Shown: piece by piece, positions 1 to 64,000 of the stretch
Layout: the number at the start of each line of letters is the position of its first letter
Numbering within the stretch: position 1 is the stretch's first letter
DNA from: a virus
Direction: 5' to 3' (one strand)
Length of the DNA: 64,000 bases
Virus record (IMG/VR): IMGVR_UViG_3300009103_000003
Location: 64,001 to 128,000 of that record
Translations under genes and position numbers: made by a program
The notes under the pieces: generated by a model
Database searches by the model: none
What the model was told of the DNA's origin: nothing
What the model saw: only the letters and a program-made list of their open reading frames with translations

Positions 1-746
1 CTTAGATACGAACCTATCAAAGCCACCGTGTACGGATACCCGCTTTGGACCACCCAAAGCGCGGCTTTGAAACCCTCGCATACGACAACAGGCATGTCAA
101 TGTCTGTATTTGTATACATTCGAGTTTCGTAAAACTTCTCCAGTCCCCAAAGAACAGACTTCTTATCGAAGCTGTAGTCGGCAACTACATCAGCAAGTTC
201 CTTCTTGTAAATTTTATATCTCGGCCAACCACCAGTCACGGATCTCCCACTCAGAGCAACCAAGTCTCCTAAGTGATTTCTGATTGGGTAGATCACCCGT
301 TTCCTGGTTCGGTCAAAACCAATCTCATATTCTCTAATAATATCCTCATTAAAACCAGATTCTAATAAGGATTTTGGGAGGTACGAGAACATTCCTAAAG
401 TTGCTTCTGGAAGAACCTTCCAAGAGAACTTCGGGGAAAGCGTCTTCTTTTGAGGGAACGCGCTCTCTATATGTGTTTTGACAGTGTCTATTAGGGAGTT
501 GGGGACAGCCAGCTTCTTGAGAAGCCCTGTTAAACTCCACCCCTCATTACACGTATGACAAAAAGAAGCCCCCGGAAACTTATTGTTTGTCGGAGGACCG
601 CAGTATACGTAGAAGGAGGGTTTAGACTCTTTACCGGATTTATGAAACGGACAGTAAGCAGCTATATTTTTCTGTGTTGACTGCTGGTGGTCCGCAAACC
701 TGATATGGCTTTGTAAGATCGAGACGATCTCATCCCGGTACTCCAT
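1..746 (-). CDS. dnaG: DNA primase, DnaG-type (3' end runs off the window; not in ORF track)
   Basis: Manual translation from ATG 746 is open to the window edge. CHC2 zinc finger (YCPFHK...FCHTC), RVIYPIRNHLGDLVALSGR, FDKKSVLWGL, and TOPRIM VVVCEGFK...GYPYTVALIGS. Directly downstream of the helicase. Confidence 0.92.
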   Translation of the reverse strand, partial: MEYRDEIVSILQSHIRFADHQQSTQKNIAAYCPFHKSGKESKPSFYVYCGPPTNNKFPGASFCHTCNEGWSLTGLLKKLAVPNSLIDTVKTHIESAFPQKKTLSPKFSWKVLPEATLGMFSYLPKSLLESGFNEDIIREYEIGFDRTRKRVIYPIRNHLGDLVALSGRSVTGGWPRYKIYKKELADVVADYSFDKKSVLWGLEKFYETRMYTNTDIDMPVVVCEGFKAALWVVQSGYPYTVALIGSYL

Positions 747-749
747 AGA

Positions 750-2165
750 TTATATTCCGAGATCATCGTCAAGTTCATCACGTTCCCTACTGATTTCCAT
801 TAAAGGACTAGCGACCGAGGAGTCCTCACCATTACCAGAGATAGAGTCTGGTATATTTGGAGTGTTCTCGGCCTCATCTTCCCAAACATCGTGCAATTGG
901 TGCAGTGTGTCATGGGCGTAGGAAAAGTTTTCCGCCGCGATTGCGTTGATTGTGAAACCTTCACAGGTTGTTTCTCTTGCAGCCGCTAGGTGAAGGGAAA
1001 GCTCCTCTCGGCGCTTGTGATAAACCAATTTAATTCCTACGTCACAATCCATCCCAGCTTGGCTGTTCATTGATAATGATGCAGTGCCGCGTGACTTTTG
1101 GTACTTCAATCCGGCTCGCTCGTTCTCCTGCAAAATAGACAGGATTGGAATGCCGGTTTGTTTAGCGATTTGCTTGAGCCGCCTATTCACAATGGACAAG
1201 TTCTTCCAGTCCAGCGCGTTAGCGCCTGACCCTGGAAGCTCCAGCATGTACGATGAGTCCAACATGACAAAGTGCGGGCGAAACATTTCAACCTTTCGCC
1301 TAATATCATCTGGACCACCAACAGAGCCGTCTGGTCGGTCTGCTTGAGTGAACCAAACCTCACCTGGGAAGCTTGGGTCGCAAATCTGTTCTAGCTTGTC
1401 TAAGAATTGTGTTGTCTCAGCAGAGGAAAGTTCATTGGCTTTTAATTTTGTGTAATTGACCTTGGCCAAGATGCATGACAATCGTCGTCGCACCACCGGC
1501 CATGTCATCTCTTTCGAGTAGATTAGGACTTTTCTTCCGGTCTCTAGGACATGCGCCGCAACATACAAGCCGAACCATGTTTTCATGCTTTTAGGGATTG
1601 CCCAAACCATGATGTAATCACCGGGTTGTATTCCCTGTGTGGCCATGTTCATTTGTGCCCAGGGCCATGGGATACCGGTCATCCCGGAGGTGTTCGAGAT
1701 CCTATGCAGTTCATCTAGGGTTTCTTGGAAGGCCACCTTGGAAAAACAAACATCGTTCTCCGCAGAGCTTTGCTCAAGAAGTTGCCCAAGCTGATAGTGC
1801 AGATCAGAGACGGTGGTAATACCATTTCCAGGCTCAGTATCCGATAGATACCGTTGGACCGCGTTCTCTGTGTCTCTTCGAAGATGGGAGTCTCTAACTT
1901 TTCCACATAGGTCTAGAAAGTTCTCCACTGGTTTAGGAAGATCCAAAGATGGGAAAGATTCCCGTAAAGATTCTTCGCTTGGTACGTGCCCGAAATTTTT
2001 GGGTCTTTTATAGTGCGCATCAATGGTGGCCCACAGATTCTTGGCCTCCATTCCGCCAAAGGTGCGGAAATCTACGCCTTCTTTTTGTGCTGATTCAAAA
2101 AGATCTGATGGGCTTTCACCGCGCACAATTGACGATATTAGCTGTAATTCCCAATTCGATGCCAT
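750..2165 (-). CDS. dnaB: Replicative helicase, DnaB-like (SF4)
   Basis: Walker A variant WAIPKSMKT, IYSKEM, Walker B VMLDSSY, LKQIAKQTGIPILSILQ; next to the primase. Confidence 0.85.
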   Translation of the reverse strand: MASNWELQLISSIVRGESPSDLFESAQKEGVDFRTFGGMEAKNLWATIDAHYKRPKNFGHVPSEESLRESFPSLDLPKPVENFLDLCGKVRDSHLRRDTENAVQRYLSDTEPGNGITTVSDLHYQLGQLLEQSSAENDVCFSKVAFQETLDELHRISNTSGMTGIPWPWAQMNMATQGIQPGDYIMVWAIPKSMKTWFGLYVAAHVLETGRKVLIYSKEMTWPVVRRRLSCILAKVNYTKLKANELSSAETTQFLDKLEQICDPSFPGEVWFTQADRPDGSVGGPDDIRRKVEMFRPHFVMLDSSYMLELPGSGANALDWKNLSIVNRRLKQIAKQTGIPILSILQENERAGLKYQKSRGTASLSMNSQAGMDCDVGIKLVYHKRREELSLHLAAARETTCEGFTINAIAAENFSYAHDTLHQLHDVWEDEAENTPNIPDSISGNGEDSSVASPLMEISRERDELDDDLGI

Positions 2166-2180
2166 GAGACCCCCTGTGTC

Positions 2181-2477
2181 CTAGAAATCAATAATTCCAG
2201 CAGGGGGCTCCCCACTAGATGGTTTTTCTTTATCTACCACGGTTCCCACCGTAGGGGCATAAGCCTTTTCCACAGCGAGGATTAATGCAACCGCAGCTTC
2301 CGCGACAGCTTCATCATCTTCAAGTCCTTCTACGGAGACTTCTCCCGCAGGTTTCCCTGACACGCCATAACCGATCTTCGCAGAAACAAGCACTGCATCG
2401 CTTTGCATACTTGTGTTTGTGATTTGGATGGTATGGGCGTGCAGGGAATTTATCGAACATGTAATTAAGTCTGCCAT
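2181..2477 (-). CDS. Hypothetical protein (98 aa)
   Basis: ORF tiled within the replication operon; no recognised motif. Confidence 0.6.
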   Translation of the reverse strand: MADLITCSINSLHAHTIQITNTSMQSDAVLVSAKIGYGVSGKPAGEVSVEGLEDDEAVAEAAVALILAVEKAYAPTVGTVVDKEKPSSGEPPAGIIDF

Positions 2478-2480
2478 AGA

Positions 2481-2951
2481 TTACTCCTCTTCTGGGAAGT
2501 ACCCTGCGCAGAGTCTTGTTTTAATATCGACCGCATGTCCAGCGACAGCCTTCATAATGTGCTCTCGGGAGGAATCCCAAGCCAAATCGTAAGCCATGCT
2601 ATGTGCGGTGCGAATGCTTTCCTCATTCTGGTCACACTTAAGCGTGACGCTTGAGAAGATCTCTACACTAAAGGGGATTTTGTCCCATGTACCTTTTGGT
2701 GGATAGTACACGGCGTCGGACATTTTTGTAGCCACGCTTGCGGTTACTGAAGCAACCGTCGCGTCCGTGTCTGTTGACACAAGAGATGTTACTGGGATTT
2801 GTTCTTCCATTCGTTCGTCCTCGCTTTGAAGGTTCTCTTTCGAACCCCAACTTTTTACTGTTGTTCTTCTAAGGGTGGCGAACCCCTCCACCAAACTAGG
2901 TAGAGGGGCTGCACTATCAGGTAGGGACTTCTTTTTCTTGTACCCAGCCAT
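2481..2951 (-). CDS. Hypothetical phage protein (156 aa)
   Basis: Start overlaps the upstream stop; protein-like composition. Confidence 0.7.
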   Translation of the reverse strand: MAGYKKKKSLPDSAAPLPSLVEGFATLRRTTVKSWGSKENLQSEDERMEEQIPVTSLVSTDTDATVASVTASVATKMSDAVYYPPKGTWDKIPFSVEIFSSVTLKCDQNEESIRTAHSMAYDLAWDSSREHIMKAVAGHAVDIKTRLCAGYFPEEE

Positions 2952-3379
2952 CAGACCACTTTCAGTACAATTTCTTTTGGCCCCAGAACTCGCGCTGAGC
3001 CGAATTCCTCTTTTTGCCCGCCCTCTACGTCTGCATGGGCGATCTTACCGGCAACAAGGAGTTGCTCAATAACCTTCGGGTCTATCTTCTTCACCACCCC
3101 TGGCATTGCCAGAACCTCTGGATTTACCTTTGTGGCGTCATAAGTCTTTGTTTTGGGACGAGCCGTTCTGGTGAATGGCCCAATGGATAGCTTGCTGGAC
3201 CCCTCAATATTTCGAACCAGTTGCTTTGCCTCTACAAGATGCGCATTGTACTGATCCATCAATGGGATAAAGATGTCCACGAATTGTGGGTTCTCTTTGA
3301 AAAATTCGTGAACTGCGTCACGGGCTTTTTCAAACTCTGCTACCACCCTACGTACTTCCTTTTGTTCTGTGAAATTCAT
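2951..3379 (-). CDS. Hypothetical protein, possibly Gam/Gp157-like (helical N-terminus, small C-terminal domain)
   Basis: Coupled ORF; the family call is a weak pattern resemblance only. Confidence 0.55.
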   Translation of the reverse strand: MNFTEQKEVRRVVAEFEKARDAVHEFFKENPQFVDIFIPLMDQYNAHLVEAKQLVRNIEGSSKLSIGPFTRTARPKTKTYDATKVNPEVLAMPGVVKKIDPKVIEQLLVAGKIAHADVEGGQKEEFGSARVLGPKEIVLKVV

Positions 3380-4050
3380 TATTCGATGCTCCTTTTTTCT
3401 GCTAAAATTTTAGATATCTTGACGGCCTGTTTTGCGTGACCAACTGTCTTATTCCACATACCCCCGACATTCTGCGCGGGGTTTCGGTACAATTGGTTCA
3501 TTGAGTAAGTCACCATGGCAGGGACTCGATATTCTCTCGTGTCGCCGTGTATGGTTGCCTCAACAACCCTACCCAAAGACTCGTCGTAAGACCCGTCGAT
3601 GCGCAGAGCTTTATGTGCCGCAGACCCGCAGCACAAAATTATTTCTGGTTGTATTTTATGTATTTCCCCGGACAACCTAGGCGAGCAAGCAACCTGCTCT
3701 TTTGCTGTTGGGGCGGGTAACATTTCGACAGCCCTACCACCCAGTCTTTGGGTTGGACAGGCTACAACGGAGGTTACCCATAGATACTTTGTTCTTATTA
3801 TCGGATAATCTTCTGCCACAAAACGCAGCACTTGCTGAAGGACCTTGCCTTCCCCGCCGCTCATAATGTCACCACTGCAAGCTGCGGCAAAACTCACTCT
3901 GTCTAAGAGGATAACCACTGATGCATCTATACTCCCCTTTCCGGTTATTAGATGTTTTCTGTTTTTATGTAGTCTGCACTCTTCGCAGTTATTGAATTTA
4001 TGAAGATACGATTTAAGATCATCCTTCGACGGTTTTGAATGATAGTCCAT
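3379..4050 (-). CDS. Uracil-DNA glycosylase family 4-like protein with substituted catalytic motifs (likely start ATG 4050)
   Basis: CEECRLHKNR, GKGS, VVACP, PTAKEQVACSP, IQPEIILCCGSAA match the family 4 scaffold and Fe-S cysteines. The GEAPG, Asn and HP motifs are altered. Confidence 0.8.
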   Translation of the reverse strand: MDYHSKPSKDDLKSYLHKFNNCEECRLHKNRKHLITGKGSIDASVVILLDRVSFAAACSGDIMSGGEGKVLQQVLRFVAEDYPIIRTKYLWVTSVVACPTQRLGGRAVEMLPAPTAKEQVACSPRLSGEIHKIQPEIILCCGSAAHKALRIDGSYDESLGRVVEATIHGDTREYRVPAMVTYSMNQLYRNPAQNVGGMWNKTVGHAKQAVKISKILAEKRSIE

Positions 4051-5416
4051 GACTAACGATTCCTCGCTTAAGTGCGCGGCACATGTTAGTGGCTGGTCCG
4101 AAATAACGATCATCCACCACGAGAACAATGGGGTCCTTCTTGCCGTTGAACTGGCGCTCCACTCGTCCCTTCCCTTGCTGGAAAGCTCCCCACGCCTTGA
4201 ACGGTGTGGTGAATATGAGGGTATCCAATTCGGCAACATCCAGGCCCTCCTTAGCAATCTGGAACGTGGCGAAAGTTACATCTGACTCTCGAATAACACT
4301 AGTGCGTTCTTCACCGGAGGTGTCCCCAGTTACGACGCCGCACGTATACCTTTTCATACGCGTATTGTCGAGGAATTTTGTTTGTAGAATTTCAGGATGC
4401 GCTTTGCTGTGCGCCAACACTAAAATTTTTCGTCCTTTGCTTAACGCATTTTCGACAAGGGCAATGATTCCTCGATTTCGATCATCGTCTTTTGCCAAAT
4501 AGGTATACATTTTCGGCGCTGAAAATTCGCCTGTTCGATCCCGCACCAAGCCCTCATTTACTGGTTGCCGGGTGTCGAACTGCACAAAGTAGATCTTTGC
4601 CTCTAGGTCTCCCGTTAAATCTGTGTGGAAGATCTTGCCTATATGTGAGTAGTACACGTCCTCTAGCCCGTCCTCCCTGTTAGGGGTGGCGGTGAGTCCG
4701 AACCTATTACCTATGAACAAGTTAGCTGTTTGACTAAATGTGCTGGCACTAAGGTGGTGGACCTCATCAAAGATGACTGTGCCAAATCGCTTACGGACCT
4801 CTATGTCGATAGAGTTACTTCTTGCCGCCAAAGTTTGTATCATCGCTAATACAAGCGGTTTATCCCAATCTTCTTTAGGGCCCTGGACAATGCCAATATC
4901 ATCTTCGTCCATGTCAAGAAATTGACAAGCACGGTCCTTCCACTGCTCCAGAAGACCTTTATTGTTTACGATTACTATCGCAGGGTAGCCCCTCTCTGCT
5001 ATCTTTTTGAGAGCTAGAACGGTCTTCCCTTTACCACAGGCAAGGTTCAAGACCCCGTGCTCCGCTTCGGAAAATGCCGCCCACGCCTCCTTTTGTGCGG
5101 CATCCCTGGGCACGATATCACCCTTAAAGGTGACAGGTTCCCACTCCAACTCAATAGCGGGGACCGACCAGTTACCCAGCCGCTCAACCCACTCCTCCTC
5201 AGAGAAGAGGTGCCTAGCAACGACAACATGGTATTGCTCCTGATGAGCTAAAAAGATAGTTTTGACTTCTCCGGTGCGGGCGTTCTCTGTCTTTACCGTT
5301 GCTGCTCGAATAAAGGCGTCCCGATTACCAATCATGGATTTAGGGACCCACATGCTTGCTGAGCAGAACGCCTCATCTCTGACCAGTCGCCCTCCATCAA
5401 TTTCGGGGAGATACAT
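4019..5416 (-). CDS. Superfamily 2 DExH helicase (UvsW/XPB-like)
   Basis: LACGKGKT, DEVHH, GLTATP, EGLD, QQGKGRVER. Confidence 0.9.
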   Translation of the reverse strand: MYLPEIDGGRLVRDEAFCSASMWVPKSMIGNRDAFIRAATVKTENARTGEVKTIFLAHQEQYHVVVARHLFSEEEWVERLGNWSVPAIELEWEPVTFKGDIVPRDAAQKEAWAAFSEAEHGVLNLACGKGKTVLALKKIAERGYPAIVIVNNKGLLEQWKDRACQFLDMDEDDIGIVQGPKEDWDKPLVLAMIQTLAARSNSIDIEVRKRFGTVIFDEVHHLSASTFSQTANLFIGNRFGLTATPNREDGLEDVYYSHIGKIFHTDLTGDLEAKIYFVQFDTRQPVNEGLVRDRTGEFSAPKMYTYLAKDDDRNRGIIALVENALSKGRKILVLAHSKAHPEILQTKFLDNTRMKRYTCGVVTGDTSGEERTSVIRESDVTFATFQIAKEGLDVAELDTLIFTTPFKAWGAFQQGKGRVERQFNGKKDPIVLVVDDRYFGPATNMCRALKRGIVSHGLSFKTVEG

Positions 5417-5420
5417 ATTA

Positions 5421-5843
5421 CTACTCCAATATCTGCGTTATCCGATTCCTCAGAAAGTGAATAAAACTATCTGACTGTCTATCAGGATTGATATACTCAG
5501 AAAAGAGGGTAATCAATTGTTCTATCTTTTCATCTGATACATCGGAGTCACTAAGGTATTTACTAAGTTCGCTGTTGGCTGCTGCCGAGCCTGAAGATAG
5601 ACTGCGCCTATCTTCATATAACGAGGCAATAACCTCTCTTCCCTCATCTGAATCTAGTGATACCCCTATAACCTTTAATATATGAAACAAGGAGTCATTA
5701 GTCGGTAATACGCTACCGTTCTCTATATTTCTTAAAGTTTCTCGACTTAGGGAGCAATCCCTAGCAAGGGCTCTGCTGGAGCCATAACCAGCAGAAACCC
5801 TCAAGCTTTTGATGACGCTCCCAGTCCTATAAGACTGGTTCAT
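5421..5843 (-). CDS. XRE-family helix-turn-helix regulator
   Basis: IKSLRVSAGYGSSRALARDCSLSRETLRNIENGSVLP. Confidence 0.75.
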   Translation of the reverse strand: MNQSYRTGSVIKSLRVSAGYGSSRALARDCSLSRETLRNIENGSVLPTNDSLFHILKVIGVSLDSDEGREVIASLYEDRRSLSSGSAAANSELSKYLSDSDVSDEKIEQLITLFSEYINPDRQSDSFIHFLRNRITQILE

Positions 5844-6121
5844 GCATTCTCCTCTTTATCTTCTTCATCAGATGCTTCTTGTGATACATCACTTACTGAT
5901 GTATCTGCTTGTTCATCAGATGAGGAACTAACATTGATTTTTGGAACGCTGATTGTCAACGTAGTGCTAGGTCGGTTATCATCATTAGGGGATAAACTGC
6001 GAGCCAGGGCACTGGCCGCTTCTCTAAGGCCATCAATGCCCGCATCAATTAAGACATCTTTGAGTTCTTGGCGCTTACGTGGTACTTCCACTTTGAGTGT
6101 ACATCTTTTATTATTGTCCAT
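5840..6121 (-). CDS. Hypothetical protein with acidic tail (first gene of the leftward operon)
   Basis: GGAGG upstream of the start; stop overlaps the XRE gene start. Confidence 0.6.
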   Translation of the reverse strand: MDNNKRCTLKVEVPRKRQELKDVLIDAGIDGLREAASALARSLSPNDDNRPSTTLTISVPKINVSSSSDEQADTSVSDVSQEASDEEDKEENA

Positions 6122-6180
6122 GTCTACGACCTCCGGGTCAGGGTTATTGTGTTAGAAAAACTTTGGGGCTTCTCGATTTG

Positions 6181-6188
6181 CTTATACC
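6181..6188 (-). promoter_or_regulatory. Putative promoter element GGTATAAG
   Basis: About 60 nt upstream of the leftward operon. The same 8-mer occurs at 10289-10296 and 56446-56453. Confidence 0.5.
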
Positions 6189-6218
6189 AAAAACAGCCGA
6201 GTCCTTGTGGGAGAGAAA

Positions 6219-7217
6219 ATGAAAGAATTACCAGCAGTTCTGGACCATTACGATGATGGAGGCTTGCTTCTTCGGAAAGAATTTAGTGAGCGTGGTGTCC
6301 CGAATATCATAAAAGTTGCCGCCGATATGTCTAACGCGCACTCTCGCCAAGAGAGTGATTACGCCCTTGTTGTAGACACTCCTCGCGGTAAAGCGCATAA
6401 ATTACCGATTATTGATGCTGGAAATGCATTGGCTTCTGCGATGTATTTCTCGGAGCATGGCAACACTTTGCCGCATGACCTTCAAAAGGAGGCCGCCCAA
6501 AAACTAAGCGACGCTTTAGTTTCTTTTGGGTTCACTCCCCCTGAAGATCTGACCAAGACTGCCGCTATGGAGCTTGGTTATAGCGGGGAGGCCGAGGACC
6601 AGAGCCTTGAGTCTCTTTTTGGGGTATCTAAGGACAATCAGTGGGAGGTCGTCAAAGACGCTTTTGACTCCTGCTCTCCTCGCGGGAAGCGCCGACTAAT
6701 GCTTCAGGTCAAAGAGGCCGGGGTGTTCAATGGTCTGTTCTCCGATGAGATGGAAGATTACGGTCGCGCCGAACTGGGTTCTGACTTTAGGGTTGGGATC
6801 GACACTAGGAGACTGGCAGTCATGGAGGGCGATGGTATCGCTGAATTAGAAGCTATTTTGGTGAAGTCTGCTTCCGCAGATCCCGAACAATTGGCTGTAG
6901 ATTTAGCTGACTTCGATATCCGGCATAGTATTACGCATATGTATAACGGGGTAATACTAGACCCCTATCAAACGGTTTACGGTACAACCGTAGAAAAAAC
7001 CGCATCTAGTGTACAACCGCTTGAAATTGGTGGTCGTGAGTATGCACCAAGTGATATTGTCTCTTGGGCAGAAGACGGCGGGTCTGATCGACTGGTCGAT
7101 TCTTTTGGTGAGACATTCGCACAGGAGTTTACTTCTGACCCCGTAGCAGTGTTAGATAGTCTACCTGTTACCCATAAACAAGCGATTGCACGGATGATTG
7201 ATGAGCCTAACCGCTGA
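6219..7217 (+). CDS. Putative virion/prohead protein with K-x-A motifs
   Basis: IIKVAAD, LTKTAAM, LVKSASA, VEKTASS; first gene of the morphogenesis block. ATG 6219 follows GGGAGAG. Confidence 0.65.
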   Translation: MKELPAVLDHYDDGGLLLRKEFSERGVPNIIKVAADMSNAHSRQESDYALVVDTPRGKAHKLPIIDAGNALASAMYFSEHGNTLPHDLQKEAAQKLSDALVSFGFTPPEDLTKTAAMELGYSGEAEDQSLESLFGVSKDNQWEVVKDAFDSCSPRGKRRLMLQVKEAGVFNGLFSDEMEDYGRAELGSDFRVGIDTRRLAVMEGDGIAELEAILVKSASADPEQLAVDLADFDIRHSITHMYNGVILDPYQTVYGTTVEKTASSVQPLEIGGREYAPSDIVSWAEDGGSDRLVDSFGETFAQEFTSDPVAVLDSLPVTHKQAIARMIDEPNR

Positions 7218-7869
7218 ACAGCCGATACCAGATAATGGTCCACAGACACCTAGGCAGGCGTTCACGAATCGTCAAACGCACCCCCTTGTTCTCAATCTTA
7301 TGCTCCTCAAGGAGTTTGGTAGTGACTACCTAGGGTGGGAGCCGGAAACTTGCTGGCTTGAGATTAGTAGGACCTGGGGGACTACGATCTCCGAGATCAA
7401 TAAGAATAAAATCCAGGCCATCCGGACTTGCCATGTCACAGATGACCCATACGAAAGGTGGGAAGTGTTTGAGTTGGTTTCCACGGGGCTCATGGGGCTT
7501 CCTCCCAAGTTTGACTTGGTCCAGCGACCCACCCCTCATAGGGCGGCGTTTGCGTTAGATGTCTTAGGACAGGTTCGAGAGAGTAAGCTACCAAACGCAG
7601 AGGTGTATAAGTATGTTGCCGCAGTGTTAATGGATAATGGGGTTATGTATGGGCCGGGACCACTAGAGCCCTGCAATCAATACCTTACAAAGTTCGTTGA
7701 CTCTGGTAAGCAGGCCAATATTAAGCGGGCGGTATCTTTGCGTAAGAGGCCGACATTTAACGGCAAGAATGAGGATGATACACAAATTATGAAATCAACA
7801 TCTATAAAAGATTTCTTGGAATCAACCTCAAGAACATTATTAGTGCAGCTAAAGAAGCTGTTGCCGTAG
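7198..7869 (+). CDS. Hypothetical protein (223 aa)
   Basis: Coupled ORF just before the portal gene. Confidence 0.7.
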   Translation: MMSLTAEQPIPDNGPQTPRQAFTNRQTHPLVLNLMLLKEFGSDYLGWEPETCWLEISRTWGTTISEINKNKIQAIRTCHVTDDPYERWEVFELVSTGLMGLPPKFDLVQRPTPHRAAFALDVLGQVRESKLPNAEVYKYVAAVLMDNGVMYGPGPLEPCNQYLTKFVDSGKQANIKRAVSLRKRPTFNGKNEDDTQIMKSTSIKDFLESTSRTLLVQLKKLLP

Positions 7870-7879
7870 GGGTGGATAA

Positions 7880-9892
7880 ATGGATTATGGTTCTCAACGA
7901 TACGGTCTAAGTTCTTCAGGCGCACGCGCTAAATCGGTTGGGCGACCTGAGTCATTTTACCCCAGCCCCTTTTTTGATGTTGCCAAAAACTACATCCCCA
8001 AAACCATTAAAGAGTGTTTTGACTGGTGTCATTACTATCAATTAACAAACCCTCTTGTTAATGCAGTAACTCAGAAGTTGGCCACCTATCCAATCACGGA
8101 CTTGGTGTACGAGGATGACAATGAGGGTGTTACCAAGATCTATAAAGACTTGTTTGAGAAGCAGTTTCTCATGCGGTCTTTTCTTATCGAAATCAATTTA
8201 GATAGGTACACATACGGGAACTCGTTTATCTCTGTAGCGTTCCCGTTCACCAAGCTCCTCAAATGCTCTAACTGTGGCCATGAATCCCCAGCAAGAAGTT
8301 CTGGATACAAATGGAAAGGATTCAAGTTCCATTTGGATTGCAAAGAGTGCGCCCATTACGGACCAGCCAAGGCCACTGACGAGCCCCTTAAGTCACCAAG
8401 GCAGATTAGACTTATTCGGTGGAACCCAAAGCATATTACCATAAAATATAATGAGATCACTGGGCGGTATCTCTACTACTACACCATGCCTAGAACGCTC
8501 AGGAATGACATCACCTTGGGTAAGCCGGATGTCTTAGAGACAATCCCGCAGGCGTTCATTGACGCCATTAGGAAAAAGAAGTCCATACTCTTGGACAACG
8601 ATAAAATTTTCCACACCAGAAGACCCTCTATTTCGAGAGAGCCCTCAGATAGTGGGTGGGGCGCACCGCTGATACTTCCCGTCCTGAAGGACATCTTCTT
8701 TCTTCAGGTGCTCAGAAAAGCCCAGGAAGCTGTGGCGATGGAGCACGTTGTTCCTATGCGAGTGATGTTCCCCCAAATCACTACGGATGGGAACAACCCT
8801 TATGCCCAAATTAATATGAAGGACTGGCAGAAAGAGGTGCAGGTCCAAATTAAACGCTGGCGGCAAGACAACAACCATATTCCGGTTATGCCTCTACCAA
8901 TTGGGTACCAGATGATTGGGGGGCAGGGCAGGTCCCTGCTGCTACACCAAGAGTTACGAATTTACTCCGATCAAATCATCGCTGGTATGGGCGTCCCAAC
9001 TGGGTTCTTTTATGGCGAAGCCCAGTACTCTGGGGCCTCGGTAAATCTAAGAGCCTTAGAAAACGAATTTCTCGGTAACCGACAAGACATGCTCAGATGC
9101 GTGGAGTTTGTCCGTGACCGCGTTGCGCATTTCTTAAACCTCCCCCAGATTGAGCTTAAGTTCAAGCCCTTCAAGATGGCGGATGATATTCAGAGGGCCA
9201 GCTTTGATATGAACTTGGCTAACGCTGGGATGATTAGCCGAAGAACCTTCTTACAGTCTCGTGATTTCAATTTTGATAATGAGCAAGAACTCATGTCCAA
9301 AGAAAATGAAATGATGGGACGTTCGCAAAGGGAGCAGCAGATTAGGCAGACCGAATCTCAGGGAGAAGCCATGCTTATTCAGACTCGATACCAAATAGAG
9401 TCTCAGAATATGCAGCAGGAAAATCAGGCGCAAATGCAGCAGCAGTATGGGCCCCCTCCCGGTGAAGAAGGGCAACAGCAGGGGCAGGGACAGCCGCAAC
9501 AGCAGGGGCAACCACAAGAGCAACAGGGTGGTGAGCAACAACCCCAAGGCGCTGAGGCACAGCAACAGGGCGCTGCCCCGGAGCAACAGGGTGAACAACC
9601 GCCACCGGAGCAACAGGGTGCTGGTGAAGTGGTTCAAGGTGCAGCACAAAGCCCTCTACAGGCAAACCAAAGCCCGATGGTGGACTTGTTTGCGCAAGCC
9701 AAGCGCCTCACCTCTGAGTTAAAAAAGATGAATGAGGTAGATAGGTACCGGGCGCTGGCACAGATTCGTGCCAGCAACCCGGATTTGTATATGTTGGTGA
9801 ACAACGCTCTGTCAGGTCAAGGCGTTCAGCCTATGCGACCATTACCAGAGAAATTACCACCAAGATCAGGACCGGGCAGTGCACAGATTTAA
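7880..9892 (+). CDS. Portal protein with Zn-ribbon insertion and Q/G/P-rich C-terminal region
   Basis: Size, NPLVNAVTQKLATYPI, IEINLDRYTYGNSF, IRLIRWNPKHI and GWGAPLILPVL resemble portal segments; CSNC...CKEC insertion. Confidence 0.72.
   Translation: MDYGSQRYGLSSSGARAKSVGRPESFYPSPFFDVAKNYIPKTIKECFDWCHYYQLTNPLVNAVTQKLATYPITDLVYEDDNEGVTKIYKDLFEKQFLMRSFLIEINLDRYTYGNSFISVAFPFTKLLKCSNCGHESPARSSGYKWKGFKFHLDCKECAHYGPAKATDEPLKSPRQIRLIRWNPKHITIKYNEITGRYLYYYTMPRTLRNDITLGKPDVLETIPQAFIDAIRKKKSILLDNDKIFHTRRPSISREPSDSGWGAPLILPVLKDIFFLQVLRKAQEAVAMEHVVPMRVMFPQITTDGNNPYAQINMKDWQKEVQVQIKRWRQDNNHIPVMPLPIGYQMIGGQGRSLLLHQELRIYSDQIIAGMGVPTGFFYGEAQYSGASVNLRALENEFLGNRQDMLRCVEFVRDRVAHFLNLPQIELKFKPFKMADDIQRASFDMNLANAGMISRRTFLQSRDFNFDNEQELMSKENEMMGRSQREQQIRQTESQGEAMLIQTRYQIESQNMQQENQAQMQQQYGPPPGEEGQQQGQGQPQQQGQPQEQQGGEQQPQGAEAQQQGAAPEQQGEQPPPEQQGAGEVVQGAAQSPLQANQSPMVDLFAQAKRLTSELKKMNEVDRYRALAQIRASNPDLYMLVNNALSGQGVQPMRPLPEKLPPRSGPGSAQI
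9421..9640 (+). repeat. Coding low-complexity Gln/Gly/Pro repeat in the portal
   Basis: Recurrent GAGCAACAGGGT (EQQG) units. Confidence 0.85.
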
Positions 9893-10107
9893 CTTACACT
9901 TACCAATACGGCAGATCGCTCATCACATCGGTCGCACCGCCCCTTTTGGAAAAACGAGGAGGTACTATCGTTGTGCTTGAGGCATTTGGAGCATACCCAA
10001 AGATTTGCGTTCTCCCAATCAAGGAAGTAATTGCACGTGCCACAGTTCCGTGGTTCCCGGCAGAACCCTTGCTTGAGAAAGCATTTTATGGGTCGCTTGA
10101 TTTTCAC
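9889..10107 (-). CDS. Small Cys-rich putative Zn-binding protein (72 aa)
   Basis: CFLKQGFC, CGTC, CSKC, CDRC; GTG start 4 nt after the upstream small ORF. Confidence 0.6.
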   Translation of the reverse strand: MKIKRPIKCFLKQGFCREPRNCGTCNYFLDWENANLWVCSKCLKHNDSTSSFFQKGRCDRCDERSAVLVSVS

Positions 10108-10110
10108 AAG

Positions 10111-10248
10111 CTAATCTTTACTACCGGAAAGAGCATCCTCAACCGCGTTAGCGAAGTCCTCACAGGAACTGGCGCTACATGTAGTAATCGGCTCAGGAGA
10201 TTTAATAGAAGAACTATGGTTATACAACGGCTTCCAGAATTGGTTCAT
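10111..10248 (-). CDS. Small protein (45 aa, MNQFWKPLY...SGSKD); not in ORF track
   Basis: Strong SD AAAGGAG before the ATG, TAG at 10111-10113, GGTATAAG motif upstream. Confidence 0.6.
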   Translation of the reverse strand: MNQFWKPLYNHSSSIKSPEPITTCSASSCEDFANAVEDALSGSKD

Positions 10249-10288
10249 AATGAACTCCTTTTGTTATGGGGCCCTATTGCCCAATGTT

Positions 10289-10296
10289 CTTATACC
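10289..10296 (-). promoter_or_regulatory. Putative promoter element GGTATAAG
   Basis: About 40 nt upstream of the 45-aa ORF. Confidence 0.5.
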
Positions 10297-10329
10297 TAAC
10301 TAATACACCGTGTTAGCACGGAGGGACTA

Positions 10330-13300
10330 ATGTCGAATGTTTTAGATCCCCAGAGGGTGATGAAGACCCTCGAAGACGGGACGATAAACGAAATCAAAAA
10401 GTTTTTTCCTTTGGTTGGGAAGAAACATACGCTGATCGCCAAGGATGTCTATATTGGCGACCCAGTAGACATTGATGACGTTTCTAGTCAGAAAAAAGCA
10501 AGGCTTCGTGGGAGAACCTGGGCGCAGGGTGTCTTCGCAGACTTTAGTTTAGTCAACAACGAAACCGGCAAAGTAATTAGCACTGCTAATAAGCTAAAGG
10601 TTCTTAACCTACCAAAAATAACGCGAAGGTACAGCTACATTGTAGATGGTACCGAATACCAAGCAGACAACCAGTGGCGACTCAAGTCGGGCGTATATGC
10701 TCGTCGCAAAGCCAATGGCGATCTAGAATCCCAATTCAACCTAGCCCAAGGGCGCGGATTTAGACTAGGATTTGACCCCAAAAAGCGGCGATTCCTTATG
10801 TCCTACGGGACCTCCAACATCCAGCTTCTTCCGGTATTGCAAGCGCTCGGCGTCAAAGACGAAGACATACAAGCTGCCTGGGGTAACGAGCTATATACCG
10901 CTTCACTGGCCTCAAAAAAGCGGGGAGAGCTTGTGAAGCTTTCCAAGGCATTGGATAAGAAAGCTGGAGCAACGAACGACTCAGAGGCTGTGCCGGTAAT
11001 ACAAGCAGCCCTTAAAGAAACAAAACTTCTACCAGAAACAACTGCGATAACTCTCGGAGCCCCCCATACAACAGTTTCTGGTGATGCTCTGTTGGCGTCC
11101 TCCACAAAACTCCTAAACATAAACAAGGGAACCGAACAAGTCGATAACCGAGACGCGCTCCAGTTTAAGGAGCTTTGGGCCATTAACGACCATATCCCGG
11201 AACGAATCGAGAACTCAAAGCGTCGCATCACTTACAAGATGATGAACAATCTCGACCGTAAGGATAATGTGAGGGGGATTGTTACTGGGGACATTTTCAA
11301 TGTACCTATCAAGGCATTTTTTACCTCCACTTCCCTGTCCCAGCAGTCCTCCCAGGTTAACCCTGTAGATATGGTTGGGGGCTTCCTGAGAACCACAATT
11401 ATGGGGACCGGAGGCATTCAAAGCGACTCTGCTATCTCTGAGGAAGCTAAGCTGATTGATTCCAGCTTTCTCGGGTTTATTGATCCGGTGCACACCCCAG
11501 AAGGAAAGCGCTCCGGGATTAGTGGCCATCTTTCGCTAGGCGTACGTAAAAAGGGTACCGTCCCGCTTATCAAGGTATTCGACGTAAAGGCCGGTAAGTA
11601 CGCAGATAAATCACCATCAGAACTAACTTTGGGTAACGTAGCTTTCCCGGACCAATACGAGTTTACCAAAGGTAAATCTCCGAGGCCTATTGGGGACACC
11701 GCCACCGTTATCCCTTCCGGGGGAGGGGACCCGAGCAGGGTTGCATCATCTGACGTGGACTACATTCTTCAGTCTCCGAAACAGATGTTTTCCATCACAG
11801 CTAACCTTGTTCCCTTCCTCCCTTCGGATCAGGCAAACCGGGCAGGTATGGCAACCCGCCATATCGAACAGGCAATCTCCCTAACCAAAGCCGAAGAACC
11901 GCTGGTACAGGTTATCTCAGGCAACCCCAGTGAAAGATATGCTACCTGGGAAAAGATTGTGGGTGAGTTCTTCTCCCACCCCGCACCAGTAAGTGGTTTT
12001 GTTGACTCTGTCTCCAGTTCAAAGATTGTCGTAAAAAACAAGGACGGCAAGAAGCACGAAGTGCAGCTATATGACAACTTCCCGCTAAACGACAAGAAGG
12101 CGTATATTAGCAGTAATGCCTTAGTTAAGAAGGGGGACAAGGTATCTGAGGGGCAGATCATTGCGGACACGAACTTCACCAAGGGCGGAACGCTATCCCT
12201 AGGAACCAACCTGCTTATTGGCTATCTGCCTTACAAGGGGCTGGTTTTTGAGGACGGTATCGTCATCAGTGAGTCTGCGTCAAAAAAACTAACAAGCTCC
12301 CACTTACATAAAGAACGTTCATATGTAGATAAGAATATGGTGGTTGGGCTCAAGAAGTTTAGGGCTAATTACCCAGGCTCCATCTCCGAAGAAAACGCCA
12401 GCAAGCTTGACGCAGATGGGGTTATCAAAAAGGGGCAGACAGTTGACCCTGGGGACACCATCACCACGGTCCTTCAAAAAACAGAACCCTCAAAAGAACA
12501 GCTTCTTCTGAAGGGAATCCATAAGTCCCTTGTTAGGCCGTATAAAAACAAGTCCCTTGTTTGGGACAAACCTTACAGGGGCGAAGTCACCGACGTGGTT
12601 CGCAACGGGCGTGAGATTGTGGTCTATGTCAAGACCGAGGAGCCCGCAGACATTGGGGATAAGCTATCCGGAAGGCACGGCAATAAAGGGGTTATTACCG
12701 CAGTAATACCGGACGAAGAAATGCCGAAAGACTCGGAGGGTAACGCTCTACAGATAATCGTGAACCCGTCAGGGGTTCCGGGAAGAATCAATCCGGGGCA
12801 GGTCCTTGAGACTGCTTTGGGGAATGTTGCCCATAAAAACGGCGAGCCCTACGCAGTGGAGAACTTCCAATCAGATGACCGTAAGAAGGTTGTTCGCGTA
12901 AAGGCTCACACACGGACTATCCAAACAAAGTCTGGGCCTAAGACCGTAGAGGTTAAGGAACATGAACGAGAACTTGGTTACCGGGATGTTGTTGACGCTG
13001 CCCTAAAAAGCGCGAAGGTATCTGAGACAAGAGAATTGTTCGACCCACAGACAGGGAAAAGCCTCGGCTCCGTGCTCGTGGGACATCAGTATGTCCTCAA
13101 GCTAATGCACCAAGTAGACAAAAAGCTGAGTGCTCGTTCCCACGGATATGGGCATGATTACGACGCCAACCTAGTCCCAAAAAGCGGGGGGAAGTCTGGC
13201 GGTGCCCAAAGATTCGGTGAGCTTGGGCTCTACGCAATGTTGGCACACGGAGCCACGGCAAACATCCGAGACGCGTTAACATATAAAGGGGATAAGCAGC

Positions 13301-16300
13301 AGGACGAGGTTTGGACAGCAGTCCAGACTGGGGCTATTTTACCAACCCCTAAACCATCCTTTGCGTACGAAAAGTTTCTCGCCTACATGAATGCGTTAGG
13401 GCTAAATGTTGAAAAAGACGGCAATGGCCTAATCGTCTCACCACTTACAGACAAACAGATCAAGAGTATGTCTAACGGTGAAATAAAAGACGGAAGCCGA
13501 GTCATTCGTGGGAAGGACCTCAAGCCTGAGAAAGGTGGCCTATTTGATGAAACGATCACGGGCGGTCCCGGAGGCAAGAACTGGGCACATATCGCTCTCG
13601 CAGAGTCGCTCCCAAACCCTGTTTTCGAGAAAGGAATCCGCTCAGTTTTAGGGATAACCGGTAAAGAATATGATGCTGTAATAGCAGGTAAGTCCGGGTT
13701 CAATGCTGAGGGAGAGTTGGTGCCAGCCGGGGACGGCGTACTTACTGGGCCCGCTGCAATGGCCGCTCGACTAAAAAGTATCGACGTAGAGAGCGAACTA
13801 GCCTCAGCAAAAGAGGCGATAAAGACAGTCAGGCGAAATGACCTGGATAAGGTCAACAAGAAGATCAAGTATTGCCTGATGCTTCAAAAGAACAAAATCA
13901 GCCCACAAGAGGCATACGTTATTGATAACGTCCCGCTTCTTCCTCCGCTATTTCGACCCATCACAGCTATGGAGGGGGGAGACCTAAATATTGATGGTGT
14001 GAATATGCTCTATAGAGACATCGCACTGCTCAATAAGAAGCTGAAGGAGGCCCAAGGAGTCTTGCCAGAAGAAGCAATAATGAAACTTCGGGAAGATCTA
14101 TACTCCGCAACAGAAGCACTGATGGGCGTTCAGACCATGACTCAGGGAGGGCTGACGACAGACGGTCAACCCAGACCTCCTGGGATTCTGCATATCCTAG
14201 CTGGTAGATCCTCACCTAAGCAGAGCTACTTTCTACAAAGACTGGTAGACCGGAGACAAGACATAAGTATGCGTTCGGTCATTGTCCCTGACATGAACCT
14301 GCACTTAGATGAACTGGGTCTGCCTAGAAAAGGGGCGATGAAGATCTTCCGACCATTTGTGGTTCGGGAACTTGTTAAGATGGGGTACACACCCCTAAAA
14401 GCCAGGACTGAAGTAGAGAAGAACACAAGCCTAGCAAACAAGGCGCTGGACATTGCGGTTGAGAAGCGGCCCGTTATGTTCAAGCGAGATCCCGTTCTGC
14501 ACAAGTTTGGGATTATGGCGTTCAAGGCACGCCTTCATGACGAGTCAGCAATCCATATTCACCCACTTGTTGTTGGTGGGTTCAATGCTGATTTTGATGG
14601 AGACACGATGGCAGTGTTTGTCCCTGTATCGCAAGAAGCAGTGGATGAGTCATATAAGATGATGCCATCAAAGAACCTGTTTAACCCGGCTACCGGGCAC
14701 GTGATGTACCAACCAACTCTTGAGGGACAGTTGGGACTTTACCTCCTCTCTCGATGGGGGAAGAAGTCATCTAAGGCATTCAAGAACTCGAAAGAGGCCA
14801 TTGCTGACGCCAAAGAAGGAAACATCAGCATGACTGATGTCATCCAGGTAGGTGACATTAAAACAACTGCGGGAAGATTATTATTCAATAATATGCTCCC
14901 AAAGAAAGTCCAATCCGATAAATTCCTCACAGACCCGAAAGCTATCGTTGATAAGAAAACCCTTCAGGGGGTTCTTAGGGATGTGGCCACCAAAACCCCG
15001 CAAGAATTCGCGCAAACAGCGGATAGGGTCAAAGACCTTGGTTTTGGCCACGCATACAACATCGGGTTCTCGTTCGCTCTTTCAGACTTCGCACCTTTGC
15101 GGGACATTCGCGAAAAGCACATGACCCTCGCAAAAAAGAAAGAGGCGGTTATTCGAAAGCAGTTATCGATGAAGATGTTGTCCAAAGAAGCTGCCAACGA
15201 TAAAATTGTAAAACTATATGAATCCGCAGATTCGGCCATGACCGCTGATGCTACTGCTTTACTAGATAAGGGCGGGAACAAGCTTAAGCTTATGGAGGCT
15301 GCGGGGGTTAAGCCCTCATGGTCACAGCTTAAACAAATGATCATGGCACCGATGCTAGTTGAAAACGCGCAGGGAAGGGTCATACCTGTTCCCGTGACTA
15401 GCTCCTATTCAGAGGGGCTGAAGTCCTCGGACTACTGGGTAACTACATCGGGCGCTCGTGCGGGCCTTATCAAAAAGGTCCAGTCCGTTCAGAAGCCTGG
15501 GGCGCTTAATAAGCAGATCGCTAATACAACAATATCATACGTAATAAACAATGATGACTGTGGGACTGGGAAGGGGATATCCTTACCGGTATTTGATTCA
15601 GATTTAGTTGACCGGTTTACCGCGAAATCGATTTCAACCGCAGGATTGAAGGTATCTTCCGGGACTCTTATCACCCCTAATCTTCTCTCTAAAATGAAGG
15701 CGTCCAAGGTGGACAGGGTGGTTGTCAGGTCCCCTCTTAAGTGTGAGCAGTCCAAGGGGCTGTGTTCCAAGTGTTACGGTATTACCGATAATGGGGCTCC
15801 CATAGCTAAGGGAACCAATATCGGATTAATTGCCGGGACGTCAATTGGTGAACGTGGGACACAACTTTCTATGAAGGCTTTCCATACTGGCGGTGTAGCT
15901 GGGGGAGGAAGCTCGGTTGTTGGTGGTATTGACCGGGTCTCACAATTGCTGAAGATGCCTGCACTATTGGCTGGCTCTGCGACACTGTCTCCGGTTTCTG
16001 GAGAGGTGACCTCCGTAACAAAGAGTGAGATTGGTGGCCACGATGTGGTTATCGGCAACCAAGAGGCGTACATCCCCGGCAATCTATCGGTTTCCGTAAA
16101 GAAGGGCGAGAAGGTACGCAGAGGTCAACAAATTTCTAGTGGGGTCATTAACCCGCACGATCTTCTTGAGAAGACAAACATTGAGACAGTTCAGCGGTAT
16201 CTTGCGGATGAGATTCACAAGGTCTACGCGAAAGAGGGCATCAAGAAGAGAAACGTTGAGGTGGTAACAAAGGCTTTAACGAATCTGGGCAGGGTAATGG

Positions 16301-16605
16301 ACCCCGGCGACTCCTCTAAGTTTATTCGGGGTGACTACATTTCGCTTTCTCATGCAAGCGCTGTGAACAAAACTTTGAAAAACCCCATAAAAACATTACC
16401 TGTACTGCGTGGTGTAGAGACCCTGCCGCTAGATCAGACCACAGACTGGTTGGCGAGACTACAATACAGAAAACTAAAAGAGACGTTTATTAGGGCCGCA
16501 AATGAGGGGTGGGAGAGTGATATTCACGGCCTCCACCCAGCGCCTGGACTAGCCTATTCTGCTGAGTTTGGTAGGAAGGGTAAAACTACAGGGGGGCCCT
16601 ACTAA
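10330..16605 (+). CDS. rpoBC: Single-chain fused beta-beta' (double-psi barrel) DNA-directed RNA polymerase
   Basis: Beta motifs HTPEGKRSG, PFLPSDQANRA, GLVFEDGIVISES, GDKLSGRHGNKG, GGAQRFGE. Beta' motifs KPEKGGLF, PLLPPLFRP, FNADFDGD, bridge helix SGARAGL, trigger loop GERGTQLSMKAFHTGG. Confidence 0.97.
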   Translation: MSNVLDPQRVMKTLEDGTINEIKKFFPLVGKKHTLIAKDVYIGDPVDIDDVSSQKKARLRGRTWAQGVFADFSLVNNETGKVISTANKLKVLNLPKITRRYSYIVDGTEYQADNQWRLKSGVYARRKANGDLESQFNLAQGRGFRLGFDPKKRRFLMSYGTSNIQLLPVLQALGVKDEDIQAAWGNELYTASLASKKRGELVKLSKALDKKAGATNDSEAVPVIQAALKETKLLPETTAITLGAPHTTVSGDALLASSTKLLNINKGTEQVDNRDALQFKELWAINDHIPERIENSKRRITYKMMNNLDRKDNVRGIVTGDIFNVPIKAFFTSTSLSQQSSQVNPVDMVGGFLRTTIMGTGGIQSDSAISEEAKLIDSSFLGFIDPVHTPEGKRSGISGHLSLGVRKKGTVPLIKVFDVKAGKYADKSPSELTLGNVAFPDQYEFTKGKSPRPIGDTATVIPSGGGDPSRVASSDVDYILQSPKQMFSITANLVPFLPSDQANRAGMATRHIEQAISLTKAEEPLVQVISGNPSERYATWEKIVGEFFSHPAPVSGFVDSVSSSKIVVKNKDGKKHEVQLYDNFPLNDKKAYISSNALVKKGDKVSEGQIIADTNFTKGGTLSLGTNLLIGYLPYKGLVFEDGIVISESASKKLTSSHLHKERSYVDKNMVVGLKKFRANYPGSISEENASKLDADGVIKKGQTVDPGDTITTVLQKTEPSKEQLLLKGIHKSLVRPYKNKSLVWDKPYRGEVTDVVRNGREIVVYVKTEEPADIGDKLSGRHGNKGVITAVIPDEEMPKDSEGNALQIIVNPSGVPGRINPGQVLETALGNVAHKNGEPYAVENFQSDDRKKVVRVKAHTRTIQTKSGPKTVEVKEHERELGYRDVVDAALKSAKVSETRELFDPQTGKSLGSVLVGHQYVLKLMHQVDKKLSARSHGYGHDYDANLVPKSGGKSGGAQRFGELGLYAMLAHGATANIRDALTYKGDKQQDEVWTAVQTGAILPTPKPSFAYEKFLAYMNALGLNVEKDGNGLIVSPLTDKQIKSMSNGEIKDGSRVIRGKDLKPEKGGLFDETITGGPGGKNWAHIALAESLPNPVFEKGIRSVLGITGKEYDAVIAGKSGFNAEGELVPAGDGVLTGPAAMAARLKSIDVESELASAKEAIKTVRRNDLDKVNKKIKYCLMLQKNKISPQEAYVIDNVPLLPPLFRPITAMEGGDLNIDGVNMLYRDIALLNKKLKEAQGVLPEEAIMKLREDLYSATEALMGVQTMTQGGLTTDGQPRPPGILHILAGRSSPKQSYFLQRLVDRRQDISMRSVIVPDMNLHLDELGLPRKGAMKIFRPFVVRELVKMGYTPLKARTEVEKNTSLANKALDIAVEKRPVMFKRDPVLHKFGIMAFKARLHDESAIHIHPLVVGGFNADFDGDTMAVFVPVSQEAVDESYKMMPSKNLFNPATGHVMYQPTLEGQLGLYLLSRWGKKSSKAFKNSKEAIADAKEGNISMTDVIQVGDIKTTAGRLLFNNMLPKKVQSDKFLTDPKAIVDKKTLQGVLRDVATKTPQEFAQTADRVKDLGFGHAYNIGFSFALSDFAPLRDIREKHMTLAKKKEAVIRKQLSMKMLSKEAANDKIVKLYESADSAMTADATALLDKGGNKLKLMEAAGVKPSWSQLKQMIMAPMLVENAQGRVIPVPVTSSYSEGLKSSDYWVTTSGARAGLIKKVQSVQKPGALNKQIANTTISYVINNDDCGTGKGISLPVFDSDLVDRFTAKSISTAGLKVSSGTLITPNLLSKMKASKVDRVVVRSPLKCEQSKGLCSKCYGITDNGAPIAKGTNIGLIAGTSIGERGTQLSMKAFHTGGVAGGGSSVVGGIDRVSQLLKMPALLAGSATLSPVSGEVTSVTKSEIGGHDVVIGNQEAYIPGNLSVSVKKGEKVRRGQQISSGVINPHDLLEKTNIETVQRYLADEIHKVYAKEGIKKRNVEVVTKALTNLGRVMDPGDSSKFIRGDYISLSHASAVNKTLKNPIKTLPVLRGVETLPLDQTTDWLARLQYRKLKETFIRAANEGWESDIHGLHPAPGLAYSAEFGRKGKTTGGPY

Positions 16606-17963
16606 TGCAGGACGCTTACGGTAAATCAGCAGAAGCCTCACTTGGCCCAGCTAACATATGGCTAGCCAAAGTAACTAATGTCAACATGCGGGAGTGGACC
16701 ATCGATGTGGAGGGGGTGTACACCCTCAAGCCCCTGCCAGGGGTTCCTTTTGCGTCCCCCTACTGTCATCGAGACCATGCCGGGGGTGTTAACTATATCC
16801 CCGAGGTCGATTCACTTTGTTATATAGCCGAGTGCATGGATGGGACCACCTTTGCCTTTGCCTTTGTTCTAAACTCAGTGACAACTGCACCTGCTGAGTT
16901 TGACGAGGAAGAGGAGAAGTATGACGAGACCTCTGCCACTGTAGACCCCAGCTTTCGCGGTAACCGGATGCCATTAGAGCCCGGTGATATTATGTTGGGC
17001 ACTGTAGACGAAAATCAGATCGTTGTTCGGAGAGGGGGCATGATCCAGATTGGATCAACCGGGCTAGCACAAAGACTCTATATCCCTGTAGAGAATACGA
17101 TTCGGGATTACTTTCAGCGCTACCAAGGCATTAGCCCTGTGGGGGAGATTGAGTGGGGACACGCTGTTCTAGTGAACGGGGAAGATCCATCAGGGGGAAC
17201 AGGGAGTATCCCCACATCTAATTATTTTTTAGATGATGGGCAGAAGAACGCCTTGAAGACAGCAGAAGAAACCCCTGTCCTTGTCCGCTATAACATTAAA
17301 GACCTTTGCCAAGAGGATGTCAGCAAAGGGAAGTACACCATTGAGTTGCGGGCAGGGCGACTAACCGACGAGACTTTAGATACCGAGGTGGACGCCGAGC
17401 ACATATTTGCCAACGCAGATCTCCACAAAACCAAAAAAATCTTAGGTACCGGTATCGCACCGGAAGATAAAGGTATTGTAAGTATTACTATTTATAGTCA
17501 CGATGATGGTGATAATAAAGATAAAGTTACTTACGCCTTCCAACTAAACAGAGATGGCGATAATTTTGTATTTACAAAGGGCAGCATTCATTACGAAGTA
17601 GAGAAAGATTTTAATGCTGTTATTCAAGGGGACACCCAGGTTTCTTGGGGTGAGGGCTCCGAAGAAGGCGAGGGAGACTCCTATTTACAGCTTTTGAATT
17701 CGAATGAATTTAAGATGGCCTGTAAGAAGGTTGTTATGGAAGTTGTGAATGGTGTGGAGTTCTCCTGCAAAGACATGAACATAAAAGCCAGTAATAATGT
17801 TGATATTGGGGACGGTGCCGATAATATGGTTTGTCGCACTGAGTCCCTTGAGACTTTTATGAAGTCTGCTTTCCAGTGTGTGACTGCCTGGGGACCTAGC
17901 GGCCCCATGATTCCGTCATTCACCCCGGATGTTGGCTCCAAGAAAGTAAAGGTGAAGCCATAA
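16605..17963 (+). CDS. Baseplate central spike/hub-like protein (gp5/Gp138-like)
   Basis: N-terminal OB-like AKVTNVNMREWTIDV...YIPEVDS; beta-rich C-terminus ending TAWGPSGP. Confidence 0.6.
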   Translation: MQDAYGKSAEASLGPANIWLAKVTNVNMREWTIDVEGVYTLKPLPGVPFASPYCHRDHAGGVNYIPEVDSLCYIAECMDGTTFAFAFVLNSVTTAPAEFDEEEEKYDETSATVDPSFRGNRMPLEPGDIMLGTVDENQIVVRRGGMIQIGSTGLAQRLYIPVENTIRDYFQRYQGISPVGEIEWGHAVLVNGEDPSGGTGSIPTSNYFLDDGQKNALKTAEETPVLVRYNIKDLCQEDVSKGKYTIELRAGRLTDETLDTEVDAEHIFANADLHKTKKILGTGIAPEDKGIVSITIYSHDDGDNKDKVTYAFQLNRDGDNFVFTKGSIHYEVEKDFNAVIQGDTQVSWGEGSEEGEGDSYLQLLNSNEFKMACKKVVMEVVNGVEFSCKDMNIKASNNVDIGDGADNMVCRTESLETFMKSAFQCVTAWGPSGPMIPSFTPDVGSKKVKVKP

Positions 17964-18448
17964 TGCCTTTAGCCACAACAGCCATAACAATGGACTCAAA
18001 GGTCCAAGACATAGTTAATGGGCTTCCCCAATCAGAAGAGGAACTCCAAAGCTGGAATGCCGCAGAGGAATGGGGCGAGGTAGCTGAGGCGTTTTTTGCT
18101 GGTGGGGTGTCCCCTGCGTGGACACCTGCGGGCCTTGCTCTAGGAAAGGCGGCTTGGATCGCCACCGCCTTAGGGGTTATGGCCTCCCCACAAGAAATGT
18201 CTGCGGCGGCGATGGAGGCCGCTTTTCCTGTGTTTGCGGCACTAGCTGCTGTTCCCGGTAATGTGCTTCCACCCATTCCCGCAATACAAGCGCCACCGGC
18301 AGCGCCACTGAGCTTGGCACCTTTGGCAGCATTACCACCATCAGAATCTACACTGCCTTCAACAACTGCTCTTCACGGTATATTATTAGCTTGGGCCATA
18401 ACTGGCACACAAACAATTCCACCGGCATCACCAGTGCCTTGGTCTTAA
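17963..18448 (+). CDS. Ala/Pro-rich hypothetical structural protein
   Basis: Coupled (TAATG) to the spike-like gene. Confidence 0.6.
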   Translation: MPLATTAITMDSKVQDIVNGLPQSEEELQSWNAAEEWGEVAEAFFAGGVSPAWTPAGLALGKAAWIATALGVMASPQEMSAAAMEAAFPVFAALAAVPGNVLPPIPAIQAPPAAPLSLAPLAALPPSESTLPSTTALHGILLAWAITGTQTIPPASPVPWS

Positions 18449-18459
18449 GGGGTAAAAAA

Positions 18460-20463
18460 ATGGAACTCGTAAGAAAATTGCAACGACCGACGTTTGAAAA
18501 AACAGCGTCTAAATTTATTTTGGGTGATAACCCAAACACTCACCCAAGTGAGCTACTCGCCCATTTGTATAAGCAGCACTCATACCTGGGCCAGTATAAG
18601 GTCAATATGTCTATTGAGGGGCAAGATCAGAGCCTCGGATATATGTATGGTGTGTTCACGGTATCACACTCCCCCGAAGTCCCCGCAGGCCCTGGGACAC
18701 AGAGAATGGGTGAGGTGGTCAGGGAAGGTGAGCAAGAACCGACTTCTGAAGAAAAAAAGACCGCCCTCCGCATCCCAATTATTGTGGAAAATAAAAAGGC
18801 GTATTCTTTTGATGTATTCATCTCCCCGGACGGACGCTTCTTGCCTCTGAATGAGCAGCGGGTGTCTGCTGCACTGTTTGATATGAACCCATACTTGCCC
18901 GCACCCAGCCCTTCCGCAGTTGGTGGTGGCGGCAGTGGTGCAAACTTCAGCCCTACTGAGCCTGCGGGCGCATTAGGGGGTTCTGCCTCAGCGGTAAATC
19001 AAACCGTAAAGCAGGCCTCGGTGTTGGATTCAATCCTCCCAAATATTCACTCACAAGAAGTAGCAGCATTTCTGGAGAAGCTGGCTGGTGACCAGTCTTT
19101 ACGGGACGCTGTTCAATTAAACCCCGCGTTTAGCAAGGCTGTTGTTAAACTCGCAGAAAGCGCTGATAAGCCTCAGGTCACCCCTTCTGAGGAAGTCAAA
19201 GAGCTTGATGAGTTTGACGCAACCGTTATCGCGAAAACAGACGGTGGTTACACCATTAAGATGGCCTCTGCTGACGGGTCTGCGCAGGACGTATTTATTT
19301 CAAATGTGGATGGTCAGAGCATCCCAATTGAGGTTCGGCAGAGCGTAATCAATGATGGTTACACGCTTGTGGTGCCTGAAGACAATCGTGAACTGGTCTC
19401 TGTGGAAAAGACCGCAAGCCTCAAAACCGTGGATTCCAACGGTATTTACTCCGTGATGACTAAGACCGGTAAGGCACAAAGAGCCGCAGTGGTTAACGAT
19501 ATCGTTTCTCTTGATGGTCGCAAGATGGACCTGTGTCTGGTGGTTGGTGACTCCGGTGCTGCCTTTCAAGACAAGGTGGCGGGCGTTCATTGTGGCGATT
19601 TAGACCTCGGAGCCCTACGTGGCTCGGAGCCATCGGGCGGGGGCGTCTTCGTTCTCAAAGAAGCAGGTGTCGTAACGGAACCTGTTACCGTACTAAATAA
19701 AGTTGTTACGGATGATGCTACGTCATATCTGTACGAGCACCCACTTCATGGGAAGGGAACGCTCAAGATTGCGAGCGTCTTAAAGCCGCTAAACACAAGC
19801 GGTAACGATTATCTAATCCCCGACACAGCAACTTTTGTCCCGCTCACTTTTGGCGGCAGATACGCTACCGACGCAGTGTCGATGGACAAAATTGCCTCCA
19901 GACAAGACCGGATGATGGAAGTTTGTCTCCGCTCAGACGGGTCTGAGTTCTCATTTAGCGGTAGACCTGTAGACGGCCTGATTAAAAGTGCTGGGCTGAA
20001 TGCTGTTGAGTCTCTTTTGTTGTTAGGCGTCCTTGGTGATACCCCCTCAGGGGCAATGCGGAAGCTTGCGTCTGCGGCTCAAAAATTCGAGACTTCTTTT
20101 GTTGCGGCCCGTGTATTGGGGCCTAACACGAAAGAAAAGGTTGCGGCTGATGGAGAAGCCGAGAGACTTGCAGAGGTTATCAATATTGACCTTATAAAAG
20201 AGTCCTCTGCTTTAACAGGCTCGGAGACCGTTGACTCTGTTTTATCCCTGAACTTCGTTACCCCGGAGAATATCCAGGGGTATGTTGACGCGATCCCGGT
20301 TCTAGAAGAGGCGGGCTCCAAGTTGGCTGAGATGCTTGTTGGGGTTCGGTTGGGGCTGTCAGATGTACCAGAGGCGGCGGTATCGACTTCTTTGCGTGGT
20401 ATCGAGCGGGCAGTGCAGGGTCTGAAGAAACTTCAGATTCGAGCAAGCGTCTCAATGGCGTAA
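18460..20463 (+). CDS. Putative prohead core protein with about 10 K-x-A motifs (likely start ATG 18460)
   Basis: FEKTAS, VKQAS, LEKLAG, VKLAE, IKMAS, VEKTAS, LKIAS, MDKIAS, MRKLAS, KEKVAA. Confidence 0.6.
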   Translation: MELVRKLQRPTFEKTASKFILGDNPNTHPSELLAHLYKQHSYLGQYKVNMSIEGQDQSLGYMYGVFTVSHSPEVPAGPGTQRMGEVVREGEQEPTSEEKKTALRIPIIVENKKAYSFDVFISPDGRFLPLNEQRVSAALFDMNPYLPAPSPSAVGGGGSGANFSPTEPAGALGGSASAVNQTVKQASVLDSILPNIHSQEVAAFLEKLAGDQSLRDAVQLNPAFSKAVVKLAESADKPQVTPSEEVKELDEFDATVIAKTDGGYTIKMASADGSAQDVFISNVDGQSIPIEVRQSVINDGYTLVVPEDNRELVSVEKTASLKTVDSNGIYSVMTKTGKAQRAAVVNDIVSLDGRKMDLCLVVGDSGAAFQDKVAGVHCGDLDLGALRGSEPSGGGVFVLKEAGVVTEPVTVLNKVVTDDATSYLYEHPLHGKGTLKIASVLKPLNTSGNDYLIPDTATFVPLTFGGRYATDAVSMDKIASRQDRMMEVCLRSDGSEFSFSGRPVDGLIKSAGLNAVESLLLLGVLGDTPSGAMRKLASAAQKFETSFVAARVLGPNTKEKVAADGEAERLAEVINIDLIKESSALTGSETVDSVLSLNFVTPENIQGYVDAIPVLEEAGSKLAEMLVGVRLGLSDVPEAAVSTSLRGIERAVQGLKKLQIRASVSMA

Positions 20464-20466
20464 CAC

Positions 20467-21243
20467 ATGAAGCAACCGAATGAATACTGGTTAAAGTACA
20501 TGCTTCTGTTCTCTGGGTTATCCCAAGAACAGATTGCCGAGTCGGCGTGCATGTTCGGGATGCCAGATCCTTCGGTTTCTTACTTGGGCTCGTTAGCTGA
20601 CAAGCTTCAGGAGACGAAGCCTCCTAGGTTCGATATAGCTAACAGCGCAAGTAAGGCCTGGGTAAGACGCCAACGGATTATGTCTATGGCTGTGGGGCAG
20701 AAGTACGCCTTACAGGCTAGGGAGATTCTAGGTGATACGAAAATTAGGCCGATAGTTGAGACCTTAATTATTAGCGACGCCTCCCTAGAGGATATTAGTA
20801 AGTATACTCAGGAGTTAACCGGAACCAAGTTACCAAAGAAGTCGATAGATATGTATCGACACTATTTTTGGAACAGGCAGCTTCTCTCCTCTAAGGAATG
20901 GTTAGATTTTTTAGACACCTACCCTAATGGGGACATCCTTAAGAAATGCTACAAGCAGGGGCTTGAATACGCATTATGGCGCATAGGGTATCGGGTAGAG
21001 TTATCTCAACAGGATGTTCTCCGTGGAGTTTTCCATGAATCGGCTATGCGATTTTTTGAGACATCCTCATCCCCAAATAATCGTGATACGGCAATGACAG
21101 CCAAGATGTGGGCTGAGAATATCTTTAAGGCAACCGAGGAGCTAAACAGAACCGGTGATGAGGTTAGGCAGGTTCTGGATGAATTGAAGAATGTGGCTAT
21201 AAAGCTCGGGAAAAGAGATATTAGCAGTATTGAGGATCTATAA
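20467..21243 (+). CDS. Hypothetical helical protein, possible terminase small subunit
   Basis: Helical, HTH-like start and C-terminal coiled coil; the TerS call is positional and weak. Confidence 0.45.
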   Translation: MKQPNEYWLKYMLLFSGLSQEQIAESACMFGMPDPSVSYLGSLADKLQETKPPRFDIANSASKAWVRRQRIMSMAVGQKYALQAREILGDTKIRPIVETLIISDASLEDISKYTQELTGTKLPKKSIDMYRHYFWNRQLLSSKEWLDFLDTYPNGDILKKCYKQGLEYALWRIGYRVELSQQDVLRGVFHESAMRFFETSSSPNNRDTAMTAKMWAENIFKATEELNRTGDEVRQVLDELKNVAIKLGKRDISSIEDL

Positions 21244-21590
21244 TGACGGGTGGTAATGTTTTTAATGGCGGTATGCCGATATCTGGCTTTGAGCTTGTCA
21301 CGTTCACGGAAGCGAAAACGCCAGTCATGGGTGTTCGTGCCGAATATTACCAATATGAAAATGGGGTCAAGTTCCATTTTTGGGGTGACCCTGAGTTTCC
21401 CGAAACATTTGAGACCAGCCTCATGGAGGCCTTCGCCGCTTTTCCTAAAGAAAACATTATCGTTGAATACGTGCCCGAGGTGGATAGCTGGTATGGCGAA
21501 GTAAAAAATGTAAACACACTAACTTCGTCGCTCATTGAGCGAATTGTTAGCAAAATAGCGACGGCGGTAGAGAACAATGGCAAAGAATGA
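21243..21590 (+). CDS. Hypothetical protein (115 aa)
   Basis: Coupled ORF (TAATG). Confidence 0.65.
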   Translation: MTGGNVFNGGMPISGFELVTFTEAKTPVMGVRAEYYQYENGVKFHFWGDPEFPETFETSLMEAFAAFPKENIIVEYVPEVDSWYGEVKNVNTLTSSLIERIVSKIATAVENNGKE

Positions 21591-23391
21591 AAAACAATCT
21601 TATACGGGCACCCTTGCCAAAGTAGCTCCCGCCTTCGGTCTGAAGGCCATTCTTGGTGATTTACCCAAAGCATCTCTTGAGCACGCTACAGAAGCGAAGC
21701 TTCGCGGAAATAAGGCCAAACTAAAAGACCTCTTGGTTCAGGGCATGAAGGGTCGTGGCGTGGGCAGGGCCACCGGCGCAGCAGTTGGGATTGCAACAGC
21801 CCCTCTTTTCTTGAAGGGCCTGGATTTCGTTAGCTCTAAAGACAAGAAAAAACAGCGACTCGGACTCGCCCTACTGGGCTCTACCGCTGCTGCTTACCAA
21901 GGGCAGAAAGGCTTCATTGAAGGTTACAGGTCTGCCAAGGCAGGCGGAACACCTAGCAAGCTACTGGCAGCAAGACAGGGTGCTATTATTGGGGGGACAC
22001 GCATTGCGTATAAAACCCCCTCAGCGATCCTGCTTGGCCTAAGCATTGCGCAGGGAAGGAAGAAGAGTAAGAGTGGTGGCGGGCCGTTAGCTAAGTATAT
22101 CACCCCAGCCCTATCCGGTGCTGCCATCGGCGCTTTGTCCCGTGGCGCAGAAAACATCGCTGTTCAGAAAGGCATGGGTGGAGCAAAACTCACCTCACAA
22201 GTATTTAAGAAAGCATTACCAGCGGCTGGTGGTGGAGCAGTAGGCGGTCTTGTTGGAGGGGTCGTCTTATCCGCAGCAGTCGATGGTGCTATGAAAGCCT
22301 TGAAAAGCGGGAAAGAGAAGAAGGCCGCAGCGGTTACGGGAACAGCGCTTGGTGTAAAGGGCTTGGCCAGCTTGCTCGGTATTCATGGAGCCACAAAGGG
22401 GGCTATGGGGTACGGCGGCGCTGGGCGTTTGACTGCGAAAATTCCTTGGCTTGGTAAGCGGGTGCAGGGGGGTATGCAAAACCTCAAGACTCGCCAGCTT
22501 GCCATTGGGATCAGAGAAGGACTCGCAGGGAGAACAAACGCAGGGTTCCGCGCAAATGTCGGCCTGGGGATGACTATTCCGGAGCTTAAGTTCAACCGAG
22601 AGGTTGGGATAAAGCTTGGACAACTTCTTCGAGGTGTTCCTCCAGAGTTTAGGCCGAAGGCGTTAGCATTTGTTCAAAAGCAAATTACCCCAATAATGAA
22701 GAAAACCAAGGGCGGGGACCCTGTCCCAGTATTCAACCAATTGGGAAAAGCAATTGAGCAGGCAACGGGTAAGGACCCGCTCTTCAAGAGGACTGGCTTG
22801 GCTGGGGCATGGAATTCCGTGATGCACGGGGGACGTGGGGCGTACACCCAAAAGGGTCACGCAGTCCGCAGATTACCTAAAGCGTTAGCACAAGATCCAA
22901 AAAGCAAGGGTCTCGCTGGAGACTTAGTTCTGAGTGGTGGCGGTGTTGGGGGGATGGCCGCTTTACTGTCTGGCGCTGTTCCAGGGGCAGCGGTTATACC
23001 TGCAACAGTCATGGCGTCTCATGCAGCAATGAGCGGATTAAAAGGGTTGGCTGTCCGCACTAAAGCAATTCAGAACAAGGCTGGCGAGTCTGCTGCCCAA
23101 GGTATTCGAGAAGCATTCTTGCCTGGGATGAGGAAGGGCCTCGGGACGAAAACTATGGAGAAGGTGCTAGATTACGGGGTCTCGCCTGCGTCCCGCGATT
23201 TCGGGAAAATGATTGGTGCCCTCGCCAGAAGAGGCGCGGAGACAGGACGCCAAGCTTTCTACGGCGGTGCGCAAGGAAAACTCAACAGAGTGTTTTCTCC
23301 GAAGAGACTATCATTTTCTGACGCTGCAACTATGCCGATGCTGGCTGGTGCAGGGGCGGCAGGCCTATACAAAGCTAATAGAGAGCGCTAA
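21577..23391 (+). CDS. Basic Gly/Ala/Lys-rich protein with GxxxG segments; putative internal/ejection protein
   Basis: Repeated glycine-zipper-like hydrophobic stretches; KEKKAAA motif mid-protein. Confidence 0.6.
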   Translation: MAKNEKQSYTGTLAKVAPAFGLKAILGDLPKASLEHATEAKLRGNKAKLKDLLVQGMKGRGVGRATGAAVGIATAPLFLKGLDFVSSKDKKKQRLGLALLGSTAAAYQGQKGFIEGYRSAKAGGTPSKLLAARQGAIIGGTRIAYKTPSAILLGLSIAQGRKKSKSGGGPLAKYITPALSGAAIGALSRGAENIAVQKGMGGAKLTSQVFKKALPAAGGGAVGGLVGGVVLSAAVDGAMKALKSGKEKKAAAVTGTALGVKGLASLLGIHGATKGAMGYGGAGRLTAKIPWLGKRVQGGMQNLKTRQLAIGIREGLAGRTNAGFRANVGLGMTIPELKFNREVGIKLGQLLRGVPPEFRPKALAFVQKQITPIMKKTKGGDPVPVFNQLGKAIEQATGKDPLFKRTGLAGAWNSVMHGGRGAYTQKGHAVRRLPKALAQDPKSKGLAGDLVLSGGGVGGMAALLSGAVPGAAVIPATVMASHAAMSGLKGLAVRTKAIQNKAGESAAQGIREAFLPGMRKGLGTKTMEKVLDYGVSPASRDFGKMIGALARRGAETGRQAFYGGAQGKLNRVFSPKRLSFSDAATMPMLAGAGAAGLYKANRER

Positions 23392-23393
23392 TC

Positions 23394-25163
23394 ATGAGTC
23401 TGGGCGATTACTTAACCAAATCTGCGGAAGAAGCTCCCCCCAAGCATGGGACAGGGATTCCTTCGCTCAAAGAATGGTTCAAGCCCTACGATCATCAAGC
23501 AAGCGCAATTGACCGCCTGTTCGCTAACAAAGGGAAGATGATTCTCGCCCATGAGATGGGTACCGGTAAAACCGTTACCAGTATCTATGGGTTTGAGAAA
23601 ATGAAGCATGAAGGTAAGGCGAAAAAAGCTCTTGTCATTGTGCCTTCCGGTCTTCGAGACAACTTCGCCAAAAACGGTATTGAGAAGTTCACCAATAGTA
23701 CTTGGCAGGCGATTGGTTCTTCCTCTGAGAAGTCTAAGAAGGCTGGGTATATCAGGCCTGGGGAAGAGTCCGACAAAGATTACACAGTAATAAGCTATGC
23801 GATGTTTCGGCGTGATCCAATTGGGTACATGAAGCGAACAGGCGCAGATACGATTATCGCGGACGAGTTCCACAAGACTAGGAATGAACGGGCTAGCACA
23901 TACCAAGCCCTGGCCTCTGCTCGTGTGTTGGCTACAAACTTCATGGGGCTGACCGCCTCGATGATTAATAATAATCCTTCGGAGTTGGCGACCCTGCTTA
24001 CCTTATCGGAGGGGAGGCGGGACCTAACACCAAGGCAATTTAAGCGCCGATATACCCAAACGATTGGATTCACCAAAGGATTTAATGACGGTCGTAAAAA
24101 GATCGTTGGGATGAAAAATGTTGATGAGCTACGGGAGCGGACAGGGACAAAAGTAGACTACGTCGAAACCAAGGACTTGAAAGGCAAGACGATGCCTAAA
24201 AAAGATATTGAGACAGTCCCTGTCCCAATGTCTAAGGAACAGTATCGACTGTATCAACTGTCACTAAACAAGCTCGGCCCAGTTAAGAAGTATATAACCA
24301 AGAAAGACCCAAACATCACTGTGCGAGAAGCCAAGATGATTTTTGGGCAGATTTCACAAGCCCGACAAGTCGCTAACTCTCTCCAAACTGGGCGAAGTGA
24401 TGTGACCCTTGCCGAGTCATCCAGAAGAACTCCGAAGGTGAACAGGCTCCTAAACGACACAGAAAAACACTTGGCAGATAAGTCAGACAACAAGGTTGTT
24501 TTATATTCGAACCTTGTTCGTGGTGGGGTGGATGTTCTATCTGCCGGGTTAAAAGAACGAGGAATCCCCCACTCTGTATTCGTTGGTAAAGGCACAGAGG
24601 TGGGTGGTAATAAGGTTACAGCCGTCTCCAGACAGGCTGGAGTTCAGGAGTATAAGGCCGGGAAAAAGCGGGTAATCGTCATCAGTGGTGCTGGGGCTGA
24701 GGGGCTCGATCTTAAGAACTCAACGGCATTTTTCTCTTTAGATGGGCACTTCAATCCACAACGCGTTTTACAAGCAGAGGGTAGGGCTAGAAGACTTGGT
24801 GGGCAAAAACATCGCGCATTAGAGGACCGCATTGTGAATGTAAGGCGCTACCAGAGTGTCGCGCCAGACAGTGCAAAGCCTGGGTTTATTGGTCGAGTGT
24901 TTGGGAAGACCACCCCAAGAACAACAGATCAATGGATGGATAGCGTTGCTAGCCGGAAGTACCAGCAGCAAGAGCAATTCTATAAAGCCTATAAGCAGAA
25001 AAAGCATCTGTATAAATACACAGACCAAAGCGGGAAAACTAGATATGTCTACGCCAAAAAAACCAAACAAAAATCCCCTGGACTCTTTTCTCGGATCTTC
25101 TCTAGAAAGCGAACTCCTGAAGCTAGCCCAATCCAAGCCCCCAAACCTACGACTGTCGGATAG
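23394..25163 (+). CDS. SNF2-family helicase/ATPase
   Basis: LAHEMGTGKT, IIADEFHK, GLTASMINNNPSEL, GAEGLDL, FNPQRVLQAEGRARRLG; N-terminal LTKSA. Confidence 0.92.
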   Translation: MSLGDYLTKSAEEAPPKHGTGIPSLKEWFKPYDHQASAIDRLFANKGKMILAHEMGTGKTVTSIYGFEKMKHEGKAKKALVIVPSGLRDNFAKNGIEKFTNSTWQAIGSSSEKSKKAGYIRPGEESDKDYTVISYAMFRRDPIGYMKRTGADTIIADEFHKTRNERASTYQALASARVLATNFMGLTASMINNNPSELATLLTLSEGRRDLTPRQFKRRYTQTIGFTKGFNDGRKKIVGMKNVDELRERTGTKVDYVETKDLKGKTMPKKDIETVPVPMSKEQYRLYQLSLNKLGPVKKYITKKDPNITVREAKMIFGQISQARQVANSLQTGRSDVTLAESSRRTPKVNRLLNDTEKHLADKSDNKVVLYSNLVRGGVDVLSAGLKERGIPHSVFVGKGTEVGGNKVTAVSRQAGVQEYKAGKKRVIVISGAGAEGLDLKNSTAFFSLDGHFNPQRVLQAEGRARRLGGQKHRALEDRIVNVRRYQSVAPDSAKPGFIGRVFGKTTPRTTDQWMDSVASRKYQQQEQFYKAYKQKKHLYKYTDQSGKTRYVYAKKTKQKSPGLFSRIFSRKRTPEASPIQAPKPTTVG

Positions 25164-25305
25164 CAACGTAAAATGTGACGGGTGCAGTAGCTTTGCTTAC
25201 AAATCTGGGAGAAGCTGGCGGGGTGATGGTGATTGCTCTAAATACGGCGGCTCTCCTGTCCGGGCAGACTTCGTATGCGATGACTTTGAACCGGTGCAGG
25301 AGTAG
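25045..25305 (+). CDS. 86-aa protein with K-x-A motif and HiPIP-like 4-Cys domain; overlaps the SNF2 3' end (likely start ATG 25045)
   Basis: ESELLKLAQ followed by KCDGCSSF...GDCSKYGGSPVRADFVCDDF. Confidence 0.6.
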   Translation: MSTPKKPNKNPLDSFLGSSLESELLKLAQSKPPNLRLSDSNVKCDGCSSFAYKSGRSWRGDGDCSKYGGSPVRADFVCDDFEPVQE

Positions 25306-25307
25306 TT

Positions 25308-26570
25308 ATGGATTTGCCTCTCATATTAACCAACTATAGAGCGGAGCTAGAAAAGACCGCCGCCACAGCAGCCCTCAAAGCTATTCGTGCGCTGGTTAAT
25401 GCGGGGAAGATAGGTAAGGCTGAAGCTTTGGCGACAAACCTCATCTCCAAGGGGGCGCTCAAAACATCGAAACAGGGCTCACAACTTAGATTCCTAGGGT
25501 CTGGTAGCGAGGGACCTGCGCACCTAGTCATTGGCGCTAAAGACGCACCAAGCAAGGTACTTGTACGAAAAATGCTAGACCCGAGAGGGGCCATCTTCAG
25601 TAAAGAACAGGCTGCTACCAAGTTCAACACCCTACGCCGCTTGAGAGCTAATCCGGCTGCTGATGGCGGACATAAACTATCCAAAGGCAGCGACTCCTTT
25701 GCGAAGCTGGTGAGTAATAAGCTCCACAAAACCCCAACAGGGGGGAGGTACTATCATTCAGAGTATGTGCCTGGGAAAGACCTTTACCAGACTGCGATGC
25801 AAGCGCGGGGGCTACCAAAAGCCACAAAGGCTGGGCTTCCAGGGCTTCATGATGCCTCTGTTTTGGCCGGTAAATCTCATCTAGGAAAGCGCCCCGGCTC
25901 TACGATCAAAGACGCGCTTAAAGGAAGAGCGTCTAGAACTAACCGAGCCCTAGAACAATCCAACGCAACAAACATCATGGTGACCCCTTCCGGGAAACCC
26001 AAGATTGTGGATTTTTATGTCTCCCCCAAAGACAGTTTTCATGCCCAATCTGCCGTTAGAGCCTCGACCAGTACTCGCACAGTTAAGGGAGGGGGGAAAG
26101 CGCCCTCCCCAGCCCTGGTTAAAAAACCGAGCCCCGGAATTCTTGCTCGTCACAGAGCAGCGGCGTGGCGTGACCGCGTCCCAGGCGCAAACACGACCGT
26201 GGCAGATGTCCCCGCAGCAGGAGGCCTCCGCAGTGCTGATACAGTCAACACCTTGAGAGGGCTTGGTCCCGGCTCCCCCAGAGCAGGAGCCACAACCAAG
26301 GGCCGGTGGACAGGAAAGCAACCTCAGGGGTCAGGACCACCAAGGTCAGCAGAATATGAAAAGATGATGCTTGACGAGGTTGGTTCTCGCAACCAAAGGA
26401 TGCTTAGGGCCATGCATAACAGGGTCGCAACAGGGGCCACCAACCCTGCGAGCCCTAAAGCCCTGTCTGGAGTCGCCTTCCCCCCGATAAATCCCTTCGG
26501 GGCGACAGTTCCGAAGGGGCTTCCATTTGCCAAGACACAACCCGCACGTACCCCCCTAAGGAGTCGTTAG
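25308..26570 (+). CDS. Protein kinase-like protein with basic low-complexity C-terminus
   Basis: LGSGSEG, VLVRK, EYVPG, LHD...NIMV, KIVDF in kinase order; N-terminal AELEKTAA. Confidence 0.68.
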   Translation: MDLPLILTNYRAELEKTAATAALKAIRALVNAGKIGKAEALATNLISKGALKTSKQGSQLRFLGSGSEGPAHLVIGAKDAPSKVLVRKMLDPRGAIFSKEQAATKFNTLRRLRANPAADGGHKLSKGSDSFAKLVSNKLHKTPTGGRYYHSEYVPGKDLYQTAMQARGLPKATKAGLPGLHDASVLAGKSHLGKRPGSTIKDALKGRASRTNRALEQSNATNIMVTPSGKPKIVDFYVSPKDSFHAQSAVRASTSTRTVKGGGKAPSPALVKKPSPGILARHRAAAWRDRVPGANTTVADVPAAGGLRSADTVNTLRGLGPGSPRAGATTKGRWTGKQPQGSGPPRSAEYEKMMLDEVGSRNQRMLRAMHNRVATGATNPASPKALSGVAFPPINPFGATVPKGLPFAKTQPARTPLRSR

Positions 26571-26617
26571 ATGAAGACACGACTTGTGGCTAAGAAAAAT
26601 GGGAGGCTAAAAGCCTC

Positions 26618-26854
26618 TCACTCTTCCAGGCCCGCAGCTTCACGGACCTTGGCAGGGATTCTGCATGTGACGTCTTTGGGATATCTTTCTATAAAAGCTA
26701 GGGCCTCTGGCTTCGTTGGGGTGCCCATGAAACAGCGAATACTGAGCCATTCATTGAGCTTATCATCTACGGGCAAGCCATCATCGAATAGAGCCAAAAG
26801 CTTCTCAGGTATCGGGGTAATTTCCATCCCTTCTTTTGAGTTTGGAATATACAT
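26618..26854 (-). CDS. Hypothetical protein (78 aa), antisense to the structural block
   Basis: SD GGAGG upstream of the ATG. Confidence 0.65.
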   Translation of the reverse strand: MYIPNSKEGMEITPIPEKLLALFDDGLPVDDKLNEWLSIRCFMGTPTKPEALAFIERYPKDVTCRIPAKVREAAGLEE

Positions 26855-26887
26855 AGTTAGCCTCCTATCATCCTTCTTATGCCAGAT

Positions 26888-27127
26888 TCAGTCCCGTCTC
26901 TTGCCATACCAGATTGTTATTTTCCCGTATTTCGCGTTAATACGTACTCGGCCCTTGGGGCCTAAGGCATCTCTAAGGAAGGCGTCTAGTAATTTTTTAG
27001 CTTGTGGGTCTAGTGGGGCCCACACGGTAAGCGTGTAGGTTTTCCCATGACTCTCGTACGACAACAGATCGTTACCGATAGCTCTGGAAAGTGAGGCAAT
27101 AACTCTTTTGAAGGCTACGTCATCCAT
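26888..27127 (-). CDS. Hypothetical protein (79 aa), head-to-head with terL
   Basis: Protein-like alpha/beta pattern; fills the gap; no clear SD. Confidence 0.5.
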   Translation of the reverse strand: MDDVAFKRVIASLSRAIGNDLLSYESHGKTYTLTVWAPLDPQAKKLLDAFLRDALGPKGRVRINAKYGKITIWYGKRRD

Positions 27128-28763
27128 GATTAAAGTTCACGATAGTGACAACCCAGAATGGACACCGTTATCGATGTTCCCGTCTGAGTTCGTTAGCTCA
27201 TTTGTGAATATTGCCTCAGGCGGGCACCTGAGCAAATTCAGTTTTAAAGGACGGCAGTACCTTCTACCCATTTACGACACTCCTGCTCGTAGGGTTTTGC
27301 TCTTGTGCGGTCGTCAGGTAGAGAAAAGTACGACCCTTGGGAATACTATGCTGACGCACACAATGCTTCAACACCATTTCCGAGCTTTGTTTGTGAGCCC
27401 TACCCAGCAGCAAACTGAAACGTTCTCTAGGGATAGGATTGCAACCCCAATTGAGGTGTCGCCCCACTTGCAAGTTTTCACTAGGGGTGACCACACAAAA
27501 AATAACGTTTTATATAAGAAATTTATTACCGGGTCCGATCTGACCATGCGGTATGCATTTCTGCACGCTGACCGCGTTCGCGGTATTTCCGCTGACATGT
27601 TATTGCTGGATGAGATTCAGGACATCCTCACAGAGGTTATCCCAGTAATCGAAGAAGCCCTGTCTCACTCCCCTATCAAGCTTCTTAGGTATTCTGGGAC
27701 ACCCAAGAGTGTTGATAACACGATTAGTTATTACTGGAACCAGTTCTCTACAATGAATGAGTGGGTCATCCCTTGTGATAGCTGCAATAAGTGGAACGTT
27801 ATAGGGATAGACAACGTCGGCCCAGAGTTCCTTATGTGCTCGAAATGTCACTCAAAAATACATCCGGACCACCCTAAGGCTCAATGGGCTTCGATGCGTT
27901 CTCCCCAGTGGTTGAGCAACCCCCCAATTGCTGAGCCATTCGAGGGATACAGAATCCCGCAAGTTATTACCCCCTGGGTGAGTTGGGATGAAATTTCGGA
28001 TAAGAGAAAGAGGTATTCTAAGGCGCAATTCTACAATGAGTGCCTGGGGTTACCATACGATTCCGGTTCCAAGCCTCTTACGAAAGAGAGCCTTATGGCT
28101 TGCTGTGACCCAGGAAGGTCTATGAAGCAAGTGGAGCAGTTTGCCCTAAGAAATAAAGTGTTCATGGGCATTGACTGGGGAACGGCTGAAAATTCCTACA
28201 CGGTCATGACTGTGGGTGCGTATATAAAAGATCGGTTCCACGTCCTTTTATTCAAACGTTTTGAGGGTGAGGAAGCTGAGCCAGAAAAGATGATGAGCAC
28301 TATTAGTAGTTATATTGATCGTTTTAAGGTAGACACAGTTGGTGTAGACTACGGTGGTGGGTTTGACAGAAATGACAAACTTATTAGAACATTTGGGATT
28401 CGCCGGATAGCAAGGTATCAGTACGTAAACACAAAAAAGATTTATTTTGATAAGAGCCTTCACCGATTTATGGTGAACAGGACAGAGGCCTTAATGGCTA
28501 TTATTAACGCTATAAACAGAGGTGACGAATTTGTCTTCCCCAAGTGGGAAGAGATTGAGTTTCCTTTTGGAAGCGATATGTTATCTGTGTTCACAGAGTA
28601 TAATGAGGCTAGGCGCACAACGGTGATCCAGAGAACGCCGGGAACAACTGATGATACATTGCACTCATTGGCGTATTGTTTTTTGGCATCTATGATAAAG
28701 CACCCAAGACCTGATATTATCACCCCAATAGGGGATCGGGAAGAAGGGGCTAGAAGAGGTTAA
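27126..28763 (+). CDS. terL: Terminase large subunit (likely start ATG 27126)
   Basis: Walker A CGRQVEKST, Walker B LLLDEIQD, CxxC..CxxC ribbon, RNase H-like FMGIDWG and DDTLHS. Confidence 0.9.
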   Translation: MIKVHDSDNPEWTPLSMFPSEFVSSFVNIASGGHLSKFSFKGRQYLLPIYDTPARRVLLLCGRQVEKSTTLGNTMLTHTMLQHHFRALFVSPTQQQTETFSRDRIATPIEVSPHLQVFTRGDHTKNNVLYKKFITGSDLTMRYAFLHADRVRGISADMLLLDEIQDILTEVIPVIEEALSHSPIKLLRYSGTPKSVDNTISYYWNQFSTMNEWVIPCDSCNKWNVIGIDNVGPEFLMCSKCHSKIHPDHPKAQWASMRSPQWLSNPPIAEPFEGYRIPQVITPWVSWDEISDKRKRYSKAQFYNECLGLPYDSGSKPLTKESLMACCDPGRSMKQVEQFALRNKVFMGIDWGTAENSYTVMTVGAYIKDRFHVLLFKRFEGEEAEPEKMMSTISSYIDRFKVDTVGVDYGGGFDRNDKLIRTFGIRRIARYQYVNTKKIYFDKSLHRFMVNRTEALMAIINAINRGDEFVFPKWEEIEFPFGSDMLSVFTEYNEARRTTVIQRTPGTTDDTLHSLAYCFLASMIKHPRPDIITPIGDREEGARRG

Positions 28764-28765
28764 AC

Positions 28766-29851
28766 ATGGAAGACTTAGAATCGTATTTGCTAAACAAGGA
28801 TGATACAGGGGTGACTCGCTCAGAGTTACGTCACTTTGGGAAGCAGGCAGCAGTCCGCTACATTCAGAACGAAACCCCCTTGAATGACTCAATCAGTGAG
28901 TTTGCGAAGGAGGCTGGTCTTAGTCTTGAACAAATTAAGCGCGTGGCGGAATACGCAAATAATGATACCTTCGCGACCATGTTTAAGCTTGGGTTTGCCA
29001 AGAACATCACTTTTCCTATGGCCGATGCAATCGCTGTTTCACAAACAATCAATGCGCCGAAGGTGAAGACCGCGTCTGTGAATAAGCCCCACATCCCCCA
29101 AAGAATGAAGTACGTCCCTGGTCAAGAGGGCGTTGATTTAGAGAATATTTTTGGTTCGGGCGAAGAACTAGAGAAGACCGCCCAGTACGCGGACCCTGAC
29201 ATTAGTGAGGCCACAAGAAATTTTTTGGATGCTCATACAACCAATAAGAATGCTGAGGCCACCAAAGAAGCGCTAGGGGACGTTTTTGAAATCAGAATGT
29301 CTGCGTTAGGCGACTTGTGTAAAGAAGCCTCCCGCGCAGGGAACAGTGCTGGCATTATTGGTTATGCCATTGAGGCGGCGTCTCCGTCTGAGGGGCTACT
29401 ATCAGTAATCTCCGAGTCGCTCGGTGACTTAGTTGAATTTGGTCACGGCCCAGAACTAGAAAAGCTTGGGATGAGCATGATGATGCCAAACCCAATAAGC
29501 GGTCTGACTCAAGAGCTTGAGGGGACTGCACAAAAACTAACAATGACCCAACAAGCTGTTGTGAAAACACAGATGGCCATGCAGGAATTGCTAACAATTC
29601 TTCGGGGCCCGGATATGTCTGGCGGGGCCGCGCAGGTATTCGGAGGCGGAACGCCTTCCCCTGAGCCGCCCATGGGACCACCTCCTATGGGTGCCCCTAG
29701 GCCAGAGATGGCTCCAGTTGGCAGTCCTCAGGCGGCACCCCCACCAATGGGAGCAGCCCCTGAGACCGCTCCACCAACGGGCGGGCCTTCTCCGCAGCCG
29801 GGACCTCCCGGTATGCCTCCGCAAGGACCCCAAGGCCCAGGATTGGTGTAA
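28766..29851 (+). CDS. Putative prohead core/scaffold protein with K-x-A motifs and Pro-rich tail
   Basis: FGKQAA, VKTAS, LEKTAQ, LEKLG; PPMG/PPTGG repeats at the C-terminus. Confidence 0.6.
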   Translation: MEDLESYLLNKDDTGVTRSELRHFGKQAAVRYIQNETPLNDSISEFAKEAGLSLEQIKRVAEYANNDTFATMFKLGFAKNITFPMADAIAVSQTINAPKVKTASVNKPHIPQRMKYVPGQEGVDLENIFGSGEELEKTAQYADPDISEATRNFLDAHTTNKNAEATKEALGDVFEIRMSALGDLCKEASRAGNSAGIIGYAIEAASPSEGLLSVISESLGDLVEFGHGPELEKLGMSMMMPNPISGLTQELEGTAQKLTMTQQAVVKTQMAMQELLTILRGPDMSGGAAQVFGGGTPSPEPPMGPPPMGAPRPEMAPVGSPQAAPPPMGAAPETAPPTGGPSPQPGPPGMPPQGPQGPGLV

Positions 29852-30459
29852 TGAATAGGTTTGAGAAACAAGCTGCCAAAGACCGACTAGGCGCGGCATT
29901 CAACAAACATTTTGTTGAGGGTCACCCGGACAACTTGGTTCTTGGTCGCCAATCCAAACTTAGTCGAGGAGTGGGGAACGTTCTCTATGGGCCCGCGTCT
30001 TTTTTAGCTGCTAGCCCAGGCCGTATGGCGCATAATACTTTGGGTGGGCTTCTCTTTGGGGCAAAAGAGGGGAACCCGTTGAGCCCTATGTATGGGAAAC
30101 GACTAAAGGCTGTTGGTGGGCTCGACGGTCTACAGAATATTTCAAAAGCAGAGTACGATGAAATTAAGCAGGGCCTCCAAAAAGGTAAGGCGTATAAAGG
30201 TCGTATCTCCGGTCATGCCCTACCACAGTTTTACAAGAGGAAATATACTCCTGGTGGACTTGTAGGGTTTGCGCAGAAGCACCCACTTCTTGCTGGTGGT
30301 GGCGCTCTTCTTGCGTATTACTTAGCGAAGAGCCCGGAAAACCGGCAAATGGCCAGTGCAATGATGCCCAAAATGAACTCAGATATTTCACCAGAAACTA
30401 TCCGACAATGGAAAGAGCCTGACGTGGTTAGCCCATTCCAAAGACGGGCATGGGGTTGA
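29851..30459 (+). CDS. Basic Gly-rich putative internal virion protein
   Basis: N-terminal MNRFEKQAA; hydrophobic LLAGGGALLAYY segment. Confidence 0.6.
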   Translation: MNRFEKQAAKDRLGAAFNKHFVEGHPDNLVLGRQSKLSRGVGNVLYGPASFLAASPGRMAHNTLGGLLFGAKEGNPLSPMYGKRLKAVGGLDGLQNISKAEYDEIKQGLQKGKAYKGRISGHALPQFYKRKYTPGGLVGFAQKHPLLAGGGALLAYYLAKSPENRQMASAMMPKMNSDISPETIRQWKEPDVVSPFQRRAWG

Positions 30460-30461
30460 TA

Positions 30462-31124
30462 ATGGAACAAGATAAAAAAGATCGGCTTATTCAAAAACTT
30501 GCTGCACAGCAGTCGCTTCCAGGCATGAAGCCCAAGGCAAAGGACGTCCTCAAGAATTGGGGGAAAAGTGTCGGTAAAGAAGTAGCAGATCCAAAAGCTC
30601 TGGGCTCAGCGTTAAGAAAGGCCCTTTCCCAAGGCGCTGTTTTGGGTGGTGGGGTTCTTGCGGCTAAGTACTTTAAGAAGAAGCCAACCCTGATGAAAAA
30701 GCTTCTTGGTGAAGGCACTCCTGGCCGGAAGGCTCTGGCGTTTGGTGCGGGAGCCGCTGGTATCGCTGGTGGCTTAAAAGCTGTTGAGGGACTTGGGGAT
30801 GCTGTGTCTAATCCATTGAAGAAAAAGAAGTATTTCAATAATATGATGGACGAAAACCCCTCTCTGAAGAAAGAGCCAAAAAGGGACGTAGAGCGCATTT
30901 TTAGAACGCTCTATAAGTTCAATCCGACAATGGCCAGCGACCCACTAGTCGCAGGGTCTTTCATGAGAAGATCCTTACAGTTCAAGGACGAGGGAATCCA
31001 GCCTGTAGATGTTAAGACGTTGGCGGAAATCTCGAAGTCACTGAAGGACTCCAAGCGAGGCGATGGGCTTCTTAGCGGAGCTTTTGCTGGAACCGGTGCG
31101 GAACTTCTGAGCTACGCAGGATAG
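30462..31124 (+). CDS. Basic putative internal virion protein
   Basis: LIQKLAA near the N-terminus; GAGAAGIAGG segment. Confidence 0.6.
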   Translation: MEQDKKDRLIQKLAAQQSLPGMKPKAKDVLKNWGKSVGKEVADPKALGSALRKALSQGAVLGGGVLAAKYFKKKPTLMKKLLGEGTPGRKALAFGAGAAGIAGGLKAVEGLGDAVSNPLKKKKYFNNMMDENPSLKKEPKRDVERIFRTLYKFNPTMASDPLVAGSFMRRSLQFKDEGIQPVDVKTLAEISKSLKDSKRGDGLLSGAFAGTGAELLSYAG

Positions 31125-31130
31125 GTAGAG

Positions 31131-31751
31131 ATGGCGCAAGTTGAAACCTCACAAGATTACCCAGTTTCGAGATTCTTAACGAGTCCCGCTGGGAAAGCTT
31201 TGGGTTCTGCGGCAGCAACCGGTGGCCTCATGCTTGCCCTTAGAAAGGGGATGCGGTCCAAGGCTGCTAAGAAAATTCTTGAGAATAAGACTCTACAAAG
31301 CCTTGGGGTCAGGAACACTGCTGGTCCAAGCAATAAGGCAATCGCAACAACGGCTGCTTTGTCTGGGGGCCTAAGTGGTATCTTCGCCAATATGGAAAGA
31401 GACATCTATGCAAAAGCCCTCAAGAGTAAGCTTGAGTCAGGGCGAGGCGGGTTCACAAGACAAGAAAAAAACCTGCTTGTTGGTAAGGCGGCTGATGAGG
31501 GGAGCCTGGGTGGTCAAAAAGGTTTCTCCGAGTACTACATAACCCCAAAAACTCACGCTGTGGGTCGCGCCGCTATGGGCTTGCTGTTTGGTGGCCCAAC
31601 GGGGGCTGTCACGGAAGGCCTGTCCGGAGGCGTTGGAACAACGGCCAGCAGACATATGTGGGCCAGGGCATTATCAGCCAGAGCCAAGCGCGGAGACAAG
31701 CTAACCAAGGGAGAAGAGAGCCTCCTCAGAACTTTGGGAGGGAGGCAGTAA
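31131..31751 (+). CDS. Gly/Ala-rich glycine-zipper protein
   Basis: Several GxxxG helices; tiled before the protease. Confidence 0.6.
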   Translation: MAQVETSQDYPVSRFLTSPAGKALGSAAATGGLMLALRKGMRSKAAKKILENKTLQSLGVRNTAGPSNKAIATTAALSGGLSGIFANMERDIYAKALKSKLESGRGGFTRQEKNLLVGKAADEGSLGGQKGFSEYYITPKTHAVGRAAMGLLFGGPTGAVTEGLSGGVGTTASRHMWARALSARAKRGDKLTKGEESLLRTLGGRQ

Positions 31752-31752
31752 G

Positions 31753-33438
31753 ATGCTGAAGCTACTTACATTTCCTGGGTCAGATGACGAAGGAAATATC
31801 TTTGTTCAGGCGATTAACCCGTCTGACAGTTTGGTTAAGGTTGCGTCTCATGACGCGCTCCACCCAGAAATTCAATCTTACATAGGTGGGCTTAAGTCCA
31901 TGGACACTCACCTATATGTTTTGGTTAATGCCCTAGGGGCTGGTGAGTATTACGGCAGTAATATTAATGGGGATTTCTTCGAAGAGAAGGAGCTGAACCC
32001 AACAGAGAGCAATACTGGCTTCGGACACCAAACTTTTTTAAATGCTGGGATCTACAGACACCATAAAAACAAGGACATTAACCGGTCTTTAGGGCAAATT
32101 TGTCACGCGGTGTATAACCCTGTGATGCATAGGGTGGAATTGATCTTAAAGATTTGCCGCGAAAAAGCAGAGTTAGAGGGGTCCGGAGATCTCGTAAGAA
32201 GGCTGGACGCCGGTGAGAACCCAGCCGTGAGCATGGGATGTAGAGTCAAGTATGATGTCTGCTCCATTTGTGGTCACAAGTCTAAAACTAGGGCTGACTA
32301 CTGCCACCATACGAAAACAATGATGGGGAAAGTGTTCCCAGATGGCAGAAAGGTTTTCGTGTATAACCCAAACCCCAAGTTCTTTGACTTGAGCTTTGTT
32401 GTTATTGGTGCTGATAGAACTAGTTATGCGATGGCTAAGGTTGCCTCTATCCACGGTTCTTCATCTGCCTTGGCAGCAGAGGAAGCAGGCATTCGGGATG
32501 GGAGCGCGGTCAATTTGCTAAAAGAGAAAATGGCCGCTAAGAATAAAATCTCTAATATGTTAAAAGAGGTTCCGGCCATGTCTGCTAGGGTTATGCCCCG
32601 CGTCACTCAAAGCGAGCCAGACCTTTCTCGAAATGTTTTATCTAGGATGGCATGTTGCCCTGTGGCCAATGCGCTAACAACTTCCGCTTCCGCAGGTATT
32701 GTGCTAAAGCCCCGCGAGTACCAGAGAATTATTCTGATTCGGATAGGGAAAAAACCGTTGGCAGACAGACTGGATAATGCTGGCTGCACATTTTCACCCT
32801 CTAATGATGTAGACAGGAGTGTTAGGATAGGCGCACCTAACCAGTTTTCGTCATCTATTAGAGATATGCTTATGGACATTATTCCCAAGCGTAGTATGTT
32901 CGATCCAGTTATTACGAAGAGGATCACGATTATTAGACGCCCAAGTACTTCCACAGACCAACTAAGTCCTAGTATTCTAGGTCTGCGTAAAGAAGGTAGT
33001 ATTGGAAGTATTGATATTAGTCCTGACGAAATGGAGCTTCTTAATAGAATCTCCGCAGGATACAATGGTTATCGCGAGCAGCTAATGGAGAAAATAGGAA
33101 CCATTGTTGCTCATATTACAAGTAATGATATAGGATTGCTCTCGACCATTAATGGTCAAAGACTGGAAGATGAATTCATGTTGGAACCACAACTAACAAA
33201 AACAGCTAAGCTGCCTTTAGCGTTGGTTGGTGTTCTTCCCATGGCTTATCTTTACGGTGCGCACGTAAAATCTAAAAGACGGCGTACCCATCAGTCCACA
33301 GGCCCACTTGATCGGTTTATCGAGAAACATCCAATCTTAGCCACTTCGGTGTTTGTAGGCCTTACCCGTTTGGGTATGAACCTAAAAACGTCTGGGGCGT
33401 TCAACAAGTCGTTGAACAACCTAGCGGCTAAGTTTTAG
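31753..33438 (+). CDS. Prohead maturation protease (HK97/assemblin-like, clan SH) with C-terminal extension
   Basis: Putative catalytic His (RHHKNKD) and Ser (AVSMGC), followed by DVCSICG..YCHH; position before the scaffold and capsid genes. Confidence 0.8.
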   Translation: MLKLLTFPGSDDEGNIFVQAINPSDSLVKVASHDALHPEIQSYIGGLKSMDTHLYVLVNALGAGEYYGSNINGDFFEEKELNPTESNTGFGHQTFLNAGIYRHHKNKDINRSLGQICHAVYNPVMHRVELILKICREKAELEGSGDLVRRLDAGENPAVSMGCRVKYDVCSICGHKSKTRADYCHHTKTMMGKVFPDGRKVFVYNPNPKFFDLSFVVIGADRTSYAMAKVASIHGSSSALAAEEAGIRDGSAVNLLKEKMAAKNKISNMLKEVPAMSARVMPRVTQSEPDLSRNVLSRMACCPVANALTTSASAGIVLKPREYQRIILIRIGKKPLADRLDNAGCTFSPSNDVDRSVRIGAPNQFSSSIRDMLMDIIPKRSMFDPVITKRITIIRRPSTSTDQLSPSILGLRKEGSIGSIDISPDEMELLNRISAGYNGYREQLMEKIGTIVAHITSNDIGLLSTINGQRLEDEFMLEPQLTKTAKLPLALVGVLPMAYLYGAHVKSKRRRTHQSTGPLDRFIEKHPILATSVFVGLTRLGMNLKTSGAFNKSLNNLAAKF

Positions 33439-33530
33439 TAGTCCGTGGGTATCTAGATGAATACATTTATCAAAGATGATGCTGGGACGCAGTTAAACCA
33501 AGAAACCGTTCTAATTCTAAGGAGAACAAA

Positions 33531-34139
33531 ATGAACGAACTGCTAGCACAAGCGTACGGTACCCAGGGAAACATTGACACCAATTCAGGCGTCGAGAAGA
33601 CCGCTGAGGCCGCTTTAATTGACGAACTCGAAAAGGTTGCACAGGCCGAAGGCATCGACCTTAATGAGTTCAGTGACGATGATATCCTCGAAATCCTTGG
33701 CGAAGCCATGGGTGGTGAGGGTGTCGAGAAAACCGCAGGCGTAGAAGCTGCGGGCGAAGATGAGGACACCCAGGTTAAGCTTGCAGAAGCTGACTTCCTT
33801 GGTCGAACCATGGCGCACGCTTTCTACGACGAACTTACCGGCATTCAGCATGGTGGCACCGAGAAGACCGCAAGTGGTCGTCCCAGTGACGCTTTCCTGA
33901 AGACCGCTTCTGACGAAGAAGCTGGAACCGTTGATCCTGAGTTTGCCCAAGCTTTCGAAGAAACCGCTATTGAGCGTGCCAACGAAATTCTTGAGTTCTT
34001 GGACACCGGCTCCGTTAAGCAGTCTTCGGCAGCAATTGATGACGAGCAGCTTGACGCTGACGTGACTGAGCGTGCGGGACAGCTTCTCGCTGAGGCTGGT
34101 TACGATGTTGATGCAATTGCCCAAGCGTTGCAGGGGTAA
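33531..34139 (+). CDS. Acidic scaffold-like protein with repeated K-x-A motifs
   Basis: VEKTAE, LEKVAQ, VEKTAG, VKLAE, TEKTAS, LKTAS, VKQSS; strong SD AAGGAG. Confidence 0.7.
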   Translation: MNELLAQAYGTQGNIDTNSGVEKTAEAALIDELEKVAQAEGIDLNEFSDDDILEILGEAMGGEGVEKTAGVEAAGEDEDTQVKLAEADFLGRTMAHAFYDELTGIQHGGTEKTASGRPSDAFLKTASDEEAGTVDPEFAQAFEETAIERANEILEFLDTGSVKQSSAAIDDEQLDADVTERAGQLLAEAGYDVDAIAQALQG

Positions 34140-34142
34140 TTA

Positions 34143-34325
34143 ATGCAGGCCGATGCAGTCAAAAAACTAAAGAAGCATTTCCAGCTTAGTAATAAGGTTG
34201 GGAGATCGTCTTTAGAAAAAAGCTGGTCTTTCTTGAAAAAGAGACCTGCGGAGGCTGCACTCTTTACGATATTAGCTGCTAATATTATAAAGAGGCGTAA
34301 CGGTAAGGCCACTAAGCAAGTTTGA
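34143..34325 (+). CDS. Small basic protein (60 aa)
   Basis: Tiled between scaffold-like genes. Confidence 0.5.
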   Translation: MQADAVKKLKKHFQLSNKVGRSSLEKSWSFLKKRPAEAALFTILAANIIKRRNGKATKQV

Positions 34326-34330
34326 GTACA

Positions 34331-34358
34331 GGTCCCGTCCGGGCAACCGGGCGGGGCC
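34331..34358 (+). other. 12-bp RNA hairpin with GCAA (GNRA) loop and no U-tract
   Basis: GGTCCCGTCCGG-GCAA-CCGGGCGGGGCC, two G-U pairs; intergenic. Confidence 0.7.
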
Positions 34359-34380
34359 AGTCTCTCAACAGGAGGATTGG

Positions 34381-35232
34381 ATGTCTTCACTAAATAAACT
34401 GATTGAAAAACTTGCTGGGTCTAACTCATCTACCGTGGCCGAGACCGATGAATCTGCACCTATCGCGCAGAATGCTACTGATCCGGTGTATGTAGAGAAG
34501 TTAGCTTCAGCAGTAGATTTTATTGTTGATAATATTGATACAACTTTTACTGAAGAACTCAGTCAGAAAGACAAAGTATCAATTATTAAAGAGGCTATTG
34601 CCCGTGACCCGGTAACAGGGCGTTTTGTTTCTGATGGAAACCCGACTTTAACTGTTCCCGAGCAGGTGGCCGAAGAGGCCCCGCCAGAGGAGCCCGAAAG
34701 TAATGTCACAGACATTACTGGTAAGCTACGAGATCGACTAAGAGCACGAATTACCGCAAAACAAGAGGCGGTAGCTGAGGAAGATCAAAAAATGGAGGAC
34801 TCTAAGGAGGAGAAACAAGAACTCCTACAGAGTGTTCTAGGAAAACTTAAAGAGCTTAAATCTGATAAGTCCGATCAATCTGATGCGGATACCCCAGAGG
34901 ACAGCGAGAACTTCTATAGCGGTTCTTCTGACGACCCTGTGTCTGAGGAAGAAATTTTTAACGTCGGTTCAACCGCGACTGACGACACGGAGAATTCAAC
35001 GGACGATAATAGTGACGTTGACGGCGAGATGGCGGTAAAGGCAGCTTCGGCTGGCCAAAGTCTTGCTGAGGTGCTGAATGCAGCACTTAGCTCTGATGGA
35101 CAATTTGACGAGAGTGCCTCAACAGGTGCAGAGACCGGCGATGTTCACGGTAGCGAAGGGCCCATGGCTCGTAAACAAGCCACCGACAGCCTGAAAAGGA
35201 AGTTGTTGGCTAAGATTGGTAAGGAGGCATAA
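34381..35232 (+). CDS. Acidic scaffold-like protein
   Basis: IEKLAG, VEKLAS, VKAAS; coiled coil; D/E/S-rich. Confidence 0.65.
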   Translation: MSSLNKLIEKLAGSNSSTVAETDESAPIAQNATDPVYVEKLASAVDFIVDNIDTTFTEELSQKDKVSIIKEAIARDPVTGRFVSDGNPTLTVPEQVAEEAPPEEPESNVTDITGKLRDRLRARITAKQEAVAEEDQKMEDSKEEKQELLQSVLGKLKELKSDKSDQSDADTPEDSENFYSGSSDDPVSEEEIFNVGSTATDDTENSTDDNSDVDGEMAVKAASAGQSLAEVLNAALSSDGQFDESASTGAETGDVHGSEGPMARKQATDSLKRKLLAKIGKEA

Positions 35233-35234
35233 TC

Positions 35235-35585
35235 ATGAGTTCAATTGATAAAAACTCAGCCCAGGAAGTCCTGAAGCAGGTCCCGCAAACTTTGCGGAAG
35301 CTTGTGGAGGAAAATACCAAACTTGCGTCTGCTCTTGAGGAGTACCGTAAGCGGGAAGAGGCGGAAGAAGTTGTGGCCATGATGGATGCTCGTGGTTTCT
35401 CGGATCGCACAGTTCCTTTAAAGACGAAGGTGGCAGCATTGCTGGCTTCTAAGAAGGATTTGAACGTGGTCAAGGAAGCTCTTGCTCTTTCCCCACCCGA
35501 TCTGTCGTTTGCATCTGTTTCCGATTTGCCCGGTGATGGTGCAGTGAGCGCTTTCGAGAACTTTCTTCTCGGAAGTAATGAGTAA
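35235..35585 (+). CDS. Small coiled-coil head assembly protein
   Basis: Position in the capsid operon; helical. Confidence 0.55.
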   Translation: MSSIDKNSAQEVLKQVPQTLRKLVEENTKLASALEEYRKREEAEEVVAMMDARGFSDRTVPLKTKVAALLASKKDLNVVKEALALSPPDLSFASVSDLPGDGAVSAFENFLLGSNE

Positions 35586-35611
35586 ACGTTAACTAACTAA
35601 GGAGAACTAAA

Positions 35612-36196
35612 ATGGCTGCTGGAGCTTTTAGTGCCACCCGACGTAGGAACGTGAGCCCAATTTCGTCTACTTTAAGTGTTCAAACACGTGATGTGGATTG
35701 TTCTGGACTCGCGGCTGCTCCCGAGGATGGTGAATTTGTAACCCAGGACGGTGATAGTCCGACCGGCGTAGCGTTTCATGGCGCTAACAATGCTGCGATT
35801 ACCGCCGCCGATACTCAGGGATCTTCCCTGGCTATGGTGTGGGGTTCCGCACAACGGTCTGATCGTCAGGCCCTGGGTGATACTCGCGTAGCTGTGCTCG
35901 CGCATGGTGGAATCGATATCGATTGTATGCTTTACATCGCACCCGATAACACTCAGGCGTTGAACAACGCTGCTAACTACCCACTTGGCACGTTAGTGTC
36001 TGTCGCAGAAAATACCGCAATGGCTGTCGAAGGCAACGCCTCTCGACTGCTTCTTACCCCGATTGCCGATGGCACGTCTGGGTGGGCGGTAGGTTATGTG
36101 ACTCGTACTTCTGCCCAACTACCCGCTGCTGATCGAGCTATCGGTGTCTATCTTTATGATAAGCCCCGCAAGGTCGATGGCGCTGGTGCACCCTAG
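35612..36196 (+). CDS. Putative head decoration/cement protein
   Basis: Beta-rich, immediately before the MCP gene, strong SD AAGGAG. Confidence 0.55.
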   Translation: MAAGAFSATRRRNVSPISSTLSVQTRDVDCSGLAAAPEDGEFVTQDGDSPTGVAFHGANNAAITAADTQGSSLAMVWGSAQRSDRQALGDTRVAVLAHGGIDIDCMLYIAPDNTQALNNAANYPLGTLVSVAENTAMAVEGNASRLLLTPIADGTSGWAVGYVTRTSAQLPAADRAIGVYLYDKPRKVDGAGAP

Positions 36197-36214
36197 CCTT
36201 AAAGGAGGATAATC

Positions 36215-37420
36215 ATGTCTAGCGTACCTAGCGAAGTCCTCAACGAGCTTTTTGTCTCTAAGCTCGATACTGAGGCCGGAAAAGAAAAGATTGCTGCTCT
36301 TGGCGGTGATTTTATTAGAGACCGTCTGCGTGAGGAGAGCTTTGCTCGCAAGGTCCTCCCCCCGAAGACCGTCAGTCGTTCGGACCTCCAGGTCAGCGTC
36401 AATCACGATACCCTCGTGAAGGTCGTTGAAGTGGAGCCACAAAGCCGAGCCATGAGTATGTCATTCCGGGCACAGCCCACGGTGAGATACTACACTGGTC
36501 CGCGCTTTGAGGTACCGTTTCATACGGTTGGTTCGCAGCGTTATGAGCAAACTGAGCAGGAGCTTATGGCCTACGTGATGCCAATCACGGAGATCATCAA
36601 GCGTAACATTGTTAACGATATCCAAGAGATTGAGGACCGCGTGTTCTTGACTCACATGGAATCGGCCTGCCAGTCGTTACAGCAAGATGCACAGGGCCTC
36701 GCGTTCGGTGCTGCATACAACAACAGTGGTGCAACTGTTTTCTCGGCACGTAATGTGCTCGTGAACGGCATCCCTGAAGTTGGTAAGGTCAAAGGCGTAG
36801 ATGCCGCTGCCCTTACGGTTGCTGCAAACGATGTTGCTGGCGCTGACGAAGCCCTCGTCTTCCCTGTTCAGAAGGATGACTTTATTAAGTTGTTCCAGAC
36901 GTTCACAGGCGGCGGTGCTCGTGGCTCTCGACTGCGGTGTGATCAGTTCCTCATGACTGACACTGACTTCGAGGACCTGAATGCTTGGGCACATGCGGAT
37001 ATGGGAGATAAGATTGTTGGCGAGACTACTGTCGATGGATACAAGTACAAAACGGTTATTGGCCGTAAGTTCATTCGTACCCTGAAGACGGACATTCTTC
37101 GTCCTGGCAATATTTATGCTTTCACCGCACCCGAGTATTTGGGTGGCTTCCTTGTTCTCAACAAGACTAAGTTCTACGCCGATAAGGAACGGAACCGAAT
37201 CTCGTTTGAGGCTTGGGAAGACATTGGTATGTATGTCGGAAACGTGGCTGGTGTTCGTAAGCTTGAGCTTTACACTGGTTCCGTCGAGACTATTGCCGGT
37301 GGTGGTGCAACTAACGCGGTGACGCGTGCTGCACGTCTTCCTGTTGCGGAAGCTGACATGGGCGGGCGTAACCACCTCGTTAACGAGGGGCAAACGTTCC
37401 CTGCTGTAGCGCAGTTCTAG
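36215..37420 (+). CDS. Major capsid protein (HK97 fold)
   Basis: Size and position, strong SD AAAGGAGG, downstream terminator, HK97-like pattern (NDIQEIEDRVFL...FEAWEDIGMYVGN); N-terminal KEKIAA. Confidence 0.85.
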   Translation: MSSVPSEVLNELFVSKLDTEAGKEKIAALGGDFIRDRLREESFARKVLPPKTVSRSDLQVSVNHDTLVKVVEVEPQSRAMSMSFRAQPTVRYYTGPRFEVPFHTVGSQRYEQTEQELMAYVMPITEIIKRNIVNDIQEIEDRVFLTHMESACQSLQQDAQGLAFGAAYNNSGATVFSARNVLVNGIPEVGKVKGVDAAALTVAANDVAGADEALVFPVQKDDFIKLFQTFTGGGARGSRLRCDQFLMTDTDFEDLNAWAHADMGDKIVGETTVDGYKYKTVIGRKFIRTLKTDILRPGNIYAFTAPEYLGGFLVLNKTKFYADKERNRISFEAWEDIGMYVGNVAGVRKLELYTGSVETIAGGGATNAVTRAARLPVAEADMGGRNHLVNEGQTFPAVAQF

Positions 37421-37428
37421 GCTACTTT

Positions 37429-37480
37429 GGTGGGTGCCCCCTGGCTTCGGCTGGGGGGCACTTCACCTCATATTTTTTTA
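37429..37480 (+). terminator. Intrinsic terminator after the MCP gene
   Basis: About 17-bp GC-rich stem with cTTCGg loop, followed by a T-tract. Confidence 0.9.
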
Positions 37481-37496
37481 TTATTGGAGATAGGCG

Positions 37497-38027
37497 ATGC
37501 CATACAAAGTTACAAATCTGGTTAATTCCCGTAGAGACCCCAATAAGCGGAATCGGGGAAGAAGAGGCCCGGATATTAGACGAGCAGCAGTTCGGTTTAA
37601 GATCGGGGGGCGACGCCTACAAATCGGCAAGTCCATTATTATTAATGATAGCTTCTACGCCGCACACAAAAGTGTCATCGACACCTACGCCCTAGAGGGC
37701 CTTATCGCATTGCAGGCAACGGGGGGGACTGCTGAAGTCGAGTCTCAGATTCCTTTACATGCCCCTTCCCCAGAGCCGCCCGTGCCTACATCCCCACCCG
37801 AGGACTCCAAGGACACCGGAGGCCCCATCGTAATTGAGATGGCCCCGGAAAGTGACGAGTCGGATGAAGGCGCGGTTATATTGGAAGCGGCTCCCGAAGA
37901 GGCCCCAGAAGAGGCCCCGGAAAAGCCAGCCAAGAAGAAAGCTAGCTCTAAGAAGACTGAGGAAAAGAAGGAGGAGCCCAAGAAGCGCTCTTCCCGACGA
38001 AGCCGCAGAAAGTCTGAGGATGAATAA
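37497..38027 (+). CDS. Hypothetical virion-associated protein with P/E/K-rich tail
   Basis: APEEAPEEAPEK 12-nt tandem repeat near 37890-37925. Confidence 0.65.
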   Translation: MPYKVTNLVNSRRDPNKRNRGRRGPDIRRAAVRFKIGGRRLQIGKSIIINDSFYAAHKSVIDTYALEGLIALQATGGTAEVESQIPLHAPSPEPPVPTSPPEDSKDTGGPIVIEMAPESDESDEGAVILEAAPEEAPEEAPEKPAKKKASSKKTEEKKEEPKKRSSRRSRRKSEDE

Positions 38028-38446
38028 TGTATATCCGCTGCCTCACTAGATCTTTTAGGCTAGGAGATAAACGTCTTCGCGTTGGGGATTCTTGCGAGGT
38101 TTCAGAAGAAGTACTTGCTTCACTGAAAACCCTTGTGGACTTAGGGATTATCTCTGTCCACACAAAGGACCCTGAAGGAAACCGTAAGCGTCGAAAGGCG
38201 CATAAATCAGCATCAACAGTACCCGAGCCTGTGAGGGCGCGAACCGAAGATGGTCAATTTGTTCCAGATGACCCAGAGACGAAAGATGTTGATGAGGCAT
38301 GGGAAGGCGGAAAAGCTCCGGTCTCCACATCCGGGTTAAAGAAAAGTGAGCTTGTATCATTAGCTGATAATATGGGAATCTCTCTTACAGGTAGCGAGAC
38401 AAAGGCAGTTCTTATCGAGAAAATCGAAGAGGCCGGGGGAGAGTAA
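38027..38446 (+). CDS. Protein with C-terminal Rho-N/HeH-like motif
   Basis: SGLKKSELVSLADNMGISLTGSETKAVLIEKI. Confidence 0.65.
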   Translation: MYIRCLTRSFRLGDKRLRVGDSCEVSEEVLASLKTLVDLGIISVHTKDPEGNRKRRKAHKSASTVPEPVRARTEDGQFVPDDPETKDVDEAWEGGKAPVSTSGLKKSELVSLADNMGISLTGSETKAVLIEKIEEAGGE

Positions 38447-38449
38447 GAA

Positions 38450-38989
38450 GTGGCGAATGACCCAAAAGATCCAAACAGCAATATTACGGGTCCGGAAAAG
38501 ACGGTGTCCGAGGGTCTGCCTAAGGAGCTTCTTAATACTATCTCGCTTATCCGCGCCAAGATGCGCGACTTTCCTGAGCTTAATCGACTAATTGAGGGCC
38601 GAGAGACCTCCGACAGGGAGATCGCATTTGCGATAATGGAGTGCATAGACGACTTCAATATGACTCCCCCTCTTTTAGGTACTTTTACTGTGGCCAATTT
38701 TCCGTCAATATCATTGTTAATAAACGGCTCAATCATTAATATTATTACCTCCGTTGGGCTATTACAGACTAGGAATCATATGTCCTATTCAGACGGCCAA
38801 GGAGTGCAGGTAAGTGTTTCCGATAAGGGGCCCCAATTAATGAACTGGATGAATCTCTTCACACAAACTTATGAGCAAAAGAAGTTTCGTCTGAAGCAGG
38901 CTATTAACCTTGGCGAGGCTTTGAATGGCTCCGCTGTTTCCTCTGAATACGCGCTCGTCAACGGGTACTTTTCTCAGTTGGATTCTTAG
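38450..38989 (+). CDS. Putative head-tail adaptor/neck protein
   Basis: Position and helical pattern typical of adaptor proteins. Confidence 0.5.
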   Translation: MANDPKDPNSNITGPEKTVSEGLPKELLNTISLIRAKMRDFPELNRLIEGRETSDREIAFAIMECIDDFNMTPPLLGTFTVANFPSISLLINGSIINIITSVGLLQTRNHMSYSDGQGVQVSVSDKGPQLMNWMNLFTQTYEQKKFRLKQAINLGEALNGSAVSSEYALVNGYFSQLDS

Positions 38990-38998
38990 GAGATAACG

Positions 38999-39418
38999 AT
39001 GCCAACTATTCCTAACAAACAAAGAGTATCGGTCACTGTTACCGCTCCGGGTAACGACACGACTGATGTTGTAGTCCCCAACTCACAGCATTATACGAAG
39101 TTTGCTATTTCTATCCCGTCTGTAGCCCCCAACTGTACTATCTCAGTTGTTGCAGCAATTCCTGGGACAAACGCAGACATTAACAACGGGGCGGTAGTGG
39201 ACGAAACGGCTCTCCCAATAGTGCGCCAGGGAATTAGCTCCGGGAACGCCTCGGAGATTTTGTTTGATCTTGCGGAATCCCAGACAAACATTTTCGATAC
39301 ACTGGTCCCGTTTCCGGGAGGGATTGCGCTCCGATTTGTAAATCCAAATGGTGGCGCAACCGCATCAATGTCTATTGGCGTCATGATGTATGACTCCGCA
39401 TTTAGTGCGAGACTGTAG
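38999..39418 (+). CDS. Small beta-sandwich structural protein
   Basis: Alternating beta pattern; SD AGGAG. Confidence 0.55.
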   Translation: MPTIPNKQRVSVTVTAPGNDTTDVVVPNSQHYTKFAISIPSVAPNCTISVVAAIPGTNADINNGAVVDETALPIVRQGISSGNASEILFDLAESQTNIFDTLVPFPGGIALRFVNPNGGATASMSIGVMMYDSAFSARL

Positions 39419-39427
39419 GAGGCTTTG

Positions 39428-40630
39428 ATGGACCCGTTTGAAAAGTTACTACAGCAAGAAACAGACACGGATGAAAAGTTCGCTGCTGCCGCAGACTTCT
39501 TCACTGAGTTGAAGACGGCTGGCGTGAAGGTCCGACACAACGCCCAAAACAAGCAGCAGTCGAAGAAGGTTCGCTCGGAGTCCCGAGATAAAATTAGGCA
39601 GCTACTAGCGAGCCAGAAAGCTACTTCGGTAAAACTTCCCGTTCAGAAAGCACCTGCTTCCGCTAAGGCCGTAAAGCCTGTATCCCTCTCTGGTCAGGCA
39701 AGAACACCAGTTCGGGCTCCCTCAAAGAGCAAGGGCTACAAAGAAGTTTCTGTAAAAGACCAAAAGGTTCCGGACAAGAAGATTGCGGTACTCCCCGCTC
39801 TGAAGAAGAAGGTGAAGACCTCCTCCGTAACAAAGTCTGATCAAGCCGCTATTCTCACCAATGCCCTACTAGAAAAACAGGCGTTCTACCCATTCAGCGC
39901 AGCCGCTAGAGCCGCTAAGGGTGCTGTTGGTGCGGGGACCAAGGCACACGCTGTTGGCTCTGCTGCCGCAGAGGGAGCAAAGCTCGGACTCAAGCCCCAG
40001 GCATCTCGGTGGAGTCAAATAGGCGAAGCATTGAAAGGCGCGGGAAGCAAGATTGTCCCACAGCCCGTAAAAGACGTTGGTGGGGCTATTGCTAGGAAAT
40101 ACCGATCTGGCGCTACTAAATGGCAAAACTTTTGGGACCCAGGTTTAGCGGGAGCCCGGAAGCAGGGCCAAGGATATATTGACGATTTTATTGCTCAGCA
40201 GGGTTCTAGGGCCGCAGCAGCCAAGAAAAGTCCTGAAGCGCTCAAGGCTTGGGATGATGCTATGGCGGTGGCTGAGGGCAAACGGAACACTCTTGTTAAG
40301 GCCTTTGAAAAATCAAGAAGTATGAATCGAACTACAGGTCTTGGAAGCACGGCTTCTGAGATCATGACCGCAGTAAAAGGCGCAGACGGAAAGATCTCCC
40401 CCTCTAGCATATATAAGGGTCTGGAGAATCTCGGGCTTACTAGCCCGGAACAACTATTGGGTATGGGCATGGGTGCTGCTGGAGCCATTAAGGCTACACG
40501 CGCTTCTCGTGCCGCAGCAAAAGCACACAATCGGAATATGCTTATCGGTGGTGGTGCCGCTGGCCTTGGTGCATTAGCACTACTTAAGGGAAGAAAAAAC
40601 AGCGGTGACGCACAAGTCGTTATCCGGTAA
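39428..40630 (+). CDS. Basic Ala/Lys/Gly-rich putative internal virion protein
   Basis: DEKFAAA, ELKTAG, VKTSS, LEKQAF; C-terminal LIGGGAAGLGALALL. Confidence 0.6.
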   Translation: MDPFEKLLQQETDTDEKFAAAADFFTELKTAGVKVRHNAQNKQQSKKVRSESRDKIRQLLASQKATSVKLPVQKAPASAKAVKPVSLSGQARTPVRAPSKSKGYKEVSVKDQKVPDKKIAVLPALKKKVKTSSVTKSDQAAILTNALLEKQAFYPFSAAARAAKGAVGAGTKAHAVGSAAAEGAKLGLKPQASRWSQIGEALKGAGSKIVPQPVKDVGGAIARKYRSGATKWQNFWDPGLAGARKQGQGYIDDFIAQQGSRAAAAKKSPEALKAWDDAMAVAEGKRNTLVKAFEKSRSMNRTTGLGSTASEIMTAVKGADGKISPSSIYKGLENLGLTSPEQLLGMGMGAAGAIKATRASRAAAKAHNRNMLIGGGAAGLGALALLKGRKNSGDAQVVIR

Positions 40631-40641
40631 TAGGGGTTATA

Positions 40642-41151
40642 ATGAACGCACTAGAAAAATATGCAGCCAAGAAAAAGCTTACCGAAAAGCTTGTTGAATT
40701 CATCGGAAAGGTTGGACCAAAACATAAGTCCGATGCCGCTGAACGTTTAGCGAAAGCTCAGAAGGCTGCGAAGAATCGACCTAAGGCCAACAAAGGCACT
40801 ACTTCGCAGAAGAAAAGAAAGAAGAAGATTATCGCTGGCCAGAACGAACGCGTAGAAAGCGCCAAGGCTGGTGTGAGTCAAGCAGCCAAAGATTCGTCTC
40901 GCGCACGTAAGCAGGTAGCTGGCGGGTTTGCTGGCTTGGCTGGTTTAGCTGGGCTAGGACTCGGAGCAAAAGCTCTCGGTAAGCGTTCTGCTGGAAAGAC
41001 AGCCATCAAAGGAACTCAGTCCGCTGCTAAGCGACTTGGGGACATGGCGCGTAAACACAAGAAGCCCCTCGCAGTTGGGGGTGGAGTCACAGGCGGTGCT
41101 GTAGCACTTAATCAAATTCTTAAGGATAAGAAGAGCAAGAAGGCGGCTTAA
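40642..41151 (+). CDS. Very basic putative internal virion protein
   Basis: MNALEKYAA; two Gly-rich hydrophobic segments. Confidence 0.6.
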   Translation: MNALEKYAAKKKLTEKLVEFIGKVGPKHKSDAAERLAKAQKAAKNRPKANKGTTSQKKRKKKIIAGQNERVESAKAGVSQAAKDSSRARKQVAGGFAGLAGLAGLGLGAKALGKRSAGKTAIKGTQSAAKRLGDMARKHKKPLAVGGGVTGGAVALNQILKDKKSKKAA

Positions 41152-42057
41152 TTGTTAGAGGTCACAAACATACGTATTCGCAGCTTTGACCTAGGTCATC
41201 TAGATGTCTATTGGGACATCGAGCCTAGTTTCGAAGATATTAGCGATTATGAATTTGTTGTCGAGAGATCCGACAATGAGTTTGGGCCGTACTATGATCT
41301 GACCGTCCCAATTATTGACCGGTACCACGTAAGAGACACATCAGTTCGCGGACACAAAAACTACTATAATAAAGTTTACTACCGTGTCCGGGTTCAAAAG
41401 CGTGGCAGCACAGAGCAGGCCGTCTACCCAGAAGTGGGTGGGGTAAAATTAGCGGCTATGCCGGATCTCGCTGCTTTGGAAATGGCAAGATTAAATAACC
41501 TAAAATTGAAAGAATTTTCAGGAAGAAAAATCTGGGTTTTTCCAAAAAAACAGTCCGGAGGGCGCTGTGCGCTATGTTGGGACCGTGTTGCGCAAAGACG
41601 AACTAGATCAGGTTGCGCTACGTGCTACGACACAAGCTGGGTTGGGGGTTATCATGCTCCTGTACAAACTTATGGAATGATTGTTTCTCCAAATGAACAA
41701 ACAATCCATGCGAACTTTGGAGAGGTCCAAACAGAGAATACAACTCTCATGTTGGGCAACTACCCGGAAATCTCAGAGGGCGATTTGATTATTGAGGCCG
41801 AAAACATTAGATGGAGAGTCGCTTCAACACTTGCAAAGGTGAAGAAGTCTCGCGCACTAATTCGGCAGCAAGTGGCTATCCATCGTGTACCTACCTCAGA
41901 TATAGAATATCGAATTCCGCTAAACTTGACTGACGAAGAAATAAAAGATTTGGTAGCCTCGCCCGAAAGAAATTATACAAACCCACAGACAATGGAGAGC
42001 ACGAAGCTTTCTAATGTTCTTGATAATGTGTTCGGTAAGGGGCAGGTAGCGCTATGA
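41152..42057 (+). CDS. Putative neck/head-closure protein
   Basis: FN3-like N-terminus, CALCWD..SGCATCYDTSWVGGY. Confidence 0.55.
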   Translation: MLEVTNIRIRSFDLGHLDVYWDIEPSFEDISDYEFVVERSDNEFGPYYDLTVPIIDRYHVRDTSVRGHKNYYNKVYYRVRVQKRGSTEQAVYPEVGGVKLAAMPDLAALEMARLNNLKLKEFSGRKIWVFPKKQSGGRCALCWDRVAQRRTRSGCATCYDTSWVGGYHAPVQTYGMIVSPNEQTIHANFGEVQTENTTLMLGNYPEISEGDLIIEAENIRWRVASTLAKVKKSRALIRQQVAIHRVPTSDIEYRIPLNLTDEEIKDLVASPERNYTNPQTMESTKLSNVLDNVFGKGQVAL

Positions 42058-42689
42058 CTTCGTCTGTCACAAAAATAAATACCGATCCGACCCCATTCTC
42101 AGTGCCAGATGATTGTCTTCATGTGGCAACTAGAGCGTGGCTTATTTGGTTGCAGGGACTGTTTCGCACTCGACCTAGTGGTCATTACCGCTGGAGTGCT
42201 AATATGGATGAAACAGAGATTGTTATAACCGACCAAAACCCTGATAAGATCGAGAAGACGAATGTTCGTCCAGTTATTGCCACAGCCCGAGGACCGGCTA
42301 CTTGGGCAGGCACATCAATGGGGCAATCAATCCAACATAGTTTGGACTCCCCAGCGAAGACTTATACAGATATTATTGGTACCTCAATGACACTAAGTAT
42401 TGTAGCCAGAGAGGGTTTAGAGGCCCAAAACCTCGCTTATTTTATTTTTCGTATGATCCCTGTGTTTAAGGCCTCCATTCAGAGGCTTGGAAGAATACAC
42501 GCAATTAGTAACAGCATAACTTTGACACAAGAAAGTCAGCAGGGAGCCCTAGTTCCAGGATCATCGTCCCCAGAATGGAAGATGATTCAAGTAATTATAC
42601 CTTTCTATATTCAGGATGTAGTAACTGCTGATGAGAAGGACTTCTACTCATTAATGAGATCGGTTAATCTACATATGGGTTTGGAATAG
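42054..42689 (+). CDS. Putative tail terminator/completion protein
   Basis: Position just before the sheath gene. Confidence 0.5.
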   Translation: MTSSVTKINTDPTPFSVPDDCLHVATRAWLIWLQGLFRTRPSGHYRWSANMDETEIVITDQNPDKIEKTNVRPVIATARGPATWAGTSMGQSIQHSLDSPAKTYTDIIGTSMTLSIVAREGLEAQNLAYFIFRMIPVFKASIQRLGRIHAISNSITLTQESQQGALVPGSSSPEWKMIQVIIPFYIQDVVTADEKDFYSLMRSVNLHMGLE

Positions 42690-42711
42690 AGCCCCAACAG
42701 GAGTGATAAAT

Positions 42712-45700
42712 ATGGCAACGCTTCCACGACCCGGCGTAGAGATTTCCCAGGAAATCATCGTAGAATCGCCCACCGTCTTGACACCAGCACTGGTGCCTTG
42801 CATCGTTGGGCCCTGCTTTCAGATTGTTGACCCAATCGATGAAGACGGGGCTCTTAACCCACAGGCATCAGTATCAACTGCTGCCCGTGCAGTCAGCACT
42901 GCTGATCTGAACGAACCGCTGAATCTTCGCGGTCGTGAGTTCATTATTTCCGTTAATAATGGCGCAGATCAGATCATTAGCATGCCTGCGGCAGTTAATG
43001 GTGACTTCTCCATGAGCTTTGCCTTGGTCGTCAACACGATCAATAAGCAACTTACTGGTGCTATCGCTGAAATCACTCCCGGCGTAGTAGACGGTGTTGC
43101 TCAACCAAGCAGGCTTGTGTTCAGAACGAACGCTAAGGGACCAACCGCTGCTGTACTGCTAAAGGCGCACCCTGCTGGCGCAGCGTCTTCCGCTTATGGC
43201 GCAGGACCCGATGATATCGTTCAGATGAACGCTCTTGAGGGGATTAATATTACGGGACAGACGAACTACACGAACGTCGCCTACAATATCCCTTACACGA
43301 GCATGCCCTCCCCCATGACTAGCGCTGATGAGTGCGTCTGGGCAGGCGACGATATTACTGTTTATAGATTCTTTGCTAATAGTCTGTCCGAGCTATCGAC
43401 CGATAGTGCAACCAATTGGAATGCATTTACTCTTGGCGAGTCCACGGATGGCGGCGGTAACGCCACCTCCAGTGCTCACCAGCCTGTGATTGCTAATGGT
43501 AAGACTGTCCTTTGGGGCAAGCCTGGAACTGGCTCTAAGACAAACACATTGTGCAACCCAGGAACCCCTGCCAGCATCACTATTCCTTTGGCGCACAGCC
43601 TGAGCGCACAATACCCGTCCAGTCTTGTTGCTTGGCCTGATGTGAGTGGTGAAAACTTCTTGCATGTTGAAGCTCTTGGGCTCCAAACATACCTTGCCAC
43701 CCAAACCCCCGCAGATATCGGGAACTGGGTTGGTGCGGCTGGTAATGCCATTAACGTTGTCTTCGCTGAGAACGCGAATTTGACCGTTGCTTGGAACCCT
43801 GCTGGCACATTGACAATCAATTGTGATGAGACACATACGTTTGCTCAATTGGGCGCTGCGTTAGAGGACCCGGCATTTACGGCCTCGATTGCCTCTGACC
43901 TTATTATCACTTATGCGCCCGGACCAGATGCAGAATCCTTTAGAGGCTTCGCTGCTGGTCAGGCTCCCGCTCCGTGGGTTGGCGGTGCTCACACCTTGAA
44001 CCTTCACGGTGGAGCCGACCCAATCAACTTTGGGGTAGACGGCAACAATGCCGGTGGGCCTGCTAGTGGCGACGACGACCGGATGGCTTGGGTTTGTGGC
44101 GCTGTCGAGGTAGGAAACCTTACCGCAGATGCTTTGGGCCTAGGCGGTGAAATCCTCAATGTATCTATTGATGGTGCAGTCCCCTTGGCAATCACTCTTA
44201 CGGGTGGCGCACAGGTAAACACCACTATCAATAACGCTCTAGCCGGTATCGGTGGATGCACTAATGAAAACGTCGTTAACGCCTTGGGCGAGACGATTAG
44301 TGCTTTGCGGATTAACACTGTGTCTCAAAATGGTCACGACTCCACAATCGAGCTTTCCTCTCCGAATGCAGCAGTCATTGAAAGACTGTGGAGTGGGTTT
44401 GCTAGTGGGTCTGACACCATTGCGCAGGTGGCACTCGCAAATGCGGCTACGCCCCCACAGGCTCACGCCTCTCGTAGATTCTTGGTATCGGGTGGTATCG
44501 GAAACGACTACAACCTTCTTGCCCAATCACTTGGTGAGACAGCCATCCAGAATGGCTCCTTGACCATGATGGTCGATGGGCTTGCATTGGCGTCTCTCCG
44601 CTCTGGCCAAGTTAGTGACGCAGATGTTCTTGCAGCTTCTGCCGGTATGACTTGGGGAGCCGCAGTACCTTGTACGATTACAACCCAAACGGGTAACGAT
44701 GTAATCAACCTAGACCTTGCTGGAAATGTCTCCGGTGGGAGCGCAACCGTTGCTGACTTGATCGTAGAGATTGACACCCAGCTTCAGGCGGCAGGAAACA
44801 CTGGTGGCGAAGTTATTTGTCACGAAGCAAACGGTAGGATCTGTATTACCAGAACCTCTACTACCCACGCTGCTGGAGAAGATTGTTCATTTGAAACAGC
44901 CAACGCTGAATTGTCTGCCCTGTTGGGTGCAGGCATGACCACGGGAACGGCTGTCACGGCAGTGACTGAAGCAACCACCCTTATTATTAAGGATGATGGC
45001 GCAGGCAACTCCTTCCAGGTGAAGTCTTCAACCAGTGACCTAACTGGTCCTTGCCCAGCGAACACTCCTGACACAACTTCCGCTGGAGTCATGTCTGAGT
45101 ACTTCCTTGGTGGTGCACAGCTTGGAACGCCGCTTAACCGTGGTTTTGATCTAAGTCTGGCTGAATACTCTACGGGGGACGTGGCTGTTACGTTTGCTGG
45201 TGAGAACCAAAACGGCGCTCCTGCAAACGCTCTCCCATGCTCTTTTGCTCTTACGCCCGCTTCTGCGCTAACGATTTCTTACACAAGAAGTTGGCCCTGT
45301 GCATTCGGAGAGTCTTCTCCTTCGTATACCTCGCGTCTTTTCCACGGTCGAAGCAATCGGGTTATGACGAGTGATATGCTCTGGAATAAGGGCTCCGTCC
45401 TAGGTCGAGTTGTTCAAGTTAACAACTGGGCAATTGCTGGCGGATTCCCTGGAGCGGAATTGGTCATCTCTGAATTCGCCGCTGAAAAGGGCGTACATCT
45501 TGATGGTTGGTATGTTGTTGCAGAGAACCTTATTGGTGGAACCACCGATGACGCTGGTAACAACATTAGACCTGAACCAGAAGCAGAGTTTAATGATCTA
45601 ACCCAGGTCTACTCAATCAAGCCCGGTGTTAACCGAAATGCTCAAGGCATCGCGGCAGCGGGGTCGAGTGCTCCTGTTTATGCTCAGGTAAAGGCTCTCC

Positions 45701-47166
45701 GTAAGGATGTTACAGCCGATACTGCTAACCCAGGTCTTTTGGTGTTCTCTAGTGCCTCCGAGGTTGAAAGCCTCATTGGTCCTATTGATCCTTCTAACCC
45801 GTTGGCTTTCGGTCTCTACCTCGCATTCTTGAATACCTCTAACATTAACGTTAGCGCGTTCGGTGTTAGTAACGTGACTCCAGACGCTCCAAACGGAACG
45901 CTAGAGGCATACGCGGAGGCCCTTGATTTCTTGGCCCTCAACGAAGTCTATGCTCTTGCTCCGATGACGGACGACATGGAAGTCTTCAAGAAGTTTAGTC
46001 TTCACGTATCGGATTCGTCTGAGCCTCTGGCCAAGCATGAGCGAATGTTCTTATGCTGTCCTTCCCTCCCAACCGAAGAAGGATCTTCCTTGGTTGGTTC
46101 GGCAGACTTCAAGCTCTCTGACATTGGTGGCGGTAAGTTTGAACTCACCATCGCTGACGAGGCTGCTGCGGCTGCATTCAATATCCCGATGGCTATTGAT
46201 GGAAAGACAAATGCTGGCGGTAGTGTCCTTGGTGGCGGGAATGGTTCCTCATACCTCCCCTCGGACGGTATCTACGTAGACCGCGAAGGTGATGCATTTA
46301 GGTACTTGATTACCGGGACGCCCTCAGCGGACACGGTAGTTATTGAAACTGGCGATGTTTACGTTCCTGGCCTCTTTGGTCCAGCTACTTCCGGTAATGA
46401 TGATAGTTATTACCGAACGGGTACTGACGCTCTTGCGAATCTGTCTACTTTTGAATCCGATGGGGAGCTTTGCACCCTTAAGATTCGTCAGGCGGCAATT
46501 GACATGAGCGGAACCGCTGGGAAGCTCAAGGCTTGTGAGACTCTTGCAGAGATTGCTGGTGGACCTACCGGGTTTCAGAATCGAAGAATGGTTATGGTTC
46601 AACCCGAGCAGGTTGGGACCACCGTAAATGGTCTAGAGGTATTGGTTCCGGGGCACTTCTTGTGTGCTGGTATTGCTGGCATGATTGGCCAGCAGAACCC
46701 ATCTCAACCGTTTACCAATTTGCCGATGGTTGGCTTCACAAGACCTGTTGGTTCAAGCGATATTTTCAGCGAGAATCAAATGGCAACTGCTGCGGCTGGC
46801 GGTATCTACTGGGTCATTCAGGATACCCCTGGAGCCCCAATGGCTTCACGCCATCAGCTTACAACGGACGTGTCTTCTCTGAAGTCGCGTGAGTTGTCTA
46901 TTCTTAAAGCGGTTGATTTCGTGGCCAAGCTCATCCGAGCCCAGCTTCGTCGTTACATCGGAAGAAACAACATCACACAACAATTGCTAGAGACTGTTTC
47001 GCTCACAGCGCAAGCGGCTTTGGCTAGTGTGGCAGGCTCCGTGGTGGCGAGAGCTACTCTAGATTCTCTAGAGCAGTCCGCTAATAGCCCGGATGAAATT
47101 TTAGCAACGATTTCTATTACGCCATTTTACCCGGCCAATAGAATCAAGATTACAATCGTCGTATAA
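42712..47166 (+). CDS. Tail sheath protein, very large (about 1484 aa; likely start ATG 42712)
   Basis: N-terminal PRPGVEISQE..CIVGP and sheath-type C-terminus (RHQLTTD..RELSILKAVDF..PFYPANRIKITIVV); tube-like gene nearby. Confidence 0.85.
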   Translation: MATLPRPGVEISQEIIVESPTVLTPALVPCIVGPCFQIVDPIDEDGALNPQASVSTAARAVSTADLNEPLNLRGREFIISVNNGADQIISMPAAVNGDFSMSFALVVNTINKQLTGAIAEITPGVVDGVAQPSRLVFRTNAKGPTAAVLLKAHPAGAASSAYGAGPDDIVQMNALEGINITGQTNYTNVAYNIPYTSMPSPMTSADECVWAGDDITVYRFFANSLSELSTDSATNWNAFTLGESTDGGGNATSSAHQPVIANGKTVLWGKPGTGSKTNTLCNPGTPASITIPLAHSLSAQYPSSLVAWPDVSGENFLHVEALGLQTYLATQTPADIGNWVGAAGNAINVVFAENANLTVAWNPAGTLTINCDETHTFAQLGAALEDPAFTASIASDLIITYAPGPDAESFRGFAAGQAPAPWVGGAHTLNLHGGADPINFGVDGNNAGGPASGDDDRMAWVCGAVEVGNLTADALGLGGEILNVSIDGAVPLAITLTGGAQVNTTINNALAGIGGCTNENVVNALGETISALRINTVSQNGHDSTIELSSPNAAVIERLWSGFASGSDTIAQVALANAATPPQAHASRRFLVSGGIGNDYNLLAQSLGETAIQNGSLTMMVDGLALASLRSGQVSDADVLAASAGMTWGAAVPCTITTQTGNDVINLDLAGNVSGGSATVADLIVEIDTQLQAAGNTGGEVICHEANGRICITRTSTTHAAGEDCSFETANAELSALLGAGMTTGTAVTAVTEATTLIIKDDGAGNSFQVKSSTSDLTGPCPANTPDTTSAGVMSEYFLGGAQLGTPLNRGFDLSLAEYSTGDVAVTFAGENQNGAPANALPCSFALTPASALTISYTRSWPCAFGESSPSYTSRLFHGRSNRVMTSDMLWNKGSVLGRVVQVNNWAIAGGFPGAELVISEFAAEKGVHLDGWYVVAENLIGGTTDDAGNNIRPEPEAEFNDLTQVYSIKPGVNRNAQGIAAAGSSAPVYAQVKALRKDVTADTANPGLLVFSSASEVESLIGPIDPSNPLAFGLYLAFLNTSNINVSAFGVSNVTPDAPNGTLEAYAEALDFLALNEVYALAPMTDDMEVFKKFSLHVSDSSEPLAKHERMFLCCPSLPTEEGSSLVGSADFKLSDIGGGKFELTIADEAAAAAFNIPMAIDGKTNAGGSVLGGGNGSSYLPSDGIYVDREGDAFRYLITGTPSADTVVIETGDVYVPGLFGPATSGNDDSYYRTGTDALANLSTFESDGELCTLKIRQAAIDMSGTAGKLKACETLAEIAGGPTGFQNRRMVMVQPEQVGTTVNGLEVLVPGHFLCAGIAGMIGQQNPSQPFTNLPMVGFTRPVGSSDIFSENQMATAAAGGIYWVIQDTPGAPMASRHQLTTDVSSLKSRELSILKAVDFVAKLIRAQLRRYIGRNNITQQLLETVSLTAQAALASVAGSVVARATLDSLEQSANSPDEILATISITPFYPANRIKITIVV

Positions 47167-47183
47167 GTCGAAGGAGTGTTACA

Positions 47184-48032
47184 ATGGGAAGCAGCAGTTT
47201 TGGGTCAGCAAGAAGACCGTCAGGAAAGAAGTTTCGTGATGGGACTATCGCGGAAGCGTTAGATGACCTTTATAGTGATATTGATGGAGCTTTTTCGGTA
47301 GCGGAAACTACCGGGGCTGCTCTTAGAGCAAACCTCCATATGGACGTGGTTCCTACGGCTGGTGACACTGTAAGCATTGGCGCGGACACCTATGAATTTC
47401 GTGGCGCGGCTGGACAGATGAGCAACGATGCTTTCATCGGTGTTCTTATTGGCGGCGATGCTCAGACAAGCTTGGCCAACCTGGGGAACGCTATTAATGG
47501 CGCTGGAACCGGAGCAACTGATGGCATTTTAGATAATGCTGGAACCGCTCCTTGCGCTCTTGTGAATGGTACTGAGCCCATTGGGGCGCTCGCTCCTGGT
47601 GCTAATGACATGCCCATTACATGTCTCGGCCCAGATGGGACAGAGACCGCTGGGTTTCCCGCTGCCAATATTGTCCTGGCGGACAACCTTAGTGACGGGG
47701 GCGACCAGTTTAATCTCCCTGCTCTTCCCGCAGCCAGTACGACGCAAACAGGTTCAAGATCTTGTGTTGTTGGCCCAGTGACTTATGACGCTGTGACTGT
47801 TGTTGCAGGTTCGCCTAGAACTATTGAGGGGGTCTTACCCTTTCTGCCTAGGACTCATACTATCGCTGTGTCCGGTGCTGCTGGCGTGGATGTTGCCACT
47901 GCGGGCGTCGCCGTTACTTACGCAGGCGGCGGCGGTGGTGCGGCTTATATAATCGATATTGGCGCTGGCGTAGACGCAGGTAGCCTTACCGCTGATGGTA
48001 CAGAATCCGTCACGGTAGTTTTCTTTGAATAG
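47184..48032 (+). CDS. Gly/Ala/Thr-rich structural protein
   Basis: Between sheath and tube; beta-rich. Confidence 0.55.
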   Translation: MGSSSFGSARRPSGKKFRDGTIAEALDDLYSDIDGAFSVAETTGAALRANLHMDVVPTAGDTVSIGADTYEFRGAAGQMSNDAFIGVLIGGDAQTSLANLGNAINGAGTGATDGILDNAGTAPCALVNGTEPIGALAPGANDMPITCLGPDGTETAGFPAANIVLADNLSDGGDQFNLPALPAASTTQTGSRSCVVGPVTYDAVTVVAGSPRTIEGVLPFLPRTHTIAVSGAAGVDVATAGVAVTYAGGGGGAAYIIDIGAGVDAGSLTADGTESVTVVFFE

Positions 48033-48064
48033 TTAGGGAATAAACCCGTTTAGGAGGATTTGAA

Positions 48065-48823
48065 ATGCCCGGATTAAGTGATTGGTCACCGTACAAAACT
48101 CATGTGCAGGGTGGCTTGCGAGAAGGTAACTTCCTAAACGGGCAGTTTATCCTTGTATGTGCAGGACCCCCATTTTTCTCTCAATTGGCGTCTGTAGAAG
48201 ATGCGGCAGTTTTCCCAATCGGGTTAACGCAGAATGTCGCTCTCTCGCAGAACAAGGCCATCAGCCGTATCTTTGAAATTGGTTCTGATCGAAGCTATTT
48301 CATCTCCGGTCGAAGTGTTGGTCAGTTGTCTCTAGGTCGCGTTGTGTACCACGGACCCTCCCTTCTCAGGGCTCTGTACGCTTACTACAACACAGCCGAT
48401 GATAACTCCCCCGGTGGTTATGCTATCGATAGTCTTTCAGGCTCTCCGACTAGCGCGGGTATTGCCCCGTTTACTACCACGGGCTCTGGTGTCAGTAGCT
48501 CCCTTCACTCTGTGAAAGTTCCTCCTGGCTACGGGAACATGTTCCTGAACTTGGCCTCGGACCTATTCAGTCAGCCGCTCGGTCTCATGCTTATCTTTAA
48601 GGATAACGCAGAGAACAACGTTGCTTCTGTGTACCTTGATCAGTGTTATGTGCCTCAGCACTCTATCGCTGTTGACGCGCAGGGTCTCATTGTTCAGGAG
48701 TCCGTAGGCATTCAATACGAAAGAATGCAGCCGATTAAGCAGACTCAAATTTCGTTACTCCATCCTATTCTAGAAGACGCAACAGGTGGGTTCGCGCCTC
48801 CTGCTGGCGGAACACTAGACTAA
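48065..48823 (+). CDS. Tail tube protein
   Basis: IGLTQNVALSQNKAISRIFEIGS..SLGRVVYHG; SD AGGAGG; follows the sheath. Confidence 0.75.
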   Translation: MPGLSDWSPYKTHVQGGLREGNFLNGQFILVCAGPPFFSQLASVEDAAVFPIGLTQNVALSQNKAISRIFEIGSDRSYFISGRSVGQLSLGRVVYHGPSLLRALYAYYNTADDNSPGGYAIDSLSGSPTSAGIAPFTTTGSGVSSSLHSVKVPPGYGNMFLNLASDLFSQPLGLMLIFKDNAENNVASVYLDQCYVPQHSIAVDAQGLIVQESVGIQYERMQPIKQTQISLLHPILEDATGGFAPPAGGTLD

Positions 48824-48835
48824 CTCGGAGTACAT

Positions 48836-49168
48836 ATGGACAAGGCCCTCGAAACAGCAAGCACTATACCGGAGTACTCTACCCTTCTTATTGTGTTGTT
48901 TCTTTGTGGTGTTATTTCCTATGGGATCACACAAGTTGTGAAAATCCCGTGCAGGAAGTACATCGGACCAGATATCAACTCAAAAGACCCGTGGTATTGG
49001 CAACTAATATTCCGGTTGATCCCATTAGCTGTTGGGGCCGGTACGGGGATGTTATTTATTCACTGGCCGTGGGGCGCTTCTGTTGGGTTAGTAGGGGCCA
49101 TTCTAAATGTGGCTCTGTATAAGCAGACATCAACAATCATAAGCAGCTTTAATCCGACTAAGAGGTAA
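48836..49168 (+). CDS. Holin-like membrane protein (2-3 TM segments)
   Basis: Hydrophobic segments separated by short charged loops; end of the late operon. Confidence 0.55.
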   Translation: MDKALETASTIPEYSTLLIVLFLCGVISYGITQVVKIPCRKYIGPDINSKDPWYWQLIFRLIPLAVGAGTGMLFIHWPWGASVGLVGAILNVALYKQTSTIISSFNPTKR

Positions 49169-49171
49169 ATT

Positions 49172-49306
49172 ATGTTTGATACGATTATGTGGACCACCGC
49201 AGCGGTGGCCCCGATTTCTTATTTTCTAGGCAGCACACACGCTATCGGCAAACTCTTTGGTTACGCTAAAGATAAGTTTAGTGGGCTACTAGGGAAGCTG
49301 AAGTAA
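49172..49306 (+). CDS. Small membrane-associated peptide (44 aa); not in ORF track
   Basis: AAGAGG upstream; MFDTIMWTTAAVAPISYFLG...LLGKLK. Confidence 0.55.
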   Translation: MFDTIMWTTAAVAPISYFLGSTHAIGKLFGYAKDKFSGLLGKLK

Positions 49307-49322
49307 ACGCCGAAGAAAGTAG

Positions 49323-49493
49323 ATGACCCGACAGTGCAACCACTGCGAGTCTTACTTCTACCAATCGGACGGAAATATCTATTGTCCGTACTGCTGGTCA
49401 ATTCCTAGGCAGAGAATACGCTATACCAATTGTGGCACCTGCGCCTATAGCAACCCCAACGATGGTCCAAAATACCGGGCTTTCAAATACTGA
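49323..49493 (+). CDS. Small Zn-ribbon protein (56 aa); not in ORF track
   Basis: MTRQCNHCESYFYQSDGNIYCPYC fills the intergenic gap; 3' part overlaps the convergent gene. Confidence 0.45.
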   Translation: MTRQCNHCESYFYQSDGNIYCPYCWSIPRQRIRYTNCGTCAYSNPNDGPKYRAFKY

Positions 49494-49817
49494 TGGTTTT
49501 GGTATCGGCTTAGCCATTAGAACGTCTATCTGATTTGACAAGTCTAGAGACCGCTGCCTCTCGCTTTTTAAGACAAGCTCATAGTAGTTTTTCTGACTTA
49601 AAAAGAGGTCTTGGTTGTATTTAAGCTCTAGCTTGAGTTTCGGAATATCCATGCGCAGACAGCGAAGACCTTCTTCTGCGGCTGACGTTGGGAGAAGTAC
49701 ACCCTTACATGGTGACGTAACAGCGGTAGGGGTTTCACACTCTTGTGCGAATGCCGTTGCAGGCATAGACAAGACGATCAACATTACAGACAAATAAACA
49801 CTAATCAGACTTCTCAT
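49398..49817 (-). CDS. Exported protein with signal peptide and C-terminal TM segment (spanin-like partner)
   Basis: AFA-Q signal peptidase I-like site, coiled coil, FWTIVGVAIGAGATIGIAY. Confidence 0.55.
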   Translation of the reverse strand: MRSLISVYLSVMLIVLSMPATAFAQECETPTAVTSPCKGVLLPTSAAEEGLRCLRMDIPKLKLELKYNQDLFLSQKNYYELVLKSERQRSLDLSNQIDVLMAKPIPKPSVFESPVFWTIVGVAIGAGATIGIAYSLPRN

Positions 49818-50193
49818 TTTTCCTCCCCTTTAGGTATTCTGCCCAAGCATTAGCAATCCCCACGGGGCCCTTCTTGGCAGCTTCATCGATTTCTTTATCG
49901 ACTTGTTCGAGTTTCTTCTTCTCGCTTTCGAAGTCCGCTCGAATCTTGGCTCGCTCAGACTCTCTTTTGTCAGATGCTTCCTCCATCGCTTCTGCAAATT
50001 TTTTCTCAATTTGTACCTGCTCTGTTCGGACTTTCAGCTTTCTCTGACTAGAAGCGTACTTCTGGATTAGCCAATAGGCTACCGCAATTAGGGTAAAAAA
50101 TGCCACCATGGCCCAATGAGGAAGTTTTTTAATCGCCTCCCACGATTTCTTTGCGGCGGACTTAGTACCACTCCACAGGTTCAACCAAAACAT
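49801..50193 (-). CDS. Membrane-anchored coiled-coil protein (i-spanin-like; likely start ATG 50193)
   Basis: N-terminal TM segment followed by a long coiled coil; SD GGAGG. Confidence 0.55.
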   Translation of the reverse strand: MFWLNLWSGTKSAAKKSWEAIKKLPHWAMVAFFTLIAVAYWLIQKYASSQRKLKVRTEQVQIEKKFAEAMEEASDKRESERAKIRADFESEKKKLEQVDKEIDEAAKKGPVGIANAWAEYLKGRKNEKSD

Positions 50194-50208
50194 ACACACC
50201 TCCTAGTT

Positions 50209-50238
50209 AAAAATGTGCGGGAGGAAATCCCCCCGCAC
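50209..50238 (-). terminator. Intrinsic terminator after the DUF1257 gene
   Basis: Minus strand GTGCGGGGGG-ATTT-CCTCCCGCAC followed by ATTTTT. Confidence 0.75.
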
Positions 50239-50254
50239 TGTAGTTATTGCAAGG

Positions 50255-50668
50255 CTACCCTTTTGCAACAACTACGATCTTATTACCGTCTTTCTTTACT
50301 TTAGTCACGAGACCTTGTTTCTTCAAAGCCTTCTGAGCAACAACGGCTGCATACCACTGGTTGACACCGGATGAGAATTTAGTCCCAACCTTAGCGCCTA
50401 ATCGACCACCATCATCTAGATCATCAACGTAGACTTGGTAACTCCCGTTCTCGCCTTTAGCGAACCCAACGTCACCGTAACCACCGTGATATGACTTCTT
50501 AATTAGAATTTCTACTTTTGCGGACTGTCGTCCGTACCCCACAAGATCAAGTAGCTCACCAGGGCTAGCGACCTGAATTTCTTCACGGGGGACACCCAGC
50601 TTTTCAAGGGCTGTGATAACTGCATTCTGATCTTTCATGCAGGTCTCACAAGTAATTAGAGCACTCAT
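50255..50668 (-). CDS. DUF1257 (Ycf35-like) protein
   Basis: ITCETCMKDQNAVITALEKLG...DVGFAKGENGSYQVYVDD pattern; co-occurs with Ycf46 AAA and DUF2997. Confidence 0.75.
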   Translation of the reverse strand: MSALITCETCMKDQNAVITALEKLGVPREEIQVASPGELLDLVGYGRQSAKVEILIKKSYHGGYGDVGFAKGENGSYQVYVDDLDDGGRLGAKVGTKFSSGVNQWYAAVVAQKALKKQGLVTKVKKDGNKIVVVAKG

Positions 50669-51279
50669 TGCACCCTCCTTAATTCGTCCAAGGTACTCTT
50701 GTCTGGGAGCCCTGTTATCTTAACAAGGCCGTCTTCCCCACACGAGACTTCTACTCTTGGCAGATTGGTTAAATCAGTCTGCTCATAAGCAGGATTTATG
50801 TATATAATCTCTTGGTTGGATGAGGAAATTAGAGGCTTGTTGCACGCCAACTTTTCTACGTATGGCCCAGAAATGACCATCGAAACAAGGGTTTCATTCA
50901 TAAAGTACGGCATCCGCATGTCTTCCAGATAGCCAGATTTCTCTAGCCGTTCCTTTGTCCACCCAGTAAATATTACTACTGATAGTTCCTTGAACTCATC
51001 TGAAGGACCCCGGTTTAAAGTCAACATGCTTTTAATCATCAGCTTGATGTCCAACCACTGCTCCATAGGCTCTCCACCAGAGATCGTGACCCCGTCTGGG
51101 TTACCGGCTAGGAGCGCACTGGCGGCGTCTAGACGAGAGATCTCCTCACCCCCGGACTCTGGCCATGTGTGTTTGTTGAAGCACCCAGGACAGCCTATGG
51201 TGCATCCCTGAACGTGTAATACATTACGACGCCCAGGACCGTTGACATAACTGTCTCTAGTTATCCCCGCTATCCTCAT
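50665..51279 (-). CDS. Radical SAM protein, NrdG/activase-like (likely start MRIAG)
   Basis: NGPGRR..VQGCTIGCPGCFN (CxxxCxxC), GVTISGGEP. Confidence 0.88.
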   Translation of the reverse strand: MRIAGITRDSYVNGPGRRNVLHVQGCTIGCPGCFNKHTWPESGGEEISRLDAASALLAGNPDGVTISGGEPMEQWLDIKLMIKSMLTLNRGPSDEFKELSVVIFTGWTKERLEKSGYLEDMRMPYFMNETLVSMVISGPYVEKLACNKPLISSSNQEIIYINPAYEQTDLTNLPRVEVSCGEDGLVKITGLPDKSTLDELRRVQ

Positions 51280-51529
51280 CTTGGGCCTCCTCAACATCAG
51301 ACCACAGCAGCCAAGGGGCTATGATTGGTCCATCATCAGGGCTTGCGCACCCGTCACTATCTGGGGCCCAAACGTCAATAGAGATGCCCTCACTATTCGT
51401 GAGGATTCCTATGTCGGCTGATGTTTCACCGTCAGGACTCGTAACTCTTATCCAGACCCGTGCACCTTCGTGTGCTTTAGTACGTTCATACTCGGTGTCG
51501 CCCGTTTGTATCAGGGCGATGCCTTCCAT
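51257..51529 (-). CDS. Hypothetical acidic protein (90 aa)
   Basis: Coupled ORF. Confidence 0.6.
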   Translation of the reverse strand: MEGIALIQTGDTEYERTKAHEGARVWIRVTSPDGETSADIGILTNSEGISIDVWAPDSDGCASPDDGPIIAPWLLWSDVEEAQDEDSGDN

Positions 51530-51714
51530 TATGACCCCGCCTTAACAGTGTCATCTGCTTGCTCATGGTATTCAGGTTTCTTCGTATCTGAAGTAACCTT
51601 TCCGCCTAGAGCTTTAACAACTGCATCGGTGTATTTGGTACACCCCGCGCCTTTGACCCCATCAACCTCTATCTCGGTTGACCCGTCAGGGTTCACTATC
51701 ACTTTGACTTCCAT
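51529..51714 (-). CDS. DUF2997 protein
   Basis: VIVNPDGSTEIEVDGVKGAGCTKYT...KPEY. Confidence 0.8.
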   Translation of the reverse strand: MEVKVIVNPDGSTEIEVDGVKGAGCTKYTDAVVKALGGKVTSDTKKPEYHEQADDTVKAGS

Positions 51715-52552
51715 AGAGTCTCCTCCAGTAACTGTTAAAATTTTGGCCGACTTGCTCAGCGGCTTCGTAGTACCCTGGACCTAAGTTATTTCCCTCAGGA
51801 TCAACAAAGTAAGCCCCAGATTGACGCAGTGTGTCACTAGCAATCAGAGCCCTCAGAAGCTCAAAGTTCCGGTCAAAACCTTTCTGGTTAAATATGAATC
51901 CATATGCGTTGCTTCCTGGCGGTGCGCTCAACGATCTAAACACAGAAAATTCTATCTTTGCGTAAGCCAATTCCCCATATTCTGTTCTTATCTGGTCCCT
52001 CCGATTACGAACCCTGGTGTCACATATATTATTAAGTACACCCTCAAAGGATGAGACAGGTGTCGGCACCAGAGCACCAATTGGAACCCGAAGCTGGCTT
52101 GTAACAAGCACGAGCGCTTCCTTCGCAATAGCTTCTTCACGTAGGGTGGAGAGGCCATGAAAAACAAGCTTTTTCTGTGCATAAGGCTCTCTTGAGCCTA
52201 CAGCGTAATTCAATTCAGTAAATGTTTCTAGGTTGGAAATGCTGTCGATAACGACAACTTTAGCGCCGTGCACCAAGGCAGAGAAAGCAGCTTCAATAGC
52301 TGCCTCCCCAAACCTTGGTGACACGACTACGCAGTCCGTAGGACCAGCGTCACTAAAATATACTTTGTCGGGCAAGCCTTCTGTGTAGACAAGAGCAGTC
52401 GGGTGACCATCAATTGAAGCTTCACGCATCACACTAAGGCATAGGGAGGTTTTGCCGCAAGCATCACCACCCACAATCTCAGACACACCAATCGGGAACC
52501 CCCCAAACAGTGCCTCATCTAACTGGCATACCCCAGTGCGAAACTTCTTCAA
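51686..52552 (-). CDS. RecA/UvsX-like recombinase-fold ATPase
   Basis: TGVCQLDEALFGGFP, GGDACGKT, VVVIDSIS, VLVTSQLR. Confidence 0.8.
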   Translation of the reverse strand: MKKFRTGVCQLDEALFGGFPIGVSEIVGGDACGKTSLCLSVMREASIDGHPTALVYTEGLPDKVYFSDAGPTDCVVVSPRFGEAAIEAAFSALVHGAKVVVIDSISNLETFTELNYAVGSREPYAQKKLVFHGLSTLREEAIAKEALVLVTSQLRVPIGALVPTPVSSFEGVLNNICDTRVRNRRDQIRTEYGELAYAKIEFSVFRSLSAPPGSNAYGFIFNQKGFDRNFELLRALIASDTLRQSGAYFVDPEGNNLGPGYYEAAEQVGQNFNSYWRRLYGSQSDSEP

Positions 52553-54126
52553 CTCATGATTCTCCTTCTGGTCTTTTTACTCGATGGTTTACGAATCTCC
52601 TTTTGGGAGTTGTCGTTTGCCATTATAGCTCGACCAGCCGCCCATTTACGCAGGCCCTCAATTTGAGTCTCCATAGTGGCGGAAAGTGGAACTGTGTTAA
52701 CAGCGGCTGATAGGTAGTCGTCTGCTGTAGGATCTCTTCCTTCAGGAAAAGCTTTATACATACCATCAATAATAATTTGCTCTAGCTCAGCGCCAGAGAA
52801 ACCATCTGTGGCATCGACTAGTGCGGCCATTCCAGTGTCATGTCCGGGGTAATCCCCAGTTAAAACGGAAGGGTCTCTACCGTATCTACCAAGATGGATA
52901 TTGATAATAGACTCCCGGTCTTCTTCCCCCGGAAGATCTACGAAAAACAGCTCATCAAAGCGACCTTTACGCAACATCTCTGGTGGAAGTGCCGATACAT
53001 CATTTGCTGTTGCAACGACGAACACCGGAGATGTCTTTTCTTGCATCCAACTCAGGAAGGAACCGAAGACCCTTGCGGTCGTCCCACTATCGGAGACTCC
53101 TGTAGAACTTCCTAGGCTTTTCTCAAGCTCGTCAATCCACAAGACACAAGGCGCTAAGGCCTCAGCAGTTTTAAGGGCTTTTCGCATGTTCGCTTCTGAT
53201 TGACCAACTAGCGAGCCAAATAGCGAGCCTACATCCATCCTTAAGACGGGCATACCCCAATCATGTCCGATGCACTTTGAGACAAGGCTTTTACCTGTTC
53301 CTGGGATTCCTACAATAAGAACTCCGCGTGGGTTAGGTAGTCCGTACTCTCGTGCTTCTTCACTGAACGAGCCGCCCCGTTGGTGCAGCCACTTCTTCAG
53401 ATTCTCAAGCCCCCCAACAGAGTTCATGTCTCTGTCAACATCGTAGAACTGGAGCACCCCACTCTTTCGGATGATGTGCTTTTTCTCCTCAATGATTATT
53501 TGGGGGTCGAGCATGCTCGCATGGGCTAGAGACTTCGCAAAGACGTTTTCGGCTTCAGCCAATGTTAGTCCGAGTGCTGCGTTTGACCCAATGTCCACCA
53601 TGTTGTTTCTAGCGTCCTCTTGCAAGGTTGCCGTGGCTGCACAGTCGGCCATCAAAAGATGTGCTGTCCCGTTTAGCTCTTGAATACTTGGTAGATCAAA
53701 ATCAACTACTGCAATAAGCTTCTCTAACCGAGGCGGGATCTCAAGCTCAGAGTCAACAATAACGATGTTGATTCCTGGGCCTAGATTAGAAAGGGTATCT
53801 CTCAGCTTACGCTGAACCAAATACTCTGGTCCGGTGTTAAGAAAATTAGCAAAGTCTCGTAATAGGAATACGCCGGATTCTCTATACCCCTGGATATAAT
53901 CCAGAACATCTAGAGGTCCGTCGAGTTCTGAAAGAACATTTTCACCGCAACGGCAACCTTCAGTGATTGACCAAACATGTAATTTGGAATTCAACCCCTG
54001 CTTGTTGTTCCGTCTCTCGATTATTCCTGATAAGCACTGCTCTACCCGACCTTCTTCGTAGGAAACTACAAAGATGGCCGGGTAGGCAGCACGAATCAGA
54101 AGGTCGAGTTCTTCGACCGACCTCAT
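52549..54126 (-). CDS. Ycf46-like AAA+ ATPase
   Basis: VGGLENLKKWL, GIPGTGKS, LWIDELEK, LRKGRFDELFFVDLP, inactive N-terminal AAA-like domain. Confidence 0.9.
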   Translation of the reverse strand: MRSVEELDLLIRAAYPAIFVVSYEEGRVEQCLSGIIERRNNKQGLNSKLHVWSITEGCRCGENVLSELDGPLDVLDYIQGYRESGVFLLRDFANFLNTGPEYLVQRKLRDTLSNLGPGINIVIVDSELEIPPRLEKLIAVVDFDLPSIQELNGTAHLLMADCAATATLQEDARNNMVDIGSNAALGLTLAEAENVFAKSLAHASMLDPQIIIEEKKHIIRKSGVLQFYDVDRDMNSVGGLENLKKWLHQRGGSFSEEAREYGLPNPRGVLIVGIPGTGKSLVSKCIGHDWGMPVLRMDVGSLFGSLVGQSEANMRKALKTAEALAPCVLWIDELEKSLGSSTGVSDSGTTARVFGSFLSWMQEKTSPVFVVATANDVSALPPEMLRKGRFDELFFVDLPGEEDRESIINIHLGRYGRDPSVLTGDYPGHDTGMAALVDATDGFSGAELEQIIIDGMYKAFPEGRDPTADDYLSAAVNTVPLSATMETQIEGLRKWAAGRAIMANDNSQKEIRKPSSKKTRRRIMS

Positions 54127-55047
54127 TTATTCGCCTACTCGAATCTTCTTTCGACGCTTTTTCTTCACGGGTGCTGGGGCTTCTTCCTCAACGACCACAC
54201 CATCGGCCTCGTCAACTCGATACAACATATCTTCCGTATCTAGCTCACAAAAGTACCAACGGATTACTTGGGCCAAGGAACGACGATGTTCTTCATCAAC
54301 ACCGTCAGCATCAGCGGTCGCCAAGAGAGTACGAAGTTCTTCAACTTCTCGCTTAGACCTGTAGGTCTTTGCTCGCTTCCGCTGCTCGGTTGCAGGGATT
54401 CCCTTGTCTTCCGTAGTCAAGATCTGCTCAAGAATCTCTGTCTGCTTAGCAACATCAGGAGTTCCATCTTCCTTCAATACCCGTGACAGCTTCTTAGCCT
54501 GGGTAAGTCGGATGTTCCCGTGTCGCAGAGCTTCAAAAGCCTCCTTGCACAAACCTCGGTAGGTCGAGGTCATGACACTTACCTGAGGCTGTGAAACAGA
54601 TAGCATAGCTGCCACCTCTTCCTGATGCCCAACTCGATCAACGAGCTTGGCAATCGCCTCACACTGGTCTGCGTGATTCAGCGAACTTCGCTGCATATTT
54701 TCACTCAGGTTTAGCGCGAGAGCCTCTTCCAAGGACCCGGTAAATACCGAGCACTGGATTTGGTCATAGAATTTACTTGTATCCTCGTTCGCCTCCTTTA
54801 GAGCAGCACGCTCCTCAGAAATAGCTTGATAACGACGATAACCTGCGAGCAGAACCAGCCTCTCAGCCCCATCCTCGTCCTTATATACTCGGACGATGGG
54901 CGGGTTCAGAAGGCCGTCCCGCTTAATAGAGTCGCGTAGCTCTGCGACCTCGAATGCATTAGCCTTCCGACAATTCTGGAAGCCGTCTGCGTTTCTCTCA
55001 ATGTCGTCAAAATTAAACTTCTTCAGACGTAGTTGACGCTGCGTCAT
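54127..55047 (-). CDS. parB: ParB/Spo0J-like protein
   Basis: LRDSIKRDGLLNPPIV, LLAGYRRYQA, ENMQRSSL, HTH (QEEVAAMLSVSQPQVS); SD AAGGAG. Confidence 0.85.
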   Translation of the reverse strand: MTQRQLRLKKFNFDDIERNADGFQNCRKANAFEVAELRDSIKRDGLLNPPIVRVYKDEDGAERLVLLAGYRRYQAISEERAALKEANEDTSKFYDQIQCSVFTGSLEEALALNLSENMQRSSLNHADQCEAIAKLVDRVGHQEEVAAMLSVSQPQVSVMTSTYRGLCKEAFEALRHGNIRLTQAKKLSRVLKEDGTPDVAKQTEILEQILTTEDKGIPATEQRKRAKTYRSKREVEELRTLLATADADGVDEEHRRSLAQVIRWYFCELDTEDMLYRVDEADGVVVEEEAPAPVKKKRRKKIRVGE

Positions 55048-55195
55048 TAGTTTCTCCTTACTTCGATCTCAGTGATTGTATTATTAAGTTGATATTACTA
55101 CGGGATAATACCGCAATAGCCGAGCAATAGTAATAATCCTCTAGTTTTACCTTTTGTAGCAATATCCACCCAAAGGTCTCAGCAAACATGCTTTT

Positions 55196-55310
55196 TGACA
55201 ACATACTTATTGTCAATGACAAGTCCTGCCTGTCAACTGAAAACATAGTGTTTACCTATATTTAGAGGATGTTTTCCGCTCGGCGGTAGGTGACAACAGA
55301 GTTATTGTCA
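55196..55310. repeat. Left array of TGACA-N(9-10)-TGTCA palindromic boxes
   Basis: Boxes at 55196-55215 (N10), 55217-55235 (N9) and 55291-55310 (N10). Confidence 0.9.
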
Positions 55311-55317
55311 CCCATCC

Positions 55318-56388
55318 TTACTCATCTCCTTTTGTATAGATTGCTCTTCTCCTCCTACCCTGCGCCTTTACTGATGTAGATCCATCAATGAAAGGTTTTA
55401 ATGCCGCAGGGTCCCCAACAACCGTTACAGAACCATCTGGTAGCAGTTGTATCTTAATCCCTGGTAGCTCTAACCAGATTTGGTCAGAGACTGCCGTCAA
55501 CTTTTGTAGACTGGGATAGTACTGCTTCAGGTTCTGAAGCTCTGTTCCCAGAGCCATTAAGGTTGAGGGTCTGGCAGTAGTAGCAATCTCTCCAGAGTCT
55601 CTTCTATGCTTGTGAATAGCTTCTCTCTCTAACCTGTCAAAGTCTGTCCTTCTTAGGGTGTCCATTTCAGTTGTTAGAGTCGTAAACCACTCATTCGCTT
55701 CTATATAGGCTGTCTTTCTACCAGCCTCTAACTTTAATCTTCCAAGCATCTTCCCTAGGATTACTCTTTCTTCTCCTATGGATACCAGCCTCTCCCTTGA
55801 ATTGGAGAATGCTGTTAGGGCTTCCTGTAGTTTTTCATTTGAGTCAACAGGGTCCCCTGATGCTGAACAATACTTTTCTCTTAGCAGTGCAATACCGTTG
55901 GATGTTTCCTGAACGGTTGCTCTAGCTTCTTGGATACCACCTATGAGTGAAGTTACATCTACTTCATCTTTCTCAAGTAACCCACCAAGACTGGCTATAC
56001 GACTTCTAAAGGTAGTCAGAAACTCTCTAGTAAACTTAAATGTATGTAAGCAGCTTTTAGGGTTTCTGGCTAACTTGTCTAGCGCATATTGTTTACCTGT
56101 TACGAAGGGTGGTGTACTTCGGTATGTTTTACATCCCTTCAGAAGGGTAGCTGTTTCAGCATCCATTATTCTAAAAGGCATATAGATATGTACCCAGGCT
56201 TCGTTGTCCTCTTTCCAAAGGTATACGTGCCCACGTTCAATTGGTGTTAAATCTTGCTCATCCCAGGGAGCACCATCTACAGGGTCTATGAAATCATTTC
56301 TAGACCAGCGACTGGTATTTGAGGTAGGATGGCAAACCACTTGGATGTGAGGTTCAGCCCGGATGTTCAAAAGCTCATGTGCTGCCAT
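55318..56388 (-). CDS. Orphan protein (about 356 aa) with coiled coil; lower GC (likely start ATG 56388)
   Basis: GGAGG 5 nt before the ATG; no recognised domain. Confidence 0.75.
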   Translation of the reverse strand: MAAHELLNIRAEPHIQVVCHPTSNTSRWSRNDFIDPVDGAPWDEQDLTPIERGHVYLWKEDNEAWVHIYMPFRIMDAETATLLKGCKTYRSTPPFVTGKQYALDKLARNPKSCLHTFKFTREFLTTFRSRIASLGGLLEKDEVDVTSLIGGIQEARATVQETSNGIALLREKYCSASGDPVDSNEKLQEALTAFSNSRERLVSIGEERVILGKMLGRLKLEAGRKTAYIEANEWFTTLTTEMDTLRRTDFDRLEREAIHKHRRDSGEIATTARPSTLMALGTELQNLKQYYPSLQKLTAVSDQIWLELPGIKIQLLPDGSVTVVGDPAALKPFIDGSTSVKAQGRRRRAIYTKGDE

Positions 56389-56420
56389 TAAACCTCCTTC
56401 GGGGAATAAGTGTGTTAGGG

Positions 56421-56533
56421 TGACAGACATTTGGTTGTCAACACACTTATACCAGATATCTGCTGTAAGTAGCCGTTAAACCTGGATTTCTGTGACAGCT
56501 TTGGGGTTGTCACTGACAACCACCCACTTGTCA
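56421..56533. repeat. Right array of TGACA-N10-TGTCA palindromic boxes
   Basis: Boxes at 56421-56440, 56493-56512 and 56514-56533. Confidence 0.9.
56446..56453 (-). promoter_or_regulatory. Putative promoter element GGTATAAG between the boxes
   Basis: About 58 nt upstream of ATG 56388. Confidence 0.5.
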
Positions 56534-56541
56534 TTAATGAT

Positions 56542-56587
56542 AAAAAACAGAGTAGGGTGGGGACGCGACAAAAGTCACGCCCCCACC
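56542..56587 (-). terminator. Intrinsic terminator after the 273-aa gene
   Basis: 14-bp stem with two G-U pairs and TTTT loop; T-tract a few nt downstream. Confidence 0.75.
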
Positions 56588-56601
56588 ACTAACATAGAAT
56601 A

Positions 56602-57423
56602 TTACTGACCTTCAACCACATTGTTGCTTGGGGTCTTGGAATGCTTCGGTGCAGCGGCCTTCACGGCATACTGACGAACCTTCTTAAACCTGAACCCATG
56701 CTCCCTCATCAAAGAGGTCTGTGCAGTTGACAGAGCAGATGTAATGGCTACCTGACTACTCTCGCTGTCCCAGGCACCCTCAACGCACTTGGCGTAGGTG
56801 GGCTGAACAAACTGAGCGATGTATTCAGGAACATCAACAACCAATTTCAGGCCCCGCTTTTCCGCGAGGTCGGAAAGATAGAATGGAACACCCATCAGGC
56901 CCAACGCCTTTGTGGTGGTCTCATCCATCACCCCCTCCTCCACAGAGAGGCCGGTGCCGCTTGCAACCAAGTCCTTCAGGGCTTCGAAGTTGTGAGGCTT
57001 CTCTTTGGCGTCTCGGTACTTGATAGCACACGAAAGAAACGCACAGATGAACTCCTCACGGGCTCGGGCCTTTTCAGCCTTGGTAGGCTTCTTGGAACCA
57101 CGCTTCCACCCACCCCTGGTGATGAAGTTCAACGCGGCAGAGCCGTCGAAGTAACCATCGCAGGACAGAGTGAACCCGAACTTGCATTGCCAAGTCCGCT
57201 TCCCATCGCTGTACTCTGGAACACCTGAGTAGTAAACCGCCTTGGTATCGGGGTCCACCACACGGAGCATCCGCGTGACAACGTTATTATAAGTAATAGT
57301 AATAACATCTGGTGCCCGCTCCGGGTCAATCAGATTCAGCATAGCTTGCCCCATACCGGGAAGCTTCCATTTGGACTTGTTTGGGCCAGTCTTCTGACCT
57401 TGGTTGTTATCGTTGGTAGCCAT
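56602..57423 (-). CDS. Hypothetical protein (273 aa)
   Basis: SD AGGAG and its own terminator; no recognised domain. Confidence 0.8.
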   Translation of the reverse strand: MATNDNNQGQKTGPNKSKWKLPGMGQAMLNLIDPERAPDVITITYNNVVTRMLRVVDPDTKAVYYSGVPEYSDGKRTWQCKFGFTLSCDGYFDGSAALNFITRGGWKRGSKKPTKAEKARAREEFICAFLSCAIKYRDAKEKPHNFEALKDLVASGTGLSVEEGVMDETTTKALGLMGVPFYLSDLAEKRGLKLVVDVPEYIAQFVQPTYAKCVEGAWDSESSQVAITSALSTAQTSLMREHGFRFKKVRQYAVKAAAPKHSKTPSNNVVEGQ

Positions 57424-57454
57424 AACACATCTCCTCTTATAAAATTTTTATAAG

Positions 57455-58120
57455 CTAGCTCGCAGAATTGCGATTTAAGTGGAAGTTGAGGAAGTCTACA
57501 TCCACTGAATAATTTATCTCATCACCGATAATACTTTTGGCAACGAGAGCACAAATAATACTTGAAATGCCATATGCGCAGAAAATTGTGCTTTTTTCTG
57601 TGCACGGTAGCTGCACCGCTTCTTCGTCAGGAAACAGACTTTGGTCGTAGTAGGAAACGCTGTTTGCATTTGATTTGTCTACATAGAAGACAGATCCTTC
57701 ACGCGCTCCCATACGACCGTCCAGGAAATACTTTGCTCCGCTGCTTACAAGAAAGCTTGACCAGATATCTGAGCGAGCAGACATATTGTCCACTGCTGAG
57801 ATTACATAGTCTTCTTGGAAGGTTTCACCCCCCTCGAACTTCCTGTCTTCAGCGATGATTTCCGCACCGGTTCCTTCCGATAGCCGTTGCTGCAAGGCTT
57901 CACATTTCTTATACCCAATTTCGGTCACGAAATAGCCTTGATTGGCTACGTTGTGAGACTCGACATCGTCAAAGTCATAGATGCGTATCTTTCGAATACC
58001 CATCTTGCACAAGGCTTCAGCAACATGGGACCCAATAGCCCCTGCGCCAACAATAGCTACAGAGCGGTTCTGTACGATTTCGTCTGGGATAATTCCGGAC
58101 TGGCGTGTGGTATCAATCAT
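57455..58120 (-). CDS. E1-like ThiF/MoeB adenylating enzyme
   Basis: AIVGAGAIGS, YDFDDVESHNVANQ, VDNMSAR, FLDGRMG, putative catalytic Cys in LPCT. Confidence 0.92.
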   Translation of the reverse strand: MIDTTRQSGIIPDEIVQNRSVAIVGAGAIGSHVAEALCKMGIRKIRIYDFDDVESHNVANQGYFVTEIGYKKCEALQQRLSEGTGAEIIAEDRKFEGGETFQEDYVISAVDNMSARSDIWSSFLVSSGAKYFLDGRMGAREGSVFYVDKSNANSVSYYDQSLFPDEEAVQLPCTEKSTIFCAYGISSIICALVAKSIIGDEINYSVDVDFLNFHLNRNSAS

Positions 58121-59136
58121 ACTGCCACCCCAACCGGCTCATCTTCATCCTCGTCGTCTTCTCCAAACTCTGCTGCTAGGATTTTCTGGACTTCATCGTC
58201 CTGTTCTTCGTCGTCCTTTTTGCTTCCGACGTCGTAGTACAGTCCAGACAACTCATCCAAAATTTCCTCTGTGCTCATTTCTTTTGCGTACCACTTAGAG
58301 TGATATTCAATGACCTCTGTAAGATCTACGATGTTTTCTTCGTAGAGTTCTGCCAGAAGCTCTAGTTCATCGGGCAACCGCAGAGACTCTTTTACGTACT
58401 CAACATTCGCGATCAAGTCATCTTCGTCCGAAGCGCTTTCGCTTTTGTCGTCTCCAGCTTCTTTGCTTTGATGACCGCCGTCCCAGCCGATGTAGTCGTC
58501 GTCCCAGTGGCCGAAGAAGCTCTGGTGGCCGTTTACTTTTCCCGTGTATGAACCGGTAGTGTACTTTCTTGTGTGTTTGACAACATTTAGTTGCGTAGGC
58601 GCGGGTCGAGAGACGTGGTCTTCAACCATCTCCTTTGCCCAGCCGTCCTCCAAGATGCTTACCTGATCAACAGACCATCCACACTTTTCAAAGGAAAACC
58701 TGAACGGGTTGTACATATCTACCCGGACATTGAGGTCTCTCTTTTTGTTGGAGATTACGCTAATACAGACCTTATCAAAATTGAATTCTTCAATTTGTTT
58801 CTCGTCTGTTCCGGAATGACCGGTATCCATATTTACATGGGAGTGCCACCATACACAGATTTGGTCTGAACTTATCCCCTGGTCCCTAAGCTCCAAAGAC
58901 ACATCTGCATAAGAGTCCATATCGAAGACAGTACTGCCCCCAGTGCACTCTTGGTCTGGAACATAGAATTCTAGAACATAGAAAGGCTCTTTAATGCCCC
59001 ACTCATTTCGTTGAGCATCTGTGGCAATAATACCAATTGCTGATATCTCAATTGGGCACTCATCAGTCAATGCTGTCATTTGTTGATATGCTTTTTGTGT
59101 AAATCGGACGGTTGGCTTTGTTAGAACTTTAGTCAT
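58117..59136 (-). CDS. JAB/JAMM metallo-isopeptidase with acidic tail (likely start ATG 59136)
   Basis: Glu in PIEIS; HSH-VNMDTGH-S-GT-D fits HxH-x7-S-x2-D. Confidence 0.92.
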   Translation of the reverse strand: MTKVLTKPTVRFTQKAYQQMTALTDECPIEISAIGIIATDAQRNEWGIKEPFYVLEFYVPDQECTGGSTVFDMDSYADVSLELRDQGISSDQICVWWHSHVNMDTGHSGTDEKQIEEFNFDKVCISVISNKKRDLNVRVDMYNPFRFSFEKCGWSVDQVSILEDGWAKEMVEDHVSRPAPTQLNVVKHTRKYTTGSYTGKVNGHQSFFGHWDDDYIGWDGGHQSKEAGDDKSESASDEDDLIANVEYVKESLRLPDELELLAELYEENIVDLTEVIEYHSKWYAKEMSTEEILDELSGLYYDVGSKKDDEEQDDEVQKILAAEFGEDDEDEDEPVGVAV

Positions 59137-60238
59137 TAGTTCCTCCTGGATTGGTTTGTTGTTGAGCGAAACGGGCTGCATACTCGTTTCTTGAGATGCA
59201 GGGTGTTCCGTTTATTCCTCTATATGATGCTGGCGGGTTTATCGGATGAACGTGATGAACCATGCAGCAGCTATGGCAGTGACCACAGCCGCTAAGGTCT
59301 TCTTGTTCTTGGATAGTTCCGCATTCGTTGCATCTAGGACACTCACAATCCGCCATGATGTGGTTCCCTGACTCACATACAGCGTTGTCCCATCTGTTTG
59401 GGCACCACGCAGATAAGTGTACGTACGGGTTCTCTCTATTATAATGTTGTAGAAAGTCCGTGAGCGTTTCGATTACTTTAGCGATATCCTTAACACCCAT
59501 ATCTTGTATTAGGGTGGGTTGGATATTGCCTAGGCATGCTGCACCATGCTCGTTTAGATGTGGGTGCGGATAGTTTCTCCTGTTACCCTCATCCGGGTTA
59601 ACGCTTTTGCAGTATACAGTGACTCGGTTTCCTCGAACGGGGTCACCGTTGTAAGTTACAGAGCAATCAAATTTACCAAAGTTGTGTGGGAGAACAGATC
59701 CGAAACCATCTTTTATGAAGATATCGTTAGTTCTCCAAGTTAGTTTTTGCTCATCTGCACTGATTGTGGAGAACTTGATTGGGACACGCGTATCGATGAG
59801 ACCCTCAATGAAACGAATCATCAACGCTCTTTTTTCGAAACCATCCTCTGTGTAGATTTCTCCGTTCAACTCCAAGCGCCTTTTTATCTGCGCAATAGCT
59901 CGCTCACACCTTTCCGCTCGGTCTCTTGCCTGAGAAGACTTTGAACTTCGGTCCATAAGCTTTTGTCTGGCAGCACGCGTTCTCGCTCTGGCACGGTCGT
60001 ACTCTGCCTCCTTGGCAGCAAGGCGTTGCTGGGCTCGGGTATAGATAGCCGACCTAGCAGAGACCTTATTGTTGTGCATTCGTTCTGCGGCACGCTCTCT
60101 TTCTAGCGCGGCAGACAATTTTATAAGCTCTTTTGAAGCAAGACTTTCTGAGTCGGTGATGATGGTCTGAAGTTGTTTGGCAATCAGAGCGTCGTCACCA
60201 TTAAAAGTTAGTTCGTAGTTTTTTGCTGTTGATGCCAT
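59129..60238 (-). CDS. E2/UBC-like protein with N-terminal coiled coil and C-terminal Cys/His cluster (likely start ATG 60238)
   Basis: YPHPHLNEHGAACLG resembles UBC HPN..G.xCL; lies between Ubl and JAB genes. Confidence 0.78.
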   Translation of the reverse strand: MASTAKNYELTFNGDDALIAKQLQTIITDSESLASKELIKLSAALERERAAERMHNNKVSARSAIYTRAQQRLAAKEAEYDRARARTRAARQKLMDRSSKSSQARDRAERCERAIAQIKRRLELNGEIYTEDGFEKRALMIRFIEGLIDTRVPIKFSTISADEQKLTWRTNDIFIKDGFGSVLPHNFGKFDCSVTYNGDPVRGNRVTVYCKSVNPDEGNRRNYPHPHLNEHGAACLGNIQPTLIQDMGVKDIAKVIETLTDFLQHYNRENPYVHLSAWCPNRWDNAVCESGNHIMADCECPRCNECGTIQEQEDLSGCGHCHSCCMVHHVHPINPPASYRGINGTPCISRNEYAARFAQQQTNPGGTND

Positions 60239-60249
60239 AGTTTCTCCAC

Positions 60250-60286
60250 AAAAAAATAGCGGATGCCCCCCGAAGGGGACACCCGC
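60250..60286 (-). terminator. Intrinsic terminator between the Ubl and E2 genes
   Basis: GCGGGTGTCCCC-TTCG-GGGGGCATCCGC followed by TATTTTTTT on the minus strand. Confidence 0.88.
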
Positions 60287-60296
60287 CACTTTTATT

Positions 60297-60338
60297 ACTC
60301 GTTATATTATTGGTCAGGTATAACGAGTTTGGGTCAGG
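60297..60338. promoter_or_regulatory. 10-bp inverted repeat plus GGTCAGG direct repeats
   Basis: ACTCGTTATA (60297-60306) and TATAACGAGT (60319-60328); GGTCAGG at 60312 and 60332. Confidence 0.5.
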
Positions 60339-60351
60339 AGACTAGTAACGA

Positions 60352-60861
60352 CTACTGTCGTCCACCAGCAACCTTGTTACCAACCCAAATCTCATGCGGC
60401 CCTTCACCGAGAACGGTGCTGTTCGGGTCCGTAATGTCTGCGGTTTGGCCAGGGCCAACTCGTCGCTTGAAGGTGAGGCTGCGAATATCCCAGCCGCCCT
60501 CTTGCGTATTTAGCGTACTCACGATGTCTCCAAGAGTGGAGTCAGTGCGAACTTCAAGGCAACGGTCAGACTTACCATTTCGGATAAGCGTAACAACACA
60601 CATGTCAGCGGCGCTGACTGTGCTTGTGGACGGGGCGGCGAAGGAGATGTTTCCTCCTCCGTTAACACCACCAGAACCATTAGTTCCGTTGCTGTTCGTT
60701 GCTGATTCAAGTCGGCTTTGCGCCTCGTTTACAGCAGACTGGAGCGCCTGCAAGCGGTCGAGGTTGCTTCGACTGTAGTCTGTTCCCATGTTGGCAACGA
60801 AAGAATCTCGTGCTGAGGTTGCTGACCCCAACGTTTCGTTCAAGTAATCAATGTTTTGCAT
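60352..60861 (-). CDS. Ubiquitin-like (beta-grasp) protein with helical N-terminal extension, ending GG-RQ
   Basis: C-terminal 85 aa follow a beta-grasp pattern and end NKVAGGRQ; SD AAGGAG. Confidence 0.82.
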   Translation of the reverse strand: MQNIDYLNETLGSATSARDSFVANMGTDYSRSNLDRLQALQSAVNEAQSRLESATNSNGTNGSGGVNGGGNISFAAPSTSTVSAADMCVVTLIRNGKSDRCLEVRTDSTLGDIVSTLNTQEGGWDIRSLTFKRRVGPGQTADITDPNSTVLGEGPHEIWVGNKVAGGRQ

Positions 60862-60876
60862 AACTAGTTAGTCTCC

Positions 60877-61236
60877 TTAGACTAGATCCCAACGGAAACC
60901 GTTGAAAATCTTTTGTAGCTTACCCGTTATTTCTTCCATGCTTTCTGCATTGAGGGTAACTACTGATGAATCATCAAAATCTACACGAATTGCTCGTGGT
61001 ACATTAGACATGTCTGGCGTTTGGCTTTTGCCGATATCGCCTGCTGTAGCGTAAACGCTATACTCTATAAATGTCACATTATCGTTCTCGAAGGATGGTC
61101 TCCGTCCCACATAGCAGGTCAAATCCCAGCCCTTGTGTGACGCTGTTTTAACCTTCTTTCGGTTCTCCAAAACTTTAGATATTAGCGCATAATAATCTTC
61201 ACGCCCAGTTTCCGGAGTGTCAGTTCTCTCAACCAT
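60877..61236 (-). CDS. Hypothetical protein (119 aa)
   Basis: SD GAGG; tiled. Confidence 0.7.
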   Translation of the reverse strand: MVERTDTPETGREDYYALISKVLENRKKVKTASHKGWDLTCYVGRRPSFENDNVTFIEYSVYATAGDIGKSQTPDMSNVPRAIRVDFDDSSVVTLNAESMEEITGKLQKIFNGFRWDLV

Positions 61237-61257
61237 TGATCCTCTTTTTCTGCTCGG

Positions 61258-61878
61258 CTATCGCTTCTGAGAGGGGTGGTCCTTAAATAAAACCGAATAT
61301 TTTCTTTTTAGGAATCGAATATGTTTTTTGACGCTATTTGAATACCTCGCCGGTCGAGTACATTTCCTACACTGGGAATCGGTACCACACTTGTCGAGGC
61401 ATTTATTTTGGACATACTTCCAGCCTTGCCCGCCGTTGTAGCAGGCAAACACTTTGGTACCACGACACTGCCTATAATTTTTCCGAAATAATGAGATTAA
61501 GAGAAGAGACGCTTTCATATTATTCTCTACGACAAGCATGTCCTTCTCACAGTCATTAAATCCGAAAACCTTTTTTAGTCGTTTTCTGTGGATGCGGCAG
61601 TTAACCTGCATCAGCCCATAATCACCGGTGTGGCTAATAGCCCGATCAGTGAGACCGGACTCAACCATCCCAATACCGATAATTTCGTATGCGTCATACT
61701 CGCCAGGAATAAGCGGGAGAACCCTCTTGATCTGAGAGATATGTCTTTCGCTCAGAGACTTTGGGGGATTCCTTCCGGAACCACTGTACTTGGCCTTTTT
61801 TACTTGGGCCATAGAAATACTTAAACAAGCAGCGCTCATAAAACCGAACGCAAAAAGTGTTAGTAAAGTTCTCCTCAT
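61258..61878 (-). CDS. Lytic transglycosylase (SLT) with N-terminal signal/anchor
   Basis: IGMVES (catalytic Glu), GDYGLMQVN, ACYNGG; hydrophobic N-terminus. Confidence 0.85.
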   Translation of the reverse strand: MRRTLLTLFAFGFMSAACLSISMAQVKKAKYSGSGRNPPKSLSERHISQIKRVLPLIPGEYDAYEIIGIGMVESGLTDRAISHTGDYGLMQVNCRIHRKRLKKVFGFNDCEKDMLVVENNMKASLLLISLFRKNYRQCRGTKVFACYNGGQGWKYVQNKCLDKCGTDSQCRKCTRPARYSNSVKKHIRFLKRKYSVLFKDHPSQKR

Positions 61879-61889
61879 TATACTCTCCT

Positions 61890-62316
61890 GGTTACGTTTC
61901 CGTTGCCCCCAGCAGTCCGCACAGACAAGCTATTGCTTCTTGCTGTATCCCAACAAGAAACTTTCCATTCGGTGCGAAGCTACAGGATTCAAGGCCCTGT
62001 TTTGGCGGGCCAGCCTAGTCAAGCATTTCTCAGAAACAATGGTGAAACCAACTTTGGATTTACACTGAAACCTACTTACTCTTAGAGCGGTCTTTTCCCG
62101 ACTGTCAGCGTATCTTTCCCACGAATGGGACTGGCTACGCGCAGACAATGAAGCTTCTTTAACATCCGATCATAAGATGAACCTAGGGCCTGACAGGTGT
62201 GCCCCTGTTGTTTGAATTGCCACCTACCTAGGATGGCAGCGTAAAAACAACTTTGGTGACAGTGACCTCGGTTTCCGTGTCATCATGAAAGGAACTAACG
62301 TAAATTAGCCTTCATC
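61890..62316 (-). ncRNA. Candidate structured non-coding RNA or long structured leader (about 430 nt)
   Basis: No credible ORF; several hairpins, one with a UUCG loop, one with G-U pairing on the minus strand; promoter-like GGTATAAT immediately upstream. Confidence 0.55.
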
Positions 62317-62322
62317 AGTGTT

Positions 62323-62330
62323 ATTATACC
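62323..62330 (-). promoter_or_regulatory. Putative -10 element GGTATAAT
   Basis: Consensus TATAAT directly upstream of the structured region; -35 weak. Confidence 0.55.
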
Positions 62331-62380
62331 TTAGTAATTCTGTAATTTGCACTACATCCGGCGAACGCACACTCCTTGTG

Positions 62381-62818
62381 TTAGGGCCTCGTAAACCTGA
62401 GTCCGCCGATAAGTATGGACTTTTTTATAGACATAGAGGCTTTCTTAGACATAGCAGCCAACGCCTTTCGGTCCCACTCAGGAGTCACCTCGTCTTTTAC
62501 AGGTGAGAGCGGCTCCCTATAGTCAGCTACCATTTCCTCGCCCGGAGCGATATCTTTAGTGGCATAGGCAATAAGTTTTTTGCCGGATTTCCGTAAACCC
62601 ACATTGGCCACAGGTGAGTGGTTGAAGTAATCCCCCAGAAGGGTTTGGTGATAGTCCTTATAAACATCACCCGTGGGCTTACCGCTCTTTCTTATTAAGG
62701 CAACGCCGAGGACTTCCCCAGCCTTGTGGCCGCGCACACTGAAGCTCCCGGTCCCATCGATGGGGGACCGCTTGTGCTTTATCCGACCGTTTTCAACATG
62801 AGATAACATACTGTCCAC
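62381..62818 (-). CDS. SET-domain protein (putative lysine methyltransferase)
   Basis: SPIDGTGSF, YFNHSPVAN, ATKDIAPGEEMVADY. Confidence 0.88.
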   Translation of the reverse strand: MDSMLSHVENGRIKHKRSPIDGTGSFSVRGHKAGEVLGVALIRKSGKPTGDVYKDYHQTLLGDYFNHSPVANVGLRKSGKKLIAYATKDIAPGEEMVADYREPLSPVKDEVTPEWDRKALAAMSKKASMSIKKSILIGGLRFTRP

Positions 62819-62858
62819 CAGTATAACTGATAATACAAAAAATGGTCCAGCTAAAGAG

Positions 62859-63173
62859 CTAACCTTTCTTGTCAGTCTTCTTACTACGTTTTTCTGTAAA
62901 TATCGAGTTTATCGTTTGGTGGAGCAATAAACCAAAAACTTGGATGGACTTATGTTCCATCTCGGCTTCTGAGAAGAAGTTAATAGCTTCAACTACTTCG
63001 TGCCATAAGGTTTCCCACGCCATGGTGTTGCTTAGGGATGCATCGATGGTGATCGTTAGATCAACCCCATCGAAGATCCCATAAGCATCAAAATCGTCCA
63101 GCAGTCCCTTTTTCCGTAGTACTTTAAGAGTGTGTCCACCAATTGAGATTGCTTTCGGAAGTTGCCTTTTCAC
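62859..63173 (-). CDS. Small zincin-like protein (HExxE variant)
   Basis: ETLWHEVVEAI; common small phage metallopeptidase-like pattern. Confidence 0.55.
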   Translation of the reverse strand: MKRQLPKAISIGGHTLKVLRKKGLLDDFDAYGIFDGVDLTITIDASLSNTMAWETLWHEVVEAINFFSEAEMEHKSIQVFGLLLHQTINSIFTEKRSKKTDKKG

Positions 63174-63182
63174 GGTGGGCTC

Positions 63183-63410
63183 CTATTCGTCAGAGGCAGC
63201 GTCGCCTTCAGTTGCGTCAGACTTACCTACGTCCCCAGCGGTGCTTCCGGCGTCTGGTTGACTCGCAGCGGAGTCATCATCATCTCCGGAAAGCTTAGCA
63301 ATGCTTTCTGGTGTATCGATAACACCGAAGAACATTCCTGCTCCCGCACCGGCCCCGGCAATCAGGCCGAGAAGGGCGGCTACACTCAAAATTTTCAAGA
63401 GCTTTTTCAT
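63183..63410 (-). CDS. Small membrane-anchored acidic protein
   Basis: N-terminal hydrophobic helix; SD GGAGG. Confidence 0.65.
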   Translation of the reverse strand: MKKLLKILSVAALLGLIAGAGAGAGMFFGVIDTPESIAKLSGDDDDSAASQPDAGSTAGDVGKSDATEGDAASDE

Positions 63411-63430
63411 TTTGTTTCCTCCAGATTAAG

Positions 63431-63700
63431 CTACTCAAGCTGGCGCAAGCCGTTATGGCATTCCGCATATGCGTTGGCCAGAGAGATGAGCTTAACCCCC
63501 CTAGCTTCTTTGTAGTAGCCCGTGTCCAGAGTACACAAATGCTTGTGTACCTGTTCCGCTGCGTAGTACAGCTTTTCTAGGTTGGGAATATCATAAGCTC
63601 TCGGGAATAGTCCAGCTTTATCAAGCACTTGCGCGAACTCTGAAAATTTTTTTAATTCTTCTTTAGATTCTTGTGTATCTTTATTTACTTCATTACTCAT
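63431..63700 (-). CDS. Hypothetical protein (89 aa)
   Basis: Coupled ORF. Confidence 0.65.
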   Translation of the reverse strand: MSNEVNKDTQESKEELKKFSEFAQVLDKAGLFPRAYDIPNLEKLYYAAEQVHKHLCTLDTGYYKEARGVKLISLANAYAECHNGLRQLE

Positions 63701-64000
63701 TATCGTCCTCCATTTGCTCTAGGTAATCTACTCGCTCTGCACAGAAGTCAAATTCATCCGGCTTACCCTCTTTGCAGTCGTGCATTCCCCCATCTTTCCA
63801 AGTCATCGCCCCAGCGAACCAGCACCCGTATTCAACAAATTCGAGGCAGAACTCTAGGTCTGGGTTGTCCTCCGAAACTTTGTGGAGCCACGCCACTGGC
63901 GGACTCCACGCGCTCATGAAGCTCACGGTCCACGTTTTATCTTCTGGGGTTAGGTCGCAATAACTGAGGTCTTCGTTCGGGATATCCCACTTGGTTCCCC
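63693..64000 (-). CDS. YubB/DUF1281-like ferredoxin-fold protein (5' end off the window)
   Basis: The frame is open to the edge: GTKWD...FMSAWSPP..SEDNPDLEFCLEFVEYGCWFAG. Confidence 0.75.
   Translation of the reverse strand, partial: GTKWDIPNEDLSYCDLTPEDKTWTVSFMSAWSPPVAWLHKVSEDNPDLEFCLEFVEYGCWFAGAMTWKDGGMHDCKEGKPDEFDFCAERVDYLEQMEDDNE

Follow-up and report, generated by a model that had tools for sequence, protein, structure and literature searches.

A K-x-A motif in the head proteins of a marine phage, and its probable recognition by a prohead protease of the gp21 fold

Results and discussion

Genes of the head block and the distribution of K-x-A sites

The window analyzed here is a stretch of 64,000 nucleotides (positions 64,001 to 128,000 of the IMG/VR record IMGVR_UViG_3300009103_000003), which belongs to a 181-kb uncultured marine phage. 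The cultured relatives of this phage are the Salmonella phage Arash, an orphan myovirus (PMC10585845), and the Vibrio phages D69, D181 and D148; homologues of the portal, RNA polymerase, helicase, protease and capsid protein are common to them at 27-43% identity. Many proteins of the head block carry short sites whose conserved core, judged by sequence, is [L/M/I/V/F]-x-K-x-A, with the hydrophobic residue two positions N-terminal of the lysine. The residue after the alanine varies among orthologues (Ser more often than Ala, and also Thr, Gly, Asp, His, Lys or Gln), and Ser/Ala at this position is a preference only. The capsid protein and the proteins with several sites are the following; sites are named by their lysine, and a slash marks the bond predicted to be cut.

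6207..7217, plus strand: multi-site head protein, probably scaffold or core; sites at K36 (6306-6323), K94 (6480-6497), K117 (6549-6566), K169 (6705-6722) and K264 (6990-7007)
18391..20463, plus strand: multi-site head protein, 690 aa, likely start at the ATG at 18460; N-terminal site FEKTA/S (18493-18510) and a run of sites in residues 395-560
28766..29851, plus strand: multi-site head protein, homologue of Arash gp220 (BLAST); K48, K101, K137 and K186
33531..34139, plus strand: small acidic multi-site protein, scaffold candidate, adjoining the protease gene; K23, K35, K67, K112 and K124
34381..35232, plus strand: head protein with the N-terminal leader IEKLA/G (K10), and with VEKLA/S (K40) and AVKAA/S (K220)
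35235..35585, plus strand: small head protein; NTKLA/S (K29) and KTKVA/A (K65)
36215..37420, plus strand: major capsid protein of the HK97 fold (Foldseek matches to D3 and HK97 capsid proteins, E 1e-10 to 1e-11)
36281-36298, plus strand: candidate maturation site of the capsid protein, KEKIA/A (K25-A27)

The preliminary description of this DNA had proposed that the motif, with Ser or Ala after it, recurs in five scaffold-like proteins, and counts of K.A[AS] agree: five in 6207, eight in 18391, three in 28766 and two each in 33531 and 34381, the last two having respectively three and one further K.A sites. Across orthologues these sites persist within variable linkers, slide by one residue, or are duplicated, and the flanks of different sites are unrelated to each other. 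In 6207, which has no match in PHROG or Pfam, the K and A are present in all three orthologues (about 50% identity) and insertions adjoin the K264 site. The 18391 protein contains 16 K.A in all, and orthologues of 35-53% identity retain its sites at 37, 395, 459, 500 and 558 either in place or displaced by a single residue. The K-T-A at residues 101-103 of 28766 lies inside a variable linker and is found in 7 of 8 sequences (the window and 6 of 7 orthologues). All five sites of 33531 are kept across eight orthologues with variable spacing, one of them being duplicated in the related locus L002, and those of 34381 are kept in five to six of six orthologues. Both sites of 35235 are present in 6/6 orthologues; its flanks are conserved as well, and the conservation of K29 and K65 is therefore less informative.

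The capsid protein is homologous to gp226, the major capsid protein of Arash, and does contain the KEKIAA peptide reported in the preliminary description. Of 61 homologues, at least 90% retain K25 and A27, which are also found in the related loci L010 and L012, Arash and D69. The site lies in a generally well-conserved N-terminus, which is modeled as low-confidence helices ahead of the N-arm. Among the relatives the motif persists in linkers that vary in other respects, even where the capsid proteins are about 27% identical.

The prohead protease and the sites in its own chain

31753..33438, plus strand: prohead protease, 561 aa; T4 gp21-fold catalytic domain at about residues 1-221, then a long, mostly helical C-terminal part
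31831..31848, plus strand: site 1, LVKVA/S (K29-A31; predicted cut after A31); K and A kept in 59/60 homologues, flanks vary
32431..32448, plus strand: site 2, MAKVA/S (K229-A231; predicted cut after A231); K and A kept in 59/60
32521..32538, plus strand: site 3, KEKMA/A (K259-A261); K.A in 48/60, within the pLDDT<50 segment 253-264
33193..33210, plus strand: site 4, LTKTA/K (K483-A485); K.A in 42/60, within the pLDDT<50 segment 477-487

The protease matches the PHROG family phrog_18299 (head maturation protease, E 5e-9), its other matches there being families of unknown function at E of about 5e-9. It finds no Pfam family at E 0.01, and so is not placed in Peptidase_S77, and it has no match among PDB sequences at E 1. 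Its AlphaFold2 model aligns over residues 1-221 with T4 gp21 (5jbl; Foldseek probability 1.0, TM 0.67 normalised by target length), with a VIA Z of 11.6 and an rmsd of 2.8 Å over 149 of 164 residues, and with herpesvirus proteases at Z 4.5-5.2. On the strength of this model the protease has the T4 gp21 / herpesvirus assemblin fold, though its Z scores to the herpesvirus enzymes are low. All 60 homologues have H104 and S160 (the latter within S-M-G), and a CxxC...CxH cluster is likewise invariant. PHROG scans of the window revealed no second head-protease candidate.

The two peptides initially noticed in this protein, LVKVAS and AKVAS, are both present and correspond to sites 1 and 2. Conservation was assessed over 60 homologues of 38-79% identity. 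Site 1, which Arash gp222, D69 0270 and phage G gp19 have as well, lies within the pLDDT<50 segment 26-33, and a cut there would take off a 31-residue N-terminal propeptide. Site 2 lies within the pLDDT<50 segment 218-234 at the end of the catalytic domain; the structural alignments with gp21 and assemblin stop at residues 221-231. All four sites are thus in pLDDT<50 segments, i.e. predicted disordered linkers, which make up 17% of the chain.

Enrichment and specificity of the motif

An unbiased scan covering some 48,000 gapped tripeptides placed EK.A first in the head block (21 occurrences against 4.6 expected, p 2e-8), with K.AS in third and KTA in fifth place; the same scan of the remaining genome gave nothing comparable, the top pattern there being CP.C. 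The enrichment of head over other proteins that the preliminary description had predicted is also seen with composition-preserving shuffles: K.A[AS] occurs 37 times in the head block against 15.9 expected (z 5.5-5.7), as opposed to 45 against 33.3 outside it. The form [LMIVF].K.A occurs 45 times in the head block against 21.1 expected (z 5.0). Controls in the head block were not enriched (z -2.6 to 0.9), namely the reversed motif, substitutions of K by R and of A by G or S, and the altered spacings KA[SA] and K..A[SA]. Nor were the codes of known head proteases: T4-type [LI].E gave 103 against 90.4 expected (z 1.4), phiKZ-type [SAG].E z 1.2 and herpes-type [LIV].A[SA] z -0.7.

The flanks of the sites carry a further signal. 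A weight matrix trained only on the sites of the protease homologues, with the window's own sequence left out and K and A unscored, was positive at 28 of 100 K.A sites in the other head proteins, compared with 18 of 210 elsewhere (Fisher p 2.4e-5). About a third of the regular-expression matches are not kept by orthologues and represent chance (e.g. K15 of 21577, K7 of 16605 and K1619 of the RNA polymerase). Over all 33 matches the column conservation of the motif alanine exceeds that of other alanines (0.75 against 0.47, p 3e-5), whereas that of the motif lysine does not differ significantly from other lysines (0.60 against 0.54, p 0.17); the matches therefore combine genuine sites with chance occurrences.

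The head module of Arash gives the same picture independently. Its top patterns are EK.A (15 against 2.7 expected), KEA, M.K.A and L.K.A, none of which is enriched in the rest of the Arash genome. The Arash protease has its site at K30 and the capsid protein at K27, and K.A is abundant in gp220 (10 in 307 aa) and gp223 (8 in 255). K-x-A is also dense in the Vibrio phage D69.

N-terminal leaders

On a range of unrelated proteins the motif ends a leader of 8-30 residues. [LMIVF].K.A falls within the first 50 residues in 12 of 32 head-block genes (2.7 expected) and in 7 of 27 genes of a second virion block (2.0 expected), as opposed to 10 of 162 elsewhere (8.7 expected), and the leader enrichment is strong in the two virion gene blocks. 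None of the genes from 41152 onward has an N-terminal site. The leader-bearing genes that the preliminary description regarded as likely cargo are listed below.

23394..25163, plus strand: SNF2-type helicase with an 11-residue leader, candidate packaged enzyme (phrog_62 DNA helicase, E 9e-53); leader end LTKSA/E (residues 7-11) at 23412-23429
25308..26570, plus strand: 420-aa protein, leader ending in ELEKTA/A (25347-25364)
29851..30459, plus strand: small protein, 8-residue leader MNRFEKQA/A (29860-29877)
30450..31124, plus strand: small Gly-rich protein, leader ending in LIQKLA/A (30489-30506)
40642..41151, plus strand: small basic protein, 8-residue leader MNALEKYA/A (40651-40668); the last motif-bearing gene before the tail genes

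Every peptide quoted in the preliminary description was found in the sequence, and its cargo peptides LTKSA, ELEKTAA, FEKQAA, IQKLAA and LEKYAA map to these five genes in turn. A further one, LLKLAQ, is present but falls in a short, unconfirmed reading frame (about 25042-25305), which overlaps the 3' end of the helicase gene and has no orthologue in the fetched related loci. The helicase leader together with its K-x-A is kept in five orthologues, including that of L012 (55% identity), and a variable linker follows; the homologous Arash gp217 is abundant in virions (PMC10585845). For 25308 the motif is kept in the sole orthologue found. The kinase-like character first ascribed to this protein is a weak lead: its ESM Atlas structure neighbors are all Ser/Thr kinases, but at a TM of only 0.32-0.40, and it has no Pfam match. 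E-K-x-A is found in four of five orthologues of 29851, on leaders of differing length. The L002 and L009 orthologues of 30450 retain its site and that of L012 has it shifted; for the remaining orthologues the N-termini are uncertain. The leader of 40642 recurs, as MNSLEKYA/A, in a gene at genome position 179136.

Three further genes give the context.

7880..9892, plus strand: portal protein (32% identical to the Arash gp204 portal protein, E 2e-96)
10330..16605, plus strand: single-chain beta-beta' RNA polymerase, 2091 aa (PHROG RNA polymerase beta-subunit families)
27108..28763, plus strand: large terminase subunit (phrog_675, E 5e-72)

The portal has no site in a variable linker, its two K.A being fully conserved core sequence, and the terminase has no K.A[AS] site. 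The RNA polymerase, residues 7-1508 of which match Arash gp206, has no conserved K-x-A: its K.A are either lost in orthologues or within the conserved core. Homologues of this fused polymerase are the most abundant virion proteins of Arash (PMC10585845). With no conserved site in either the portal or the virion RNA polymerase, the motif cannot be a mark of every head protein, and the original suggestion that it identifies the proteins packaged in the head was overstated, the more so with about a third of simple matches attributable to chance.

Comparison with known head proteases

The proteases of T4, phiKZ and SPN3US cut at a P3-x-P1 motif and take off N-terminal propeptides; those of SPN3US and phiKZ also cut themselves and shed their own C-terminus (PMC5694885, PMC10052503). 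The code of phiKZ gp175 is S/A/G-x-E and that of SPN3US gp245 is A-x-E, with V at P4 and S at P1' (PMC5694885, PMC10052503). In both phages many head and ejection proteins, including partners of the virion RNA polymerase, are cut at such a short motif, a breadth comparable to that predicted here, and the Ser favored at P1' in SPN3US is also the preferred residue after the motif in the present phage. The difference lies in P1, which is Glu in those phages, where the cleavages were measured, and would be Ala here, where they are predicted.

Structurally, the protease resembles T4 gp21 (MEROPS S77) far better than it does assemblin. The catalytic pair of T4 gp21 is His85/Ser140, and the candidate His/Ser pair of the present enzyme is about 56 residues apart. 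Both systems have short N-terminal leaders that end in the cut motif, here a predicted one, as in the capsid-targeting sequence of IPI-III and Alt, and both would use a three-residue P3-x-P1 code. Self-processing, trimming of the capsid N-terminus and multi-site breakdown of core proteins, which we propose here, would be further points in common. However, the T4 code is (L/I)-x-E rather than K-x-A with a hydrophobic P5 preference; the present protease has a 330-residue C-terminal extension, the invariant CxxC...CxH cluster and no match to Pfam S77; and its leaders share the motif alone, in place of a fixed 10-residue sequence. Herpesvirus assemblin (MEROPS S21) has the related fold, and its (V/L/I)-x-A/S sites have Ala at P1 and Ser at P1'. 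In it, too, the protease domain precedes a long C-terminal part and a release-type site lies where the two meet, K229-A231 being the predicted counterpart. It is not, however, a sequence relative, the present protein is not classed as a member of its family, and the constrained positions here are Lys at P3 and the hydrophobic P5. A literature search recovered no K-x-A cutting rule for a head protease, and the Arash paper and records, in which gp222 is labelled just 'structural protein', mention neither a protease nor a cleavage motif (PMC10585845).

Proposed function of the motif and alternative explanations

We consider it likely that the K-x-A motif is the recognition site of the phage's own prohead protease, a putative serine protease, which would cut after Ala and remove leaders in the manner of T4. 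The preliminary description held that the protease cuts K-x-A before Ser or Ala; the indirect evidence all agrees with this, and the cutting itself and the exact bond, after Ala, are what we infer. Support for recognition comes from the specificity of the motif in direction, spacing and residue identity, from its persistence in variable linkers, from the location of the protease's sites (disordered linkers, one of them where the catalytic domain ends), from the transfer of its flank preferences to other head proteins, and from the gp21-type fold of the enzyme. Inside the prohead the protease would bind a site as an extended strand, with the hydrophobic P5, Lys P3 and Ala P1 facing the enzyme. 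It would trim itself by removing the N-terminal propeptide, splitting off the catalytic domain at 231/232 and making further cuts near 261 and 485, and would take 27 residues off the capsid protein. The putative core and scaffold proteins 6207, 18391, 28766, 33531 and 34381 would be chopped into pieces small enough to exit the shell. Leaders of 8-30 residues would be removed from internal proteins, such as the SNF2 helicase, the kinase-like protein and small Gly-rich basic proteins, and also from a sigma factor encoded elsewhere in the genome. By analogy with the T4 capsid-targeting sequence, the leaders may also load their proteins into the prohead.

An alternative is that the motif is never cut and acts only in capsid targeting, as an assembly or docking signal that binds the scaffold, the shell interior or the portal. 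Its N-terminal position on many unrelated head-block proteins would suit such a tag equally, and the sites of the capsid protein and 35235 are in conserved, possibly helical sequence. We nevertheless regard this as unlikely, given that the constrained residues at i, i+2 and i+4 point to an extended strand and not a helix, that the multi-site proteins hold 5 to 16 copies in variable linkers, and that one copy in the protease falls precisely on its domain boundary and three more occupy further disordered linkers. The targeting peptide of T4 reportedly coincides with the cleavage site, and a targeting role is therefore not exclusive of cleavage. The sites might also be cut by another protease of the host or phage, as the link of the 31753 enzyme to the motif is an indirect one, and the staphylococcal phage 80alpha does depend on a host protease. 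This is very improbable in our view: the motif travels with this protease family across hosts, from the uncultured marine phages to Salmonella phage Arash and Vibrio phage D69, it lies at the family's own domain boundaries in all but one of the homologues, and the window offers no other head-protease candidate in the PHROG scans.

A still slimmer chance attaches to the conserved lysine being a modification site, e.g. a target of the ubiquitin-like conjugation operon of this phage.

57455-60861: operon encoding a Ubl-E2-JAB-E1 set

The presence of these genes in the same genome, and a lysine preceded by a hydrophobic position, reminiscent of the psi-K-x-E consensus of the SUMO E2, would favor this. 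However, the motif is at full strength in Arash, in which a genome search run without a positive control found no E1 homologue at E 0.01; the Ala at +2, as invariant as the Lys, and the Ser/Ala preferred at +3 are what a protease with small S1 and S1' pockets would select; and sites lie at the protease's own domain boundaries. The least probable explanation is that the motif has no function and simply reflects helices rich in Lys, Ala and Glu, or paralogous repeats. Several carriers are indeed rich in these residues and a portion of the matches is not kept in orthologues, but the enrichment holds against shuffles that keep composition, it is absent for reversed or respaced motifs, one site's flanks are unrelated to another's, and sites stay fixed while the linkers around them vary. 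Moreover, Arash, with proteins about 27-40% identical, independently yields the same pattern at the top. The unbiased scan, this replication and the specificity controls largely refute such an origin.

Returning to recognition by the prohead protease, a wider reading would combine an undescribed branch of gp21-fold proteases with Ala at P1, leaders that act as a portable capsid-loading tag, and an injected takeover kit; as a whole we hold this to be possible, though somewhat doubtful. If true, K-x-A would be the shared specificity of a large branch that uses Ala instead of Glu at P1 and converges on the A/S rule of herpesviruses. Its members would be the ~180-kb marine phages, the Vibrio D69 group and Salmonella phage Arash; phage G and the Bixzunavirus mycobacteriophages may belong to it too. 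The leaders would then pack a transcription and takeover kit for injection, comprising the sigma factor, the SNF2 helicase, the kinase-like protein and the small basic proteins. The proteome of Arash virions, published as protein-level coverage with no peptide lists in the supplement, includes the helicase, the RNA polymerase and a sigma factor (PMC10585845). The RNA polymerase itself is encoded by two genes in Arash, in contrast to the single chain of the present phage.

Genomic setting of the head block

The window covers positions 64001-128000 of a complete virus record of 181,199 bp with direct terminal repeats (IMG/VR). The features considered here are as follows (window coordinates, with the basis of the gene assignments in brackets):

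6207 to about 41151, + strand, head block
7880-9892, + strand, portal (32% identity to the Arash portal gp204)
10330-16605, + strand, single-chain beta-beta' RNA polymerase (PHROG search)
23394-25163, + strand, SNF2-type helicase (PHROG search)
27108-28763, + strand, large terminase (PHROG search)
31753-33438, + strand, head-maturation protease (PHROG search)
36215-37420, + strand, HK97-fold major capsid protein (structure comparison)

Most other genes of the block matched no PHROG or Pfam family. Ten head proteins, including the protease and the capsid protein, have no Pfam family; the protease sequence found no match in the PDB, and the head region none by megablast against 50,697 phage records. 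Among cultured phages, the closest to this one are the orphan Salmonella myovirus Arash and the Vibrio phages D69, D181 and D148, with protein identities of 27-43%. The protease domain also matches gp19 of Bacillus phage G and a giant protein of cluster C mycobacteriophages. In the latter it forms the N-terminus of a 1408-residue protein (I3 gp103, at 8905-13131 of locus L031); I3 gp103 contains 18 K.A in total, with a K-H-A directly ahead of the catalytic domain. The window's RNA polymerase has beta and beta' joined in one chain of 2091 residues; residues 1-1508 correspond to Arash gp206, and the rest is presumably the counterpart of gp216, a separate Arash gene 5 kb away. Both gp206 and gp216 are abundant in Arash virions (PMC10585845).

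Enrichment of the K-x-A motif

The preliminary description had pointed to a recurrent K-x-A motif (K.A, where the dot is any residue) in head proteins, and every peptide that it quoted was found in the sequence. One of these, LLKLAQ, sits within a small ORF (25042-25305) that overlaps the 3' end of the helicase gene and encodes LESELLKLA/Q (the slash marking the predicted cut) along with several cysteines; this ORF is doubtful as a gene because it lacks an orthologue in the fetched loci. The motif is indeed enriched: the head block contains 37 K.A[AS] where shuffles that preserve composition predict 15.9 (z 5.5), and the rest of the genome contains 45 where 33.3 are predicted. When every gapped three-residue pattern (roughly 48,000) was scored, with none preselected, EK.A ranked first in the head block (21 versus 4.6 expected, p 2e-8), K.AS third and KTA fifth, while the zinc-finger-like CP.C ranked first in the rest of the genome.

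Enrichment of the fuller motif in the head block, and of its variants

[LMIVF].K.A: z 5.0
A.K.[LMIVF] (reversed): z -0.5
[SA]A.K (reversed): z 0.3
R.A[SA]: z -1.1
K.G[SA]: z -2.6
K.S[SA]: z 0.5
KA[SA]: z -0.5
K..A[SA]: z -0.8

The signal is specific for direction, spacing and residue identity. The T4-type [LI].E, the phiKZ/SPN3US-type [SAG].E and the herpes-type [LIV].A[SA] motifs are not enriched here, and the K-x-A code therefore differs from all three.

The same unbiased scan, applied to the head module of the whole Arash genome, again placed EK.A first (15 versus 2.7 expected, p 1.7e-7), followed by KEA, M.K.A and L.K.A; no such pattern emerged outside the head module. In the protease of Arash, gp222, the motif appears as GLTKQA (residue 30) and LEKVA (residue 218), and in the capsid protein, gp226, as GLVKEA (residue 27). 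Two Arash proteins carry many sites: gp220, 307 residues long, has 10, and gp223, 255 residues long, has 8. Vibrio phage D69 likewise encodes proteins with 11 sites in 311 residues and 10 in 269, and carries a residue-27 site in both its protease and its capsid protein. Phage G gp19 shows three K-x-A ahead of the catalytic domain, the phage G capsid protein shows none, and one K-x-A of mycobacteriophage I3 gp103 lies at residue 28. A wider reach of the code to phage G and I3 is, from these sequences, a lead only.

Conservation of individual sites

Orthologues for alignment came from eleven related loci surrounding the protease gene and, for the head genes upstream, from three relatives. The conserved core in these alignments is K-x-A plus a hydrophobic residue two positions ahead of the lysine. 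The position after the alanine is variable, with S/A commonest and T, G, D, H, K and Q also found. Many sites stay constant within linkers that change in sequence and length (28766 K101, 6207 K264 and all five of 33531; genes are named by start coordinate), the site 18391 K500 shifts by one residue among orthologues, and a site of 33531 is duplicated in the related locus L002. Other regular-expression matches are not conserved and are treated here as chance matches: 21577 K15, 16605 K7, RNA polymerase K1619, 6207 K150 and 6207 K220. Over the 33 [LMIVF].K.A matches with at least three orthologues, column conservation of the motif alanine was 0.75 versus 0.47 for other alanines (p 3e-5), and that of the motif lysine 0.60 versus 0.54 for other lysines, which is not significant (p 0.17). 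That the alanine but not the lysine is significantly better kept indicates that these matches mix real sites with chance ones. The orthologues of the 690-residue multi-site protein 18391-20463 have one in-frame TAA each in two relatives (L013 of genome G003 and L015 of G001), and are open in G002 and G004.

The protease and its own sites

More than 850 homologues of the protease were found in metagenomes. The protease itself has four sites. Of 60 homologues aligned (38-79% identity), 59 have K29/A31, 59 have K229/A231, 48 have K259/A261 and 42 have K483/A485, with variable flanks throughout. H104 and S160 are invariant in the same set. An AlphaFold2 model built on the alignment of the 60 homologues has pLDDT <50 in segments 26-33, 218-234, 253-264, 397-416, 477-487, 507-514 and 550-561; all four sites lie within such segments, which make up 17% of the chain. 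The N-terminal domain aligns with T4 gp21 (5jbl) over model residues 1-221 (Z 11.6, rmsd 2.8 A, 149 of 164 residues), and the alignments with herpesvirus proteases (Z 4.5-5.2) stop at residues 229-232. As these alignments end at 221 and 229-232, the second site coincides exactly with the end of the catalytic domain, a placement like that of a herpesvirus release site.

A weight matrix was derived from the four sites of 59 protease homologues only, excluding the window's sequence and leaving K and A unscored. It prefers L/M at P5, E/A/T/V at P4, V/T/L at P2, and S, then A, at P1' (the predicted cut follows the alanine, P1). Matrix-positive K.A sites number 28 of 100 in other head-block proteins versus 18 of 210 in the remaining proteins (Fisher p 2.4e-5). 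Constraint falls on every second position (P5, P3, P1), as would be expected if the substrate were bound in an extended and not in a helical form.

N-terminal leaders and candidate cargo

A [LMIVF].K.A match among the first 50 residues is seen in 12 head-block genes out of 32, where 2.7 would be expected. A second virion block (genome 1-25 kb and 174-181 kb) has 7 such genes out of 27, against 2.0 expected, and the 162 other genes include 10, against 8.7 expected. The SNF2 helicase begins with an 11-residue leader ending in LTKSA; five orthologues keep this leader, and the linker behind it is variable. Small proteins carry the eight-residue leaders MNALEKYA, MNSLEKYA and MNRFEKQA, which are nearly identical, and the sigma factor, encoded elsewhere in the genome, has FLKYA near its N-terminus. 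The preliminary description took the motif to identify the proteins packaged in the head. It does mark many head proteins but not all, since the RNA polymerase and the portal have no conserved linker site in the orthologue alignments. RNA polymerase subunits, a sigma factor and the helicase are abundant in Arash virions, though virion membership there is not clean because the sample also held many metabolic enzymes (PMC10585845).

The leader-bearing 25308-26570 product (420 residues) has only Ser/Thr protein kinases as structure neighbours in the ESM Atlas, at TM scores of only 0.32-0.40, and may be a packaged kinase-like enzyme. Two small proteins rich in Gly, Ala and Lys are encoded on the + strand at genome 10390-11300, some 53,600 bases ahead of the window, and their leaders end in VKLA and EKQA; they resemble window genes 29851, 30450 and 31131 and a gene at genome 179136. 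A naive longest-ORF caller selects the opposite strand in this region.

Proposed mechanism and alternatives

By analogy with T4, phiKZ and SPN3US (PMC5694885, PMC10052503), the most likely mechanism is one in which the protease would be built into the prohead and cut after the alanine of hydrophobic-x-K-x-A. It would thereby trim itself, take 27 residues off the capsid protein, degrade the multi-site core or scaffold proteins and strip the leaders from internal proteins; the leaders may double as loading tags.

The N-terminal position of the motif would equally fit a docking signal that is never cut, but multi-copy linkers and a site at the protease's own domain boundary suit such a signal poorly, and we consider it unlikely. 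Cleavage of these sites by a different protease is very improbable because the motif accompanies this protease family across hosts. Less probable again is that the motif lysine is a modification target of the phage's ubiquitin-like operon (57455-60861), a reading weakened by Arash, which carries the motif but yielded no E1 match in a search run without a positive control. A compositional artefact is the least probable and is largely excluded, as no enrichment is left when the motif is reversed, respaced or substituted; moreover EK.A came first in the unbiased scans of both head regions.

Systems of this kind are known. Cutting rules of prohead proteases have been measured for few phages, such as T4, phiKZ, 201phi2-1, SPN3US and HK97, and to our knowledge P1 is always Glu in the gp21-like enzymes among those with a measured rule. 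The K-x-A code is not among the recognition codes known to us, and an incomplete set of papers on the cleavage motifs of prohead proteases and on phage G, Arash and mycobacteriophage I3 contained no report of such a rule, an absence that is not proof. If true, the code would show that the specificity pocket of the gp21 fold can exchange Glu for Ala, as it does in herpesviruses. In a widespread family of marine phages of about 180 kb, the predicted rule would allow the mature ends of proteins to be read, and would single out scaffold and core proteins as well as candidates for injection. It is testable, as relatives are cultured and virion mass spectra exist for Salmonella phage Arash. Should the leaders act like the T4 targeting peptide, foreign proteins could be loaded into phage heads with a second tag, unrelated to the first.

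Other features of the protease family

The catalytic domain with the gp21 fold contains a CxxC...C cluster (C170, C173, C184; window 32260-32310) that is invariant in 60 of 60 homologues and, together with H186 (at least 90%), is probably a zinc site; we know of no equivalent in T4 gp21. Several metagenomic homologues (P0054, P0073, P0089, P0091, P0092 and P0107) reach 750-950 residues and contain intein or homing-endonuclease domains (PF14528, PF05203, PF13403), which points to repeated intein invasion of the protease gene.

Follow-up and report, generated by a model that had tools for sequence, protein, structure and literature searches.

A single-chain beta-beta' RNA polymerase without the beta' zinc finger in the head-tail gene block of an uncultured marine phage

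The window analysed here is a stretch of 64,000 nucleotides (positions 64,001 to 128,000) of IMG/VR record IMGVR_UViG_3300009103_000003, a complete 181-kb virus record with terminal repeats that comes from an uncultured marine phage. On the plus strand of the window, a single ATG-to-stop frame encodes a single-chain beta-beta' RNA polymerase (RNAP) of 2,091 amino acids (about 228 kDa), with a GGAGGG ribosome-binding site 6 nucleotides 5' of the ATG. This is the one polymerase gene found in the whole 181-kb genome. A search with the T7-type RNAP model (PF00940) gave no match, though the control for this search was uninformative. The features of the locus are listed in Table 1.

The genes around the RNAP follow the order portal, small variable open reading frame (ORF), RNAP and spike, with TerL, a protease, a capsid-like protein and the sheath further downstream. 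Searches of PHROGs and Pfam with the nine ORFs neighbouring the RNAP initially gave no matches. The portal homologue has no direct Pfam, PHROG or PDB-sequence match, and its identity comes by way of gp204 of Salmonella phage Arash, which, like the homologue of Vibrio phage D69, matches phrog_16240 “portal protein” (E 4e-7 and 9e-8, respectively). The portal homologue in the window features an invariant four-cysteine insert and a Gln/Pro-rich C-terminal stretch. The best PDB matches of the spike model in Foldseek are the R2 pyocin spike, phi92 gp138, P2 gpV, VgrG, eCIS spikes, and the phi812 and Mu baseplates (probability 1.0, E 2e-5 to 1e-3), and the Atlas indicates Phage_base_V for this ORF; profile searches with the spike and portal families against PDB sequences gave nothing meaningful. 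The stop codon of the RNAP gene and the start codon of the spike gene share one base (TAATG), and this overlap recurs in relatives. The original prediction had placed the RNAP among virion genes, between the portal and a baseplate spike to which it is coupled, and the portal homologue, the spike fold, the TAATG overlap and the head-tail (portal-to-sheath) block bear this out. The SNF2-family helicase encoded in the window is a homologue of Arash gp217 (26% identity, E 4e-36) and possibly a polymerase-associated factor. The ORF directly 3' of the RNAP gene, which had been guessed from its position to be the gp217 homologue, was rejected in favour of this helicase.

Table 1. Features of the RNAP locus and of the phage sigma factor (window coordinates unless stated; residues are those of the RNAP).
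Feature	Size or residues	Position	Strand	Basis or remark
Portal-protein homologue	670 aa	7880..9892	+	32% identity, E 2e-98 to Arash gp204
Single-chain beta-beta' RNAP	2,091 aa	10330..16605	+	one ATG-to-stop frame
Beta module	1 to about 1032	10330..13425	+	complete beta by alignment
Rifampicin-pocket region		11317..11415	+	alignment with E. coli beta
Flap-tip-like helix of beta	719-734			retained
GDKLSGRHGNKGV, active-site (lysine) loop of beta	776-788			retained
Beta/beta' junction	1019-1052	13384..13485	+	alignment
GGPGGKN loop in place of the beta' ZBD	1078-1084	13561..13581	+
Beta' clamp coiled-coil	1224-1266	13999..14127	+	aligns with E. coli beta' about 265-310
Catalytic NADFDGD	1419-1425	14584..14604	+	alignment, string check
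Bridge helix, second Zn site, trigger loop	1699-1733 (bridge helix)	15424..15894	+	without SI3 insertion
Central baseplate spike or hub protein	452 aa	16605..17963	+	AF2 model (pLDDT 68), Foldseek
SNF2-family helicase		23394..25163	+	Pfam SNF2-rel_dom, E 4e-20
Sigma-70-family factor		genome 11304-12275 (outside the window)		sequence and fold

Pfam places Rpb2 domains 2, 3, 6 and 7 at residues 140-997 of the RNAP and Rpb1 domains 1, 2, 3 and 5 at residues 1152-1874, with bit scores that all exceed the curated cut-offs (Rpb2_6 192, Rpb1_2 96, Rpb1_5 82, Rpb1_1 43, Rpb2_3 30 and Rpb1_3 30), and a search of PDB sequences yields beta' matches down to E 1e-116. Its sequence shows that one polypeptide makes up the entire catalytic core of a bacterial-type RNAP. 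The one-chain enzyme that had been proposed is indeed a single frame with Rpb2 followed by Rpb1 domains, and the elements said to be retained were all located in it: NADFDGD, the bridge helix, the trigger loop IGERGTQLSMKAFHTGG (residues 1839-1855) with His1852, and the second Zn site of beta' (Cys1744, 1805, 1812 and 1815). The whole RNAP contains only five cysteines. Alignment with E. coli and B. subtilis reveals that SI1, SI2, SI3 and the beta' zinc-binding domain (ZBD) are all missing, and that the RNAP is about 300 residues smaller than B. subtilis beta and beta' combined. The beta module is 27.5% identical to E. coli beta and 26.3% identical to B. subtilis beta, and its deletions relative to E. 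coli (229-345 and 938-1049) correspond to SI1 and SI2. A Peptidase_M23 match at residues 1882-1936, which scores 27 bits (below the cut-off) and lies directly past the trigger loop, is read as the sandwich-barrel “jaw” of beta' and not as a peptidase.

In the rifampicin pocket, E. coli D516, H526 and S531, three main rifampicin-contact positions and known sites of resistance, are replaced by S, G and T, respectively. Because these three contact positions are substituted, the RNAP is predicted to be insensitive to rifampicin.

The C-terminus of beta continues without a linker into beta', at a position matching about residue 18 of the E. coli protein. This junction is the same in 18/18 IMG/VR relatives and in 231/231 family proteins with 1,900 or more amino acids, and it is collinear in 226 of these 231, with a span of 130-146 residues. 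The 231 are metagenomic proteins from several sources, and the number is a lower bound. The ZBD is missing within GLFDETITGGPGGKNWAHIAL (residues 1070-1090), the string that had been quoted as its replacement, where MAFFT alignment with beta' leaves a clean 32-residue gap (E. coli 68-99, B. subtilis 58-89) with no cysteine; the E. coli ZBD cysteines C70, C72, C85 and C88 fall within the missing part. Moreover, the motif C.C...C..C after GLF occurs in none of the 18 IMG/VR relatives and none of the 231 family proteins of at least 1,900 residues. The four-cysteine ZBD at the N-terminus of beta' has been described as common to all multisubunit RNAPs (PMC7618050). The claim that beta runs straight into beta', with the ZBD replaced, thus agrees with the alignment and with 231/231 family proteins. 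NADFDGD is intact in 160 of the 231, and an insertion has been mapped at this site in the family; most of the proteins without the intact motif are taken to be carriers of it. It is exceedingly improbable that the fusion arose from faulty assembly or sequencing, or that the gene is defunct (a pseudogene), as the uninterrupted junction recurs in 18 IMG/VR loci and 231 independent metagenomic proteins, and all catalytic motifs of the window RNAP are intact. The fusion and the zinc-finger loss are common to at least 231 metagenomic proteins, and therefore they are not errors.

On a beta' tree (a quick LG+G4 search with 47 rows thinned from 66, without a mixture model or archaeal outgroup), the family groups with Arash and Vibrio phages D69, D148 and D181 (SH-aLRT 99), and 29 bacteria from 10 named phyla are split from the phage family (SH-aLRT 100). 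The phylogeny suggested with the original prediction thus places the RNAP outside all 29 sampled bacteria and not within a bacterial rpoBC clade. The Pfam and PDB matches of the RNAP are bacterial beta and beta', and 80%-identical copies in NCBI carry an Alteromonadaceae MAG label, as might be seen if the phage had recently acquired a bacterial rpoB-rpoC operon or if the contig were contaminated with bacterial DNA. However, the best 80 bacterial matches have a flat 29-34% identity and are scattered across many phyla, all 29 bacteria lie on the other side of the support-100 branch from the phage family, the contig has terminal repeats and represents a complete virus, and the flanking genes are phage morphogenesis genes. 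The probability of capture or contamination is therefore negligible; since no bacterium exceeds 34% identity, the gene is not a recent capture.

The closest known RNAPs are those of Arash (gp206 and gp216, with sigma gp10; OQ632216, PMC10585845) and of D69, D148 and D181, a type that is the sister group of the window family on the beta' tree and has similar genomes (about 180-187 kb). In Arash and D69, as in the window RNAP, beta is fused to the N-terminal part of beta' and the same ZBD deletion is present. The order of portal, small ORF and polymerase is also shared between this type and the window phage, and both have sigma and SNF2 helicase homologues. However, the Arash and D69 RNAPs are only 29-33% identical to the window RNAP, with the active site AADYDGD and a far more diverged trigger loop. 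Their beta' is cut again near window residue 1516, which results in a separate gene of 606-609 amino acids, whereas the window RNAP and all its close relatives are continuous through this residue. The RNAP parts are separated by nine opposite-strand genes in Arash, where the gp217 helicase gene directly follows the beta'-C gene, and by a homing endonuclease in D148 and D181. The accessible portion of the Arash paper labels the genes “beta” and “beta'” and describes neither the fusion nor the absence of the zinc finger (PMC10585845).

The mReC phages (Weinheimer & Aylward 2020, PMC7481178) are likewise uncultured tailed phages, with beta and beta' that are readily alignable and branch outside the cellular lineages. 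In the portion of their table that was examined, beta (about 1000-1400 residues) and beta' (900-1300 residues) are always separate genes, and some genomes have two sets. Most mReC contigs derive from sediments, digesters and human samples, and that paper applies “fused” only to crAssphage. Of 16 metagenome ids that hold relatives of the window phage, 12 were searched, and none is listed among the mReC contigs (PMC7481178). The mReC capsid marker PF07068 (T4-type capsid, where detected) has no match in the window phage genome. A literature search, which is not exhaustive proof, found no description of a fused phage beta-beta' family.

The RNAPs of phiKZ and AR9 are also of the phage beta/beta' type without an alpha or omega homologue, none being encoded by phiKZ, and the AR9 non-virion RNAP lacks the beta' ZBD too (PMC7618050). 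One RNAP set is packaged in the particle, and there is a link to an SF2 helicase (PMC7824862). However, these RNAPs consist of four or five polypeptides in two paralogous sets, without a sigma-family factor (PMC7824862), whereas the window RNAP is one chain in one copy with a sigma factor. Its PHROG matches reach 1e-127 to bacterial-like models, compared to E 1e-28 or weaker to the far more diverged phiKZ/AR9 type. Single polypeptides with both catalytic barrels, like the window RNAP, are also found in crAss-like gp66 and YonO. A further diverged single-chain two-barrel phage RNAP is P23-45 gp96, and the crAss and P23-45 enzymes are virion-borne. The crAssphage enzyme has no recognisable homology to COG0085/COG0086 models, and YonO is highly divergent too, according to PMC7481178. 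In contrast, the window RNAP has nine Pfam beta/beta' domain matches, and the bridge helix, trigger loop, clamp helices and flap are all retained in it. Bacterial rpoB-rpoC fusions join beta and beta' in the same order and at the same ends, but they are cellular enzymes; those of Helicobacter and Wolbachia retain the ZBD and function together with alpha, omega and host sigma factors. A 2,284-residue beta-beta' frame from a Paceibacterota MAG lies among the bacteria on the beta' tree, not in the phage family.

The sigma-70-family factor of the phage is a homologue of Arash gp10 (E 4e-29) and matches phrog_351 “sigma factor” (E 5e-12). Among the PDB matches listed for its AF2 model (pLDDT 82), 50/50 are sigma factors (E 7e-8 to 2e-5), and sigma and polymerase co-occur in 5/5 related records. 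The original prediction that the window has no alpha, omega or sigma gene holds to the letter, but the phage does have a sigma factor. “Minimal” fits the compact core only: the enzyme is not factor-free, because another part of the genome encodes a sigma-70-family factor. The RNAP has the beta' clamp coiled-coil, which in bacterial holoenzymes is the usual docking site for sigma region 2.

A candidate phage promoter core, GGTATAAG, was derived by extension from a listing of intergenic ATAAG sites; plain k-mer enrichment 5' of genes gave only a weak GTATAAG signal. It occurs in 15 copies compared to 4.9 +/- 2.3 in random sequence, 9 of the 15 are intergenic (intergenic DNA makes up 5.5% of the genome), and it is enriched in three relatives also. 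The sites have no clear -35-like partner, and there are 0 copies ahead of the structural block. This candidate core may be read by the proposed phage holoenzyme.

Alpha (PF01000) and omega (PF01192) have no match across the whole 181-kb genome, with positive controls found in 14/14 genomes. The missing alpha gene suggests that the RNAP may be independent of alpha. Even so, the enzyme may recruit alpha from the host, or a phage subunit unrelated to it. Alternatively, folding or activity of the single chain could depend on host alpha2 and perhaps omega, which would make the chain a phage-specific beta-beta' replacement in a hybrid enzyme. In natural rpoBC fusions, for example the one in Helicobacter, alpha remains in use. 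In addition, bacterial beta and beta' show no activity as a pair when the alpha dimer is missing (cited in PMC7618050). However, the alpha-contact surfaces are unlikely to fit those of a given host, because identity to any bacterial beta or beta' is about 27-34%, and a particle-delivered enzyme would need to encounter unbound alpha in the host. Moreover, no alpha subunit is known from the cryo-EM models of the non-virion enzymes of phiKZ and AR9. On this evidence, dependence on host alpha is somewhat unlikely. It would be compatible with both a packaged and an unpackaged enzyme.

The position of its gene and the particle proteomics of Arash indicate that the RNAP is probably carried in the virus particle. 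In gradient-purified Arash particles, the homologous RNAP polypeptides are the most-detected proteins, with 128 unique peptides and 3516 spectra for gp206 (the highest count in the table) and 40 and 1210 for gp216; helicase gp217 has 38 and 1148, sigma gp10 has 24 and 467, and the portal has 32 and 877 (PMC10585845). The analogy is limited in that the Arash enzyme has about 30% identity to the window RNAP and is split in two. Alternatively, the polymerase may be intracellular and unpackaged, with host RNAP reading the early genes and the phage enzyme and its sigma taking the middle and late genes. The Arash “structural proteome” is very broad, as its 116 proteins include ribonucleotide reductases and ligases, and its authors allow for carry-over of abundant infection proteins (PMC10585845). 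There is also a single polymerase gene here, whereas phiKZ-type phages need two sets, and a sigma-70 consensus scan around the RNAP gene gave 16 sites compared to 19.2 expected from shuffles, which is not above expectation and is not taken as depletion. However, the RNAP gene lies inside the portal-to-sheath block, translationally coupled to the spike, in all relatives examined, an enzyme made solely with late proteins would come too late for the same infection cycle, and the Arash RNAP spectral count exceeds those of the portal and the capsid protein. A non-virion polymerase is thus unlikely, and carriage in the particle is preferred.

The mechanism proposed for this putatively packaged polymerase is, as a whole, judged somewhat probable. 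The core would pair with its own sigma factor through the beta' clamp coiled-coil and the beta flap tip, and the resulting all-phage holoenzyme would read phage-specific promoters. The polymerase would be made alongside head and tail proteins, packaged together with sigma and perhaps also the SNF2 helicase encoded nearby, and injected with the DNA to start phage transcription independently of the host enzyme. Joining beta and beta' in one chain plausibly makes the alpha-dimer assembly platform unnecessary, and the genome has no homologue of alpha or omega. The beta' zinc finger lines the RNA-exit channel, and its loss plausibly alters termination and dealings with host factors.

More tentatively, a very large and mostly marine lineage of uncultured phages may package a self-sufficient holoenzyme, in which a one-chain core without alpha, omega or zinc finger is accompanied by sigma and perhaps an SNF2 helicase, and inject it to read private GGTATAAG-type promoters. 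If true, the N4, phiKZ and crAss/P23-45 types of virion transcription machine would be joined by another one, which would also be a minimal RNAP from nature that depends on sigma. If the RNAP is packaged, use of a sigma factor would be seen for the first time in an injected polymerase, and this would explain how abundant 170-200-kb marine phages start infection without the host enzyme. Bacterial RNAP is normally built on an alpha dimer. A clearly bacterial-type and presumably sigma-dependent core without the zinc finger or an alpha or omega homologue therefore offers a natural test of which parts are essential to such an enzyme, and its one-gene form should ease expression for structures and in vitro transcription. 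Finally, the family is deep-branching and easily aligned, and thus may serve as a phylogenetic marker for 170-200-kb marine phages.

The polymerase gene consists of one unbroken frame of 2,091 codons with a GGAGGG ribosome-binding site ahead of it, and it is the only polymerase gene in the 181,199-bp IMG/VR source record, which has direct terminal repeats and is rated 100% complete. Pfam places the beta domains Rpb2 2, 3, 6 and 7 at residues 140–997 and the beta' domains Rpb1 1, 2, 3 and 5 at residues 1152–1874, and the top PDB sequence matches are bacterial beta' chains only, down to E 1e-116. Alignment with rpoB and rpoC of E. coli K-12 and B. subtilis, taken from annotated records, bears out the original prediction that the beta C-terminus runs straight into beta', that the beta' zinc-binding domain is replaced, and that NADFDGD, the bridge helix, the trigger-loop His and the second zinc site are retained (see the table). 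Nothing corresponds to the first ~17 residues of E. coli beta' or to the E. coli lineage inserts SI1, SI2 and SI3, and the protein has ~300 residues fewer than B. subtilis beta and beta' together. It contains only five cysteines, four of which (1744, 1805, 1812 and 1815) are used by the second zinc site. In the rifampicin pocket, the known resistance positions D516, H526 and S531 are aligned with S, G and T, respectively; because of these substitutions, we infer that the enzyme would be insensitive to rifampicin.

Features of the polymerase, its gene neighbourhood and the sigma gene
Feature	Location	Strand	Remarks
Portal homologue	window 7880-9892	+	670 aa; upstream of polymerase; Arash gp204 homologue, E 2e-98
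Polymerase	window 10330-16605	+	single-chain beta-beta'
Beta to beta' junction	residues 1019-1052		essentially without linker (alignment)
GGPGGKN	residues 1078-1084		replaces the zinc-binding domain, E. coli beta' 68-99 (C70, C72, C85, C88)
NADFDGD	residues 1419-1425		kept
Bridge helix	residues 1699-1733		kept
Trigger loop	His1852		kept
Beta GDKLSGRHGNKGV loop			kept
Clamp coiled-coil and flap-tip-like helix			kept
Spike/hub-like protein	downstream of polymerase	+	452 aa; one-base overlap, TAATG
SNF2-family helicase	window 23394-25163	+	conserved near polymerase gene; Arash gp217 homologue
Sigma-70-family protein	genome 11304-12275 (locus L024:1057-2028)		outside window
GGTATAAG site	genome 70181 (= window 6181)	-	
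GGTATAAG sites	genome 120446, 134775, 137532/137570, 159859, 172052, 173765		

The single-chain gene is not an artefact. It is also found in 18 IMG/VR loci at 65–85% identity, and is full-length in the 16 not cut by a contig end, six of which were translated and are all stop-free. With the beta' half as query, an exhaustive HMMER search yielded 150 cluster representatives (all E < 1e-183, 35–61% identity), most of them 2,000–3,700 aa long, and a second search added at least 120 family proteins (43–85% identity) on contigs of up to ~200 kb. The beta-beta' junction was looked for in 231 family proteins of 1,900 aa or longer and is present in all. In 226 of these it is collinear and spans just 130–146 aa, which leaves no room for a zinc finger, and the C.C...C..C motif after GLF occurs in none of the 231. 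Public database entries of the family bear automatic names only.

Many family members (P0007, P0009, P0035, P0059 and others) carry insertions of 330–500 aa at four hot spots, corresponding to window-protein residues ~390, ~780, 1425–1430 (within NADFDGD) and ~1850 (trigger loop). Precomputed Pfam records list LAGLIDADG, intein-splicing and Hom_end domains for family members. We take these insertions to be inteins, and the family seems to have an unusual abundance of them; the window polymerase carries none. In addition, an "Alteromonadaceae bacterium" MAG at NCBI includes hypothetical proteins that are copies of the polymerase, the spike protein and sigma (P0156, P0157, P0268, P0269 and P0324; 68–80% identity). 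The contigs concerned probably come from phages and were binned with bacterial ones, and they point weakly to the host.

In a set of 50,697 deposited phage genomes, the polymerase is matched over most of its length only by Vibrio phages D69, D148 and D181 and Salmonella phage Arash, at ~30% identity. This group shares the beta-beta' junction and the deleted zinc finger with the window polymerase, but its beta' is divided once more near window residue 1516, giving a separate gene of 606–609 aa. In D69 the gap between the two pieces contains small ORFs; in D148 and D181 it carries an annotated homing endonuclease under the match, so this second split in the Vibrio phage lineage may have been caused by mobile DNA.

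A bacterial scan with one genome per species confirmed 597 beta' matches. The top 80 all show 29–34% identity and come from Chloroflexota, Actinomycetota, Bacteroidota, Bacillota, CPR phyla, Pseudomonadota and others. A maximum-likelihood beta' tree (47 rows, 1,017 columns, LG+G4, quick search), built without a mixture model or an outgroup and containing long branches, sets all 29 bacteria apart by a branch with SH-aLRT 100 and joins the family with Arash and the D69 group (SH-aLRT 99). Thus nesting inside a bacterial clade, the outcome that would have spoken against the original prediction, is not seen in this tree. Rhizobium phage TM21B and Cobetia phage Carin-5 lie on long branches outside both groups. 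In a Candidatus Paceibacterota MAG (L057, DATJQA010000074.1), rpoC is covered by an open frame of 2,284 aa, a length suggestive of a natural fusion of cellular rpoB and rpoC in a CPR bacterium; in the tree this sequence falls with the bacteria, away from the phage family.

No alpha or omega match was found in the complete genome, with positive controls detected in 14 of 14 genomes. This extends the earlier observation that the window lacks alpha, omega and sigma genes, which for sigma holds within the window only. The sigma gene, single-copy in the genome and present in five of five related records, has a weak Pfam region 2/3 signal, matches phrog_351 "sigma factor" (E 5e-12), is 30% identical to Arash sigma gp10 (E 4e-29) and has at least 188 homologues. 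All 50 listed PDB matches of its AF2 model (pLDDT 82) are sigma factors. The protein has an extra N-terminal part, in which the model folds residues 27–59 into a single helix and a small sheet of four strands bearing conserved basic residues; an unstructured acidic stretch comes next, ahead of region 2. Both classic sigma docking sites are kept in the core (alignment). Since a phage sigma is encoded and these sites are kept, the enzyme is minimal as a core, as originally proposed, yet not factor-free.

The motif GGTATAAG is a candidate phage promoter core. It has 15 genome copies versus 4.9 ± 2.3 in random sequence, a threefold excess, and nine of the 15 are intergenic, though intergenic sequence makes up 5.5% of the genome. 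Most of the intergenic copies lie in small-gene regions and are directed at downstream genes. In three complete relatives, the motif occurs 15, 13 and 12 times versus 1, 5 and 4 for the reversed control, and the divergent pair at genome 137532/137570, with 38 nt between its members, is found again in two of the three (G001 and G004). No -35-like partner was seen beside the motif. It is conjectured that the phage holoenzyme reads GGTATAAG.

The polymerase gene lies inside a 38-gene plus-strand block. The original prediction placed it among virion genes, correctly so, because it is flanked by the portal homologue upstream and by the spike-like gene and, farther downstream, the SNF2 helicase, large terminase, head-maturation protease, capsid-like protein and tail sheath, in an order kept in 12–20 related loci. 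The portal PHROG is matched by Arash gp204 (E 4e-7) and by the corresponding D69 protein (E 9e-8). The AF2 model of the 452-aa protein, whose gene overlap agrees with the proposed coupling to the polymerase, matches spike/hub proteins (R2 pyocin spike, phi92 gp138, P2 gpV, VgrG and eCIS spikes). The portal homologue itself has four invariant cysteines (C129, C132, C154 and C157) resembling a zinc-ribbon insert, and a long Gln/Pro/Gly-rich low-complexity stretch (~residues 520–600) followed by a conserved C-terminal tail. In the 437-nt portal-polymerase gap (window 9893–10329), a listed ORF (9946–10299, TTG start) is conserved in one relative only and is doubtfully coding; a GGTATAAG copy on the minus strand (10289–10296) is directed away from the polymerase. 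In Arash, gp217 comes immediately after the beta'-C gene and is an abundant particle protein; the SNF2 helicase near the window polymerase parallels the SF2 helicase described as linked to phiKZ-type RNAPs in the covered passages of PMC7824862.

The genome thus encodes a one-chain core that is intact, together with a phage sigma, but no homologue of alpha or omega, and the core gene has a late-module position. The core and sigma would form an all-phage holoenzyme, and independence from alpha is narrowly favoured. A polymerase produced alongside the portal and spike proteins has little use in the same cycle, which suggests that it would be loaded into the particle for the next infection cycle. 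The particle data reported for Arash (PMC10585845) argue for packaging: in sucrose-gradient-purified particles, the polymerase piece gp206 leads all detected proteins (128 peptides, 3,516 spectra), accompanied by the second piece gp216 (1,210 spectra), helicase gp217 (1,148) and sigma gp10 (467), compared with 877 spectra for the portal. Against it stand the length of that list, 116 proteins, and the carry-over allowed by its authors. Packaging in the particle of the window phage is moderately probable.

In the mReC phages, metagenomic Caudovirales with bacterial-like RNAPs, beta and beta' are separate genes in all table rows covered, with two sets in some (PMC7481178), in contrast to the one chain here; the covered text says "fused" of crAssphage alone. 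A search among mReC contigs for 12 of the 16 metagenome ids with relatives of the window phage found none. The family is not mentioned in the covered passages of a jumbo-phage overview (PMC7824862), and the literature search found no published description of it. The beta' zinc-binding domain has been described as common to all multisubunit RNAPs; it is present in the non-virion RNAP of phiKZ and absent from that of AR9, and phiKZ has no alpha or omega homologue (PMC7618050). The original prediction holds for the sequence features, and in part for what was read from them. The window enzyme joins the already known phage-encoded cellular-type RNAPs, and is distinguished by a set of features: a single chain, no zinc finger, no alpha or omega homologues, predicted sigma dependence and a position in the head-tail module.

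What the first reader, a model, noticed from the sequence alone, without database searches (positions are those of the whole stretch)
55196..56533. Mirror-image arrays of TGACA-N10-TGTCA boxes bracket an orphan gene next to parB
Seen: six palindromic boxes arranged [double 55196-55235]-55 nt-[single 55291-55310]-gene-[single 56421-56440]-52 nt-[double 56493-56533]. Both doubles are joined as TGTCA-N1-TGACA. A 10-base pattern is expected about 0.06 times per 64 kb, yet five exact N10 copies lie within 1.35 kb. Single-to-double centre spacing is about 72-75 bp (about 7 helical turns) on both sides. Known: resolvase res sites use one crossover site plus two accessory sites, and ParB binds clustered palindromic parS sites. 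Inference: this is an invertible or excisable cassette with res-like ends, a parS cluster, or a looping operator for ParB or the XRE protein.
Basis: partly seen in the sequence, partly recalled or inferred. Interest (0 to 1): 0.85.

Follow-up and report, generated by a model that had tools for sequence, protein, structure and literature searches.

The report
Mirrored operator arrays around a phage gene
Six 20-bp palindromic protein-binding boxes, set in two mirror-image, helically phased groups of three around one fast-evolving gene of unknown function beside a ParA-less ParB gene, are conserved across a family of uncultured ~180-kb marine phages; they look like an operator or centromere-like control region, not an invertible cassette.

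Summary
TGACA-N10-TGTCA occurs five times in this complete 181-kb phage genome, all within 1.35 kb, and a sixth box has an N9 spacer. The layout is [double]-[single]-gene-[single]-[double].

The layout recurs in 13 distinct related phage genomes whose bracketed protein is only 35-66% identical. Spacing is nearly fixed: 21-23 bp within doubles and 71-75 bp (mostly 73) from single to double, about 2 and 7 helical turns. Half-site cores are conserved and spacers vary freely, so these are protein-binding sites rather than RNA stems.

The two ~113-bp modules are inverted copies beyond the boxes. The upstream single box sits 5 nt after a conserved TGGTATAAG -10-like element of the bracketed gene. 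The downstream double sits about 30 bp before a -10-like element of the parB operon.

The genome has no resolvase, integrase or ParA match. The gene never varies in orientation or presence, so the cassette reading is not supported.

The binder is unresolved. My best guess (about 45%) is the adjacent ParB-family HTH protein, which has intact GxxRxxA and ENxQR motifs and an invariant recognition helix. About 25% goes to the bracketed 356-aa protein acting as an autoregulator, in the manner of lambda cI or F RepE. It has no known fold.

I class this as a new variant of a known kind. Other first-stage notes of this scan flagged the same stretch.

The parts
56514..56533 (.). Upstream double, outer box (TGACAACCACCCACTTGTCA)
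   Evidence: Exact match. The position is conserved in relatives.
56493..56512 (.). Upstream double, inner box, 21 bp from its partner
56465..56473 (-). Conserved GCTACTTAC element in the upstream spacer. A mirrored ACTTAC/ATTTAG counterpart lies in the downstream spacer.
   Evidence: Alignment of 7-9 genomes. Its function is unknown.
56446..56454 (-). TGGTATAAG, an extended -10-like element. It is invariant in the relatives aligned and ends 5 nt before the single box.
   Evidence: That it is a promoter is inferred, not shown.
56421..56440 (.). Upstream single box, over the predicted transcription start of the bracketed gene. It starts 72 bp from the inner box of the double.
55318..56388 (-). 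Bracketed gene, 356 aa, no Pfam, PHROG or NCBIfam match. It evolves fast and its family counts about 100 clusters at 50% identity.
55291..55310 (.). Downstream single box, 8 nt after the stop codon
55217..55235 (.). Downstream double, inner box (N9 variant)
55196..55215 (.). Downstream double, outer box, next to the parB leader
55161..55168 (-). TGGATATT, a -10-like element about 30 bp after the downstream double. A comparable element (TGGATATAAG, GATATT, TGGTAATAA) sits at this place in most relatives.
   Evidence: by inspection only.
54127..55047 (-). ParB-family gene, 306 aa: ParB_N plus HTH_ParB, GYRRYQA and ENMQR motifs, basic C-terminal tail. It is the first gene of the ParB-AAA-RecA-like operon.
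56542..56589 (-). Intrinsic terminator-like hairpin with a T run. It ends the upstream operon just before the upstream double.
   Evidence: Read from the sequence. A hairpin sits at the same place in relatives. The consensus scan did not list it.

Best explanation
The six boxes are binding sites for a dimeric, sequence-specific DNA-binding protein encoded by the phage. Together they form a bipartite operator or centromere-like control region.

Each ~113-bp module places three dimers on one face of the helix. The two modules are inverted copies about 1.13 kb apart and enclose the 356-aa gene.

The most likely binder is the ParB-family HTH protein encoded just downstream. It has no ParA partner, so it would act like KorB, VirB or Noc rather than as a partition protein.

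Inferred consequences:
- Occupying the upstream single box blocks the start of the bracketed gene's transcript.
- The doubles sit upstream of both -10-like elements and tune both promoters.
- Bridging, or CTP-dependent clamp loading from both sides, shuts in or times the expression of the enclosed gene and autoregulates the parB-AAA-RecA-like operon.

Shown here: the sites, their uniqueness, their conservation and phasing, and the ParB fold motifs. Inferred: the promoters, the binder, and the looping or silencing.
For: Sites and architecture:
- The motif is unique to this locus in 181 kb.
- It is the only recurrent palindrome family in the genome, and the only palindrome conserved within about 5 kb either side of the gene in 7 genomes.
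- The architecture is kept in 13 distinct genomes: WIN, L005, L011, L007, L012, L009, L013, L019, L021, L030, L031, L033 and L034. Box spacing is 21-23 bp within doubles and 71-75 bp (mostly 73) from single to double.
- In the logo C4 and A5 are invariant, T1, G2, A3 and R6 are strong, and the central 8 bp are free apart from a W preference.
- In L005 and L011 the arms do not stay complementary, which argues against RNA stems.
- In L033, 11 of 12 half-sites switched together from TGACAAC to TGTCAAC. That is expected for co-evolution with one reader protein.
- The modules are inverted repeats beyond the boxes.

Promoter context:
- The -10-like TGGTATAAG is invariant and abuts the single box.

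ParB as the binder:
- It matches ParB_N and HTH_ParB.
- A profile of the family hits Spo0J 1vz0 across both domains, E = 1.6e-6.
- GYRRYQA, ENxQR and the helix SQPQVS are invariant wherever the TGACAR boxes occur.
- Helix variants track box variants by clade: SQPNVSQM with TGACAACC, SQPWVSQQ with ACAAC-N6-GTTGT, KQPTVSGY with no TGACA boxes.
Against: - No binding was tested.
- The helix-to-box correlation is confounded by phylogeny.
- L033 changed position 3 in all its boxes, yet its ParB recognition helix is identical to that of L031 and L034. Only one residue that is invariant elsewhere differs, I302M in the tail.
- L005 has relaxed boxes although its ParB is 84% identical to the window's and the helix is unchanged.
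- In the L026/L038 lineage, ten GGACAGC half-sites lie next to the homologue of the bracketed gene, and the next five genes show no ParB.
- Known parS, OB and NBS sites are contiguous 13-16-bp palindromes, not 5-7-bp arms 8-10 bp apart (my knowledge).
- Strict helical phasing is not a known property of parS clusters.
Confidence: 0.45

Rival explanations
1. The bracketed 356-aa protein itself binds the boxes. It would be an autoregulated DNA-binding protein of a new fold, flanked by its own sites as lambda cI is by OL and OR, or as F RepE and P1 RepA are by iteron arrays beside the sop/par genes. It could be a repressor or an origin or iteron-binding protein. The ParB-like gene would then simply be the next operon under its control.
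For: - The boxes always bracket this gene, and the upstream single box lies at its predicted transcript start.
- In L026/L038 a 22-bp-period array with a similar half-site stays beside this gene without an adjacent ParB.
- In L027 the only three ACAAC-N6-GTTGT sites in 8.3 kb flank it.
- The protein diverges 2-3 times faster than ParB, in step with drifting box details.
- It has conserved basic features: REREAIHKHR and a C-terminal RRRRxI tail.
- Its N-domain gives weak matches to the DNA-binding XPB DRD and T4 UvsW N-domains: Z 5.1-5.6, rmsd 2.3-2.8, 54-66 residues aligned.
Against: - No HTH, RHH, winged-helix or Rep_3 signature: Pfam, PHROG and NCBIfam give nothing.
- No PDB sequence hit.
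- Fold matches are a generic three-helix bundle (Z 12.6, helical) and N-domain hits with Z of 6 or less, below the tool's trust level.
- The half-site core is unchanged between clades whose proteins are only about 36% identical.
- No DnaA box at the locus, and no GC-skew turning point there.
Confidence: 0.25
2. Another factor reads the boxes: a host regulator, a different phage protein such as the distant XRE HTH or a virion-delivered factor, or a ParB-orphan heterocomplex. The mirrored modules would then serve a function other than simple repression, such as convergent or antisense transcription control, an insulator, or a replication or recombination hot spot.
For: - Neither local candidate shows decisive covariation with the L033 switch.
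- The mirrored spacers share further conserved elements (AAAAC.TAG, ACTTAC) that the box reader does not explain.
- One XRE HTH exists in the genome.
Against: - A host regulator would be expected to have sites elsewhere in 181 kb, and none exist.
- Concerted box changes within single phage lineages point to a phage-encoded, co-evolving reader.
- The XRE gene is 50 kb away.
Confidence: 0.25
3. This is an invertible or excisable cassette whose mirrored arrays are res-like recombination sites.
For: The modules are true inverted repeats of about 113 bp, each with three sites. The enclosed gene has a lower GC3 (0.37) than its neighbours (0.43-0.62).
Against: - No serine or tyrosine recombinase match in the complete genome.
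- All boxes share one geometry, unlike res subsites I-III.
- The gene is present in the same place and orientation in 13 genomes that have diverged to 35% identity.
- No contig was found that joins the upstream 273-aa gene directly to parB.
Confidence: 0.03

Closest known systems
ParB-parS and the ParA-independent ParB-family regulators: KorB with OB sites on RK2, VirB, Noc
   Same: - A ParB_N plus HTH protein with intact GxxRxxA and ENxxR motifs is encoded beside clustered palindromic sites that are unique in the replicon.
- KorB shows that a ParB-type CTP clamp can silence promoters at a distance (PMC11790492).
- Orphan ParB-like proteins are common and repurposed in phages (PMC12704722, PMC13229309).
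   Different: - No ParA match, and no N-terminal ParA-activating motif seen.
- The sites have 5-7-bp arms split by 8-10 free bases, instead of a contiguous 13-16-bp palindrome.
- There are six sites at strict 2-turn and 7-turn spacing, in two inverted modules around another gene.
- Binding and CTP use are untested.
Lambdoid immunity region (OL1-3, cI, OR3-1)
   Same: Two tripartite sets of dyad-symmetric operators in mirror arrangement flank one gene 1-2 kb long. One operator overlaps that gene's own promoter. Long-range looping between the sets is the known mechanism in lambda (my knowledge).
   Different: - The enclosed protein has no HTH or S24 peptidase domain.
- All flanking genes are co-directional, with no divergent PL/PR pair.
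- Operator spacing is 21 + 73 bp rather than three adjacent sites.
- The genome shows no integrase.
Iteron-flanked initiator genes beside partition genes (mini-F incB-repE-incC-sopAB; P1 incC-repA-incA-parAB)
   Same: Repeated binding sites lie on both sides of one gene, directly upstream of a parB-type gene. The L026 lineage has a 22-bp-period direct-repeat array like iterons.
   Different: - No Rep_3-like fold or Pfam hit.
- The boxes are palindromes, not direct repeats, in most lineages.
- No DnaA boxes.
- No ParA match.
Tn3/gamma-delta res sites
   Same: Three dimer-binding sites per module, and a TGTC-containing half-site.
   Different: No resolvase. Equal spacing in all boxes. The outer-end sequence is TGACA rather than TGTCY. 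No structural polymorphism.

Membership tests
Serine-resolvase res site / invertible cassette | A resolvase or invertase gene in or beside the element | tested here: not met
   PF00239 and PF00589 give no match in the complete 181-kb genome, while the control genomes do match.
Serine-resolvase res site / invertible cassette | Three subsites with different half-site spacings (crossover plus accessory sites) | tested here: not met
   All boxes are N10, with one N9 in the window. The same geometry holds in relatives.
Serine-resolvase res site / invertible cassette | Both orientations, or presence and absence, seen among relatives | tested here: not met
   Same orientation and presence in 13 genomes. 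Read-level data were not available.
ParABS partition system | A ParA (Walker-type) ATPase partner | tested here: not met
   PF13614 finds nothing in the genome. The gene upstream of parB has no Walker or other family match.
ParABS partition system | ParB with the ParB/Srx N-domain motifs (GxxRxxA, ENxxR) and an HTH | tested here: met
   PF02195 scores 26.6 bits against a cut-off of 26.3. PF17762 scores 20.1 bits, below its cut-off of 22.6. The family profile hits Spo0J 1vz0 at E = 1.6e-6 across both domains. GYRRYQA and ENMQR are conserved.
ParABS partition system | parS: a contiguous ~16-bp palindrome bound by ParB | tested here: inconclusive
   The sites are palindromic and unique to the locus, but they are split 20-mers. 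Binding was not testable.
ParB-family CTP-switch regulators (KorB, VirB, Noc-like) | CTP binding and site-stimulated clamp closure | not testable with these tools
   Only the sequence motifs can be seen.
Lambdoid immunity region | The enclosed gene encodes an HTH repressor with an S24 autocleavage domain | tested here: not met
   No Pfam, NCBIfam or PHROG match. The model shows beta domains plus a three-helix bundle.
Iteron replicon (Rep_3 type) | An initiator with paired winged-helix domains, direct-repeat iterons, an AT-rich region and DnaA boxes | tested here: inconclusive
   No Rep_3 hit. The fold searches list no winged-helix match, which does not exclude one. No DnaA box lies at the locus. 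The intergenic region is 38.5% GC. An iteron-like array is seen only in L026.

The most novel reading that the evidence does not exclude
A ParA-less ParB-type nucleotide switch, or alternatively a DNA-binding protein of an undescribed fold, assembles on two inverted, helically phased three-site modules. It thereby encloses and controls a single rapidly diversifying gene. This would be a phage-borne long-range silencing or insulating device that is conserved, with drifting site specificity, across a large clade of uncultured 170-190-kb phages.
Probability: 0.3. Interest if true: 0.7.

Novelty: new variant of a known kind. Interest (0 to 1): 0.55.

Why it matters
Orphan ParB-like genes are very common in phages, and their roles are only starting to be worked out (PMC12704722, PMC13229309). 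This locus offers a defined, unique and conserved DNA target next to such a gene. It has precise geometry (2 and 7 helical turns, mirrored modules) and natural specificity variants in L005/L011, L033, L027 and L026.

That makes a clean test case for three questions:
- Does a phage ParB act as a site-loaded transcriptional switch?
- Does the bracketed protein family, about 100 clusters with no annotation, form a new class of DNA-binding regulator?
- How do operator and reader co-evolve?

The locus also separates two conserved operons of unknown role: Ubl-E2-JAB-E1, and ParB-AAA-RecA-like-DUF2997-radical SAM-DUF1257. It probably sets their timing.

Tried and rejected
Searches that found nothing useful:
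- DNA similarity to cultured phages: none.
- The bracketed protein by tblastn against cultured phages: none.
- The first IMG/VR scan with the single protein: nothing.
- Literature search for the motif string: 0 papers.
- Rfam on 54800-56800 at E up to 1: no match.

Fold and feature searches on the bracketed protein:
- Full model against PDB and BFVD with Foldseek: no match at E of 0.001 or better.
- VIA wide search: only spectrin-like three-helix bundles for residues 141-271.
- N-domain alone: best Z 6.0.
- ESM Atlas by features and by structure: nothing usable.

- Complex prediction for ParB with the bracketed protein was unavailable, so nothing was folded.
- The atlas fold library was unavailable.
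- The genome search could not reach the L026/L037 records, so absence of ParB in that lineage is not established.

Analyses that gave no answer:
- The covariation test (residues invariant in all TGACA-type genomes but changed in L033) gave 1 ParB and 2 orphan positions, none convincing.
- GC skew turns at a strand switch near window 47-49 kb, not at the boxes.
- DnaA-box search: no site at the locus.

Readings set aside:
- RNA hairpins: the arms are conserved in sequence and lose complementarity in L005 and L011, and the upstream double lies between a terminator and the -10-like element.
- A packaging site like lambda cosB (R3-I1-R2-R1): considered and set aside, because the record's terminal repeats are far from this locus.
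Full report
**1.

The pattern TGACA-N10-TGTCA has five exact copies in the 64-kb window, at 55196, 55291, 56421, 56493 and 56514. Dinucleotide-preserving shuffles expect 0.05, and 0 of 100 shuffles reach five. A sixth box at 55217-55235 has a 9-base spacer. No N11 copy exists.

The window is bases 64001-128000 of a 181,199-bp virus record with direct terminal repeats, rated complete. That whole genome contains the same five sites and no others, and the reversed-pattern control gives none. The only one-mismatch sites elsewhere are four scattered ones. A scan for any recurrent palindrome (6- or 7-base arms, gaps 0-12) shows no other palindrome family clustered at one locus in the genome.

**2. 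Local anatomy**

All genes here are on the minus strand. In the direction of transcription the order is:
- a ThiF/E1-like gene (57455-58120);
- a 273-aa gene with no family match (56602-57423);
- a GC-rich hairpin followed by a T run (about 56542-56589), read from the sequence. The consensus scan did not list it;
- the upstream double (56533-56493);
- a 52-nt spacer;
- the upstream single box (56440-56421);
- an AAGGAGG ribosome-binding site and an ATG at 56388;
- the 356-aa gene (to 55318);
- the downstream single box, 8 nt after the stop codon (55310-55291);
- a 55-nt spacer;
- the downstream double (55235-55196);
- a leader of about 150 nt that is AT-rich (the intergenic region is 38.5% GC);
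- a 306-aa ParB-family gene (55047-54127), followed by an AAA+ ATPase gene and a RecA-like gene.

The longer 370-aa ORF from 56430 would start inside the single box. Relatives align from the 56388 start.

**3. Conservation**

The bracketed protein has 12 close homologues at 38-66% identity. They lie on marine metagenome contigs of 166-182 kb with the same gene order. Profile searches with the ParB-like protein brought in further loci.

After removing duplicates there are 13 distinct genomes: the window, L005, L011, L007, L012, L009, L013, L019, L021, L030, L031, L033 and L034. Each carries six boxes in the order double-single-gene-single-double.

Start-to-start spacing is 21 bp within doubles (22-23 in a few). 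From single to nearest double box it is 73 bp (71-75). The distance between the two single boxes varies from 1128 to 1147 bp with gene length. Taking 10.4-10.5 bp per turn, 21 bp and 73 bp are 2 and 7 turns, so the three sites of a module face the same side of the helix.

In a two-strand logo of 52 boxes:
- C4 and A5 are invariant;
- A3, G2 and T1 carry 1.6, 1.4 and 1.25 bits;
- position 6 is a purine;
- the inner eight bases are free, apart from an A/T preference at position 9.

No other palindrome is shared within about 5 kb either side of the gene in seven genomes.

**4. Protein sites, not RNA stems**

The arm sequences are conserved as sequences across genomes whose bracketed proteins are about 36% identical. 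There is no compensatory drift.

In L005 and L011 the boxes relax to forms such as TAACAG..CTGCTA or TGGCAG..CTGCGC. The two arms are then no longer complementary, yet CAG-N8-CTG and the positions are kept.

The upstream double lies between the terminator-like hairpin and the -10-like element, so it is probably not transcribed. Rfam finds nothing.

L033 is especially telling. Eleven of its twelve half-sites read TGTCAAC instead of TGACAAC, while its closest relatives L031 and L034 keep TGACAAC or TGGCAAC. A concerted change like this in dispersed short sites is what co-evolution with one reader protein produces.

**5. The modules are inverted repeats beyond the boxes**

When the downstream module is reverse-complemented, its double-proximal spacer half aligns with the upstream spacer. 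Both carry an A-tract motif (AAAAC.TAG) a few bases after the double, and an ACTTAC-like element about 25 nt before the single box. This holds in nine genomes.

The single-proximal half differs. Upstream it holds TGGTATAAG, which is invariant in the relatives aligned and ends 5 nt before the single box. Downstream only remnants are seen (TGGTG, GGATG).

I read TGGTATAAG as an extended -10 element of the bracketed gene's promoter. That places the single box over the transcript start and the doubles centred near -63 and -84. This is inference. An earlier, unchecked note says the phage carries its own RNA polymerase and a sigma-like gene, so the promoter logic may differ.

About 30 bp beyond the downstream double, most genomes have another -10-like element: TGGATATT here (55168-55161), and TGGATATAAG, GATATT or TGGTAATAA elsewhere. 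It lies ahead of parB.

**6. Not a recombination cassette**

The complete genome has no match to Resolvase or Phage_integrase, while the control genomes do. All boxes share one geometry, unlike res subsites.

The gene is present, in the same place and in the same orientation as parB, in every relative. No contig was found that joins the upstream 273-aa gene directly to parB.

The gene's GC3 (0.37) is lower than that of its neighbours (0.43-0.62). Given its fixed position across deep divergence, this does not indicate recent insertion.

**7. Candidate readers: the ParB-like protein**

It matches ParB_N and HTH_ParB. A profile of seven family members hits Thermus Spo0J (1vz0) over both domains at E = 1.6e-6, and also Myxococcus and Caulobacter ParB and Noc.

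The nucleotide-pocket motifs are present (AGYRRYQA for GxxRxxA, and ENMQRSSLN). The second HTH helix, SQPQVS, is invariant in all genomes with TGACAR boxes.

No ParA-type ATPase (AAA_31) match is found in the genome, so classical partition is unlikely. A ParA-independent role is plausible, as in KorB (PMC11790492) or the repurposed phage ParB-like proteins (PMC12704722, PMC13229309).

Helix variants track box variants by clade:
- SQPNVSQM with TGACAACC-N4-GGTTGTCA (L031, L033, L034);
- SQPWVSQQ with ACAAC-N6-GTTGT (L027);
- KQPTVSGY with no TGACA boxes and a weak ATCGGC enrichment (L023).

This correlation is confounded by phylogeny.

Points against the ParB-like protein:
- L033's switch is not accompanied by any change in the recognition helix. 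Only one residue that is invariant elsewhere differs, in the C-terminal tail.
- L005 has relaxed boxes although its ParB is 84% identical to the window's.

**8. Candidate readers: the bracketed protein**

It has no Pfam, PHROG, NCBIfam or PDB sequence match.

An AlphaFold model built on 13 sequences (mean pLDDT 80) shows:
- an N-terminal beta/alpha domain;
- a three-helix bundle (residues 141-265);
- a small C-terminal beta domain;
- a disordered basic tail, RRRRxI.

Fold searches give only generic spectrin-like bundles (Z up to 12.6, which the tool warns is uninformative for helical bundles). The N-domain folded alone (pLDDT 93.6) gives at best Z 6.0 to ACT-like domains. It gives Z 5.1-5.6 to the DNA-binding N-domains of XPB and T4 UvsW (rmsd 2.3-2.8, 54-66 residues aligned). 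All are below the level the tool advises trusting.

The family is large: 100 clusters at 50% identity, nearly all 340-370 aa. Distant members keep the neighbourhood ThiF - ~230-aa gene - this gene - ParB - AAA - RecA-like.

- the bracketing itself;
- the single box at its own predicted transcript start;
- L027, where the only three ACAAC-N6-GTTGT sites in 8.3 kb flank it;
- the L026/L038 lineage, where ten GGACAGC half-sites at a 22-bp period lie just downstream and the next five genes are not ParB-like. I could not check whether ParB is encoded elsewhere in that phage.

The protein diverges 2-3 times faster than ParB at short distances. That fits an arms-race or specificity-drifting protein. 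It fits less well with a reader of an invariant half-site core.

**9. Verdict**

I am confident (about 0.8) that this is a conserved, phage-encoded nucleoprotein control region. It consists of six dimer sites in two inverted, in-phase modules, placed at the boundary between two operons and around one gene. It is not a mobile or invertible cassette.

Which protein reads it is open. My estimates are:
- about 45% the ParB-like protein, acting as a ParA-less site-specific switch that represses or silences the enclosed gene and autoregulates its own operon;
- about 25% the enclosed protein, as an autoregulator of a new fold;
- about 25% another factor or a joint complex;
- about 3% recombination.

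The closest known architectures are ParB-family operator and parS clusters (KorB), the lambdoid OL-cI-OR immunity region, and iteron-flanked rep genes next to par genes in F and P1. The locus meets no full membership test for any of these. I therefore class it as a new variant of a known kind.

Other first-stage notes of this scan flagged the same stretch.

Noticed in passing
window 57455-60861 (minus strand) and 49398-55047: The box locus separates two conserved operons. Downstream is ParB-like, AAA+, RecA-like, DUF2997, radical SAM, DUF1257. The order ThiF, ~230-270-aa gene, bracketed gene, ParB, AAA, RecA-like is kept even in relatives at E = 1e-19.
   Followed up: partly
window 55085-55140 (minus strand, parB leader): The leader holds an imperfect inverted repeat, GGATTATTACTA ... 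TAGTAATATC, around a block (GCTCGGC..TATTGCGGTA) that is partly conserved in L005, L011 and L007 but absent in the L012/L009 clade. It could be an RNA leader structure or a second protein site.
   Followed up: no
window 55276-55286: A small hairpin, CCGC-CGA-GCGG, lies just after the downstream single box. L005 has CTGC-CGA-GCAG, a compensatory C-G to T-A change.
   Followed up: no
window 54127-54165 and 55318-55360 (C-termini of both proteins): The ParB-like and the bracketed protein both end in a conserved arginine/lysine tail followed by I/V: KKRRKKIRVGE and RRRRAIYTKGDE. This may be a shared DNA-contact or partner-binding peptide.
   Followed up: no
L026:1463-1704 (also L038, L025/L037): A distant lineage has an iteron-like array. 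Ten GGACAGC half-sites lie within about 210 bp, mostly direct repeats at a 22-bp period, downstream of the homologue of the bracketed gene, with no ParB among the next five genes.
   Followed up: partly
window 52549-54126: The AAA+ ATPase matches phrog_8638 at E = 9e-130. It is 33% identical over 95% of its length to 'AAA-ATPase' genes of many Mycobacterium phages (Bora, Ryadel and others), and it also hits Vibrio and Pseudomonas phages.
   Followed up: no
window 5652-5813 (minus strand): This is the only XRE-type HTH (PF01381, 30.4 bits) in the 181-kb genome. It lies in a 144-aa open frame about 50 kb from the boxes.
   Followed up: no
P0031 (ParB-like homologue, 63% identity): One homologue is labelled by NCBI as coming from an Alteromonadaceae metagenome-assembled genome. 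This is a weak hint at the host group.
   Followed up: no
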